From positions 25,978,001-26,042,000 of the forward strand of contig OZ260667.1 in assembly GCA_965285935.1 (NCBI GenBank): a DNA stretch of 64,000 nucleotides. Reading direction: 5' to 3'. Positions within the stretch are counted from its first letter, which is position 1, and every line of letters begins with the position of its first letter. Below are positions 1 to 64,000 of the stretch, piece after piece. This stretch comes from Ophelia neglecta (taxonomy: Eukaryota). The notes below the pieces were generated by a model. It searched no databases. It saw only the letters and a list, made by a program, of their open reading frames with translations, and had not been told where the DNA came from. A program made the position numbers and the translations under genes.

Positions 1-940
1 TGATTTTTGAAAAATGTTTGTATTGAGAATTGTCGTGGACCATTACACCATTTTTGATCATACATAAATAGTATATACAAATCTGCTAAGTTTAACAGTT
101 ATTTCTTGTGTTTTAATTCGTAGTTTTCTAGATTTCAAGAACTCTTTTAATTGCGTTCATCTAAATAATTGAAATTGCCTGTAAAAGCAACTACATTAGG
201 TACGATATATAAATAATGTCTACGGTACAATAGTCATTGGGGATTAGAATCTTACTGTAACTGACTTGTTTTTCTTTTCTTATTTTATGGTTTAAGTGCC
301 ATTTTACATATTTTCTCTAGAAAACTTCAGCAAGAGTGTGTAACTAGTTGGGCCCTTAACAGCTTGACATTCTCTTGGCAGAAATACCATCCCGCATTTA
401 TATGCAAATTAATTTCTCGGCTCGATCGTTGAAAATCAATGCAAAGTTGTACATTTCGAAATGATGCTGTAGAAGATACATGCACTTTAACACATAAGCT
501 TTCAAAGAGACATATATAACATGATAGGGAGTCCTATTATAGATTGTATGAAATAGTAAAATTAACTTTGCAAAAACCTTAAGACAACCTTAAGTGCAAA
601 TTCTCCCAGACGCATACATTTTTTTCCCTGTAAAAATATTTTCCAATACCTCGATATTCTGTTCGTTAAAAGATCCAAATGCTGTCAATTTTTGCCTTAC
701 AAATAGTTTGCAGCACCCTTTGTACAGGAACAAAAGGTATTTGAATGCGCACGAACAAAAATTAACCAGTTTCTCGCCTATCGATTGCAACCGCAACCCC
801 ATAGATCTGACATGGTCCGTCTTTAGGGATATTATGTCGACAAGGTGAATAACCGTGAAAGGCAGAAAATGAAACTCTGCCAGAAATAAGTTAAGTCTAA
901 TTCCATTGGCAGAGAAAACACAAGAGGAAGATTAGTACAC

Positions 941-1133
941 TAATCCAGCGATGAAACCTCGTTACTATCCAGTAATCCCGAAGATCATAGCGCTAATCCG
1001 TTTATGTCCCAGCATGCTGAGCGGGTCCCATCTGCCGGGAGCTTTGACCGGGATATGTAGCAAGTTGCTATGGTTACCACTTTAATTGGGGCCTTATCAC
1101 GAATTACCTGGAACTCCCAGTACTAGTAAACAA
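941..1133. promoter_or_regulatory. Candidate enhancer (3x TAATCC, RFX X-box, forkhead site)
   Basis: TAATCC at 941, 973 and 994, GTTGCTATGGTTAC at 1064..1077, GTAAACAA at 1126..1133. Motif matches only. Confidence 0.35.
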
Positions 1134-3318
1134 TAAAATGGGATGCTATGTGTGTTTTTACTTTGAAGTCAGAAACGGTATGGGCGAAGCGATATATGGA
1201 ACAGTTTAAAAGCTCCATATTGCACTTTGAATTAAAAATTTATAAATTGGAGAGCGGATTTGTCGAAGTGATTGATCAAAACACACTATTCCATACACTT
1301 CAGACTGTTTCTTAGTGCAATGTAATTTGAGAAATATCGTTCCACAAATACTATTTTTGGTTACCCAGACATCATGAAAATTATTTGAATATATTCTACC
1401 ACTATTACTTATAGAGTGTTCGCCAACTATTAGCAAACAACTGCCCTGCTTACCAAAGTGGAATTAAATTCATCTGAATAAAAATATTATCCATCGGATG
1501 GCATCCTACCAGTTATTAAACAAGAATAATGAAGGCATGCTTAAGGATAGAATTATAAGGATAGCGGTTTTGAGAAAGACTCGGCAATTGTAGAAGCACT
1601 AATGGATGAATGCCGGACACCATTATTTGATGGGCTCTGCTCTGCTTTGCAAGTGATGATGGGACAAAATCAATTAGGATAAAACCAATTAATCAATGAC
1701 TTTCCTTTAATTAAATTAAGGAAATAATGACTATTACAGTTGTATATGCGTTTTATACGTTATATAGATATAACAGCTCGGGTATAATTATCTGCTTGTT
1801 ATTGAATAAAACATTTCAGACTATATTATCAATTGTAAATGTATTGACGTGTGATTTGCTTTAACTGCCATCCTTAAGCTTTGAGCTATATCCAGTATCC
1901 ATCTTTCCATCGAGACACTGTAAAGTTCATTTATGTTTTCGATGCTTAGTTATGGTATGGCTTCATGTTCATGTAGTTCTCGAACAATACGTGCACAGAC
2001 TGAGCCACTAATCATATCCGTTTACTACAAAAACATGAGAATACAAGTGAAGCCAAATCTCCAATATACAAACAAGAAGTGCCAAAGAAAAGGGTTGATG
2101 GCTCTGGCTAGTTGAAAGGGGCTCAGGCCTGGATTACTACACTAGACAGCTACATCCCCGGGGACACTAGGACCTGCTGGCTGCTATTATCAGTGATTTA
2201 CAATTCAATATGGTCCGTGAGGGATGAATAAAACGCATTGTGAGGTCCACGAGTAATGCTTCAATTGGTCTTGTGCTTTAAATTGTATTGTGATTGTTGG
2301 GAGGTACCATGTTTTATATTCTCTCTGGAGCATTAAGAGAACAAAAGTTATGTTTTACAAGTTGAAGTTCATGCCATAGTTAGCTCTAAGGTACTTGCTT
2401 CTAGGTGGCGGTTGAGGCGTCTCTTTTGTGTGTATTTCCTGATGGGAGAATTTAAAACATAGCTTCAACATTCCAATGGTTCCATACGAAACACCTTTGT
2501 TCATCAAATCAACACGCACAGGTAATAATCAATGATGTTTTTTCATGTCCTTAAGTAAGTGCTGTAGACAACGTGTGTGCTATTGGATCTGCTGCGGACT
2601 TAATGCCTAGAAACTTCTGCCGCTCACCTCCTCGGCACTGAATTGGCAGGTGATTCTGTTGAAAATTAGCTGGTGATTAATTCTATTCAATTATCCCCTG
2701 CATGTCGGCATCGCTTTGATGTCTGCCCACATGCCAATTAGATTTGAACCCATATGTGGCCACTTTGAAGTGCGTTGACTTTTTCCCAGAAACGAAAATT
2801 GTTTTGATGAAGTGTTTATTTGATTTTCATTCGAAAACTTTTGTGTCTGTCAACGTATCCCAGTGTGCCAGAGAGACACACACACCTATACAACCCTTTC
2901 CCTGCGCCTAACACGTGTCAAAATTGGCAGGTCTTTCAGCTGATGGCACATTAAGGTTCATTGAGAACAATTATTCTTGGTCTGCATTTGGCATTGTGTG
3001 GACATACTCTTAATTCGTGTTGCTAGAAATACTGAGCGATTGGTTTCGGTTTACATATCTATTATAATTGGATTACATTATCTGTATGTGTTTATCCATC
3101 TCTTATTAAGTTGTCCAGACATCCCACCAAGAGAAATGAGAAGCACAAATAGTCGGAAATAATCCCAAGAAAATCCCTCACAAACAACGAGTACTTATCC
3201 TTTAGAAAGTACATAACTATATTTGAAAAGGTATCAAGTGCGATGATACGCCATGCTGCTGGAAAAGAACATCTATGATGAAAAATGTCATTACATCATT
3301 AAATGGGTCAGTGACGCT

Positions 3319-3324
3319 TTTATT
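3319..3324 (-). promoter_or_regulatory. Possible polyadenylation signal of paralog 1
   Basis: AATAAA on the minus strand ~550 nt after the stop. Common by chance in AT-rich DNA. Confidence 0.25.
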
Positions 3325-3874
3325 GTGACATAAGTCCTTCTGGGCACGATTTTCGTAATACTATGCCAGAAGAGAGATTTTAATTTTGCCTTCCAGAAAC
3401 TCGAATTGATATGTGTTAATATACGTGACATAAATTGGCAAGGAGTATAAAGACACCTGCAATTCATTGAGCACTGTTATGTAATTAAAATATCAGCAAT
3501 TGCAGATAAAACATGAAAAGTAGATTTATAAGATAATTCATGGTAAACTCTCAACAGACATCATCCAGTTCCAAGCTGATTTCATAGAAAGATTATTTAC
3601 ATCTGTTCGATGAAAAGACATTAGGTATACTAATAGTGTATTGAAATTTACCAATGAAATCGCATAAAACACTGTGAGATTACGATGGACGTTTTACAAG
3701 GAAACAGGGGCTATAGTTATCTACGATGGTCAAAACGAAAAAATCAAAACCTTGTTATCTATATCGTTAAAAAGTCTTGGATAGGCATTTGTGTGACCAA
3801 CAATTTAGATTCACATGTTACACAGGAACATGCATAATAACTGGTCCTCTCAATAAATTGCTCCTTGCCAGACG

Positions 3875-4541
3875 TCACCTCCTATCACTTAGTGCCGTTT
3901 GAAAGTCACCGGTTAGTCCATTACTCGTGGTAGAGTTAGGCGATGCAGTACAGGGAGCAGGTGACAAAACCTGATCTGACAAGAGATCAGGACTTGAAGT
4001 TTTACCATGTAAAGTTTTATCAGCAACGTCACTCAGGCAGCCAGTGAGCTCTTGCTCTTTTGACTTCTGCAGTGGTGTTTCAGCTTTGAAAGTCTCGAAT
4101 GACTTTAAACCTTCATAGAGAAAGTGTTCACATCCATCATCTCCATCGTTGCTGTGGTGTGGCAGAGTTCTCGCAGCGCACTGAGGAACACATCGTAGAC
4201 TCTCCCGGCTGGCTGCGATGCTTTTACCCCACAAGTGATTCCCTCCTCCAACGTGACTGGGACGATCATCCGGGGTTGAAACACCGACAGAACCCAGGAT
4301 GATGTTGCTGGGACAGTCTTCACGGGATCCTGTGCCGTGCATTTCACAAATATCGGCGTAGTTTACGCAATTAGCACGGATGTGCGGAAGTGGCTTATTG
4401 AGCATCGGGAGTCTCTCTTCGTGGCCACGCGCAGACACTATCTGGTGCGATATGGTGTGGGTGTGGCCGTAAGGATCCTCCAGCACTTGTACTTTAGTTC
4501 GAGGTGTAGGCACAGAACCTCTACGACCATTCCTGAGGCGT
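3875..4541 (-). CDS. Paralog 1 exon 9: cytoplasmic tail
   Basis: Contains track ORF 3875..4513, extended to the tttgaag acceptor. Shares EDPYGHT, HEERLPML, YxDICEMH and SSPDL with paralog 2. Confidence 0.88.
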
Positions 4542-7500
4542 CTTCAAAGAAGAAGAATACCAAACAAAAATGATAATAAACACATAGCAATACAAGGAAA
4601 TCAACTCAATTTATAAGATATTATCAATATGAATAAAAATAACAATTATGTCAATTATGCATATAAATAAAGTGTCTTACGTTTTTATACGTGTGAATGG
4701 AGGTTTGCTAAGTAGGCCCTATCACAATATAATATACAAATAGAGTTATCGAGATATATGCGCATGCATGGCAATTTTTCCCGATGGACTGAGAAAAAAC
4801 CGAACATTATTTACCTTCTGATGAAAAGCACACAGAGAACCATGATTGCCATGTACACAACGATCAGCAGGGCCACGCCGAAAATAATAACTATCGACAT
4901 ACCTGGAGGAGAAAAATATAATGACAACATGCAAAACATTTTATATATTAACATTTATATATTTACTTCAAGGTTCAGCCACCGAGATAGAGCTACCGAT
5001 GCGACAACTGGTTGTGACATGAGGGCAGGGCTGGGAGACAGGGGTGAAATAGGCTACTCTTAGTATCCGTGTACCCACATATTTCCTTACTCGTCACGGA
5101 TCAATATTCAGCAACCAAACAGTCTCGTACAAAGTGAAAATACTCCGTGACAATGAGTATAGACCAGGCAAAGACCCGCAGTTTGTGAATAATGACAATT
5201 TGTAATTTACCATTCGAAATTACAATCAAACAACACTTATACCTGTTACTTGCATCCTAAATTGTCCCAGAACAAAGCTGAATTGTTTTTTTCTGTATTT
5301 TAATATGCATGATTATCTATATAAGGTCATTTGATAAAAAATGGATTCAGATATCATGCAAAAGGATTTTGCCATATTGTAAAATTACGTCAATTTGATA
5401 GAGTTAATGACACATCCTAAGAGAAATTTATACTAATTGACTCCACAGGTATGCATGGAAGTGTTCGTCTCATTTAGACACTAAGCAAATGCATTGTTAA
5501 TCGGAAAAAACGTGACATTAACACAAATCACGGAAAGAGGGGTTCAAATAGTATCGAAATACGTGATCAAAAGATGTCTCACCGTGTTTGTAATGATCAA
5601 CGCAGTACACTACCACAACTTAATACATGACATAAAACCGATGGTCGGGATAAGGACATATCGGCATTAACACGCACTCTCTGGACGGACTCTAATAAAA
5701 CTGCATCCAGCAAATAATACATTCAAAGTAATGCCATTGTACTTATGAGCAACTAAATTTAAAATTCAAAAACCATTAGTCAGACCGCCCAATATGAATT
5801 GTTTCTTCAACCTTTGCACAGTTACTGTAATTCTATTATTAAAAATATTTTCTTGATCGATATTCCCTTTAACAGGTATAAATGTACCAAATGTGGGAAT
5901 TTGAACTCCGCCTGGTACATCTCTGAATATTTCGGGCGTGTCATCTTCTAGAGTTTTCTCAGCAACTGAAAAAGAAACATTTAATATATAATTTGTTTAA
6001 AACTAATAAAGGGTTAGAAGTTACCAAACGACAATAATTAATATCATAATGATATGAAAATGGATGTTTTGGTTGTAATAGATCTATGAGTCATTCGTAT
6101 AGATTTTCATCTTTACTAATTTAAAGTCTGATTCTATCTGTACCGAACGGAAGGTCTTAACTGCGAGATGCGGCATGGCTTTAGCTTTGGAATACCCACA
6201 AGTTGCTTTTATTGTACCATACTATTGCATGAAGGTTATTCAAACCAACGGAGCCACAATAGGTAAGCAGAAACAGGCACTTTGTTGTTTTTGTAATTCA
6301 CCATTTTATTGAATCTGATACCATCCCTCAGTAAATTGATATCTACACATTGGCGCCATCAACACTGAGTGCACAGTTCCACCTAACACATACACAAATA
6401 TGTATTGTATATCGAACACATTGTAGTTACGGTTCATCTCAATGCTCCAAGCTGGCCTGAGGCAGATTGGAAGGATGAAAGTCACCGCGCAGTTGGTTGA
6501 GTTTGTTTGAAAAGCCACTAAATGAAGTTCATCCTATAACGGGCATTTAACTAAACTGTAGTCGAACCTGCTCAGCCTGCATGGAACAGTTTTTAATGTT
6601 GCATGCATCAATAGGTGATAATCTTATATTCGGGAACATTTTATTAAACCATACACCTATTGGCAAAGCGATAATTTATAGTCTTGCAATCAAAAAGGTA
6701 TTTCATTCAATGTTTCAAGGGACAGTTGCATAGTTCTAGTTATTTCTACGGTGTCATTGTTAATGAATTGATTTAATTTTAGGAAGGCAAGCCTACCTTC
6801 CTCGTGAAGGTTGTCCGCTTGTAATTCGATAATTAATTACACCCAGTGTTTTTTATATTTTCATAGGTTTACAACTACAATAGTTGGACTGGCAAATTCA
6901 CAGTATAAAAAAGTTAAATAATCAGTAACAATTAGTTACTCACCCAGGTGTGAGCAGTTTTTGAGGTCACCGATCCACTCATTATTCCGACATCTGAGCA
7001 AGAATGACTCTCTTGTGGCGTTACATGTTATAAACAAAGCGTCGTCTTCCTGTCGGGAGTATGTCCCGTGTGGTAACGGAATGACTGGACAGCCCACTAC
7101 TGTGAATCAATAAAATAATAAAGTATGTAACTCTACACTCATAAATAATCTATTGTCTGATAGTGATGTCTTTAGACAGTGGTCTGCTGGCCCAAGACTA
7201 TTAGTTTCAAGGCTGGGCAGTTAGATTTTGCCTAAACAGGAGCAACATTTTCCTCTGTTTGCCTAATTATCATGACCTGCACGGGCTATTAGATTTTTTT
7301 GGGATTGTCCACCACTGATATAAGTATTTAGTCCAAGTTGTAAGTGAAACCATATGGTTGTATCAGAAGCAACATGACATACCTTGATACTTGATAAGGA
7401 ACTTCGCAGACTGTGTAGCGACAAGTCTAAGGTTGACTTGGCTTGTCCGGGAAAAGTAGATATGTTTCACTCTAGTCTCCCCGCCGCATACTGTGATACT

Positions 7501-10500
7501 GTTACCAATACGAGGCTCTTCAATGATGGCGTACTGCTGACAGAACTGACGGCTCCGGCTGTAAACGCTACCTGCAAATAAGGACAATATCCAGGGCAAA
7601 TAAGCAGGTTATAAAAAAAATGTCCACCCCACACAAAAGCAATTTTCTGACATCGAAACTTCACTCCCCCTCCTCCCATCAACATATTTTATGGATTATG
7701 TTTGGCCTCATAATCCCAGGGGCGGGTCGCTAAGAACCATGACCTTGCGTCCGAGCCTATGGTTACTGGTATGCTCCGAATGTTTTGACCCCATTTGTGG
7801 CATTCTGTATATTTTATGATCATTGGAACATTCTTTCTTTTAAGCCTCCATTTTCTGACTGGAGGCAAATTTCGTCGGGTGCGGGTATGCTCCAGAGGTT
7901 TATAACAGTTAATTTCGGCCAGAAAACGACCCGCTCGCAATTTGGTTCAAGTCCGTTTCGAGCGCACCCCAGTATCGTGAATATGTTTTTGTGAACTAGG
8001 TATACAACTACGAAAGCAACCGCAGTTTAGATCCGCACTTTTCGAATTCTTTCCGATCATTTATAACCAACATTTTATGCTTCCCAAGTCTTTTACGCCC
8101 TCCATTTTAGTTTGGTACAGATGTTTAAGTGTCAATTTATTTCCTGCCATGGAGCATACCTTAACAAAAGGCCGCCCAATGCGGAGAGGGTACTACTTAG
8201 AATAAGACCACCTGAAAAAAAACGACACACAGCCACGTTCTTCAGGATAAATCTTAAACTTACCGTTTCCTAAAGAGAAATCAATCATTGTGATGTTGAT
8301 TTTTTGACCTGGGGGAAAGGAAAACTCGTAGACACAGTGATGGGATCCGGGTGGGTGGAGTGTACTCGAAATGTAACCAGCTGCAGTTGTGACATTGTAA
8401 CGTCTGTTTCGCCTGCACACAAATCTTTGAACTGGAAACCAAGAAAAACAGTGCAAAAGATTTCTGAAAAATCAAAGTACATAACATGGAGAATGTCGAT
8501 TATTCTAATCGTATTCTGCTTTACCCACTGCAGATATAATTCGAGCCTGACCTTTGACACAGCTGTAGTCGGCTTCTAGGTAAGAGGAAAAATCCAGAGG
8601 ACACGGTTTGGTTCTCACCAGAACTTGGTCGGAGACACTCAATGCGCATCGCTGTCTTCCGGAACAAGCCTCGTCCAACTGACTTATCACGTCTTTGGAA
8701 CAACCCACGTGACCATAGTTCCGCGTTACGCACCTTGATAATACAACAGAATACATTCATGTATGTGATAAAGTAATATCAGATGTATAAAGTACATAAC
8801 TGGTCGATGAAAGAAATGGACAAGATAAATTAGAAAATGGTCAAAGACAGGCATGGGAACAAATGACAACCACAAACCAAATTCATTGTAACCTTTTCAA
8901 TGCGAATGTTTACTAATCTGACATCCATGTCTATCTACACCTACCTGCCTAAAGCTATGCGACCGAATCGCGCATGCTCCATGACAATAACCTGACCCCC
9001 GTCACATCCGGCTGAGAAGGATTCCGTCACACAGTACTCGTTACAAGCTGTAAGACAAAGTTCCAAAATGTACAGTCTGATATGTTTTCTCAACGTAAAC
9101 ACAATATTGGTTAAACTGTTGTATTGAATGAAATAACTTTGCTTTACATAGTAATCTTGTGCCTAAATTAATAATAAAAGAGAAAGTTAGGCGTCAATAT
9201 TGAATTTTATAGAAACAAACTGCATGGCTTCAGCCTTACTGGAACTAAGTTACATCAACATTAAATCTAGTGAAGCCTGAGGGTCAATGGACTTTGGGCC
9301 ACTAAGAAACCCCCTTTTGCCGTGTTGTTTAGGTAAAAGTTCCTTCTTTTTAGTAAAATTTGTCCAATCTACCAATATCTTGTGGTGTGGTTTGGTTTTA
9401 TGCCAAACGACTTGTAAAATGTAAATCCTTTCTATTGGTTATCGTATATAAGATTGTAGTGTTTGAATTTATCAAGTTGGCCTTTACTAGCCGTCCATGT
9501 ACAACTATTTTATATATTCTATAACATTGGTTTTCCATGTATTGTAACCTACTGGCTCCATACATTTTTCGTGATATCATGCCTCGGATATACAATCCTA
9601 TGCCTACAATATCTTTAATTAACAAATAGGTGTAGCTCTGCATAGAATAATATTGGGAACAGTCTGCGGTTTTGAGAATTGCCCACCCACAATCAATACG
9701 TCTCTTTGATTTAAGGTTCATTACCAATTTGGCAAGCACCTGTCATCGATTGAGCTAATACCGGACGGTTTTATTTGGCTCAATCACCGAGCAGAGATTA
9801 ATGTTGATATGAACAGCTTCCTTTCACATCTACCCGCTTGAGCCGTTTATGAAAACATCGACACGAGTTAGGCAAATTTTGCAAATGACCATCATAAAGG
9901 CAACATTCCAGAAAATTAGCATTTGAAAAGAAATAAGAATCGTCGATAAAATGAATAAAAGAATAAGGATAATTCAAAGTGACAGTAATATAGGGAGCAA
10001 TTTAAATATGAAGGCCAGGAAATTGGTAAGCACCGTTTTTCTTTCTGGATCAACACATATGACTTGTTTGAAATACATTGGCAGCGAACTCCGGAGATGC
10101 ACTTGGAGATGTCAATTGACGCATCTGACGAAACGTTCTCGAATATTCGCGTAACTTATACTTGTTCGGTGATTTCCCGGCGGAGTAATATTTCTCAGCG
10201 TCATGATGATAAGACATATTTCGTGCAAGGATACGACTGGGTCGGCTTCTTGGTGGGAAACTGTCAGTTAAAGATCCGCCATTGACAGGGCAGACGGCAT
10301 ATCGCCTCCCACATTATACAAAAGACGACACCATTTCAAGTGAATAACATTGGCGAGACACTTTCCCGCAGACGACAAAGAGTGTCTGGAAACACATCTG
10401 CAATCGTGACAGTTATATACTGTAAATCCCTTATATTTCGCGAGTCTCTCATTTCGCGAAATTAGAAGGCTCGCGAAAATGACAGGCCAAGTGAGGACCA

Positions 10501-13500
10501 AATGAGGATGCCTCAGGACGCAAAAATTAGGTGCAGCGAAATAATGTATTTACCAAAACCGCCAACTTTCAAGGCCACGAAAATAATGGGTTTTTACATT
10601 AGTACTGTGCAAGCCTAACGCAGGTATATTGATTGGAGTAGAACTTTTTCGTGAAATGTACCAAACTTCACTACGCTGGAAAAATTTTCTGCATTATAGA
10701 TGTTCATATTCGATTCTTGGAATAGGCGCCACCACTTAGAAAGAATACATTTAAGTTTATCCTGGGAATAATTATTTAAATTGTATTTTAGTTCTACAGG
10801 TCAGGGAGGTCGTGACGCCATTTTGCCCCTCCATTTTAAGTAAAAATTTAAAAAAAAGTCAACATTTGAATTGTTTTCATAATCGGTATGAGGTCCTAAA
10901 TAGAAGACATAACTCAATAACATGAAGAAAAACAATGGGTAACCAGGTATCTTTTCCCAAAAAAACTGTCTAATCAAGTAATATCCTAAAGTATATAAAA
11001 TAGCGGATCCATGGCTAATTTTTCTCATCTTAACAATATTTTATATTAGTAATTGAAAAATAATGGTGACCCACTGTTTTCATCAAGTTATTCAATTGTG
11101 GCTTTATATAGTCGTTTCAAATCTCACCACAATTCGACCATTGAAATTTTTGTCAAAATAAATGGGCTTAGAAGCCCAATTTAAAGTCATGACCCCTGAT
11201 TGTATTTCAGGATTAAGGATTTATTTCAAAACAATATTCCCAACCAAGGTCTTTATGTAATATACCTGCGTGTAGAAAGCCAACTTAGTTTTAACTTTTC
11301 TAAATTGTTGCCCCTATTTCATGAAGACATGGTGGACAACCCCCTTAAGATCTATAATGGCTAGCAGTGTTGCTGTGATGGAGATTTAATTAAAAAACGT
11401 ATATGGGAAACTAAAAAACAATTAAATTTATAAAATTAATAACACCGGTAAACTACCTACCAAAATCTTACATAATAGTGAGAAATGAAGGGATCGCTAA
11501 AGTATTGAACCCAATTTAAAAAGAAATCCTAGTATATATCAAGAGTTATGTTATTTCACAATCTTGTTGTACTCAGAAAACAATAAATGTAAAGCCTCAC
11601 CTCCTCCCCCCCCCCCCCCCCCAAACCCATACCCCCACTGTGTTGGCATTCGTCTGCCTAAGCACAGCAGGATTTGCAGCTACTCGGATTACACGGACGA
11701 GTCACTGATGATGGCAATGGGATTCCTGCCCTATTGTGTCCCCTATTGAGTAGAACGCTTCTTGTCAGGCGAAACCCCTCGAACCCTGCTTTTGGAATGA
11801 ATCCTAATGGATCCACCACGTTTTCTCATTTACGGACGAATTACGTTACGTTTGAGTTTGCCATTCAATGCCAGTTCTATTTAGTCAGATTATTGAGCCG
11901 CTGGTACTGACCTTGTAAAGACGACGCAGCTGGGCGATAATAAGTAATGCTCCTTTGTGAGCCCCCAGTAAGCCTAGAAGGCCTTAATTTTGTAGGAACT
12001 GTTTGAGTTTGTTTTGTTATATAAACCAAAAGAACTAGCGCTTGACATCACTTGGAGTTTTGTAGATGTTTTTAAACTATAAAGCTAAACTGTTTGTCAA
12101 CCATTAGTCATGTTGGGTCGGTTTCATCAAAGATGTGACCTCCAGAGAAAACACCTGAGGGACCTCTGAAAAGTCACTTCTACTTACAAGTCGGCATTGC
12201 CGGAAAAAATCATCGATTGTAGTGGTAGGAGTAGGGTTACACAAGAGTGACATAAACAACAAGGTAAACTATTAAATATCGGTATTTACAATTTAGTTTT
12301 GATATTAGTCATTTTATAGAAGTAGAGTAGAAAACTGTCTACCACTTTGCGCTTTCTATGTAGGTTTACATATAATGTTATTTTTTAATGTATGGATTTT
12401 TTTTTACAAATAATGCTATTTTAGATTTACAAATAATGCTATTCTTTAATGTATGAATTTTTAAATGTATGAATTTTGTTATTATTGTAAATTGCACAAT
12501 CCATACGGATATTACAGCAAAGGCAGTGCAAAAATTAGCATGCGAATATGATAGGTGAGTAATAAAATGGTTGAGAGTCAGGATGGCTGGTAGTACTTCC
12601 TCTACTTACGAAATTCGGAAGTTGGTCAAACGGGTGCACCGATAAATCCATCCAATGCTATTTACAACTTAATACTGCTGTGCAGGCCTAAATATACATT
12701 ATATCAAAGTGGCCATGGAAACCTTAATAACTTAAGGATATTTTCTTTTACGCCGATTTTAATACCACCCGGACAAATATTCCTAGTATGGAGAATATTA
12801 ATAAAGTCATTGTCACTGCGAATGCAAGGAAGTAGCTCGTGGTCTTATCCGATGGGAAATTGTGTTCATGGGACGCTGAGAAAAAATATATGGAAGTCTT
12901 TTTCTGCAAGGAACAAGGTTAATCATTTTCACCAGGTAGTGTTGTGCGCGCAACAGGATTTGCTAAGTAATTTCCGTGCGATCGGGCGCAAGAGAAAAAT
13001 GAGCTGCCCGGATAAAGACGCCTTACCGGTGGCGACTAATTGGCTTTCGTAGTATGTCAATATGCTGGCGTGTGAGCGTCCATGGATCAATGTCTGTCGA
13101 TGGCAGCCGACAAAGGCGTTGAGAGGGGCGAAGAAATTGTTATGGAATATATAGGTCGGATGTTAACTTTCGGCTTAAATGGATTGTATTTAAGAGTCTG
13201 TTCTTAAACAGGTATTGCACTTACTGAAACTTTTAGGCCTAGTAGGGGGAACTAGGGTTAGTTCACTTACATTATGTCAAATGTCAATGGGTAAAGAGGA
13301 ACAGAAACAGAAACATGATTAAATAGGTTTAGCAAACATCAGCTATAGTCATTAAATAATCTTCACCATGTAATTAACGATTATCAATTGAAAGAAGACT
13401 TTTTTTTTATTCCGCTCAATGTGGCCTAATTTCGCTCATGACGTACATAGCATTTCTTCGGTCGTGGAGCGAAGGCAAATAAAGGGTGCTGGCATAATAA

Positions 13501-16500
13501 TTAACAGGTCAACTAATTATTTTCATATATTTCATCCAGCCTGTTAAAATAATAAAACCCCGAACTTTGTATCCCAGACTAACATCCTGTTTTGATTGTG
13601 AATTAAAATTTCGATATAGAGATATATAACAGTTCAACGTTTGTTTTCCCAACTCAGCCAAATAGACTAACATCTTGATCAAATTGAGTCCTCTTTTTTT
13701 CCTTTTTGAGGTGGTAGCTACAAAACTGCCTAAAAAGAATTACAAATAAATAATCGTGATCCTGCGGGTTTACAGCTAAAGGTCATGCCATTTCACTCTT
13801 TAACAAAAGTATGTTTTCATTTGAATGGTGCTTGCAAAGAGGTTTCTTCAGACATCGAGAGCCTAAGGAGGAATCACAGTCCGAGGACTAGTCCATTTGC
13901 TCCTAATCGTTATCTTTTGTAAAACGCCTACTGAAAGAAATTGGTGCTCTCAATTACTGCCCTTCTCTCGAACCATTAAAAGCATTCAATAGGTCGACAA
14001 CTTGCTACTGTATATCTCCTCTCCGGCTTCTCCCTTTTCCTCGTGTCATCCTTCACCACAAATGCTAAACAATCCCTTCGATTAAATCTCTGTTTCTGCT
14101 CATTGTAGTTTGTCTTCTCTGGATCCTCTTCCCTCGCCAGTTTCAGACTTATAATTTTCTAGTGGTACCTTTCTAAATGCTGATAACTCGTACTGGCATT
14201 TCACCGACTCTCCTTTAATAGAATCTGCTACCTCGTACTGTCCATTCTCTGACTCTTCATTGTGAGAATCTGCTACCTCGTACTGGTTTTTCTCTGACTC
14301 TTCTTTGTTAGAATCTGCTACCTCGTACTGGCCATTCTCTGACTCTTCCATGTTAGTGTCTGCTTACTCACACTGGACTTTCTCTGACGATTCACTTTAG
14401 AATTTGCTACCTCTTACCATTCTTTGTTAGTGTCCTACCTAGTACTGACTTTTCACTGACTCTCCTATGTTGAAATCTGCTACCTCGTACTGGCCTTTCA
14501 CTAACTCTTCTTAGGCAGCCTCAACTCACTATTAAACAGGACGCAATTATATGGTTATTTATCCAACTAACCCTTACTGTCTGAACAACAAAACAAATAA
14601 AAACAAAGGAAAACAATGAAACCATTTACCTTGCCACCCTCAAGCCCTTCGCCCCGCCTTGTGGTTAACAGGAAGTAAGACCAAAATTCAGCTACTAGTA
14701 GCGTTCACTAGTTAGTAAACCACAATAGCTTCGAGAAAACGAATTCTAAGCGGTAGCCAGTGACATTTTTCGGTGGAATTTAGTCTATGACCGAAATTAC
14801 CCCACTTCCAACTGCACCTGTTTTATACTTGATTGGAACTGATCATTGACTTAATTGAAATCGCTTATAGCAGCTAACAACAACAAAAGTAGACATGTGC
14901 ATTCCAAAATTTTAAAATGGCGCTGTCACAGTGTCCTCTTTTATTATTTAGGACAACATGAAATGTTGTTATGATCGTAATTTCGTGTAATAGACAGACG
15001 ACATTCTATCCAAATGATACTAAGATCTGCTTCTGTATTGCATTATCTGCAGTAGAGGGCATTTGTTAATTCCTGTCATCGTCCCCATTTAGGAAAGGAC
15101 AAAAGCTTGAACGTCATAAGTTTATCTGACCAAATGCCAAATCCTCACCTAAAGTCATAACTCTCAAACCAATAATTCAATTTACACCCAGATTAACAAG
15201 TAGTGTTTTGAAAAGGTTAATTGATAATATAAATGTATAGAATGTTGCCGCAAATGATTGGTAATAACAGAAATAAATCCTATCGAGAATTCTGGAGTTT
15301 GAAAGTTCAGTTATTTTGAATTTTATACATGAAGTGAGTCCCCAAAGTTTGGTGATGGTAAATCCTACTTCTGGGTACACCCCGGAGGCATTTTTGACTG
15401 TATTTTAGTATATGTTTATCCATGGTTAAAATGTAGCCTCTGTTTTTATGCTATGTCCATTGGTATTCAGGATAAATAGAGTGTAAAATCTTAATAAATG
15501 AATACATACACTAACAGACATGCAGATATACACAGACATGGGTGGATACATCAATCATAAGACAAAACAATGACAATATTTCCCCCGAAGAAAACTATCA
15601 TAATAACGAGTCGTCATCTCTGTTTGCAAAGTCAAAAACATTTAAATTAAGTTATTCGCATTATTGTTAATGGGCATTCTTTCCTTAATAGTAATGGGGT
15701 GTTGCCTAAAACCACTATTTAAATGATGAACCGTTTTGTTTCATTCGGAAGTAAGACTAAACGAGAAAGCTTCAAGGGCGTCCGTAAAGGGGGCATTTCT
15801 TCAGTAGACTATGATATTTCTTGATCAAGTTTAAGTTATCTCCCCAAACACATTAATTCATTTAATTATTTATCAATCGTGAAATTCTGTAGATACCCAT
15901 GATCTAATATAATAAAAACAAATAAAACTGTCTTCGCCCAAGGTCAGTAATATTGTCAATTATCAAGGGAAATAATGGTGTCATCGAGAACTGTAATGTG
16001 ATAACGAGATTGGTTTAAACGAAGGGCATCATTTGATCAGATTCACAAAAGAACTTCAGCAGAAGTCTTCTCCTTTACAACATTGAGCAGATTTTGAAGA
16101 TTGCCCCTTCCACTAGTTCAAATTTGCACAAGCAGAGAGAGCCCTAAATCGTTTAGTTGTCTGTCAGAAGTTCTCTGCGCTTAAAGGAGCTCATTGTTAC
16201 ATTGGTAATGCGAAACATACTGCGTTAACTTAGGCGTTGGTTTTGGACATATTCAATGGCAAGGAAAGCGACAAATTCCATGCGTTGATAGGTCTCTTAC
16301 ATTGTTTCATGTCGTTTTCCTTTTTGCAAATAACTTGTTTTTTGGTGTCAAGGACGCGCACCAACAGAGGCAAGTGATTATATTTACAAAGCAGCTAGTT
16401 TTATTTCACCGAAACACGAACCGTTCACTGCGTATTTCATGAACATGTGCCGACTAATGCCAAATTAAACTTTTTCTACAAACCTGATAAAAGTAAATTA

Positions 16501-19500
16501 TGTCTGACTTAATCTCGATTTCATCTCGAAAGTTTCGATTAAGTGACTTTTTTCTCCAAATTTAACCAGAAATACTCTTTAAGAGCTTAACTATAAAAAC
16601 GTTTAATGCGTAACTTTTCTAAACGAGTTTCTTGATTGCAACTATTTTTGCAACTTTTTTCTAGGTAGGCCTATGTTGCAATATTCACAGTTCTTTTATA
16701 AATGAGTGTCTTTATATAATAGGCACGATTCATCTGGGCAACTAAAAGTACATCTATATTATGTCCCTAGTCTAACTGCACAACCGTCTATTCTGTAAGA
16801 GATCATCAAGGTCGTGCCCAATCATTCTTATGCTCTATCACGATTATATACGTTATACTGGGAGTATTTATGTTGGAATTTTTCAGCGATTGTCCGTGTT
16901 AAAGAGAATAAATAATCAACTCATGTTACCATTAGCCGTGAAATTCCCCCCTAGGGAGTCAGCTCGGACAGTATCGTGTTGCAAATGATCGCTTATCGCT
17001 GGCTTACATGTAAATGGGACAGACAAATGCTAAATTGGGGAAAACTGTACCTACAACTGATACATTAAAATAAACGCCTTTTGTTTTCCACGAACACTGA
17101 TGATTGTGGTATAGAGGATTCAGGGTCAGATTTGGTCGGAGGCCGAGTGATTAGGACCCTCTTTTTGGAAGGTCCGATATCCTTACTTTAGAAAGAGGAG
17201 GGTCGGGTTTTAGTTTGTTGAGTGGACTCTCCCGACCACTTACTCCTGTAATTATCATCCCTATTTCTAAATCCTTGGCTGCACGCCGCAAAGCGTTTAC
17301 AGATACAGCTTTAGCTAGAAATCCCTTAGAAGAGAAACTCGTTTGCTGTAGCTTAATCACCCTATTCATTTTGATAAGTACGTTTAAAGTTCTACTATAA
17401 CTAGGTAAACAGAAAGGAAAAGGTGCAAGACGTGAATCTTAATATCTATCTACAGCCTGATTAAGCTCTCATTTTGTGCAACTCTGCGCGGAATCATTTG
17501 TTATGTCCATGCAGTGGCTAAACGTAGATGAGACCGTCATTATAAGAATCAAGAAGAATTATATCATATTTGGTATATAGTACAGACAAAAACGACACAC
17601 AGCATAACGAACACAACTAGGCCTGTATAAGGGACTTTATTGCACACTAATCAATACTTCTAAAATGCCCAGTTTAAAACATTGCCAGCCCCAAACTCGA
17701 CCAATCTCTCAATTCAAGCTGATTCGTAGTTTCCTAGTCCCCTTCATCTGTTTACTTTGATCCATTTGTCTCTTCAGGGGATATTGATAACATTGCAGCA
17801 CAGTCATTTGGAAGCTTTACTGCTATGAGTAGTTCTGAACGTATGACTTGACATAACGAATGCATGTCGTGCTCCGGTCGGGGCTCAGGATGTTCGCTTC
17901 TGTGTTGCCGGGCTCCGGGTGCAAAATGTGATTACAATGTCATCTTCGCCACGAGACCCACAGGAATCATTTGTATTCGTGTGAGGCCCCTTTGATATGA
18001 CTTGGAATTGATAATACGCTTGTTCATGGCTTGACAAGACGACAAACTAGGCCCCACCGAGAAGAATATTGGCAATACCGAATGTATTAGTAGCAAGGTA
18101 TATAATAAAGTTCTAACTTAGGCCATTTGCCCAACCAAATAATCATTTTGACGATAAGACAGGGACATGGGGTGTGATTGATATGGATAAATGTGTGGTT
18201 CCGAAATTTGGAAAGTCGAAGAACCACAGCTCGACAGTCGTGATTTCACAAATGAAAAGGTTAAGAGCCCACCACTGGGCCAGCATTTTGTAGGCTAATG
18301 TCAACTTCTAAATTCTCGAGTGTCAAAAAGGACGCAGCACGTGAATTGTTTGCAGTCGCACCAAAAACTAATGCTTTGAAGTAGAAGTTAGCCTATCTCA
18401 AATAAGGTGTTGAGTGGTCAATACTTATAAATGTTATGTTAAATTAATCTTTGATCTGTTTAAATTTCGAATATTAATTTTTGTAGGTTCATTCGAATTC
18501 AGTAGCCTATACTATTTGTTTAGGGACCATGCAACAATGAAATGCCATCAACGTTCGAAGTAATTTTAGTCGAATACGAGCTGCATGTATTATAGTTTGA
18601 CTGGCCGTTTGTGCGGCTAATTATATACGCTCTCCAAAATAATAAGTAAGATAATTGGTTTGCGGGGATCAGCGTATTTCAAGCACATATCCCCTATGTG
18701 TTTGTACAATGCCCGTCATGAAATAACAAGTAACATTATTTAAGCCAAAAGTTATGGAACTGAATCCACATCGATTTTTTTCAATTTCAAATTTCAATTT
18801 CAAAAAAGTAATCAATAATACAATCAAATACTTTCGATGGATAAGGGTTCACTATTAAATATTGTATTGTTATCGCCCAATCGTTTTTACGCAAGTATCT
18901 GTTAATTAGGTGAGGGGGGGGGGGGGTGAAGGACTGGGGTTTCATTGTTTGATGATACACTATTGCGATGCATAAATTATCATATATTAATCTTAATTAA
19001 CACATATCTTAAAAGTTAAACCCTTATTGATTAGTAACTTAGGGTGTTGAAATAGCTTACCAACTTAAGATGTAATGTCACGGATATAACCGATGGCACA
19101 ATTAGCGTATCTGTGATCTGACACCAAGGTATTCGCTTCTTGTCATCCTCATTGATGCAAATGTCCAAGACACGGGGTAATATCACTACTATTTAATACC
19201 GCCGAACAGGCCGTGCCTAGAAAGGTCATTTTGCATGCAACCAAGTCAATATCCTAGGAAAAAACATAATGGAAACAACCTACGATTTTACTACTATTAC
19301 TGCACAATCTTAAGGCGTTTCCCTCAGCTTCATTCGTTAATATCAATAATACCAGGGCGTTTTAAGTACAGCCATGCTAAATGGGGGTAACCTTCTTGAA
19401 CATGTGAACTACAGTTTCAGAAGTGGCCCCTAGGGCTTTGGAAAAAGGCCACGTTTTATATTTTGCCTTTTTAAGAAAGCCACAATACCTGTGTAGCCAC

Positions 19501-22500
19501 TCATGGGCTAAAGTAGGTAACTACTCGTACACATATTTTATTATGTACAGCCATGTAACTGTGTTCCTTGGCTATATTCAGACAACCGGATTGGTGCAGG
19601 TCATGTTGGTTATCATGGCAACAAAATGAGCCCGACAGCTGTCTTTTCTCCTCATTATGTCAATAGTAAACATCACTAACATCTGCCAGGGGTAAAAGGC
19701 TCAAGCGCATTACCTTAAGGGCAAGATAATCTTATGCCAATTCAACTGCCTACAATGAGTAATTATAAGACACAATCGAGTAGGCAACCCATTAACAGGT
19801 ATCAAGAATCATTATTCTTTAATAGAAAAAAAACATCTCGAAAATCTCAGTGACATTAACCTTCTTTCCACTTTAATTATCTGCTTGAAATTGGGAGCCA
19901 AAGGCCCTGAGTTCATGTTGCCTATTAGATAAATAACACCCCGAGTCCTCTCGCAGAGCCCTCCTCACAAGGTTTCAACCCGAGACTGTCATGTTTAATG
20001 GCATATTACCTGTTACCTATAGGTGTTGCCTTTTAACACTTAATCCCACAAGCAACAAATGTAGAGCAAATATTCGCAAAAGTCGGATTATCTATTTTAT
20101 ACCGATCGGTGAAAATACGTTTATTACTCGCAGTTTATGTTTATACGCCGGAGCAAAAAAGCTGACTGACTTGACTTAATTCTGATTAAATGATGCATTT
20201 GATTATCGTTTTCGGGATTAGGACACACTGGCAGTTGTAATTGGCAAACACAATGGTTCTGGTGAGTACCAGTGCCAGACACTGACAGTGGTGAGTGGCC
20301 AATAAACTGGGTCTGGTAAGTGGAAGACGTACTTGTTCCGGTTAGTGGCAGACATACTGGCTCTGGTTAGTGGCACACTGGCACTTGCTTGTGGGAGGCA
20401 CACCTGCAGTATTTCAAGGCATGACTGACAGATAACAGGAATTTACAGACATGTCTGACAGATAATAGTAATGTCAAAAAGAATGTCCAGAAATGCCTGA
20501 CAGATAACAAGAATGGCCAGAAGATTGTCAAGACATGTATGACAGATAACAGGAATTTACAGACATGTCTGACAGAGAATTGGAATGTCAAGAAGAAAGT
20601 CAAGACATGCCTGACAGATAATAGGAATTTCAAGACATGCCCAGATAATAGGAATGCCAAGACATGCCTGACGGCAGCCTTTAAACCATATAATCTATTA
20701 ATATTGTTTTTAAAGGCAGCCACGTAAACCGTTTGTTATTAAGCATGACATTACCGGTGGGTTTCCCAGAAGCATTAACCAGATATTAATGCAACTTTTA
20801 TGACTAGCGCACTTGTTCTACAATATATATTTATTTTTAACGATCCCGGCTAGAAAATATCAACTGTTTGCGAGATACATTCGAAGAGCGACTTATTTTT
20901 ACATAGCACTGAGTAAAAAGCGACATTTTGTAGTGCGAGGTCTGACCACGTGTTAATAATGGTTAAAAATCGACGTACATAAGGTGTTAACGCCCGTCGT
21001 TGGCGACATCGGTAAACTTTTATCTAGCGAGGCAAAGAGGCTCTCCATTTTGTAGGGACACTTGCACACCCACAAGGTGACGTCCCTGATTAAGTGGACC
21101 CTTTTACACCACAAAGAGGGTACCCTGTTTCAGGGGACCCTTGTTCACCCACAAGGAGGCTCCCCTAATTCAGGTTACCCTTGTACGCCCACAAAGGAAG
21201 CTCCCCTATTTCAGGAAACCCCTGTACACCCATCATTTTCGTGTATGGGACACTGTTGATCATGATTCGTATTCCATTATATGACCATGAAGAAGGGAAT
21301 TGATCTATGGTCTCGGCGGTTGAATGGTGCCAAAACTAGTTAGACCTAACACCTGCCGCTAATAATTGGCGAAGACAGAACTGAATCGAAACACTATGGT
21401 CGTATTTGTAGCCTACCCTATAAGGAATTAAATTGAAAATACAGAAGAAAAAAAGATATTTTGTAAGCCCCAGCTGGTAGGCAAAACATCGATGAACGAA
21501 AGGGAACAGTCACATTATTAGATTGAATATTTCCATCCTGAATTGGGGAGACATGAAGCAGCCGGCAGAATGTATACCCAAAGGATCAAAGCAGTCCTAT
21601 TTTCTCATTTCTATTCATAGCGTTGGTCCACTTGCCTCTGGAGATGGAATGTGTAACTTTTTCCCTCATTCGTACGTTGCCATTCCTGCCTTTTGTTTAG
21701 AACTGTAAATCCCCTTCAGCACAAATCATATTACCAGGTCCTACGCCGCCATGTTGGTCTCGGATTGCAATATTTTCCTCTCCACTTTAACATTTTGTAT
21801 TCTTTATTTGAATAGGCTCCCATAAATTAAATTTTAGACACAAATTGGTGGCAGGTGAATGTTCTTCTAATAGACAAAAGCTCGTCGTGTAGTAAAGGCA
21901 TTTGTCTTTTGGCAGTTAAAGAAACGTAGTAGTCCATACAAATTGTAGACTGCATAAAAGAAGAAACCACAAGAGCAAAACGTTAAACGACTTATAAATT
22001 CTATCCTTTCCCTGATATCACCCAGACTGCCCGATTTCAACACCCACCAAACATTTGCCAATTTGCCAACTTGCCAATGTTATTATGCAGATGTTAGATG
22101 TTTACCTCTGGTTTTGGATCAAACCGTCTGTATAATTATGTGCTCTAATAGAAGGACCACATGTCGTTTGGTCGCAGGAGGTTCAATAGACACGGGCAAA
22201 ACAACACACTCATGAAACAACTTCAATATTTTTGTCGTAGATATAAGGTCAAGATAAAGGGAGATACTAAGTTTAAACGACTAGCCTATGGTAAGGCATC
22301 AACTAGCGGTAGTTAGGTTTTTAGGATCTATGTAATCGATAAGAACATATGTGTATTTCTATTGATTTCCGAAGTTGGGGTTTATGGCTTAAATTTACGT
22401 CCAGGTAATGAATTTGGTTGAAAATAATAATATGGCCATTGAACAAAACCCAGAAGTATTAATGGACTATAGCTGAATTCCTGGGATTTTTAATTTCTTA

Positions 22501-23847
22501 ACACCGACATGCACAAGTATAAATATATCTGTACCAGTGCTCATTCAAAGGAGCAACCGAAATTAAAGCTCGATGAAGTAGCTCTTACAATTTACGGCAA
22601 CCATTATGAGGCTGGATGCGAACCTGTTTCCATGGTGAACACAATTCTGAAGAATTCATTGCCTCTTAACTCGTCGAACGTCATTTCGCTGGACATAACG
22701 GTATGTTAGAGCTGTTCTATGGTTCAAGGGTTTATAAAAAGAGAAATGAAGTATTGCTACTTCTATCTTACCTTAGGAATACGTAAAAGATAGAAAAAGA
22801 ACGCAATTTAAACTTGGTATGAATGGTAATAGCATAACTAAGCATTATTGTGTCTTTCAAGGGTAGGTTCATGGTTGTGCATTGTAAATGACTGCCATTA
22901 CCACTGCCCAAGTGGCGTATTATATTCTGTTGTTCGCAAGTCAGAATTCGTTTATCGTTATGATAGTCAATAAGGAAATGTTAACCATAAGTCACGACTT
23001 CAAAGGCAAAATAGAGAATGATTTGGTGAATTCTGCAATAAAGGCCTTGCACTTATGTCAATTGGGTCAATTGCAACCTGAATTGTTACTGCATGTAGGA
23101 CTATTACAAGCCTGAAGAACATCTTTTTTTGTCGTAAACTGGCAAATAAAAATTGTAAAGGCGTCTATTCGGTGCTGGTTCCATAAAAGAGAAAAACTGC
23201 CGCATTAAGACACTCTTTGTTCAGCTTTTTCTAAAGTGCCATTTCGAAGTCCTCCCCCGCCTCGATTGATAGACTTTTATGTAAATTTCTATTTTATTAC
23301 TATACTATGACATTCTGACTTCAAACAATGACTCAGATTAGGTTTTTACTACAGTGACTGATTAATACTTTAAGGCGGAATATGACATTCTGACTTCAAA
23401 CAGTTCCTCAGATGCAAGATTGTTTACTCCATTTCAATCATTTCGTATCCCGGGCAACCGAGAATGGGTCTAATTAAGGTCCCTTTTCAATTACAGACTC
23501 AGGCAACTATACTTTTTGCATTGTAACTTCGTCTGATCTAAGACACTCAGTACCATTCCGACATCATTGCAATAAACACAGACTAGTCAGAAAATGGCCA
23601 TAATGTATACCAACCAAACTATGGGCAGGAGATTATTATTTTCTTCTCATTAAAATTCACGAGTTCCTCTTTTAACTATACATGAAGAAGTATACACTAA
23701 CCTCGGGTTCGATAAAGGCATCCCATCGGTGGTATAAATATCGAGGGAGTAGGTCTCTAAACGAGATTTTGAAAAGTGTAAGAGGCACTTACCCATTAGG
23801 TTGACGAGACCCAGAAGAGCCATTACAAACCCGCCGCGCCGAGACAT
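3875..23847 (-). CDS. Paralog 1: spliced gene for a type I membrane receptor (signal peptide + SUEL-type lectin + CUB-like + Sushi/CCP-like + TM + Tyr-motif tail), ~561 aa; complement(join(3875..4541,4815..4902,5888..5965,6944..7099,7383..7571,8264..8431,8552..8733,8945..9047,23793..23847))
   Basis: Nine exons with GT/AG boundaries join into one open frame (1686 nt including stop). Intron phases are 1,2,1,1,1,1,1,2. Every exon has a same-phase counterpart in paralog 2. Domains were called from Cys/motif patterns, not HMM searches. Confidence 0.88.
4815..4902 (-). CDS. Paralog 1 exon 8: transmembrane helix (GMSIVIIFGVALLIVVYMAIMVLCVLFIRR)
   Basis: ctccag acceptor, AG|gtaaat donor, 88 nt. Long hydrophobic run followed by basic stop-transfer residues. 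Confidence 0.92.
5888..5965 (-). CDS. Paralog 1 exon 7: juxtamembrane stalk (VAEKTLEDDTPEIFRDVPGGVQIPTF)
   Basis: Strong tttctttttcag acceptor, weaker G|gtacat donor, phase 1-1, open frame. Positional counterpart is 45907..45975. Confidence 0.65.
6944..7099 (-). CDS. Paralog 1 exon 6: Sushi/CCP-like module (GCPVIPLPHGTY...ITCN...LRCRNNEWIGDLKNC)
   Basis: tcacag acceptor, G|gtgagt donor, 156 nt. Four Cys plus Trp in CP..P..G / C / C...W / C spacing. Absent from the ORF track. Confidence 0.88.
7383..7571 (-). CDS. Paralog 1 exon 5: C-half of CUB-like domain (FCQQYAIIEEPRIGNSITVCGG...FLIKYQ)
   Basis: ttgcag acceptor, G|gtatgt donor. C..Y..I, CG and FxxxY CUB-like pattern. 22 consecutive residues identical to paralog 2. 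Confidence 0.9.
7768..8164. mobile_element. Probable non-autonomous DNA transposon relic with a TTAA-flanked end in paralog 1 intron 4
   Basis: GGTATGCTCC (7768 and 7884) is the inverted repeat of GGAGCATACC (8151..8160), which is followed by TTAA. This intron is 692 bp versus 139 bp in paralog 2. Confidence 0.45.
8264..8431 (-). CDS. Paralog 1 exon 4: N-half of CUB-like domain (GYISS...CVYEFSFPPGQKINITMIDFSL)
   Basis: ttccag acceptor, G|gtaagt donor, 168 nt. GxIxS / C-x-Y / PGQxIxLxxxDF CUB-like pattern. Confidence 0.9.
8552..8733 (-). CDS. Paralog 1 exon 3: C-half of SUEL lectin domain (CVTRNYG...CSGRQRC...PCPLDFSSYLEADYSCVK)
   Basis: 182 nt. CxGRxxC and PC...YLxxxYxC SUEL pattern. 53/60 aa identical to paralog 2. 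Confidence 0.92.
8945..9047 (-). CDS. Paralog 1 exon 2: N-half of SUEL lectin domain (ACNEYCVTESFSAGCDGGQVIVMEHARFGRIALGR)
   Basis: cttacag acceptor, AG|gtaggt donor, 103 nt as in paralog 2. ARFGR corresponds to the SUEL A(N/x)YGR motif. Confidence 0.9.
10418..10604. mobile_element. Degenerate MITE in paralog 1 intron 1
   Basis: TACTGTAAATCCCTTATATTTCGCG at the left and CACGAAAATAATGGGTTTTTACA at the right form imperfect TIRs. Internal TTTCGCG/CGCGAAA subrepeats. Confidence 0.6.
14170..14512. repeat. 45-bp minisatellite (~7 units, decaying at the ends)
   Basis: GAATCTGCTACCTCGTACTG and variants recur at 14221, 14266, 14311, 14356, ~14400 and ~14474. The minus strand reads (EESENGQYEVADSNK)n. 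Confidence 0.9.
20417..20675. repeat. Minisatellite with 30/42-bp units (core AGACATGYCTGACAGATAAYAGGAAT)
   Basis: Core starts at 20417, 20447, 20489, 20531, 20561, 20603, 20633 and 20660. Confidence 0.9.
21037..21232. repeat. Degenerate ~40-bp minisatellite (~5 units)
   Basis: Recurrent CCCT(A/G)TTTCAGG..ACCC(C)TTGTACACCCACAA(A)GGAGG-like unit. Confidence 0.8.
23793..23847 (-). CDS. Paralog 1 coding exon 1: signal peptide MSRRGGFVMALLGLVNLM
   Basis: AAAATG start and perfect G|GTAAGT donor in phase 1, matching the exon 2 acceptor. ALLGL core is shared with paralog 2 exon 1. An in-frame upstream ATG at 23880 is an alternative start. Confidence 0.8.
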
Positions 23848-24322
23848 TTTCAACGGAAATCCAACTTGACCACCAGACATAAACTACTGCCTCTGAGTAG
23901 AATAGTTCACATGGTGTGCTGAAGGAAAGGCACTGACTATGTAGATTGTTTAGTTATCACAGCACAACGATCATATTAAACAGATTCCAGGTTTTTTCAG
24001 GCGAGTTCCCGTTAAAACGTACAATAAGATTACTAAACTATGATCGTAGTCACTCCATTCTCATCCCTTCCACTGAAGCTTTAAAAGTAGAAACACAAAG
24101 CAAATTGAAACATTTGCCTGGTCAATCAATGATACTCTTCGAATTAGGCAGACCAGACCAAAATAAGTCGCTTTTCGATGAAGTCTAGTGGAGGGGGTTA
24201 ATTCCACCTGCCCTTAAGAAGGATAGTCTTAGGTGTTTGGGGGTCACGTAGCCGGCGGTGAATGTTATAAGTGATTTAGTATTATTGTTCCTCAGAAGGC
24301 TGGCTTCTGTCGGTATAGCCGG

Positions 24323-24351
24323 CTGACGGACACTAATTTGATAGAGCCAGT
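24323..24351 (-). promoter_or_regulatory. Conserved non-coding block B upstream of paralog 1 (candidate core promoter/TSS)
   Basis: 27/29 identity to 61286..61314, in the same order relative to block A and exon 1. Confidence 0.7.
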
Positions 24352-24467
24352 AACGTGCCGTGACTTTACCGGGCGGTGCCACAGGCGGTCGCACGCTAGG
24401 CTCCACAGTCCCACAGCATCCCCACGCTAGTCTGAGCTGTACTACGCTTTTCCCTTACAGAGCTATT

Positions 24468-24545
24468 CCAATTGATTTTCATTATCCACGTTTAGTTAAT
24501 ATGAGCAAGTGTGAAGACGTAAATGGTAAACGAAATTAGATCGAT
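24468..24545 (-). promoter_or_regulatory. Conserved non-coding block A upstream of paralog 1 (candidate proximal promoter)
   Basis: 64/78 ungapped identity to 61399..61476, including 21 identical bases CCAATTGATTTTCATTATCCA. Confidence 0.75.
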
Positions 24546-27500
24546 GTCTACAGACGTTGAATTAAATGTGCTCATAGCATAGCCGTAAGTAGGTTGACAT
24601 TTGAAGGGAAGGCTACTTGGCAAGCAACAGGCGAGCAGATGGTTAATATAATAATTTAAAGAAATAGGACGCCGCGATTCAATCAAGAGTGCACTTAAAC
24701 AGTTAAATGCAAGTCGTATTCAAGATTGGTAGTACCGGATTCAGGGAGCTTCTGTGGAGGGCAGCTGAATATCGCTGAATGTGTTCGAGCTAGTTGAACA
24801 GGAAGTGTCACCGGAAGATGGGAAAAAGTAATGCGCGCCAACAGCTGAGTTGCTTTCCTACACATTGAAGGTTAAATGAGGCTCTTAGACCGGAAGGTCG
24901 TGCAAGGACTACTTAATTCTTATGGCCGTTTTAAAAATATAATGGATAATTGACCAATAGTTCTTTTGTAAGTAACATATACAATAAAATACTAAAATAG
25001 CTCCTTAATGGGCTAATAATTTTTTCACCTACTGAACCTTGCACTAAAGGTTGATAGCTGCCCAATTGAGATGCAAGAACTGTCAGATATAATTATATGA
25101 ATGACTGAGGGTATGAGAGACTTCCAGCTGAATGGTTGTCCAATATACATGTTGGTACTGGGGATATTTTCTTGCCTTATCAACAAACTGTAGCAGATAC
25201 ATTCCCCAATTTTCTAACGTTAACTTTTTTTGATTGGGATAAAAATGTTTGGTTTTGCTCTTTCAATTGAAAATCATTAATTTTTCATTGTTTATATCCG
25301 TTATCGTGCACAGACGCTTAAAACTGACGTTTATAATTAGTAAATACAACTTTTTGATTTGCAATTTCGTTTAGAAAGCTCTTACTTTTATTCTCCTCTC
25401 AGGCTCGGTGATTATTTTCAGGACAAAATTGGAAACGACAAAGCCATAATGATTTATAACTATAACCGGGAACACACAAAAGCTTGTAATTACATAGACT
25501 ATTACCAGGTACCATCATCGCCTTTCGTGATGGGTAATCTTACATTAGTGTGCAATCCGTGTTCCGGTCTGCGTATTTTAATCAAGATCAGGTGTCAGCA
25601 GCGCAAAGACCATTGCAAGGATAATTATAAACGGTCGACAGTATGGTCGACAAAGCGGCTTTGACAATTAGTTTGAGAGATTTATGGGCTGCATGGGGAC
25701 GTTATGTTTGGTGGATTGGGCGAGCGAAGACCTGTAACTTTCTGCTCGTTTAGTATGGAATCAGACAGTCTGCTGGTTTACAGCTGAAGTAGTTCCTAGG
25801 AAAATGACCTGAGCATGGATTGCCAGCAAGATTTGATGCAATGTGTTTAAGAATAACATCTATTTTACGTTATTCTGCTGAACAGATTATGCATTGGTAA
25901 TTTCAAACCGCTGCCAGATAAAATAAAAATGTTTTGTTTCCCACTCGGCAGCAGAAAATCCATTCCAATCCCACTGTGTCCCTTGGAGACAAATCATTTC
26001 GGCTGTAAACAGGATTTACACTTCACTAGTAATCTAATCGTCAATTTATCAAATCACATAGCTGTCATGATTAAGGAAATGGAAAGCGAAATGGTTTAAA
26101 CATGCTCTGACCTGCATTTGAAAGCTAAAGGGTTTCTTGATTGTCTTGAACTACCTGCATATTGGTAACCATTGTTTTAAATAAGCATGGTGGATACAAA
26201 ATTAACAGGAAGAGTCAATTACTTGAAGGCTTTTAGGAATATTTGGACCAACATCAACATTTACCCCGCGCAAAAAAAGGTAAAATGATCTCTTCAGTTA
26301 TTGCCGTTATGAATTAAACCAACAATTAATTCAAACGAGCGGCTATGCTATTAGAATCTGATTAAGAAACAAGTAATCCACCGGCATTCTACTTGCCTCT
26401 CGAGGAAATACACCCGTATTAATTGTATCATGTTGATTCAATAGCATAAATTGGTTAAGAACAACACAATGGGGAGGGGTTAAAGCATTAGATAGGCTTG
26501 CTCCAAAATGAGATTCTGATCTCAATGTGTCACAGATGCTGAAGCGCTTAAGACCCAGGTCATCTATTGGGCTGCTAATTGGCCCATCACAAGGTGCTGT
26601 GAGGAAAAACCTGAACAGCAAATACATTTACTGACATCTTTTATGGCGATACGTATAACTTGTATTGGTAGCAATGGATTCTACTGATGTTCATGTATAT
26701 ATATATATATTTAAAAGGCAGTGTTAGATCAGCGTCCATAAACTTAACCTCTCAATACATCTTATATATAAGCTCTGTAGCTACAGCTGGGTTGGCATAA
26801 AAAGGCACAAGCCAATACGTTTGGCGACCCTCAAATGCTAAATATGACCTCCTGTCGATACGCAATTTTTTTTTCTCCCCACAAAACTTTACTTTTTGGG
26901 AGTAGGCCCTATACGTTTATTTTTACACTTTTGCACTGGTCCGCACTAAAAGACCTTCTTAAAGGTAATCAGCATAATACGACACGAACTATATTGCTCA
27001 AAGAACTTACTATCCAATTTGCGTGTGGTAAGAACATAGCACGACCAGATAATCACGCCACGAACCTGCAGATTTTCAATGCGTTGTCTAATTTGCTGGA
27101 AGCTTGTTTTGTAACAACCCGGAATTCAATAAATCTGTTCGTACGCATAACAAATAGGTTTGACACCTTGAGAGCTTCACACATTCCCTGATTATTGTCG
27201 GTGAAAAAATGTCGATGTCTCCCAGAGGAATGTCCGAAAAAGTGAGGTTTCCTGAGTACGAAATATCTCTAGGTACAGGCCCCGGGGGATAGGCTGTCGA
27301 GAGGCTAGTAGATTGGAGCCACGGGTAAGCTTTATGAGTAACGTTAGCTCTCATAACTTGATATTATGAAACAATCAGAGCTGGACAGTTTAAAAGACCA
27401 CATCGAGCTCAGAGGTCCAATGAACAGTCGAAAGAAACAATCGTATTAGGCCTTCGGGTCCTCCCAAGGGGCCACTTTCTTGCACGAAAAATATTGGAGG

Positions 27501-30500
27501 TTAATTTAGGCAGTTGAGCGGTTCAGCCTGCGTATTAATTGTCCCTATATGTTAATGGAATGTACGTGAGTAGCCGCAATTTCCATTGCGTAGTCACTTT
27601 GTCCTGCCACCAGTAATATGACCGGAACCAGGTCTGTGTTCTGTGATAAGCAGCATTAAGATGGGTAATTTTCCCTCACAGGCAATCCAATGTCCTACCA
27701 ACGAAAAATAATAAGGTCTCTCGATTCGATACTGTACTGAGGGAGAAAGGCCTGCTAGTCTGTGAAATGTGTTAAAACACTGGGTTCTGAAAACTCCAGC
27801 CACGCCCCTGTCGCTTGCGTCCGTGAAGAAGTGCTTGAATTTATTACGATTTCATGAAGATTTATTGGTCCTCTCACTAACAACCATCACGGATACGCCG
27901 TACTCAAATGGTAGGTACACAATAACCTCCAACCAGGACCTATACATCATCATTCTTTCCTAAATCAATCAAATATCATACCCAATAAATGGAGTCGTAA
28001 CTAATAACATTAAATTGATATGCTTCATTAACAATTGACTTGATTTTTAAAAACCTTTGTATAGACTAATAAAAGTTAATATTACTGAATGTCGTTTTGG
28101 TCATAACTAGTATAATTAATTGATAGTCAATTAATCCCCCTTTTTTCTGTGTTTTCTTACCTGTTTACGTGTAGGCCTACAGCTATTCATTCATTCATGT
28201 TTCATTACCACATAACATTTACCATTTTGCCTTTTGTCGTGCAACGAAAGTTTGTTTTCTTGAAAACTAATATGGGTTAAACATATCGGATCAAGCGAGT
28301 CACAGAAAGGGCCCCTGTGTGTCATTTGTTCAAAGGTCTACCAAACAATTGAGTCCTTATGGCTCATACCGGTGTCCCCATTTGTTTATTTATGGCCCCG
28401 AAGGTACCCCTACACGTCAACCCCATGCCCCAGCTTAATATTTATAGGACGCGTCAAAGGCATTGTCATAAATTTCCATATTTACGAATTTAGAAAGGCT
28501 CAATCTCCAATTCATAGTCCTGCATATGTATTGTATATTTCCATTGTTTTCTTCCCTCTTTCGAAGCACAAACTTAATTGTTTTTTCATTGTGAAGATCA
28601 ATAATGTCTATTTCAGTGAATTTGGATAGGCACGGTTACATTTGATCTTCAAATATGGGTACCATAACAACAATCTCTGTACAATCCCTACTAAGCCATA
28701 TAACTAAACTAGCCCGAAAAGATCAAAGTAAAAAGTATAAATAGCAAGCTATCTTTTTGTTCATTTGTTTGTTTACTGCGACAACCTTTCTGTCCTTTCA
28801 GATCATTTGTAAATCCTCACTAACATGCAAATATGTATGGATTTTAAAAGTGCTACCTTTTGTTCTAAGAAATGAGTGCGTGAAATTGCACAAGTTTCCG
28901 TTATTCATTTTTTTAATTTTGAAAGCCGTAGGGGTCATGATTCTAGTAGGGTCTTATTGGTTAATACTCTTTTGATATTATGATATCAGTTGGCTAATTT
29001 ACCCCGCCCCCTAAATATCACCAAAACTCGTTCGTTTATCGTTTGTCTAGTATCATGTCAAGTGATGAAGTAGCATGGGTTAGCAGGCTTTGATTATATC
29101 TGCATGTCTCAGATATGCCCCAGATAACAAAGGACACAACCCAAGATGCCACTTGGAAATGTATATATAGACCATAGACCATTAAGTGTCTCTTAATCTA
29201 GTCACAATTCTGATGACACAAGAGAATACTTGTAGTTATTTCTTTGGTGCGTTCAAATCCTGTCACCCTGGCATAATGAAAGCATAATCAATATGAATGT
29301 GTTTTATCATAGTTAATGGCTCACTTGATGAGACATCGGACGAGGAGTAGGGAAAACTAAAGCCCTATTGATATGAATTGAATTCTGGCCACTTAAACAG
29401 GCAGATTTTGAAATTCTAATAGAGAAGAGAGCAGGCTTAACAGTTTAAGCAGTGTTCGTTTGAGAAGCAGGTGGAGGGATTCCACCAAGGTTTTGACTCG
29501 GCTTAGTTAAACATGGATTTAAATCTGAGGTTTAATGATGTACCTGTTAAGTTACGGCCTGTCTTGCTGATTTTTTAGATACATTCTTGATGGTGTGTCT
29601 TCACTCACTCATCGATATCATTAGTATAGGTATTAGTTAATGAAATATTGATTTCCATAGAATATGCTATTCTAGCAGCGACTACAGAGAACAAGTTGAA
29701 GCGCACGAAAAGGCAGGCACAACTGAATCAAATCACACCATTGCAAGAAATACGAACATTACACAAACAGTTTTAAACACATGGAATTAAAAGAAAAAAA
29801 TGCATTGCACTTGGAATATAATTCAATTAATGAATAAAACAATAAACTTAAATCCTAATCAGATGCTATGTAACTGTAAAGGACCTCGCCCCTATTGCAA
29901 CACAGCTACCCGAATACATCCACGCAGCCGTGTTTGTAAGAACAATCTGAAAGTGTCTAAAAAGATTACTCCAATTAGTAACTACCAAGATAAACAAATA
30001 TAATGACGCGTTGTCCTCTTTAGGTCTTTTCTTCTGGCTTTTTTTGTCAATACTCTGGTAAAAATCGGGATATCTTTCTGCCGTAAACAATTCCTATCAC
30101 ACTCCTGGCGGCGCCTGTTTACCATGCCCTCCCCTAGCTAATCACAATGAGTCAAACCGAGCAGGTTTATTAGGGCAGGGATGAACTCCCTGGCGGCATG
30201 GCAGGGATACCGTCCATCTAATGAAATCCGGTTCCTGCGTTTTACTCATAACAAGTTTCAGGTCATTTCGTTAAACTTAGGGAAATACTTTAGGTAAGGT
30301 CATTAATGTCATGTTTACTGCGGCGGCAGAGTCTTTTGTCACAATCGTAATTGAGTTATGACGTTTTGAGTAAAGGCATCCAGCCTTGAATCAGTATTTG
30401 GAATATCCATAAAATTAGATTAATTTACGTGGTCCGCCTCTACGCCAATTAATTTTAAGAGAGGGGTTAAATTTGGCTGAGCTACATATCAAAGGGAAAT

Positions 30501-30616
30501 ACAGACCCACTAACACTAGCAGAACTTGTTTAATAGTTAACGTATCATAGGTACGTAACTTTTAAAATCTATTTAGCTGAAACCAGATTGTCTAGATAAT
30601 TGATTTCTTAAGATAA

Positions 30617-30798
30617 TACAGTGAAACATGTGAAATGAGACCACCTGAGGGACTAGAAGATACTGGTCTCATTATGGGGATGGTCTGTTTAGACAGGTTA
30701 TTTTACATTGAAAGCATACAGTGTGGTTTGCATAACATTGGTGTGAATTGACAGGTGGTCTTTATATAGTGTTTGTCTTTAAGGCAGGTTTCACTGTA
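30617..30798. mobile_element. MITE, Tc1/mariner-pogo type (TA target duplication)
   Basis: TA-CAGTGAAACATG ... CAGGTTTCACTG-TA: 11/12 TIR match flanked by TA, 182 bp, non-coding. Confidence 0.8.
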
Positions 30799-33700
30799 TT
30801 TATAAGACATGGCAAGAAAGCGTTCGCCGATTGGCAATATAGGTTAAAATGCATTCAACCACAAACAACGAGGACAGCATTTCATTCAAATATCACGAGA
30901 TTTCTATTGAATTTAACCTCTAAAACCAACCAACATTTTCATATTTATTTCAAAACAAAGGATCGCGCTGTCATTAAAGCTCACTATAGTTGAGGTGCTG
31001 TGTTTAAACGAAATGTTCTACATGTATGTTTTCTTGTACTGACCGACCATCTCAATACCCCCATCATCAGATTATTTTATTTGATTTCATGTTTTTAAAG
31101 TGAAAGAGAACATTATTAGTCTCTCGGTCAATTCTGAGAAGTTTAAACTAGAATAGATGTCTTAAAATATGTTCTGAAGAAACCGAGTGATACTAATTTG
31201 TAAAGTTATAAAGTTGTAAAGCATTAATTGGTTAATCGCCAGAAAACATAGAAGATAAAACCATTTAGACTGTTGAAGGAAACCGCCACAAGTCATTCTT
31301 TAAAACGTCTGATTTAAGGTCACAGTCATCGGACAGACATCCGGTCACCTTTGGATACTAAAACAAAAATAATGAATAACTACAACAAATATATTAATCT
31401 TCAAACTGGTAAAAACAAACTTGTAAGTATGATGTCCATGCAGCTTCGTGAATCCTAAAACGAATTTAAAACCATATCGATGTTTTGTTTAGCTGATAAA
31501 CACAAGGAGTCATTTGAATTGTATCGGCTGGCTTCTTCAACTGGTCTCCCCTACAGTACCAAAGATCCACTGATCAACCCTATTGTTAAGACCATCAATT
31601 CAATCTTGAGGACTGACTTCCGGTAATTTCCCGACATCAAGTCCGCTGAGCGATAAGGAGCGCTGATCTCTGTGCAACATCTTTTGCCGGAAATTGTGAA
31701 TTGTCCCCTTCGTTAAAGCCATTTCAGGGGCAACTAGTCAACAGATGACATTTAACTTAGTATGTACCATAATGTGTATTGTTAAATATTTTAGACTAGC
31801 TATTGACCATGATGCCCGTGGACTCAGAAAACGCCTTGTACGTTGGGGAACAATGCCTAGCCAGTGATGGACAATACGAAGATTAGTTAAAATACCCCTG
31901 TATCAAGAAAACTACTCACTTTAACAAAACGAACTAACAAGGTGAGCTGCCAGAAATCAACCATTTCCTCTCATCAATTTAATCTGACGTTGAACTTAAA
32001 GATCCCGAGGGCTTGACGCTCATTATTTCAACAAGTGTGACCATTTTGACATTGTCTCCAGTGGTTTCCCTGACATGTTCACAAGTCCCACAGTTGGCAC
32101 ACTGGCAGGCGACAAGAACAGCTGGAGGTGTCCCCCCCCCCCCCCCCCAATGCAGTCAGCTTCTAGTGTATACACTAGAAGGCCTGGTGATAACACTGGC
32201 AAAATGCATCTAAGGAGGCTTTATACAATGGCTTTAATTTTGTCACACTGCTTTATGTTCCAATTTGCATGTAGGGAATCCCTGACTGATCAGGATGATT
32301 TTTTTCTATAAGATATTGTTATTTCGCTGCTGATGTTGCACCATACAGTTGATGTCTGTATATACATCCATGTTGGCAACGCAGTAGATGATTCTCCACG
32401 TAAGGGTGCAACCAGATTATTGGTTTCAATGAAAGACAACAAATTGCCTGCTCCTTCAGTTTCTGTCAGAAGGCAAACAATTTTCAGCACCTGCCATCGA
32501 TTGGACCAATACTCAATTGTCCCAGCCATGTTTGTCCAGGCTCGGAGAACGGATTGGTGCTCAAACCTAACATCAAATTTCACACCCTTTTCACCGCGTT
32601 AAAGTGGTAAATATTGACACAATAATTGGTTAGGTTCTAGATTGCTTACATTATAGACGCACTTTTGACTGAATTGTGCATGTCGTTGTGAAGTTTAACT
32701 ACAACTGAATGACGGATATTTGTATAATTGGATATAAAGTCTAAGCCCTCATTACATAGTTCGGACATCGCTACGTTCTCAACAATGTAGTTGAGTAAGT
32801 ATCAGCATAATGGCAGACTTTTATATTTCATTAAAAAGCGTGATGACGTTCATTTAAGGAGAAACTAAAACCTTAAACTGAAGAATGTTGTTAGATGATT
32901 TCCCCTCGGAATGATTTGCTATGTTTCCTGCGCCCATTGTGATACGACTGATGTTATTCAAGGGGGTGATACGATCGGCCTCCTTGCGGGAGACTGTCAT
33001 CTAAATCTTCCCATTGCAGTGAACCCCAGCTGTGATCTACATCGCTTGTCAACAAAGACCTCACTGTCCCACATCGACTGACATTTACCTGCTATTGTTA
33101 CCAAACCTGAAAGAAGGAACCACACTCTCCTCAGTGGTGAGAACACCAGCTAAAGTCACGTGAGATATATGCTAAATGTCCAAAAGTAAAATACATCGGA
33201 ACATTGAGCCTTCTTTGAAATTTCCCATTGTCAGCATAGCCGTCTTAAACGAAGACGAAAATATGTTTCTCAATGCCAAGAACCGATCATGTGGGAATCG
33301 GGTGGCTTATCAACTTGATACAACCTGCCCGCTTGCCTTGAAAGAATTTTCGAATGACACCACACCTAGTCATTGAATTCAATTTTACTCATTTTTTCAG
33401 TTTTGAACAGTAGAACTCAATACTTTTCGATACACAGCGCAGCTAGCCATGGAAATCTCTTTTGTTCAAGTTAAAACAATTCTACTGAACCGAGTTCTTA
33501 ATTAAGGGCAGTGTTCAAAGCTGTAAAAAGTGCGAGGCGTTGAAGGAATGTTTTCTTACAGTACATGCTTCTGGTTTTACATTTTTTTGCAAGGCTTTTT
33601 CGTGGCAATTCGTTTTGTTCAACAATGGGTTTGATGTTATGGCCTTGAATTCGAGACCTCCATGAGAGTGTCACGCAATATTTTCTTTTGTCACACCGCC

Positions 33701-36700
33701 AAGATGTGGCGTTAATTTCGTCGGAGCGCTCAAATAATGCTTTGGCAAATCAATAAGCTTAAAAGGGAACATTGCATTCATTCATTTTCATTTGTGTTTC
33801 GCAAATAAAGTATTTCATTTAATATGACCTGCACAAAGAGTGGCACTTGCAGCGAGTTCAGGAATTCTTCCAGTTTATCACTGATCGCAACTTTTAAGTC
33901 TCCCTCGACAATACTTTTCTAATTACAACAAGGACAAGTCTAACAGAGGTCACAATGTATAATCTGCTTCCAAAAAACGGCAGTTCACAGTTTCGTTAAT
34001 TAAGAAATCATCCCGTTACAAGTGAAAAACATCCGGCCAGTAAATACAGCATCGTTTTGATATGATAAGCATATTCATGTGATTTAAACAATTCTGACGT
34101 TGTATATCCTTTGACATACAATCGGTAGCTGTCAGGGGTAATCTTGTGTGTGATATTTGCCTTTATACATTAGAAACCTTTTTTTGTGCCACCTGTTAAC
34201 GTCATAGGCTCTGAAATGAATAACACTAAGGCCGGTTTTTTGGTTTCAGCCAGTAATGATCCGGGCTTAGTAAATATAATATGGACGAGGATACATAACT
34301 CACAGACAGGCTGTCCCTTGACAAAGTCTACCATCGAGGGTGCTCGTTATATATATATTCGTCGTTAAAGAGTTTATGATGATATAATGGGCCGATGGGA
34401 CCCAGGTTAACTAGTGTTTCTGGTCATAGTTACAGCAGATAAACAAGAAGCTATATGGGTAATATACTAAGTGATAAAGTTGTTCGCCTCGGACCCGCCT
34501 CCAATGATTTATCAGGTGCCTATCGATATCTATTATATGAGTTTTGAATTTACAAGGATGTGAGTTTTGAATGCATATCTTACACATTACTGACGCCAGA
34601 GGAGCTCACACAGTTCCTTGGGGCTTCCGTTGGCCAATGTGATTAATCAGCTAGCTCCGCAAATCAGGTCCAGTGGGCATTGTCAACCCCAAGAGGCACT
34701 GGGCCCCAGGAGTATTGCAGTCCTCACTCAAAGGCACAGAGCTCTAGGAGCATAACGGTTTAGGCATGTACCAACACCCGTGGCAGTATTTCAGAGTATG
34801 TAGCAGCTGCAGAAGCAATGCACCGAAAAACCTAATTGCTTGTGTCTCCGAAAAGGTCTTGTAGACAGAAAGAATGACTGGTAGTTCTATGGGAACGTCT
34901 GTAATTTCCTTTCCCAGAGACATGACATGTGGTCGCCAGCCGGGTCGACATTTTTTTTTGCAATCAATGTATTGCTGCCTAAAATAAATTACATATATAT
35001 TTGGACATTATAAAGTAAGGCAGTAAGAAATGATAACTTTCTTTCTCATATTTCAATTGCTAACGGCTTAATTTTAGACAACAGAAATGCCTCACTACTA
35101 TATGTTAGATATATTGTCATAAACTTTGATGTTCATGTTTACGTTTGATATTGCCTAATCTATGTAAAACTCTCCAGACACAATCAAGAACTGACAAGCT
35201 TGTTTAAGACCATTTAGAACTCTTTGAAGCTGATGTATGGCTCAACCATCTGACACTGCAGCTTCCTTATCCTTAACATCACAAACAAATACGTCTCCCA
35301 TAAGAGGTAAAACAAGGATTCGAAGTCTTTGCTGCGACCACATAAGTTCAGAGCACCACATAAGTACTTGGTTTTGCATGTAATCTGCATATTGCTTGAT
35401 GAATGGCGATAGAAACTGCAGACAAAGGCTAATCAATAGTCATGGATAACCCATGAGTTATGCCAAGTCCACCAGGAATGTTAAAGGCAACATGCTATAC
35501 AGCAACTATTAAATTTACGTCACATACTGTAGATATAAGACAATTTTGATGAAGGATTTTCCGATGATGATTTAGCAAATTATGCTTGGCGCTTTGGCCA
35601 GTAATCTGTTTTATACGGTCGGGGAGCACTTTAGATATCGGGCGGACAAAGCAAGTGAAATATATGCATTCGTCTCTAGAATGAATTCTCGAACAAATAG
35701 AATGTATGTACATAAGGAAGTTGCTCGTCTGTAGAATGAATTTCATGCTGGATTTATGTAAATTCAAATTTACATATTTATATAAATCTGGCCGTGGTTA
35801 GACAAGAGAGTCTGAATAAAGGCAGAAAACTTTGAGCTAAGAAGACGATGCCAGTTTTCAGACCAGTTTATTTGGAAATAAATGAGCATATGCTTGAATC
35901 TGAGAACTAAACGGTTTTTTTGCGTATTGCGTTAAAGAATGTCAAACATACCTTCATGCCTAAGTATTTACGTCTATTTTGCTTAAGTCAGATAATCAAA
36001 CAAACCGGAAAGGGGAAAAGTGCAAGTTACTTATTAAACAAGATGTTTCAACGTTAACAAATATATATACTATCTTTGTCACATGATATCTTACTTCAGT
36101 CAAGTATGAATGACATTCCACTCTTCATGGCAAAGATTATAGCTTTCATCTAAACCGTTATGGTAGTGTCACACAACATATCAACTTATAAACATATCTG
36201 CAGAACGGATTATTCCAAAATATTTTGTTGATCATAGATTGAGAGGATCGATTCAGTCGGGATTTTAGATATGGGAATGGATAATCGCCAGACAAAAGAA
36301 GTATGATGGTTGCACTGGGAAAAAATGCCTCTCCTGCACATTGAATCATAAACAAAGATCAATTGTGAACAAGATCTGTGAATTCGGAAATCGAATGGCG
36401 ATTGCATTAATAGTATATAGATGTTTTATAATTAAGGCAGGGTTGTCCTAGAAATGGGGTCAACTGTAAGAAAGTGAATTCTTGTTATAAGGATAAATAA
36501 ATTTGGCAAGACAACTTTCCAATCAGGTCGTCCTTGTGGAAGCTCCTACTCTACAAGAAAAGGCCACACAAAAGTAAAAGAGAGCTAATTGTATACATTC
36601 GAACAAACACAACTATGCTGAAGGCAAATGGATTTAGATATATATAAAGTAAGCTGATAGAGCACTATATAGCTATTCTCAGATACAGGCAGACCTTGCA

Positions 36701-39700
36701 TTTGAGAGTTGATCATAAAAACCTCTTATAATTCTAAAGTTGGGTCAGCCTAAAATAACTACAACGATAACGTTTTTTATCACACAGTCTATCATCCTAA
36801 CGACCCGTTATGTGTCGGTATTTCGTGTCTTTTATATTTGTAACTTCCCTTAAAAATGTTCTGTAAAGCATATGTTATCCTGCATTTCAACACAAACCGG
36901 CCATTTTGCTGCAATCATTTTCTAATAAATTGTTTATTTGGTTAAGTCAGCTCAATTTATGTGCATTAAGGTACAACGTTCCGGGCAACACATGTTTAAC
37001 ATCTAGCCATTTATGTCTCTTAAACATCGCTTTTACGGCCAGTGAAAGGAAACTCCTGTGGTTTGACAAGAAAACAGGTAAGCTCATGGTGCCAGGTTCT
37101 AGAGGCTAGACACTGGCTGGAAATCAAAATGTTATGTTCGCTCTTTTGAAACGTGTCGGAATCATCCACCCATGATTAGGAATATTTGTCTGCCATGTTA
37201 ACACTTCTTAAAATCAATCAGCCTCGATAAATACAAGCATTTCTCTTTTAATAAGCGAACTGAATGGCATACTAGAACATAGACTTAACTAATCGTATTA
37301 TAATATAACGTTATTGCCCGCACTTAATAATTAAGCAATTTATACCTTCAAAGTATGTTAACTTTTCCAAACTTCTAATGTGAAAAACAAAATACTCAAT
37401 AAATGTTAATAACCTAAGGTGTTTATATTTATCCAAATATACAGAAATCAATACTACCTCCACCGTCAGAACTGTGAAAAATACCATCCAATTATATGCA
37501 CAAGCTGGAATTTTAGCAAGATGGAAGGGGCAATAAGCAAGAACCGAAGGAAACTGACATAAAGGAAAAAGTGCACATTAACAATTTGGTTTGAAGTTAT
37601 CGATTATGTTTTGCCGCTGCTTAAGGTTTAATAATTGAGTTGTATCGGTGGGCGCAGATTGCATCCTTTTTGTCCATCATATGAGAAAGTCAACGGGAAA
37701 GGACAATATTAAGACCATTTCAGATCTGAGTCAGGACTAATACCAAGAAATAAAGTCGAGAATAATCTCTCGATACACTGACCATACAAACTTAATTCTG
37801 TTGAGCTAACTGCTCGCTTATTATATCGGGTAAATACAGTATATATTGTTTAGCATTCAGGGAAAGTTTGTTTGCAGTGGGCCATACAACTGAATTAATA
37901 AATGAATTAGGTTTTTTTAATGATATAAATAATTGAACAACGAATTGAAATTAGCTATCCCATAATGTGACCCAATGCCATCAAATAGTTTCTGTTAGTT
38001 TGCTTGAATTTGCACTGGGTGGTTAGCCCAAAGGGACAGCCCATTTGAAAGTTGCAAGAGGCTCGGCAAGGGTACCGGTGTCTTTAAGGCAAAGCGTCCA
38101 AACAGGGGCATCAAAACTGGAATACATTCATGCAAAAAATGGAGTCAGGCTATAATATATTCAAACTGACAAATTGATCATATTAAATCAGCTTCAAACA
38201 GTCAGACTTTAATGGTGTACACCATGAGTCACTGAGTGCAGGGTAGGTTTGACTGTAATTCATTATCTTTACTTGATAACATGTAGTACTTGATGTGGGT
38301 TTTAGCGTGAAATTGAGCATCTTACGCAGCATCTGATAAATAATCGTCTTAGAGCGGCGAACTACGGCCGAGCTAGACGAATTAAGGTACATTGTAACAT
38401 CTGCTACCATTGTGGTACACATTCCTATAATCAATATACTTTTACAACTTAAACTGAAATTTTCTATACCAGTGAGATTCAGTCAGCGATGGCATTCCCC
38501 GTAAGACAACCCATCATTGTCTGCACCACGACTCAGGTCATTGCGCACAATGAGACTCACAATGAGATTCCGACGGCTCGACAATTGCACTAATGTTTTG
38601 CATGGGTAGGCTCGGGGAGTTTCAGATCCTCTGAGGCACATGGCGATAAATAAAGTCGCAATGGTACGGTAAGAGACTAGTGTAAACACATAATTCATGT
38701 TTATAGCATAGGATTAGGCAGATATTATCAGATTGCTGATTCCATGCCATTTCCAGCAACAAATTATCAATCCTTTTTTTGGGTGGGGGGGGGGGTTGTA
38801 AATGATTAAAAGGGGACTAAAAATTTATCCTCCAGCTTGAAAAGAACTGCTAGGCTTTTTTAAAAATATTTTTCTGGAACCATTACACCAACCACAGAAA
38901 TCTACCTTTACATGAACAACTCCGAAATGTAAATGAATTCCGTAAGAAATAATGTTTATCATTACCCTGTTCGACCACCAACTGAATCAGATAAAGCTGC
39001 CTTAGGTTGACGTTGTCCTAGAGTGTAGTAAGAGAACTTTTCTGAAAGCTGTGCCACTTGGCAGTCAACATCATGATCCCCATCCAAGGGCCTTTATAAC
39101 AAACCCGGGGACATGCATTAACTTCTAATTGAAGATATAAGCCAACACAAGTTCAGTGCATATATTTATTTCATCTTTGCATAAAGGTAGCTTTAATACA
39201 CTTACGGCATTACGACTGTGAAAACACAAGCAGCTACTGTATTCCTTTGAGCTCTATAGGATCGAAGAATATGATTTCAAAATGAAATAGAAAATTTGTA
39301 CACAAAATATATTATTAACTACAGAACAAAAACTAACAACAGTTGACATGCTGTCAATATAAAGATTTTAGGCAACAAAATTAGGAATGTGCCGGCAATA
39401 TTTATATGCAAAACAATGAGATATATATTTATAGTAACATCATAGTCGGCAAAAAGCATCATTAGCTCAACAGGCCGATGTGTTCCCTCTCTGCCAGCCA
39501 ACATCTCACCTTTCATAATTACATGTATATAAATAATTATGAGCCGGACTTGGCCGGTAAAAAAACTTTATTCTCTTTTCATGACGAAATAACGTTGGTT
39601 AATATTAAAGATTTTCAATTTTGGGCACATCTGGTGTACTTTTCTTAGTCCCCGATTACATTCCAATTGTCTTTGATTATTGTCTAAATTGCTATATTTT

Positions 39701-42700
39701 GGGATGATTTTGAGTGATATGGCCGTTCGAGCATTTAACCCCACGATGGTCAAATGAAGACAAATAATATGCAATAAAAACAATGTTCAAGCCGTCTCGA
39801 CAGAACCATGACATTTTAGAGGGGATAGTTGTGCATCATATTACTTCCGGCCATGAATTCCAATCGGAAATTGGCCCGCTGTAACAAAAGAAGTGCCTAC
39901 TTCAGGAACTATTAATTTGTGTGGTGGGACTAAGCGCTTTCTTACGGGTCGTTTTCGTACTTTACATTTTGAACTCTATCATATTTCTACGCACTTAAAA
40001 GGGAGTGGATACCCGGGAGAAAAAAGCAAAATCATTATTCTAGAATAGTCCATTTAATCGGCACGAAATCAACAGAACCCTGCAGCAACTGCAAAATAAA
40101 AATTGATATCACCTACAGTAAGAAGAAGTCAATATTCTTTAATGATGCGAGTCCGATCACAAAAAAACCGAATAAGTGGTCAAGGTAGAACAGAGATAAA
40201 AAGTGTTCCCGAAGAGTGGCTAAGATGGTGTTGGCTCTTTCAGAATATTAAGACACCATAACTGAATGTGTCTCAGTAAACACAAAACCAAAGAGGGGTT
40301 TACTAAAGAAGAAAACAGAGATCAAATCTTCTCGATAGTACTTTTAACTTTACGTATACTTACGTAAAGTCAACCAGATACGCTTTTATGATAGAACACG
40401 TGAATCTACACCCTAAGTTTGTATATCAGTATGAAGCAGATGCACATGGCCCCAGCCCTAGAATCAGCGGAATTGGTCACTGCGTGTGTGTTAAATCAAT
40501 GGTAACAAAAACCTGCTCATGAGCAGCCTTAAGGCGAGTCTTTCTCTCTCCACCCTTATAATATAATATTATAAAAAAGTAACATATTTAGTGCCTAGGT
40601 TTTTTAAAACAAACAGCCATCTAAGCTATAATTAAGTAAAGTTTATGCTCCATAATATTACTTGTCACCATAGATAATACTATCTATAAAGAATTATGCC
40701 TAGCATTAATATCGATGTTGAATGTATTGCTGAACATCTAAGTATTCGCGTCACATAAATTAGTGTCCATGCGCACCTGTTATTAAGCAAATGCAGAGAT
40801 GTGGTGCAACATCAAAATGACACGTTAACAAATAATACTGAAAGTATACATGGTAGATAACTAAAAATAAGCTTTTTCATTTTGAAGGTTATGTCACATT
40901 TCTTGTTTAAAATATTAGTGTACGTTTTTTCCCACCAACGTTTGAAAGAACCTCCTCAGCATGACTTGTTAATACCTGCTTAAGTGAACAGTGGTAATAA
41001 GAAAATTAAAAATATTCTTTTTTGCTTAGTTCTTCAGGCGGTAAGACAATACGTTTTCTGTAACGTGATATAGTCCAGTTGGGAACATATACATTTTCGG
41101 GCGTTTGCTAGACTTGGTGTTTACTAGTATACCTAATACTAGTAGATAAGGCAAGGAACTACACGCCCCTAAGATTTGGCAGTTGTATACGTTATAGAAA
41201 GCAGTTGCACAAAGCCTAGTATTTATCTTAATAAACCAAATGAAAAAAAGCGTGGGTCTGGTATTGATGATTTTAGCGTGATGACATCTCTATTTACTAT
41301 CACCTGTAGGGCGACGGAAGCACTTTAACGTTTCTACCTCCACACCGAATTAAATAATCCATTTGGTCTACATATATTGTAGAAGATGACGCCACTTATT
41401 ATCCTATGATAATATTAATTAGAATATATCAATTACACCATGCGAACTAATGACAGGAACAATGGTATGTATTCACAGGGGATGCGGTGTTCCAGTATGA
41501 TTAAGTGTTACCAATGTTAGCAGGTTAGCACACATGGCACTTATACCCGTGTGAGATGTAACGCGTTTAAATTATGGAAACTAGCTGTTTCTGCATAAAG
41601 ATTGGGATATAATGATCATGTTTATTTATTTGAACCTGTGACTCTAGTTCTCCAAATGTATTGTGACTAGTTATTAGTTATGTTTTTTAGAACTGTGAAC
41701 CAATCTAGGTCAAACAAGCTTATTAGTTTTATTACTTTGAGGAATTAAGTGACACAGACTGATATTGATCATTTACTACATTTTTATCTATTGCAGCAAA
41801 CTTTGGAATTAGCACGAAGCTGTTTTTTCACTGAATGACTAATTTAATATATTCATGACAAAAACATTAAAAGTAGAAGGAAGCCTTTCTGTATGCATGA
41901 TCATGTTATTAAATTCGAAATAAAGTTCTTTGGTTGTCCCGTCTTAGCAGAAACAATTTTTTCTACTATTATATTCGTCTGCCATCGATGTCCTATTTTT
42001 ATTAGAAGACGCCAAATAACCGCCTTGGTGTTGACTTGCAGCGATAACGAAAAATGCTCACGCGCCATGTGTTGGCCGTCTCAGATCACACCAATCGATC
42101 TCCTTTATCAATCAATGAACCCAAAATAAGCTAAGACACCTCATTTTGAGTATGAGCACGTATCTACCACCTGTTTAATAAACAAAAATCAATTTGCCTT
42201 TGTTCTATTTTGCGTTTTGGGAAGTTCCAAATATTTTCATGTGTATCATATGTCAATGGAAGAAATAAAACTACCACAAAACCTCCAAATCCCAATATTG
42301 GGCAGAAATATCCCAAATTAAATGTAAACCGGTATATTTTCGTAAACTGGAATTTTTTTGCAAAATACGTTAAAACTTCCTGTATGCGGTTTCCTTACGC
42401 TTCGCGAAAATTTATTGGCTTTCGGTGTTGCCCTTAACCCCTTTCTTTCCGGACACATCTTCATTTGTAGTGAATTCATAGAAGATACAGAAGGGAATGG
42501 TGAACAAGACGCGGTAATTAAATGTCCAATTCACTTCAAAAATAAGGATCAGCAGAGCCTATATTCATACTAATAATCGTCTGTTTCCATTTATATGTTT
42601 CTTCATAAAGCTAATTGGTTTTCTTATAGATCATTGGAATACCCCTATACCATATCTCTAGTGTGGAACGTAACTCATTAGTGAAATGAACAAATTATGC

Positions 42701-43230
42701 AAGGGAATAATGAAATTCTTTAATATTTTTTATTGAGCAATTATGAGTTAAATGTGCACAGTATATTTTTAATTTCCTAGTTGCACAAAATGGATTAGTG
42801 TGGAGGCGCTGTACCATGAAACAGTAGCATCCTTAATATGATCACCGCCCTATCATGACGAAACAAATTATCGCATTTCTCAAATTTGCGTATATAGTAG
42901 GATAAACTTACTGCTCATCATATCTTATGTTGGTCTGTTATTGCCTTATTTTTTATTATTACCTTATCCGAACCTAAACCTGTTCTACCAAAAGATGAGG
43001 TAAATGTTCTGAGTAATATAATTGTCCTACAGATGATAATAAGCGGTTAGCAAATTATACGTTAAATTTGCATGCTGTTTAGAGCTTTTAAAACTTCAAG
43101 TTCATACCGAACCCGGGTTTATGTTCGTTCTCCTTCCCTCTGGAACTGGAACGTTAAACATAGATTTTAACTAGCACCATGCATCAACGAGAACATCTTA
43201 TCCCTTATGTGTATAACAAACGTCACCATG

Positions 43231-43891
43231 TCATCTTTGAGCTGCTGCCGACTCGGGAAGTGTCACCGTCAATCGGCCAGGGTTTGGTGAGGTCACTGTA
43301 ACAGGAATAATATTTGCGCCAGGATCATTTGGCACTAGATCGGGGCTGCTACATTTCCCGTAAGGGTCTTCACTGCTGTCGACCTGTCGGCAGCTTGACT
43401 GTACTTTCGGCTTGCGCAAAACTCCTGGGCGAGGGTCATCAACCCGGAAGGACCTTAGTGATCTCGAGCTGTCGTAAACGCGGTTGCCATCCAACTCGCC
43501 GCAATCGTGGTCAGCGTTCACTGGAATTGTGTTGATGATATTTCGACCCCCTCGGAGATTCTCTTGACTGGTTGCTACACTGTGATTGCACAGGGCCCCA
43601 GCCAAAGAACCAGGACTTACTGCCTGACCAGGCCCAGCCACAGAACTTCCCCTGATGAAGTTGCTATGGAAACCCATGCAAGAACCAATCTCATGCATTT
43701 CACAAATATCAGTGTAGTCTCCACCACTTGCCCGGAAGAGCGGCTGGGGCTTGCCGAGCATTGGAAGTCTCTCCTCATGGCCATGGAGCATCTTGGAGGA
43801 GATGGTACGCGTGTGGCCATAAGGGTCCTCCACCACCTGGAGTTTGGTCTGGGGACTAGATACCGAGTCTTGTCCCCGCCGTTTGCGACGT
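43231..43891 (-). CDS. Paralog 2 exon 9: cytoplasmic tail
   Basis: Within track ORF 43231..43926, tttcag acceptor, RRKRR stop-transfer, motifs shared with the paralog 1 tail. Confidence 0.88.
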
Positions 43892-46800
43892 CTGAAATAT
43901 GAATAATTCATAAACAAATGATTCATGAAGCAATAGACGTCAATTAATAGCTAGATAGAGTTATTGAAATGCATCTTGATTAAAAACCAATTGGTCAAAT
44001 AATCAAATTCACCAAATGTATATCATTCTAACACAACACTGAAAATTTGTGCTGAGTTCGAGATAATATACTTGTTAGAATGAAATGTTTTTTTTTGCAG
44101 ATGAACATTCATGTAGGAGATTGAGTAATTTAATTAAAAGATAGATATAACATATTACCTACCTTCTTATGAACATCACGCAAATGATCATAATGGCTAT
44201 ATACACGACGATCACCAAGGCAACGCCTAATATAATAACCAATGAGATACCTGAGCAGAAACAGAAGAACAAGCCATTAGCATTTATTAATGCATAACCT
44301 CAATAAATTTACGCAAATTATTTCTTATATATTTGTTATTTACTATAATGTTAACTCTTGTTAATAAGTTTTCTGATACGCACTTTTGTATTGAATTTTT
44401 GTTAAAGACACTACTCACTACAGTGTTTTATTTGCAAGTTAGGAAAAAGGAACTGTCAAAACGAGGACATTCACTTAGCTAATTAAACTTATTGGATATC
44501 TGAAAAAAGGAACAGTTGGCAAATGTGGCCAAGAAATCTTTAACTATTTTCATTATCCCAGTCGTGGCCAATAGTGTGACACGGAGCCTGGCGTCTTCTT
44601 TGATGCTTACTTCATGTTTCAAGGTTAGATATGCATACCTGACAACCTTCACGGCGTTTGGGGATTATTTTTCGTAATTATTGAAAGTGTTATGCATTTG
44701 GGTTTTTGGTAATTCGCACGTGTGGCTCATAGCTAGGCAGATGAGTCAAGCCCAAACATGGAGCCACCAAAAAGATTGTTAAAGACACGATACAGGACCG
44801 TAATAAGAACATAATACGGATTAGATTATTCATAGACATGCTTAAAACTGCTCGTTACCAATTGGTTTTAAGTGACCTGTCACATCAGAGGTAGCATTAT
44901 GTATATCTCGGATGTAAGACAGAAACATAGTCTTTAATATTAAGGTAGGTAAGACAAAGGTCCTCAGTGTGAAACTTAGGCACATACCTTTATGTATAAG
45001 TGTGCGTTAAACATATGGGAATAACTATTGTTATCACACCAAAGACGATGGCTCATCTACGGTGATAAGTTATATGCACCTTACGTGACGTACAGGATAG
45101 AAAGACGAGTTTCAAAATTGACATGACTACCCGTAGGTGGTTGTTGTTTATCGATCGCCACGAATTTGGATGAACATTACTCAAAACGAAAAGAGAGCTC
45201 GAGATACTGCATCTTCTGACGGAATTTAGTGGTGAAATACCCAGCATGTAAGGGAGAGTTTATAACGATTTTTTTTAATTCCTGTACCTATGAGTGTTTT
45301 TTTGTCTTCATGGCAATATATATGTTGAAAGCCCTTTCGGGGCCTACTCGCAATATGGGCTAAAGACTAAATCCAATCCAGTAACATTCCCTAGATAGAT
45401 GTGGAATTTAAAAAAAAAACTCCATAGTATTTCATAGTAAACAATGTTCACATAGGACCATGGCATAAAATTCTACTATATTGTTCTGGAACTTTGGGTG
45501 GGAGAATATCTAGCTTGCTGGCAAATACGCCCGAAAGCTAATCACAGAGGAAGTGGAAGGGGCATAATTATTTAGTTTTACCCTATTCGATGAGTAACAC
45601 ACCACAACAAGAAACCCATTTCTAGCTAGCTTGCGTAGGATACCATGTGACAATTAAACAGTGGGCAAGTCTTCTGGATGAATTATCTTTCACATTTCAC
45701 ATTTGCTTAGCATTGTCCGTCGCGTTCTCATTTCAGTTTATAATGTGGTATGGGGTATCTATTTGTTCTTTAAAATAAAAAAATTGTTGTTCACTGTTTT
45801 TAATATTGAAATATTTGTCAAATACATTCTATTTTTTTTAAAGCGATGGTGTTCTTAAATCTTTAAATAGTGCTTTGCCTGTAGGCGAAAAGAAATTGGT
45901 ATTCACCTATTGGAGGCAATCCTCCAAATGTTTCTTCATTTGACGAGTCCTGCGGTTTTTGAAGTTTGGAATCAGCTGAAAATAAAACAATAAAATAATA
46001 AGTTCTTGGAATAGCTGTTCACTAGTCAGTATTGCACAAAATCTAAATATAAACACTGGCTCAGGAATCCACCAAAGTGCTTTCACCTCTGGTGCTCATC
46101 AAGCAATACTCTCGTCGGGTAGGGTTTCCAAACGAGGCTATGAGGTCGACAGAAACTAAACAATGGAGGCTAATATTCAATCTCAATAGAGACAAATGGT
46201 GTTTTATTCTAGCTAGCACGGACATTCCATTAACCATTATCCGAACAAACACTTTTCAAAAGCAAGCATTTTTATAGTCTGAGACCCAGATCTCTTTCTC
46301 CACACATTGACTTATAAATCAAAGCACAGAATAGAGATCAGTTTACGCCTCATGGCAATCTGTATTAAATAAACCCGAGACAGTGTCAGAGCATTGTACA
46401 CCTCCCACTCCCTTGGTGGTAGTCTCTCTTTTGATATCCGTGGCTCATTAACTCCGTTTTGTTCGGGACACTGGTTCTCCTTTCTATGTATTGATCAGTT
46501 AATTAAAAGAGTGTATGTTTGATTAAGCACACAGTTGAGCGGTACTACGTTTGCCACAATTGTATTTCACATTCCGTTGGCATGTGTAGTTGATAGAACA
46601 AAGTCTGTCTGACACTTTTGTGGTATCGAAACTTGATCATGTTATCCAACAGACAGAGGTCATCGCCATCAACTGTTTGTATTAAATTTCTTCATAATCA
46701 TGATGGCCATATTTAAGCGAGCAAGCAGTAAAAATATATCAAAAATGCCTCAAAATGAAATAATCCTTAAAGCTACAATTGGTGTAATTTGCTCGTTTTT

Positions 46801-49800
46801 GTTGAATGTTTCATATGAAAATATTACAGTATAATGCTATTTCTGTACTTTTCGTTTGACGAAATACAGTCGTAACATGTGATCAATACTAAAATCATTC
46901 AAGTAACCTAATAATATGACTTAGGTTTACATAGAATCAGTTGCAACATTAACACAGTAGGGTAAATCAAGTGATACTCACTTGAAATGGAGCAGTTTTT
47001 GACTTCTCCGACCCACTCATGATTCTGACACCTGAGCAGGAAAGACTCTCTGGAGACATTACAAGTAATAAAAAGGGCGTCATCCACCTGGTTTGAAAAG
47101 GTGCCATCTGGCAACGCAATGTTCGGACACCCAACAGCTGGAAATAGGTACAAAATAATATTCTGCATATGATATGTTCATGTCTTGTACTTTTAGTGAT
47201 ATTAATAACATGCTCATTCTGAACAGAAGTCTGGGTTTGAATAAAACCTTTTTCAGGTATAAAGAATGTATCAATCCTTAAAAATTCACCTTCTAAACTT
47301 TTGCAGAAATCTCTCAAGACTAACCTTGATATTTGATAAGGAACCTGGCTGACTCAGTGGAGACTAGTTTTAGCTTGATGTTGACTTGACTAGTCCGGGA
47401 GAAATAAATGGCTTTCTCTCTCTGGTCGCCACCGCAAACTGTGATACTATTTCCAATGCGGGGCTCCTCGATGATGGCGTACTGTTGACAGAACTTCAGG
47501 TGCCGATCGCCATATAAACTCTCTAAAAGGGTAATAAGGATGACATTTGTAGTTGGTACGATAATCTTCACACACTACAACTGTAAATAGATATTAATAT
47601 ATTCAATGGAACATTTTTATTGGTAAGCTTAGAGTAACAGTTTTCATATCGCAACACTTACCGTTTCTGAGAGTAAAATCAATCAATGTAAGATTGACCC
47701 TTTGACCCACCGGAAATGACAACTGGTAGTCACATGTGTGAGAGTCTCTCGATGGATTTGTGCTCGATATATATCCTGTTGGTGTCGTGATAACTTGAGT
47801 TTTACTTTCCTCGCACGAAGAGGTCAGGACTGAAAGGGATACATAGTTCAACTCAGTTCCGTGCAATGCACATGAGCAGGTTATGGGAAGATTAAACCCA
47901 CAAAATAAAACATTTCACGAATAATTCATTGTTAATTGTTCTAAATGTGAAGTATTGGCTTATACATTTGAGGTCATTAATCTTCTTGAATAGTTCAAAT
48001 AAAATATTAGGAAAAAGGCCTAGTTGGGTAACAAATAGAAAATTTGTTTTTGATCCCGACCTTTAACACAGCTATAGTCGGCATCTAGATAGGAGGAGAA
48101 GTCTAGGGGACAAGGTTGAGTTCTAACCAGGACTTGGTCAGAGACGCTCAATTCACATCGCTGTCTACCGGAACATGCTGCGTCAAGCTGACCAATGACG
48201 TCTTTTGAACAACCCACGTTGCCATAGTTCCGCGTCGCACACCTAGTTAAAAGCAGCTTTTACTTTACTATTATTTTCCCTAGATTACGCTTGATAGACG
48301 AACCCCCAATAAATAATAAAATGTCGTACGTGCTGCACTATATTAATGACGCAGCCATACTTACCTGCCTAGAGCAATGCGGCCAAATCGAGCACGTTGG
48401 ACAACGACGACATGTCCGGTGTCACATCCGGCTGTGAAAGACTCGGTGAGACAGTACTCCATACCAGCTGCAATGGGGATCAAAAATATCATCAACACTT
48501 TAAGTCAAATTGAGGCTTATTCAAATACAAAAGCGTCCTTTTGCCTTTGATCAGAGAACTTAGTCTGATGCGAGAGCTTTATTGCCAAGAGTGTTAAAGT
48601 GTTTTAGGTTTAGGTCCCCATTTGATGTTGTTGTTTTTGCTTTAGACTAGACCAATAGTTTAATTACACCGAACTGCAGTCTGTGTCTTGTATCGGTGGC
48701 CATGTCAACCAATCGAAACCGGCGTGCCATCAGTTTGAATACAACAGCTCTTGCCTCTTTCTAGTTTAATCCTCTGGCAAAATAAGGACTGATTTGTATA
48801 GAAAATCGTTTATTTCCTGTTACACCTTTCCCCGGGAGTCTATGGAGTAAACATTTGCTCTAGCGCGGTAACGGCTTCGAATGCTCGCTCATCGATCTAA
48901 CTGACTGGTCTGAATTCTACCAGCAAATGAACTAATTAATGTTACAAAACATAGTGAATGGCAGGGTTTGATCCTAAAAACACCAGATATTTCACAGACT
49001 GAGAGAGACGATAGCATTTTTTATTAAAGTACACAGATGATTTATCAATTTAGGGGGGAAATCCAATGCAAAAACAAAAACAAAAAAGAAAGAAACTAAG
49101 ATTCAAGCTGGCAAGTATTTGCCTTCATCATCGTGTCTTTGGTGTCGATGCTCATGAAAAGGCAAGCGATACATCATCGTTCAATTGAGGATTTATATCA
49201 TTTTTAATGCCCAAGGTTACCTTGAACTAAACATAAAACTTAAACGAGCACAGTGGCTCTCAATGCCGCGATTTCCCAGCGGAGGCATTTATTTTACAGC
49301 TTCCTTGTTATACGCCTGAAAATGTTCATGGGAGTGATGAGGAAATGGCGGGGGAATGTTGTCGAAGTTCAAGTCATTGTCATTCTAGGCACAAAGTAAT
49401 CTCCCGCCATTGTCATCACAGACGACTCTGTCCCGAAGCAGACGAGATGTGACTCTCCAGAGATGAGCCAAAGTTTTTTCTTCTTATTTCACAAGGGGGA
49501 AGGGCAGATCGAAGTCAAAATCAATATTGACAATAATGCTGATCCCATAATTAGCTCTGGAGTTGTCATCAGCATTATCTTCGCAATGTTTACCTTTGGA
49601 AAGTAATATTGACGTAACAATAGTTTGTTATCTTTCGATGCACTTAATTTACCATATAACGGTTTCCGATTTGTTTTATTGTAAGTTATCTATTTCTGAT
49701 CATTTGTCTTCCAAAAGTTTACAAAGAACTTTTAAAATATTTAGATCTACGGACTAAAAGGTATGACCATTGTCCATAGAGTGTTAATATGCAAGAAGCA

Positions 49801-52800
49801 TCCATTTACAAATGATCATAGGTTGAATTGCAACAACGGCTGATCCAATAATTATTGTGGCTTGTTGACAGATTGCCGATACTCCCAAATAAGTTCGGAA
49901 GTTTTAAAAACTAAAATCCCACATAAATTGTTGGTGCAATTGAGAGTAATGCGAACAATAAATGAAAGTTAATGCTAAACACATATGCTGCGTTTTCAAA
50001 TACCTTAAAAAAATTCATTGACAGATTATAACCATGAGAAGTTATACTACAGTCTGGTCGCATTTACAATTATGCTAATTAAAATTATTCTTAAGTATAT
50101 TATAAAACCTGAACATACTAGCCTACACTAGAAAATAACCAAAGTATTGGAATGGCTTTAATATAAATTTCTCGTACAGATGCATTTCCTCGCCGTTATG
50201 TTGTCTCGGTATAGATGCGTATGCACGAAACTAGCGCCGATTGTCCACTCTTCGATATCCGATGAATGATGGTTAGAAGCAATCCTGTGACTTGGTTGTG
50301 ATATCGGAACCGAGGCATTTTAATGAAAGATTGCTAAATTAACTGCGATAGAAAAAGCAGAATTTCTTTCGAGGAATGGCAGAACATGGATATATCTCTA
50401 ATCTATCCCCAAGCGCGCACCGCAAAACCGTCATAAACAAATGTTTAATAGAGAATACCCCAACAGGAAAAAATGTAATGGTTGCAAATGCAATGACGCC
50501 TAAGAAGATACTCTGTTAAGAACCTACTAGCAAATAAAAGAAGATCGTTGAAGAATGCACAATGTACCTTTATAAAATGACGTATGATAAAACTGCATCT
50601 TCAAGCCAAAATTGTATACATTATGGCCTTTGTTAGATGCCGTAAAATGATCTAATATGCGTCGAGAAGTGCTACATGTATTTCACTGATAAGATTAAAA
50701 GGTTATATAATGACATGGCTTGGGCCTTTCTTCAACCATAGTTGGAGACCAGGACAGAAACACTTTGCCATCGAGAATAGATGAAATAGAGTCAGCGAGA
50801 AATAGTCATGCTTCTTTCCTCTTTATCCGGGGATTACTGTATGCGTCACTAATGCCTTTTTTAATGTAGTGCCTCTTAACAGTGAACCTTTTTATAAAAT
50901 CGCCTGAATCTTTGTGAATGAAATAGTACCTGTGGTGCTTTCATACCTGCTTATGGCGTGCTTTTTGGCATCAACAACAAAATTACCCTTTAGTTTCTAA
51001 TACTAAATATAACCAAGCTCTTTAACGGCGTCATTATAATCGCCACCAATGGCCTGATTTGAAGGTCATTCGATTACTCAAAGAGGCATAATGAAAGTTG
51101 ATGTTGGCATTTGGCACCCAGGCGATATCTTTTATATAGTTGAGAAACTGCGCCTCCCGTTCCACGATAAATGCCGGAGTTCTTTCTAATCGAAGGAAGT
51201 GACAATAGTTATAGGAGTAATGCTATTTAGCATGTCTTAAAGCCGCAGTGTGCTTGTAGTAGAGAAATGAGCCTTGTTTTATCTCTGTAGGCTCTATCTC
51301 TGTTTGAAAATAAAAATTTGCTCACTAATGCATCCACTGTGGGTGAATTTGTAATCTTTCGTTTATAGAATTTTAGGACACATAGCTTAAAAAATAAAAT
51401 CTAGTGTGCATCTTTATGGGCAACATGTTCATAGAAAGCATGAAGCAAACAGACCAACAGTTGATTGCCTGGCTTATTCAGTCGGAAAAATGATGTGCAC
51501 TTCAAGGATCATACTTCGAGTAATACTAGATAAGCCATGCCATTAACAAAGCAGACTGCACAATAAATATGTAAATATCCCAATTTAGAAGCAAATGTTT
51601 ATTTCTTTTTATTCTAAATAATAGTGAAAAAAGGGGGTCTTCTGTCCTCATGCCTCCCAGGTAGTTGTAAAAATCAGATACTATGCTACAACCATTGTTC
51701 TTTTTTGCCATGTTTGCGTTGAAGTTGGCATTACATGCTACAATGGGTGATAAAAGAACAGAATAATACCCAATGTGTCCTATTGAACTTTAAGCAATGC
51801 ACAGATCCATTAGACCTACATTATAACAATGTTTGAATGACAAATAAGACATCAATTTCAGTCAGGGCTGGCTGTTAACAGATTGACAATATGGACATAT
51901 TGCGAGCCTTATCAGCCATAATTAAAACCGTAACAGGGAGTTTTGGCAAATTTCCGGGAATATCTCCATGGGACTGTCTTACATGTAAGCTCTACCATTT
52001 CACGGGGAACCAGGTCTCTAGCAAAGACTGTCTTATGTTTTACCATGACCCGGGATACCGTGTGGACGCTCACTCCCAAGACTGACCAATGACGTACCAT
52101 TTCACGCGCAACCATTAGGACGCTCTCTACTAAAGATCAAGACAAACCATTAAACAATACAAGTCAAGATTTGCATGTTTCTCCCTCTTACCACCATTCT
52201 CCTCACTGTACTTAATGAGTCTCGTGGAGACGGAGATATTGTAAGCCTCAGTGCAACAGGCGTACGCTTGGTTGATCGATCATCAGTGGGCAGTACCCAC
52301 ATTTACTATAAGGCTTGTTCTGTTCTTGTTAAGACCAACAGACAAGTGGTCGACTCTGAGAATGGGCAATGCCAAGATCGTCAGAGACAGGTCGATAATA
52401 GCCTGATTGTACCACTACAAACTCGAGGAAAACAAACTGATTAGTATCTATTAACCTGTGAGATGAGGGCGCATTGGGTATGACCATACAGTGAAGACTG
52501 TGAAAAAAAGTGTGCACGATACAATGTAGAAGAGAGGATCATTTTTATAAACCTATTACAAATACCTTATATCATTTTATAATTTACAAAAAAAAGGATA
52601 TAGTTCGAAAAATGAAATGACTGACCTGTAGGTCAAAAATATACATACACTAGTACTGATAGCTAAGCCCCATAGTTGACAGTGAGACCTCTTTTAATAC
52701 TAGGACTGACAGAAATACGATTGCCGGTTATTACCAGTCTGCATGTCGTCCGAATCCATTGTACGAACCGACCGGAAATGTGGATGGAATTATTCCCAGC

Positions 52801-55800
52801 TGGAACAATCCCATTCTTCACTAAAGTACGGGTCATGATCCTAGCTTGAATGCTGTCCATGGTATAATCAATTTGTTTATGATTATAAAACCAAGGTCCG
52901 TCAAATTTTCCCCACAAGCGCCGGTGACCTCTCCACTCTCTCTTGTACTTTTCTATTTCTCTTTATACACCTTGCCATAAGCAAACCTAGTAGCTAAAAT
53001 AATCAAATTGCGGATAAGTGTTTGAAAATCGTTTACCAAATATACATTTTCCTATAAGTCGATCAATCAAACCGAATTCCTTATAGTAAGGAAAGGGGAA
53101 TCGCTCAGTGCCATTAACTTATAACCACTGAATGGTTAGATAGATCCCCCTGACTAAAAATAAAATGGTCAGTCCCCATCCGAACAAAGACAAGTCGATC
53201 AGTCCCATGGCCAGGCATCAGGCAATAGGGGATATGCATGAACAAATTGTCCCTCCCGATCAACAGGAAAATATTTGTTATGGCAGCAATAAATCGGCAA
53301 ATGTACAATGGAGACGGCCAAAGATCATAAAAAGTATAAAAAAGCAAGGATTTCTAAAACGACCACGCCCGCCAAGGTAAAACAGAATATAGCTATTGGT
53401 CACATCTATTCTTACAAAGAAAATTGACTCTCGACACAAAATACTAAATTACCCTAAGAATATTGCCTCAAGCGTCAGGTAACCGGACAAAAATGCATTA
53501 TTTTCCTGTGCCTTATTCTTGGCTAAGATTCACCCAGCAGGAGACAAGGCTAAGCCAAGCAACGTTAAGAGCATAGCCTATTGTCACACCAAGATCATGT
53601 TTAAATTGATGCCGTCATCACAGCGCTTTGCATCAATTTAGAAAATGTGAAACTGACATGAAAGTAAGAAGAAGGTAATTCCGATTGATGGAGTACCTTT
53701 AAGAAATTACAAGATTCACAATGATAACGCATATAATATATTCAAGGAAAAAAACTCATATTTCGAATTGTGAAACATTAGAGATTTAAACAGTAAAAAA
53801 CCCTTTGATATAATGCGTTTCTCGGCGACAGTAACCTCTATACAATACAAGCCGAATCAATCATTGTTCAATAAAAGGTAATGAGTAGGTTCGCCTCTGA
53901 ACCTATCAAAAATATATTGTAAATATGCAATTTTTCTTTTTGTGGAGACCAGTGAAAGGTACAACTGCCATGTTCCCATATTCATACCGAAGCAAGCACG
54001 TTCCGTCAATCCAGTGCAAATTCCCCTTAACATTTAATAGTAATGTCGTCAGGAAAACACCAATCTCCTTCCTGTCTCTTTATTAGCCCAATATTTATTC
54101 GCATACGACTCCTATCGTGACACTAGGCCTATTTAACGCCATACTTGTCAATTTCGTCTAATGATTTTCGCCAAGCAAGTGCAAGTAATGAGCAGTTACT
54201 GGGAATTTATTCATCCGATTTGGTTGCTAGATTAACATGAGATTGCCCATTGCGCAAGGCAGACGGTTCTACTGTGCAATCGGAATCTTCGAACAGCACC
54301 GGATGTGCATACTCAAAGAACAAGAAAGAGGAAGTTTCCCGCATTAGATAAAAATGAGAAGCAGCCGAACACATAATGTTAACGTTGATCAATATAGTTA
54401 TTCATATTGCGGAGATTGGTGATGTTTGTCTCCATTTATTGATTTAAAAGAGCTCATCGCGTGTCAAGAGTGTCCACTTGCTAATATTAATAGTTGATCC
54501 AAGATAGTTATCCTCTACTGCGATCAAGGGAGTTGGGGGATTATTTAAATCCAGCACATTCCCTTTATACAACTTTAGAATATGGTGATCAACTTAACCA
54601 GAGAGTGGGAGTTATGCATGACTTGTATTGATCAACTAATTTGATTATTAATGTGTGACAACTCTGAACAGCTACATTCTAACTTAGCTGTTTTAACCCT
54701 AAAGGCACTGGTCCACTAACAAACTGATTGATATGAGGTCAACTGAACCAATTCTCCAAACACGAAGAACATTATTCAAATTACACTCTAAGGGGCCCTT
54801 ACAGAGCAATGGAGTCAGCTAACATATTCACGGCTCCACAACACTCGGCGGAACGACCTTTAATATTGACTTGCCAAAATTAAGCTTGGCGTATTTTGAG
54901 TCGTGCTTAGAGAATACAAGACCCGAATTACAAAATCGTTAGCACTCGGAAGGAAGCATATTTGAGAAATTAATACCTTAGGATCAATAAAACAAGAGGT
55001 GTCATATTAAGTACGTTCGGCCTTCTTTCGATATTAAGGAAGCCGGACATCTCTTCAATATGCTATCCGGGATACCTGCTTGACAATTCGTGTAATACAT
55101 TGTGTAGTTTATATCGTTAAGGTGAGACTGAGACAGGGTCAGACGTAAGGTTAGTTGTATTTCGGGTGGCAGCTGAGCCCTCGTCTACGTTCCCACAGTC
55201 AATGTCTATTAAACCACGTCTCGTCATCGACCCATTCATAGTGGATCTTCGCGGTTAACAGCCAAACCCGTCTCCCTGGTGTGAAAGTTCTATAACCCTG
55301 CCAAAGGTCATGTAACTGATGTAGCGTGGCAACAGTCACGTCATGTAAACAACTCAGCTGCAGACGACCGAAATGGAAAGGCATTTAAACAGAAATATTT
55401 TACGCAAAAGACAGTTTTTCATTCTTTTCATTGTGATTTTCTTTGCATCGTGATTTGAACCCAAAACGCCTGGAATTTAAAAAAAACTTAATCTGATCGT
55501 GTTTCATGGCGGCAGGCGAGCACCGACTTAACAATATCAGAAGGCGGCAGTGCGGCAAACATCGAAAGCGAAACAATCATTTCTTATCAACATCACAAAC
55601 TGAAAGGAGTAGCAATTCGACATGTGAAATGGGAACGTGTCGATCTGGGCATGAAACGATGTGCAAAATGTCAGAAATCAGCAAGGAATATTGCAATATT
55701 TAATTATACATTTCCTTTCATGTATCGATCCCATATAAAATATCTAGAATGAGAATTCGCAGAGAGTAAGGCGCCACTTGTTGCCCTATTACATGAATTG

Positions 55801-58800
55801 ACGCCTAAAATTTGGAAATTAGATTGCATCGCATTTGGCCTCAAATATCACATCCCAAGGCAAGTTAACGCGGCTGTCTCAGCCTCACTGTACAGCGTTT
55901 CATGACATCCATTTGTCCAGGGTGTTTTCCTTTACTCTCACTGTTTTACTGGGGTTCCGGCGGTACTTGTTTCATTTTCACTTTTGTTCATGAATGGGAA
56001 ATGTCGTTCAGTTTAAAACTACCGAAACACTGCTAAGTTTTATAATGTTTTATTAGAAAAATCAGGGGCCAATGCTATAAGCTCAGGGGGCTTTTGAAAT
56101 AGTAAATCATTTCATTTATGTGGATTTTTACTTTGAGGGGCACATTGACTCTTGTTTCAACAAACATATCACAAGTACTGTTATGTCTAAAACGGTTGGA
56201 CAAATGCTTCTTTCAGTCAAGTATTGTTTGACCATGTTCTAAATGCATAATTAAATTCAGGTTGAAACTCTTTAAGAGTGTACCTTTTATCTCTTAGGGA
56301 ATGGCAAGGAAAAGTAGATGGAAGCAAAATGAGTGGAATCTGATTTTTCTTTTTCAACTCATATACACTAAATTAGTAAAGCGTATTTGGAAGCAATCAA
56401 TCTTTTGACATGACCCCTTACATGCTCATATCTAAAGCGTTGCTGAGACGGCCTTTGGAACAAGGAAGACCATTATACAAATAGCACCTGAGGGGGCACT
56501 TAGTGAGCAAGGCTTCCTTGTAACATATTCAAAACGCTACAGTATGGCACATAACGGCTATGAATATTGACAAGATAAGACCTATATGTGCATGTTGAGT
56601 AAAACTGATCAAGCTTTATTGTCCTCTAGGGCATATAAAAAGGAAACAGCACATGTATATTTAATAATGATCCGACATGAATCTACATAACCTTAGAGAA
56701 ATAATAGAGAAAATATCCTTTTATTTGTCACAATTGTAAATTGTCATATATGCAATGCTAAACCTATTTAAATTAATAAGATTCCAAACCTATCTTTAAT
56801 TTATGCATATTAATGTGGTATAACCTCCTAGCCAAGAAAATAAGCTTCCAAATAAATGGTGACAGAGGGCCAGTGGGTAAGAGCGTCAATTGGCTAACGC
56901 AGCTGGTCACTCAATTGAGTTCACACAGTGAGTGCCTAGGATATAGCCCACGGCCCACCAGCAACCCTTAAAAGGTTCTTCGTGTGAACTTCTTCTAGCA
57001 ATAAGGTCCCTTAACTCCTTTCGCATTATAACTACAGTCATGGCACGTAAGTAGGTTGGCTGCTATGGATAAGAACTCAAACGATACATCAAAGTCTGTA
57101 AAATAAAAGCTTCTGCTTTTTATGCACGGCGTTCACAACTGCCGCTTAGCACACATAAATATGTTTGAAACAATATCAGCATTATGGTTCGTTGATTGGA
57201 ACCGAATGCTGGGGAGCGTAACAGTCATTCCTTATCAACATCTCACCGCATTAGGAACCAAAATCCAATAAGAGTAATTACAATGTGTCACCTTGGGTAC
57301 AAAACAGCGTGCAAAAAGGCAGAAACCTACAGAGGGGATTTTAATAATTAATTAGTCACTACTTTTGTTTTGCTCCAAGCAAAACATGTTGCGCGTGGTG
57401 CCTAAATGGGTGCCACGGTTTCAGTTGTCTGAATCATCAAGTGAATGTGGTCCTTAACCTTTAGAAGCAGGCCGATTTCACCTGTGTAAGAAATATGTTG
57501 TCAACTTCAAGATATATGGAACACAATGAACTATGTTTTTATTTGTTCTAGATGGGGTAAGATGTATTTGAATAAATTGAATGCTATCTTTAAAGCCAAT
57601 TGGCATTTATAGACAGAGGTCTTGTAGCCAAAACGCATTATAAATAATTTTACACCATCAAGCTCGTAACAACGACCTATGTGAGATGAGGTTTGAGGGA
57701 TTTGTATTCCCGCACTTCCTCGTTCTCACTGCGATTCAATCGGTAAAGTGTTAATCATGTTTTACATCGAAGGAAATGATAAAGTTGCAGCTGAACAATA
57801 ATGGCTCGAATTTTCAGTTGCGAACTTAGTCAGTGCACTACGTTTTTTAGGCTTATAATTTTTAGGCTATATAATGTATAAAAGTTCTGGATCTAATGAG
57901 ATTGGCTAATATGTGCATTGCTTTTCCAGTAAATTCTATTACAATCGAGATTTGCCTTTGGCATGAAATCGTAATAGACGTGCCTATGTTGAATTACGCA
58001 AAACATCACTTTGAACAAGAATAACTGGTACTTAAATTGCTGCAGGCTTGTCATGCAAGACAGTAAAATATCTTCATAAAAAGTTTAATTGTAAATGAAG
58101 ATTAGAAAGTTGGTTTTGTTATCGTTTCAGCCACTTGAAGGCCAGCGATTTGGCAGAACGAATTCCAGATCGAACGTGGCAAAGCATTATAGCAATACAG
58201 ATAAAGACCACATAAATACAATGTGTAAGGAATAAGTTAGAGGATAACTATCAAGATTTACGCTGACCTAATATATTTCTTGCAAACAAATTTTCAGATT
58301 TGTATGGACAGCGCAATATTTTTTTTATTAAGATTTGTACGAACATGTGTAAGCAAAAACAATGTGCTCAACTTTTAATAAGAGTATGTTTGCCTTTGCT
58401 TTGAATACATTTATACAGGTTAAAAGTAATACGATATTTTCCTATTATTTTCAGGCCTCTTACGATCAGCTACCCAGATCTACACATTTACAGCCTAATG
58501 TTGCTTTAGCCCTTTATGAGGCTATGTCTACTGGAGTGGAATTTGGCCCATGATGAACACAAGAATCCATTCCAATGATGTGAAATTGGCCCCTCAAATT
58601 AGGTATGTCGACATTGGAAGTTTATATAGAGTTTGACGTTATCAACATTAAATCTGGTAGTTTTATATTTCGAATTAAAGGAATGGTCGTTTATTACAAA
58701 TAGAATTCTATATGAATTAGAAAACGGCACCTTAAAACGGATGTAACCATGTCGACGGACGGAAACGAATAGAAATTCGTTGCAATTGAATTGCATGACG

Positions 58801-60559
58801 GGTGGTAGTATTTCATAACGATACACATAAAACAAACATCATGTCCATTCTGAGGAAGTTACGGCTGGCTGACGGTAAATACCCATCATGCAAGGATCCC
58901 ATTTACAGTATCCGAGATTCAAAAGCACTTAATTCCTATATGGGATCACTCAACCTTTATTTTGGCCGGTGCAAATCAATTTCAAGAGCCAACCATATGA
59001 CTGCAGAAGCAGTACATGACCCTAAGTATATCCCAGATGGAAAATTTGCACACGTGCCAAAGCGCAGAACTTTTTAATGGACATTTACAGAAATGTGTGA
59101 GGAAATAGGAAATTAAAAATAAAATAGACACCGTCGTCAAATACGAACGAAGCAGTCGGTGCCTCTGTCAGTGCAATTCATTTTTATTCATATCATACAT
59201 ATTTCAATATGCTTGATGAAAACAGGTGTCGTCTGTCTTATTATCACACCCTAAACCAACATATTGTAGGACCCACTCGATCAAAGTGCTGTGAGCTTCC
59301 TTTCTCTATTGATAACATTTGCTTTACAAACCAGAGGACACTATGTACAGTTTCCGTTTCCGGTATCGCACTGGATTGTGGGCAATGATCGATGGCGGCA
59401 CGTGACGTAGATCGCATTTTCTATAATGGGAAGGTAATTGCACAAACAAGTTGAAAGAGACCTTCTACAACATTGAAAAAAATAGTGTTAGACATGGTTC
59501 ATTTTGGTTATTTGTGTCACGGCAGAACAGTGCGATTATCGCAAGAAACACTATCGGTGAATGCACTCTCAACCGGGGTTCCGTTATCTCCTGCTTTTCA
59601 AGCCAGCTTCTCTCAGCAGCATTTCTTATACAGTTGTTTCCTGCCGTAGAATTAATTCGAAATTGCCTACTGATACAGCTGATACCCTCTTGATGGTATT
59701 CGCCCTCAACCCACTGTTGGTAGAATTCAGTCCCCGAAATTGCAGTCCTGTTGGAGGTAATTGTGCAGTGCCCTACCCAAACAAGGCCGATCTATATCAG
59801 ATCGATTATGTACTCACACCTTCTCCAGAGATCGATGAAAATATTTCATAGCTCATTATCGATGCTGCTTGGCCTGACACGATTCTATGTTACTATATAT
59901 TTGTGTAAAACATTATACAGGATATAAAGGAAAGTCGAAGATTTGGTACATTCTTATCGCTTATCGGTTGAACATAAATGACTTAAAAAACTGTTTGTTT
60001 CATATTTTGCATCCGTGCTTTCGGTTTGCTAGCTGCCCAGTGTTATTCAAATCTGCATATGAAGCAATTAAATGCGAATCAGCATTTATAACATGAAGAA
60101 AAATATCATTATACTCCCTTAATTATGAAAGCCCATGGTCATCTAAAATATATGGTGCATGGACGATATAACGGTGGCTGATTGGATGACTTGAAACGTG
60201 CATTTATTGACAAACAGTCGCATCGTATAAGACTGAAACGTTAATGAGGCTTCGCCATCGTCAAGATAATCAGAAATAATACCATTCCAATGCATAGTCT
60301 TCATTGCTTTATCCAGTATTTAAGGAGATTCATTTCTCGTCTGCAGCGTCTATTGCGAGCGATTTACTTCCACCTTCTGGCCTCTGCGATTGAACGCCTC
60401 ATTGACATGCCTAAAGAAGCTATTACTACAGTGGCGTGAGTAAATATCGCGGGATTAAAGCCCTTGACGAGACTTGGAGGAGTATTGTAAGTGACACTTA
60501 CCCGAGAGGCTGAAGAGCCCCAGAAGGGCTATGAGCAGAACACTTGGTCCTGACGTCAT
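43231..60559 (-). CDS. Paralog 2: spliced gene with the same architecture, ~560 aa; complement(join(43231..43891,44163..44250,45907..45975,46982..47137,47325..47522,47662..47829,48061..48242,48365..48467,60502..60559))
   Basis: Nine GT/AG-bounded exons give one open frame (1683 nt including stop). Phases are identical to paralog 1, and five internal exons have identical lengths (103, 182, 168, 156, 88 nt). Confidence 0.88.
44163..44250 (-). CDS. Paralog 2 exon 8: transmembrane helix (GISLVIILGVALVIVVYIAIMIICVMFIRR)
   Basis: gctcag acceptor, AG|gtaggt donor, 88 nt. Homologous to 4815..4902. Confidence 0.92.
45907..45975 (-). CDS. Paralog 2 exon 7: stalk (TDSKLQKPQDSSNEETFGGLPPI)
   Basis: ttttattttcag acceptor, G|gtgaat donor, phase 1-1, open frame. 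Ends GG..P as in paralog 1. Confidence 0.7.
   Translation of the reverse strand: MIPNFKNRRTRQMKKHLEDCLQ
46982..47137 (-). CDS. Paralog 2 exon 6: Sushi/CCP-like module
   Basis: ttccag acceptor, A|gtgagt donor, 156 nt. 36/52 aa identical to paralog 1. Confidence 0.9.
47325..47522 (-). CDS. Paralog 2 exon 5: C-half of CUB-like domain
   Basis: cttttag acceptor, G|gttagt donor, 198 nt. Homologous to 7383..7571. Confidence 0.9.
47662..47829 (-). CDS. Paralog 2 exon 4: N-half of CUB-like domain
   Basis: ctttcag acceptor, G|gtaagt donor, 168 nt. GYISST...CDYQLSFPVGQRVNLTLIDF. Confidence 0.9.
48061..48242 (-). CDS. Paralog 2 exon 3: C-half of SUEL lectin
   Basis: 182 nt, overlaps track ORF 48020..48217, SUEL Cys pattern. 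Confidence 0.92.
48365..48467 (-). CDS. Paralog 2 exon 2: N-half of SUEL lectin (AGMEYCLTESFTAGCDTGHVVVVQRARFGRIALGR)
   Basis: ttgcag acceptor, AG|gtaagt donor. 25/35 aa identical to paralog 1. Confidence 0.92.
60502..60559 (-). CDS. Paralog 2 coding exon 1: signal peptide MTSGPSVLLIALLGLFSLS
   Basis: ATAATG start with an in-frame TAG 5 codons upstream, hydrophobic core, perfect G|GTAAGT phase-1 donor. Homologous to 23793..23847. Confidence 0.85.
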
Positions 60560-61285
60560 TATGGTCGTCTGCTAGGGATTCCTTCTAGCGGGAGAGTAGG
60601 AATACCTACTTCTCGACTCGACAAGTAAATATCTTTTCTCCAGCCAATCTTCTCTGCGACTGACTCAATAAGCTTTTAACATGGCGTCGATCGGTCACAC
60701 CATTAAAGGAAATTGCAACACCAGAGATTCTGAAATTGGGATAGGACCGTTTATCACTATGATTGAGACCAAACACTTAACTTTTTCCGCAGTGTGAGAC
60801 CAAGACACTATCCATGCGTCTTCAAAAAGTAAGATATTCCTGCTGCTGAAAACGATCTTACCAAATTTACCTTAACCCTGCAACAGCAAAAGGGTTCTTT
60901 TTCCGTATAGTATACTTCATTAATGCGCAAGTGTACTCTCATTCAGGTAAATTCGTAATAGTTTACAGTTAATATGCTGACTGCACGCACGTCGGCTCCG
61001 TATGTTTCGTAAACAAGCGTCTTAAATGTCATAAAGGCTGAATACTGTTATTTGATGTGAAGCATGCCGATGATAATGGTAATAGGGGAGATACAATGTA
61101 TATAACAATATAGTTAATATGAAAGTCTTATGGATGCTCCACCGATGATTCCATGTATCTGTTGTCGGAAATTTCCCTGACGTCCTAGGAGATCACATCG
61201 ATATTGGGTGAGGTTGGTCCTATTCACATATAAGCAATGCCTTAATCCTTTTCCCTTAACCACACTCGTACATGCCGCTAGTAGA

Positions 61286-61314
61286 CTGACTGACACTAAT
61301 TTGACAGAGCCAGT
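61286..61314 (-). promoter_or_regulatory. Conserved non-coding block B upstream of paralog 2
   Basis: 27/29 identity to 24323..24351. The minus strand contains TCAGTC (Inr-like) and a TAAT core. Confidence 0.7.
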
Positions 61315-61398
61315 GGTGCACCGTCACGCGGAGCATTACCGCGAGCGGCCACTCGCAGGTATCGGCAACAGTCCTGCTCCAGCAGCCGCTAAGCGCTG

Positions 61399-61476
61399 CC
61401 AATTGATTTTCATTATCCAAATTATGGTTATATTAGCAAGTGAGAAGAGATGAATGGTAAACGGAAAAAGATCGAT
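61399..61476 (-). promoter_or_regulatory. Conserved non-coding block A upstream of paralog 2
   Basis: 64/78 ungapped identity to 24468..24545. Confidence 0.75.
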
Positions 61477-63230
61477 CGCCGCCAAAGTGCAGGAAATGTG
61501 GTTAACAAAGATGCCGTTAGCGTGTCGCAGGGATGTCAAAAATGCTTGATGGCTCAGTGCATTCCGAAGATATTAAAATACAACTTGTGATGCCAAGTAG
61601 ATTTATTATATTACACTTTAAATTGCTAACAATCAACAGGCATATTCTGGATGATTGTGATTAAAAAAAGACAATCCATAGGTCCTTGAAGGGACGAAAA
61701 CATGCAGTTACATATTTGGTGGAAAATAAATATGATGCTAATATTCAAACCAGATTTTAAAACATCAATTAAGGCAAAGAAATCATAAATCGGACAGAAC
61801 CAGCGAAAATCCGAAAGCAGGTTAGGTAGACTTGACAGGAAAAAATGATGGGCATCTCTTAATTTTTTACTATAGCCACGTGGGGATGAAGAACCTTCTC
61901 CGAAAGCAAGCTTCGTTTTCCTTTTGTGACGTCATACTTTCCATAGATATGATGACGAAATGAAAACGCGGGTGGCTTTTTCATGGAAATTGCCTAGAGG
62001 TGCAAAAAAAATATTTTTCACGACAGAATGTTGCAATTTGTTTTTGCACCAAAAACATCCAAAATTTACACTCTATCATAAGGATGAATTTTCATAGAAT
62101 ATAGAGTTCAGAATATGACAATGAAAATGAACAAATCATAATTTCAAAAAAATTGGACAAAAATGCGGTAAACCCAGCATTAAAGTTAGCGCTACGGTAT
62201 TTTTTTATTGGTTTCCAATCTTAGCCTGGAAGAATGTATATGGCGGTTTTTTTTCTGCAGGGCAACTCAGTAATATGTTTCCAAAGTTAAAGGTCGACTG
62301 TTCGGAGTGTTCTCTTTTAGTTTAACGGACGAAACACTATAGACAACCCCAACCCCCAAATATAAAGTAAGTGGTTGATATCATGGCCAATATGTGACAC
62401 TACTGCGTTGGCAAATTAAATCTATATGGTTCAACAGCTATACTAAATATTTTGTTCAAAATTACACTTGCTCTCTAATAATTAAAATATGGCTTAGAAT
62501 AGAACAGTGGATTTGCATGACATGACTTGGTTCGTAGCTTTCAATGGTCAGGAATGTGCTCCTTTCATTCTAAGGCAGTAGTTTTTATAATTTTTAAATA
62601 ATGATCTTTAATTAAACGCTTGAAAACAAGTCTCTCGTTGCCTAGTGTCACATATCATGGTTTCTAGCGGATGGGTAACAAGTCTTGAGGTACCCTGTAT
62701 GGTATGGAATGAATACCATACCTATTTTTGTGTTTCTGATGAGGAGTTGCGTCACTTTATCACCCTGGATTTGGTACTGTACCAGTTTCTAAACACAGTC
62801 AGCTGCAAATGTTGTGATTCTGCAATAAAAGAGAAAAAGGTACACGATTAGATCGTTTTTTTATTTATGGGTATATTGAGCGGTGGACAGACCCACATGT
62901 GGATGTTACTGAGCAATTTATGGTTTCATCAAGCGACTGAGATTAGTTTGAATGAAGTTTTTTGCCATAAAATAGACGAGGCAGGTTGGGTGGTTATCTC
63001 TATATTGCCCCGATGGCACAGTTAACTAGGATGGCTTCGGATGGGAACGATTGACAAAGTTGTAAAAGGACAATAGGTTGCTACCATGCCTGGTTCGTTA
63101 CTATATCTACTAAGACATTAATATATTGTGGGCAATACTTTTAGCAGAGCATATGGTGTTTTGACGTACACACGGATATTTGAGGTGCAGACATTTTGCG
63201 CCCTTAACATCAGACTTACGGTACAAACTA

Positions 63231-64000
63231 TTATTATCTTTGCCCCCCTATGGGGGCAAAGATTATGTTTTTTGTCATGTCTGTGTGTCCGTCTGTCTGT
63301 CCGTCTGTCTGTCTGTCTGTGCATCTGTCTGCAAGATATCTCAAGAATCACTTGGCCGATTTCGATGAAATTTGGTGAGAACCTAGAATAGGTCAATGGC
63401 TCGAGGCCATTACCTTTTGGTTGACCTACTTCCAAAATTTAGGTCACACCGTGACCTTGAAAATTTCAAATGGCTATATCTCAGCTGTTTACTGACCGAT
63501 TTCCGCAAAATTTGGCACGAATGTAGTTAGTCAGAAAGTCTTCTGACCAAAATTATCTAATTGACCTACTTTTAAAATCAAGGTCAAACCGTGACATTGA
63601 AAATTTTAAATGGCTATATCTCAGCTGTTTACTGGCCGATTTCCGCAAAATTTGACACGGATGTAGCCAGTTAGAAAGTCTTCTGACCAAAATTAACTAA
63701 TTGACCTACTTTTAAAATCAAGGTCAAACCGTGACATTGAAAATTTTAAATGGCTATATCTCAGCTGTTTACTGGCCGATTTCCGCAAAATTTTGCACGA
63801 ATGTAGTTAGTCAGAAAGTCTTCTGACCAAAATTATCTAATTGACCTACTTTTAAAATCAAGGTCAAACCGTGACATTGAAAATTTTAAATGGCTATATC
63901 TCAGCTGTTTACTGGCCGATTTCCGCAAAATTTGGCACGGATGTAGCCAGTTAGAAAGTCTTCTGACCAAAATTAACTAATTGACCTACTTTTAAAATCA
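63231..64000 (+). mobile_element. Non-autonomous Helentron-associated (HINE/DINE-1/pearl-like) element with internal satellite, truncated by the window edge
   Basis: 12-bp-stem hairpin ATCTTTGCCCCC-ctat-GGGGGCAAAGAT (63236..63263), then a (GTCY)n microsatellite (~63278..63330), then a tandem 140-bp array. This is the known modular layout of such elements. Confidence 0.75.
63421..64000. repeat. 140-bp tandem satellite, at least 4 units, alternating A/B variants
   Basis: TTGACCTACT starts at 63421, 63561, 63701, 63841 and 63981. Confidence 0.97.

Follow-up and report, generated by a model that had tools for sequence, protein, structure and literature searches.

Two head-to-tail paralogous genes of Ophelia neglecta probably encode single-pass receptors with SUEL/RBL-like, CUB and CCP-like modules

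We analysed a 64,000-nt stretch of the Ophelia neglecta genome (the window, to which all coordinates refer) and found two paralogous genes, A and B, arranged head-to-tail on the minus strand. It is probable, though well short of certain, that both genes are functional and that they encode type I single-pass membrane glycoproteins acting as non-enzymatic receptors or co-receptors. The pair belongs to a large gene family, and its SUEL/RBL-like domain is the most conserved part of the two proteins.

Results

Gene models of A and B

The gene models were rebuilt from the genomic sequence. Gene A extends from 23880 to 3875 on the minus strand (572 codons) and gene B from 60559 to 43231 on the same strand (560 codons), both with uninterrupted frames; position 60559 is the A of the gene B ATG, and position 3875 is the final base of the gene A stop codon. 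Each gene consists of nine exons with GT-AG at all borders, and the intron phases are the same in both genes (1,2,1,1,1,1,1,2). The encoded layout is a signal peptide, a SUEL/RBL-like domain (two exons), a CUB domain (two exons), a short CCP-like module, an acidic stalk, a TM segment and a tail of ~220 aa. The initial annotation had proposed two complete head-to-tail nine-exon genes with identical phases, which agrees with the rebuilt models and their intact frames; the order of modules that it had given was likewise recovered from the domain, fold and hydropathy results described below. The splice junctions are predictions from genomic sequence. The public runs containing the locus are DNA, and three DNA-run contig sets over the locus were colinear with it, introns included, and had no splice joints. 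The exons are as follows, with C and D denoting a third and a fourth copy of the gene.

Gene A exon 1: 23793..23880, minus strand; ATG at 23880, signal-peptide-like hydrophobic core, donor gtaagt, ends in phase 1
Gene A exon 2: 8945..9047, minus strand; first third of the SUEL/RBL-like domain with Cys1, Cys2 and FGR for YGR, ends in phase 2
Gene A exon 3: 8552..8733, minus strand; remaining SUEL/RBL-like domain with six Cys, Pfam SUEL_Lectin E 4.4e-6
Gene A exon 4: 8264..8431, minus strand; N-terminal half of the CUB domain, Pfam CUB E 1.2e-3
Gene A exon 5: 7383..7571, minus strand; C-terminal half of the CUB domain
Gene A exon 6: 6944..7099, minus strand; short CCP/sushi-like module with 4 Cys, conserved Trp and 2 N-glycosylation sequons
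Gene A exon 7: 5888..5965, minus strand; acidic stalk, weak donor gtacat, comparable short exon in genes B, C and D
Gene A exon 8: 4815..4902, minus strand; TM segment followed by basic stop-transfer residues, ends in phase 2
Gene A exon 9: 3875..4541, minus strand; cytoplasmic tail of ~221 aa and stop codon
Gene B exon 1: 60502..60559, minus strand; ATG at 60559, signal-peptide-like, donor gtaagt, phase 1
Gene B exon 2: 48365..48467, minus strand; first third of the SUEL/RBL-like domain
Gene B exon 3: 48061..48242, minus strand; remaining SUEL/RBL-like domain, Pfam SUEL_Lectin E 6.8e-6
Gene B exon 4: 47662..47829, minus strand; N-terminal half of the CUB domain, Pfam CUB 23.0 bits
Gene B exon 5: 47325..47522, minus strand; C-terminal half of the CUB domain
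Gene B exon 6: 46982..47137, minus strand; CCP/sushi-like module
Gene B exon 7: 45907..45975, minus strand; acidic stalk ending ...FGGLPPI, good acceptor tract, donor gtgaat
Gene B exon 8: 44163..44250, minus strand; TM segment
Gene B exon 9: 43231..43891, minus strand; cytoplasmic tail of ~219 aa and stop codon

Exon 1 of gene A and the exon 1 region of gene B are 73% identical in DNA, and gene A exon 1 contains a further in-frame ATG 11 codons downstream of the ATG at 23880. A conserved block 440-920 nt upstream of the ATGs may represent a non-coding first exon. The least certain piece of the gene models is the stalk exon 7 of gene A, whose only support is a short acidic '...GG(L/V)..P..' exon at the equivalent site in four paralogs. 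Alternatives for this exon are a GC donor that places its end at 5912, or skipping, which joins exon 6 to exon 8 in frame. The exon plan of A and B is repeated in copies C and D. Exon 2 of gene C had appeared broken by tblastn; this impression was rejected, as the exon is intact in the correct frame.

The SUEL/RBL-like domain and its sugar-contact positions

Exon 3 alone matched Pfam SUEL_Lectin (PF02140) in both gene A (E 4.4e-6, 27.4 bits, profile 31-80 of 80) and gene B (E 6.8e-6, 26.8 bits, profile 23-80 of 80); the scan covered only part of the SUEL domain, which leaves the bit scores below the cut-off of 31.4. The PDB matches of this exon were the rhamnose-binding lectins 5h4s (9.4e-7) and CSL3 (2e-5). 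Column by column and without overlap, exons 2 and 3 cover the SUEL domain that paralogs encode in a single exon, and together they contain 2+6 cysteines in B and 3+6 in A, the SUEL norm being eight conserved cysteines in ~95 residues.

The sugar-binding CRDs of rhamnose-binding lectins are characterized by YGR, DPC and KYL motifs (PMC10817417). In A and B, none of the four sugar-contact positions of RBL domains keeps its residue: the first Cys is followed by Val (A) or Leu (B) in place of Glu, and the motifs read FGR for YGR, KPC/QPC for DPC and SYL for KYL, in which Ser replaces Lys. The Glu after the first Cys is kept in some distant members of the family. In the latrophilin RBL domain, E42D, E42Q or K120R each abolish sugar binding, and receptor-attached RBLs have been argued to have non-carbohydrate ligands (PMC2430599). 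The SUEL lectin of the initial annotation is thus retained as a SUEL/RBL fold and abandoned as a lectin function, since all residues needed for rhamnose or galactose binding are lost. Judging from these residues, 'lectin' would be the label of a fold in A and B, not of a function. Because the RBL sugar-contact residues are all replaced, the partner bound by the three-module ectodomain outside the cell would more likely be a protein than a free sugar.

The CUB domain and the CCP-like module

Exon 4 of gene B matched Pfam CUB (PF00431) with 23.0 bits, over the 21.4 cut-off, and exon 4 of gene A came just under it with 19.5 bits (E 1.2e-3). The profile was also matched by 11 of the 21 single-exon CUBs of the family, with a best E of 1.5e-6. 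Exons 4 and 5 contribute 2+2 cysteines in A and B, giving the four-cysteine CUB pattern. The CUB fold was modelled for a family member whose CUB is encoded by a single exon, and not for A or B themselves (pLDDT 84.6), and the top Foldseek matches of this model were the CUBs of spermadhesin, TSG-6, MASP-1, Neto2 and neuropilin, all with probability 1.00.

Exon 6 is a phase 1-1 exon encoding a module of 51 residues, short compared with ~60 for a CCP. Pfam Sushi (PF00084) had no match at E <= 1 in A or B and matched one of 20 family exons (E 0.15), while a profile search of the PDB with the CCP-like exon returned only a sushi module of CSMD1 at E 9.3. Five positions, C3, C25, C36, W41 and C48, are invariant in 20 CCP-like exons of the family. 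An AlphaFold model of gene A exon 6 reached pLDDT 84.7, and in a structural search independent of Foldseek nearly all of the first 43 matches of this model were CCP modules (Z 3.8-5.3, rmsd ~2.4 A over 48-51 of 51 residues). The modules that the model matched along its full 51 residues include those of CD55, CD46, MASP-2 and factor H. The Foldseek E-values for the same exon were 0.3 and above and are not significant by themselves. The CCP identity of exon 6 is thus structural only.

Predicted topology and the cytoplasmic tail

Besides exon 1, in which the 11-mer hydropathy means are 2.4 and 2.8 in the two genes, the only strongly hydrophobic segment is in exon 8 (Kyte-Doolittle 19-mer mean of 3.2 in A and 3.4 in B). 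The TM segments of both genes contain no charged residue and are followed by RRR..., and most N-glycosylation sequons fall within ectodomain exons, while each tail has a single one. By hydropathy only, A and B are predicted to be type I single-pass proteins with a signal peptide, one TM segment and a positive-inside flank.

The tails contain 3-4 tyrosines in ~220 residues, two or three of which are conserved, and the conserved motifs of the gene A tail are EDPYGHT, ERLPML, (V)NYADICEMH and SSPDL. The tail motifs fit no known docking consensus except the generic YxxI/L. The V-N-Y-A-D-I of the gene A tail fits the ITIM consensus (S/I/V/L)xYxx(I/V/L), whereas the G-D-Y-(T/A)-D-I of B and C does not, so that the earlier description of a tyrosine-motif tail is weakened: it reduces to the two or three conserved tyrosines, with an ITIM-type consensus limited to A. 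In ITIM-bearing paired receptors, the activating partner has a charged TM residue or relies on an adaptor. The C-termini, ...SDRR and ...AAQR, are not of the PDZ type. At E <= 1, the tails of A and B matched no Pfam family, the EVA1-type tail domain included, and no match was obtained in the PDB. The gene A tail exon matched nothing in 1.84 billion protein representatives or the ESM Atlas, but this negative argues only weakly for absence, given that ORF calling had missed comparable tail exons on foreign contigs. A 'YE..KS..F' motif considered common to the tails of A and distant members was rejected (BLASTP E >= 0.83). The tail, which is probably disordered, may relay the extracellular event through its few conserved short motifs, one or two of them tyrosine sites, and these motifs might recruit adaptors or sorting machinery.

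Divergence and selective constraint

The exons of A and B are 45-88% identical at the protein level, and the flanking introns have no similarity. The summed dN/dS is 0.14 with saturated synonymous sites (dS > 1), and the values for exons 2, 3, 5, 6 and 8 range from 0.05 to 0.14. The SUEL exon 3 is the most conserved part (88% identical, dN/dS 0.05), and exon 5 (79%, dN/dS 0.07) and the CCP-like exon 6 (71%) are also well above exon 4, the most divergent ectodomain exon (45%), and the tails (46%). In DNA contigs from three public runs of one sample, 8 of the 10 exonic variants of gene A are synonymous (binomial p ~4e-4 against ~25% synonymous by chance), and all four indels are intronic. As judged from these substitutions, with dS > 1, A and B are an old pair under purifying selection and not a fast-diversifying array. 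The two proteins are nearly alike in SUEL and most different in the first half of CUB and in the tail, a pattern suggesting that they recognise ligands of one class and have diverged in fine specificity or in output.

Family context and phyletic range

The third copy is located ~68 kb beyond gene B and the fourth on another chromosome (contig C5), and together with A and B they form a divergent clade within a larger family. Genome-wide, at least 56 strong matches to the family CUB exon were found among 265 candidates; the family has at least 50 and probably more than 100 members. These copies and matches support the earlier suggestion that the pair is part of a larger cluster or family. In a 67-column tree including contigs of another species, several family members pair one-to-one with copies of that species, and this pairing would be easier to reconcile with conserved receptors than with a self/non-self system of rapid turnover.

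The nearest ESM Atlas clusters to family members are annelid. A search for the molluscan haemocyanin domain was negative, with an uninformative control. Gene A exon 5 had no match in a word-indexed protein set (targets of 0.55-1.75x the exon-sized query) or in JGI metagenome contigs, and the A-D subclade appears, so far, in this genome only. We found no description of a SUEL-CUB-CCP single-pass architecture in the open-access literature. This result, together with a tail unmatched in Pfam, the PDB and the protein library, is consistent with the earlier view that the pair does not correspond to a named, studied gene.

Discussion

As A and B contain no catalytic domain, a non-enzymatic surface receptor or co-receptor is their most likely role. 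EVA-1 of C. elegans and EVA1C of vertebrates, which act as Slit co-receptors, resemble the predicted A and B proteins in being single-pass type I proteins with SUEL/RBL domains devoid of the sugar-binding Glu and Lys (PMC2430599); A and B have one SUEL domain, whereas EVA-1 has a tandem pair of them and lacks CUB and CCP. Latrophilins (ADGRL, LAT-1) are membrane receptors that likewise have an RBL domain at the N-terminus, and its sugar binding is weak or absent and its ligands are proteins (PMC2430599). In contrast to A and B, which have one hydrophobic segment and a stop ~220 residues further on, latrophilins contain olfactomedin, hormone-receptor and GAIN domains and seven TM segments. The CUB2-CCP1 unit of C1r, C1s and MASP shares with A and B a CUB placed directly before a CCP, and the CCPs of C1s and MASP and the CUBs of MASP and C1r rank with the best structural matches to the family modules, but these proteins are secreted proteases that contain EGF and serine-protease domains and lack SUEL, TM segment and tail.

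DCBLD1/2, CDCP1, neuropilins, NETO, SEZ6 and CSMD are non-catalytic type I proteins in which CUB, with or without CCP, binds partners and short tail motifs signal or anchor. By analogy, A and B may have the same non-catalytic type I layout with a motif tail, although only generic CUB/CCP folds are held in common and the tail motifs differ; we know of no SUEL domain in DCBLD1/2, CDCP1 or neuropilins. A CUB adjoining a CCP in a single-pass protein is a hallmark of the synaptic auxiliary proteins LEV-10, SOL-1, NETO, SEZ6 and CSMD, and A and B might therefore be auxiliary or organiser subunits involved in the clustering or gating of ion channels or in synapse organisation, their tail acting as an anchor. 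We regard this role as unlikely. The CUB-CCP single-pass layout that A and B seem to share with these proteins, the place of a Neto2 CUB near the top of the structural matches to the family CUB, and strong purifying selection with cross-species orthology would all be compatible with it, but the matches are generic CUB/CCP ones with no sequence-level relation to the LEV-10, SOL-1, NETO, SEZ6 or CSMD families. Moreover, A and B contain SUEL, which to our knowledge none of those families has, their tails lack a PDZ-type C-terminus, and a family of 50 to >100 members is far above known auxiliary-subunit families.

We give still less credence to A and B as true lectin pattern-recognition receptors, in which SUEL would bind rhamnose or galactose glycans of microbes or gametes and the family would constitute an innate immune repertoire. 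Soluble rhamnose-binding lectins (SUEL, CSL3, 5h4s) share this fold and the pattern of eight cysteines, the members of the family are numerous and tandemly clustered as in many invertebrate immune receptor families, and the Glu retained in some distant members also speaks for sugar binding. However, the soluble lectins are secreted tandem-repeat sugar binders, whereas A and B are predicted to be membrane-anchored and carry FGR, K/QPC and SYL, and four of the four sugar-contact positions of A and B differ from the binding-competent RBL consensus (PMC2430599, PMC10817417). The SUEL exon is also the best conserved exon and not a diversifying surface, and members of the family have one-to-one orthologs in another species. 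Finally, it is highly improbable that either gene, or both, is an unexpressed relic or that the nine-exon models are artefacts of prediction: no RNA run is among the public runs containing the locus, the donor of the gene A stalk exon is weak and exon 5 and the tail of A and B have no ORF-level relative in public protein sets, but the frames are intact across nine exons with canonical splice sites, dN/dS is low despite saturated dS, gene A variants are 8:2 synonymous with indels in introns only, and copies C and D have the same exon plan.

The preferred reading of A and B as functional receptor or co-receptor genes can be extended to the whole family, with little confidence. An undescribed spiralian (probably annelid) SUEL-CUB-CCP-TM superfamily of >100 members might form a germline recognition repertoire for cell identity, symbionts or pathogens, or gametes, in which A (ITIM-type VxYxxI) would be the inhibitory and B (no ITIM) the activating partner for a ligand common to both and recognised by their near-identical SUEL domains.

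Each module of A and B is well known, and their combination of SUEL, CUB and CCP in a single-pass protein appears to be unnamed and unstudied. The family is among the larger receptor families of this genome, with orthologs kept in at least one other species, and A and B provide clean, complete models for cloning and expression. The pair would add another example in which RBL 'lectin' domains of receptors have become modules for protein binding. If the family is annelid- or spiralian-wide, its members would be candidate surface receptors in immunity, symbiosis, wiring or fertilisation.

Organization of the two genes

The window (C12:25978001-26042000 of a 762 Mb assembly in 223 contigs) is AT-rich animal DNA with a GC content of 36-40% and no N runs. 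When all stop-free segments of one half of the window were compared with those of the other, seven minus-strand segments were conserved in the same order in both halves, with no conservation between them. Reading the splice borders from the sequence and checking the frames by script yielded two complete predicted genes of nine exons each, both on the minus strand: A, with 572 codons, and B, with 560 codons.

Exons of the predicted genes A and B (all minus strand)
e1, putative signal peptide: A 23880-23793; B 60559-60502
e2, SUEL, first part: A 9047-8945; B 48467-48365
e3, SUEL, second part: A 8733-8552; B 48242-48061
e4, CUB, N-terminal half: A 8431-8264; B 47829-47662
e5, CUB, C-terminal half: A 7571-7383; B 47522-47325
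e6, CCP-like module: A 7099-6944; B 47137-46982
e7, stalk: A 5965-5888; B 45975-45907
e8, putative transmembrane segment: A 4902-4815; B 44250-44163
e9, tail: A 4541-3875; B 43891-43231

Every intron has GT-AG borders, and the junction phases are the same in both genes (1,2,1,1,1,1,1,2). Intron 1 of A spans 14.7 kb and that of B 12.0 kb. The pair is arranged head-to-tail: both genes are read from the same strand and B precedes A, with ~19 kb from the stop of B to the start region of A. The initial annotation had described such a pair with equal phases, and correctly so: its limits, 3875 and 60559, are exactly the stop of A and the ATG of B. Elsewhere in the window we found no other family exon and no other evident gene. 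The weakest element of the models is e7 of A (donor gtacat), which was placed on the basis of a short acidic exon ending in '...GG(L/V)..P..' at the equivalent position of four paralogs; the reading frame of A survives its skipping.

Intron 1 of A contains three minisatellites (14180-14417, 20414-20672 and 21055-21232, with units of 45/90, 27-114 and 40/79 bp, respectively), and a 140-bp tandem repeat (63421-64000; 4.1 copies, 93% matches) runs past the right edge of the window.

Beyond the exons, only two upstream non-coding blocks align between the genes (minus strand; A 24323-24351 and 24468-24545, B 61286-61314 and 61399-61476), the first (29 nt) at 93% and the second (78 nt) at 82%. They are located 443-665 nt upstream of the ATG in A and 727-917 nt in B, were not found in 30 kb around the paralogous copies C and D, and could represent either a promoter/enhancer common to both genes or a first, non-coding exon.

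Constraint on the reading frames

From e1 to e9, A and B are 50, 70, 88, 45, 79, 71, 26, 71 and 46% identical, with saturated synonymous sites (dS > 1), and no similarity was found between their introns. The dN/dS ratio, counted per exon and then summed, is 0.05-0.14 in e2, e3, e5, e6 and e8 and 0.14 over all exons. The locus is present in three public runs, all genomic DNA contigs of one sample and none of RNA; these contigs are colinear through the introns and show 40 listed differences from the reference. Of these, ten fall in exons of gene A: eight are synonymous (~25% by chance, p ~4e-4), and the other two are conservative replacements (Q>H, M>I). All four indels are intronic. The dN/dS values and the variant pattern therefore place exactly these frames under long-term and present-day constraint.

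The fastest-evolving ectodomain exon is e4 (8264-8431 and 47662-47829; 45% identity, dN/dS 0.32), where A and B have CVY and CDY in place of a 'CPW' that is near-invariant elsewhere in the family. It encodes the N-terminal CUB half, a candidate region for specificity.

Modules of the ectodomain

Domains were searched with single exons or stop-free frames as queries, not with the joined spliced protein. Exon e3 alone matched Pfam SUEL_Lectin (4.4e-6 in A, 6.8e-6 in B) and solved rhamnose-binding lectins (5h4s, 9.4e-7; CSL3, 2e-5), and e2 and e3 together cover the SUEL domain of paralogs in which it is a single exon, the intron falling after '...G(R)'. Against Pfam CUB, e4 scored 23.0 bits in B, above the cut-off of 21.4, and 19.5 bits in A. 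Exons e4 and e5 tile the single-exon CUBs of the family, 11/21 of which match Pfam CUB; the family profile found a cubilin CUB (1.5e-3), and the AlphaFold CUB model of one member (pLDDT 84.6) matched the CUBs of spermadhesin, TSG-6, MASP, Neto2, BAI3 and neuropilin.

For e6, there was no Pfam match, and a PDB profile search returned nothing significant. Its four-Cys-plus-Trp pattern is invariant in 20 family exons, and its model (pLDDT 84.7), searched against 48,161 representative chains, matched almost only CCP modules (SPICE, CD55, MASP-2, the E-selectin SCR, CD46, beta2-GPI, factor H, GABA-B R1a and IL-15Ralpha; Z 4-5.3, all 51 residues aligned, ~2.4 A). On predicted fold and Cys/Trp pattern rather than on a sequence-model match, we call e6 a short CCP-like module. 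Apart from the hydrophobic core of e1, the only strongly hydrophobic stretch is e8, after which comes an Arg/Lys run.

Sugar site of the SUEL domain

Sugar-binding RBL domains carry the motifs YGR, DPC and KYL (PMC10817417). In the latrophilin-1 RBL, the sugar contacts are the Glu that follows the first Cys, the YGR Tyr, a loop Gly and the KYL Lys, and binding is abolished by E42D, E42Q or K120R; in receptor-attached RBLs such as those of EVA-1 and PKD1L2, the contact residues are often missing, and non-carbohydrate ligands have been argued (PMC2430599). In A and B, Val or Leu follows the first Cys, the motifs read FGR, K/QPC...L and SYL, and all four contacts are replaced. The domain is thus probably not a lectin, and of the earlier label 'SUEL-lectin' the SUEL assignment stands but the lectin function probably does not. 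Yet e3 is the best conserved exon of the gene, which together with the replaced contacts points to a conserved non-sugar ligand, probably a protein.

Predicted cytoplasmic tails

The tail has no Pfam family, no relative among 1.84 billion representatives and no ESM Atlas look-alike. A, B and C share the motifs (E/Q)DP(Y/C)GHT, (E/D)ERLP(M/V)L, DY(A/T)DICEMH and SSPDL, and the tails of other family members are unrelated (E >= 0.83). Each tail has only 3-4 tyrosines, and neither A nor B ends in a PDZ-type motif. Of the proposed tyrosine-motif tails, that of A reads V-N-Y-A-D-I, which fits the ITIM consensus, and that of B, like that of C, has Gly at -2.

A large family in the genome and in other species

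Copy C lies on the plus strand at ~C12:26.1066-26.1112 Mb (26106600-26111200), head-to-head with B and ~68 kb away. It has exons 2-8, with exon 2 intact, and a shorter tail whose frame ends after ~150 residues and whose first tyrosine is Cys (DPCGHT). Copy D is located on another chromosome (C5, plus strand, ~104743700-104749000); its SUEL and CUB exons are split as in A/B, and its stalk exon has an apparent GC-AG intron (donor gcaagt). Most members have one exon each for SUEL and CUB, followed by the CCP-like exon, whereas A-D share the extra introns. A tree built on 67 columns of the C-terminal CUB half groups A-D as a clade (97/95 support) on a long stem, branching as D,(C,(A,B)).

A CUB-exon query of the genome gave 265 first-look candidates, 56 of the 150 that were scored reaching E <= 1e-10, and a CCP-exon query gave 51 matches; the loci are mainly on C1, C2, C5 and C12. 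From these counts, the family would comprise at least ~50 genes, probably over 100. The suspected larger cluster thus extends to copy C and to a genome-wide family.

Family exon-sized ORFs are also present in ENA, NCBI, JGI and Logan contigs, and the closest clusters in the ESM Atlas come from eukaryotes, most often Annelida. Two long ENA contigs keep the order SUEL, CUB, CCP, tail.

Family genes of another species with the same exon order
ENA ERZ25069296 ctg23349, 9454-11947
ENA ERZ25069296 ctg22389, 8541-19197

These copies are 63-69% identical to particular members of the O. neglecta assembly and pair with them as orthologs in the CUB tree. One of their tails matches that of an O. neglecta member with 63% identity across 145 residues and keeps motifs such as NNYYRTW(E/D)LQRHP and HIYESPKS; conservation between species thus extends to distinct tail types.

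Relation to known receptors

A full-text literature search found no published description of a SUEL-CUB-CCP receptor. EVA-1/EVA1C and latrophilins share the receptor-borne RBL, C1r/C1s/MASP the CUB-CCP unit, and DCBLD, CDCP1, NETO, SEZ6 and CSMD are likewise single-pass CUB receptors, but all differ in architecture. This agrees with the initial view that the pair is not a named, studied gene; on the literature and domain evidence, with exon-sized sequence queries, the family is apparently unnamed. A and B are a new combination of familiar modules in a large, apparently uncharacterised family, and we infer that they act as non-catalytic receptors or co-receptors with a protein ligand.
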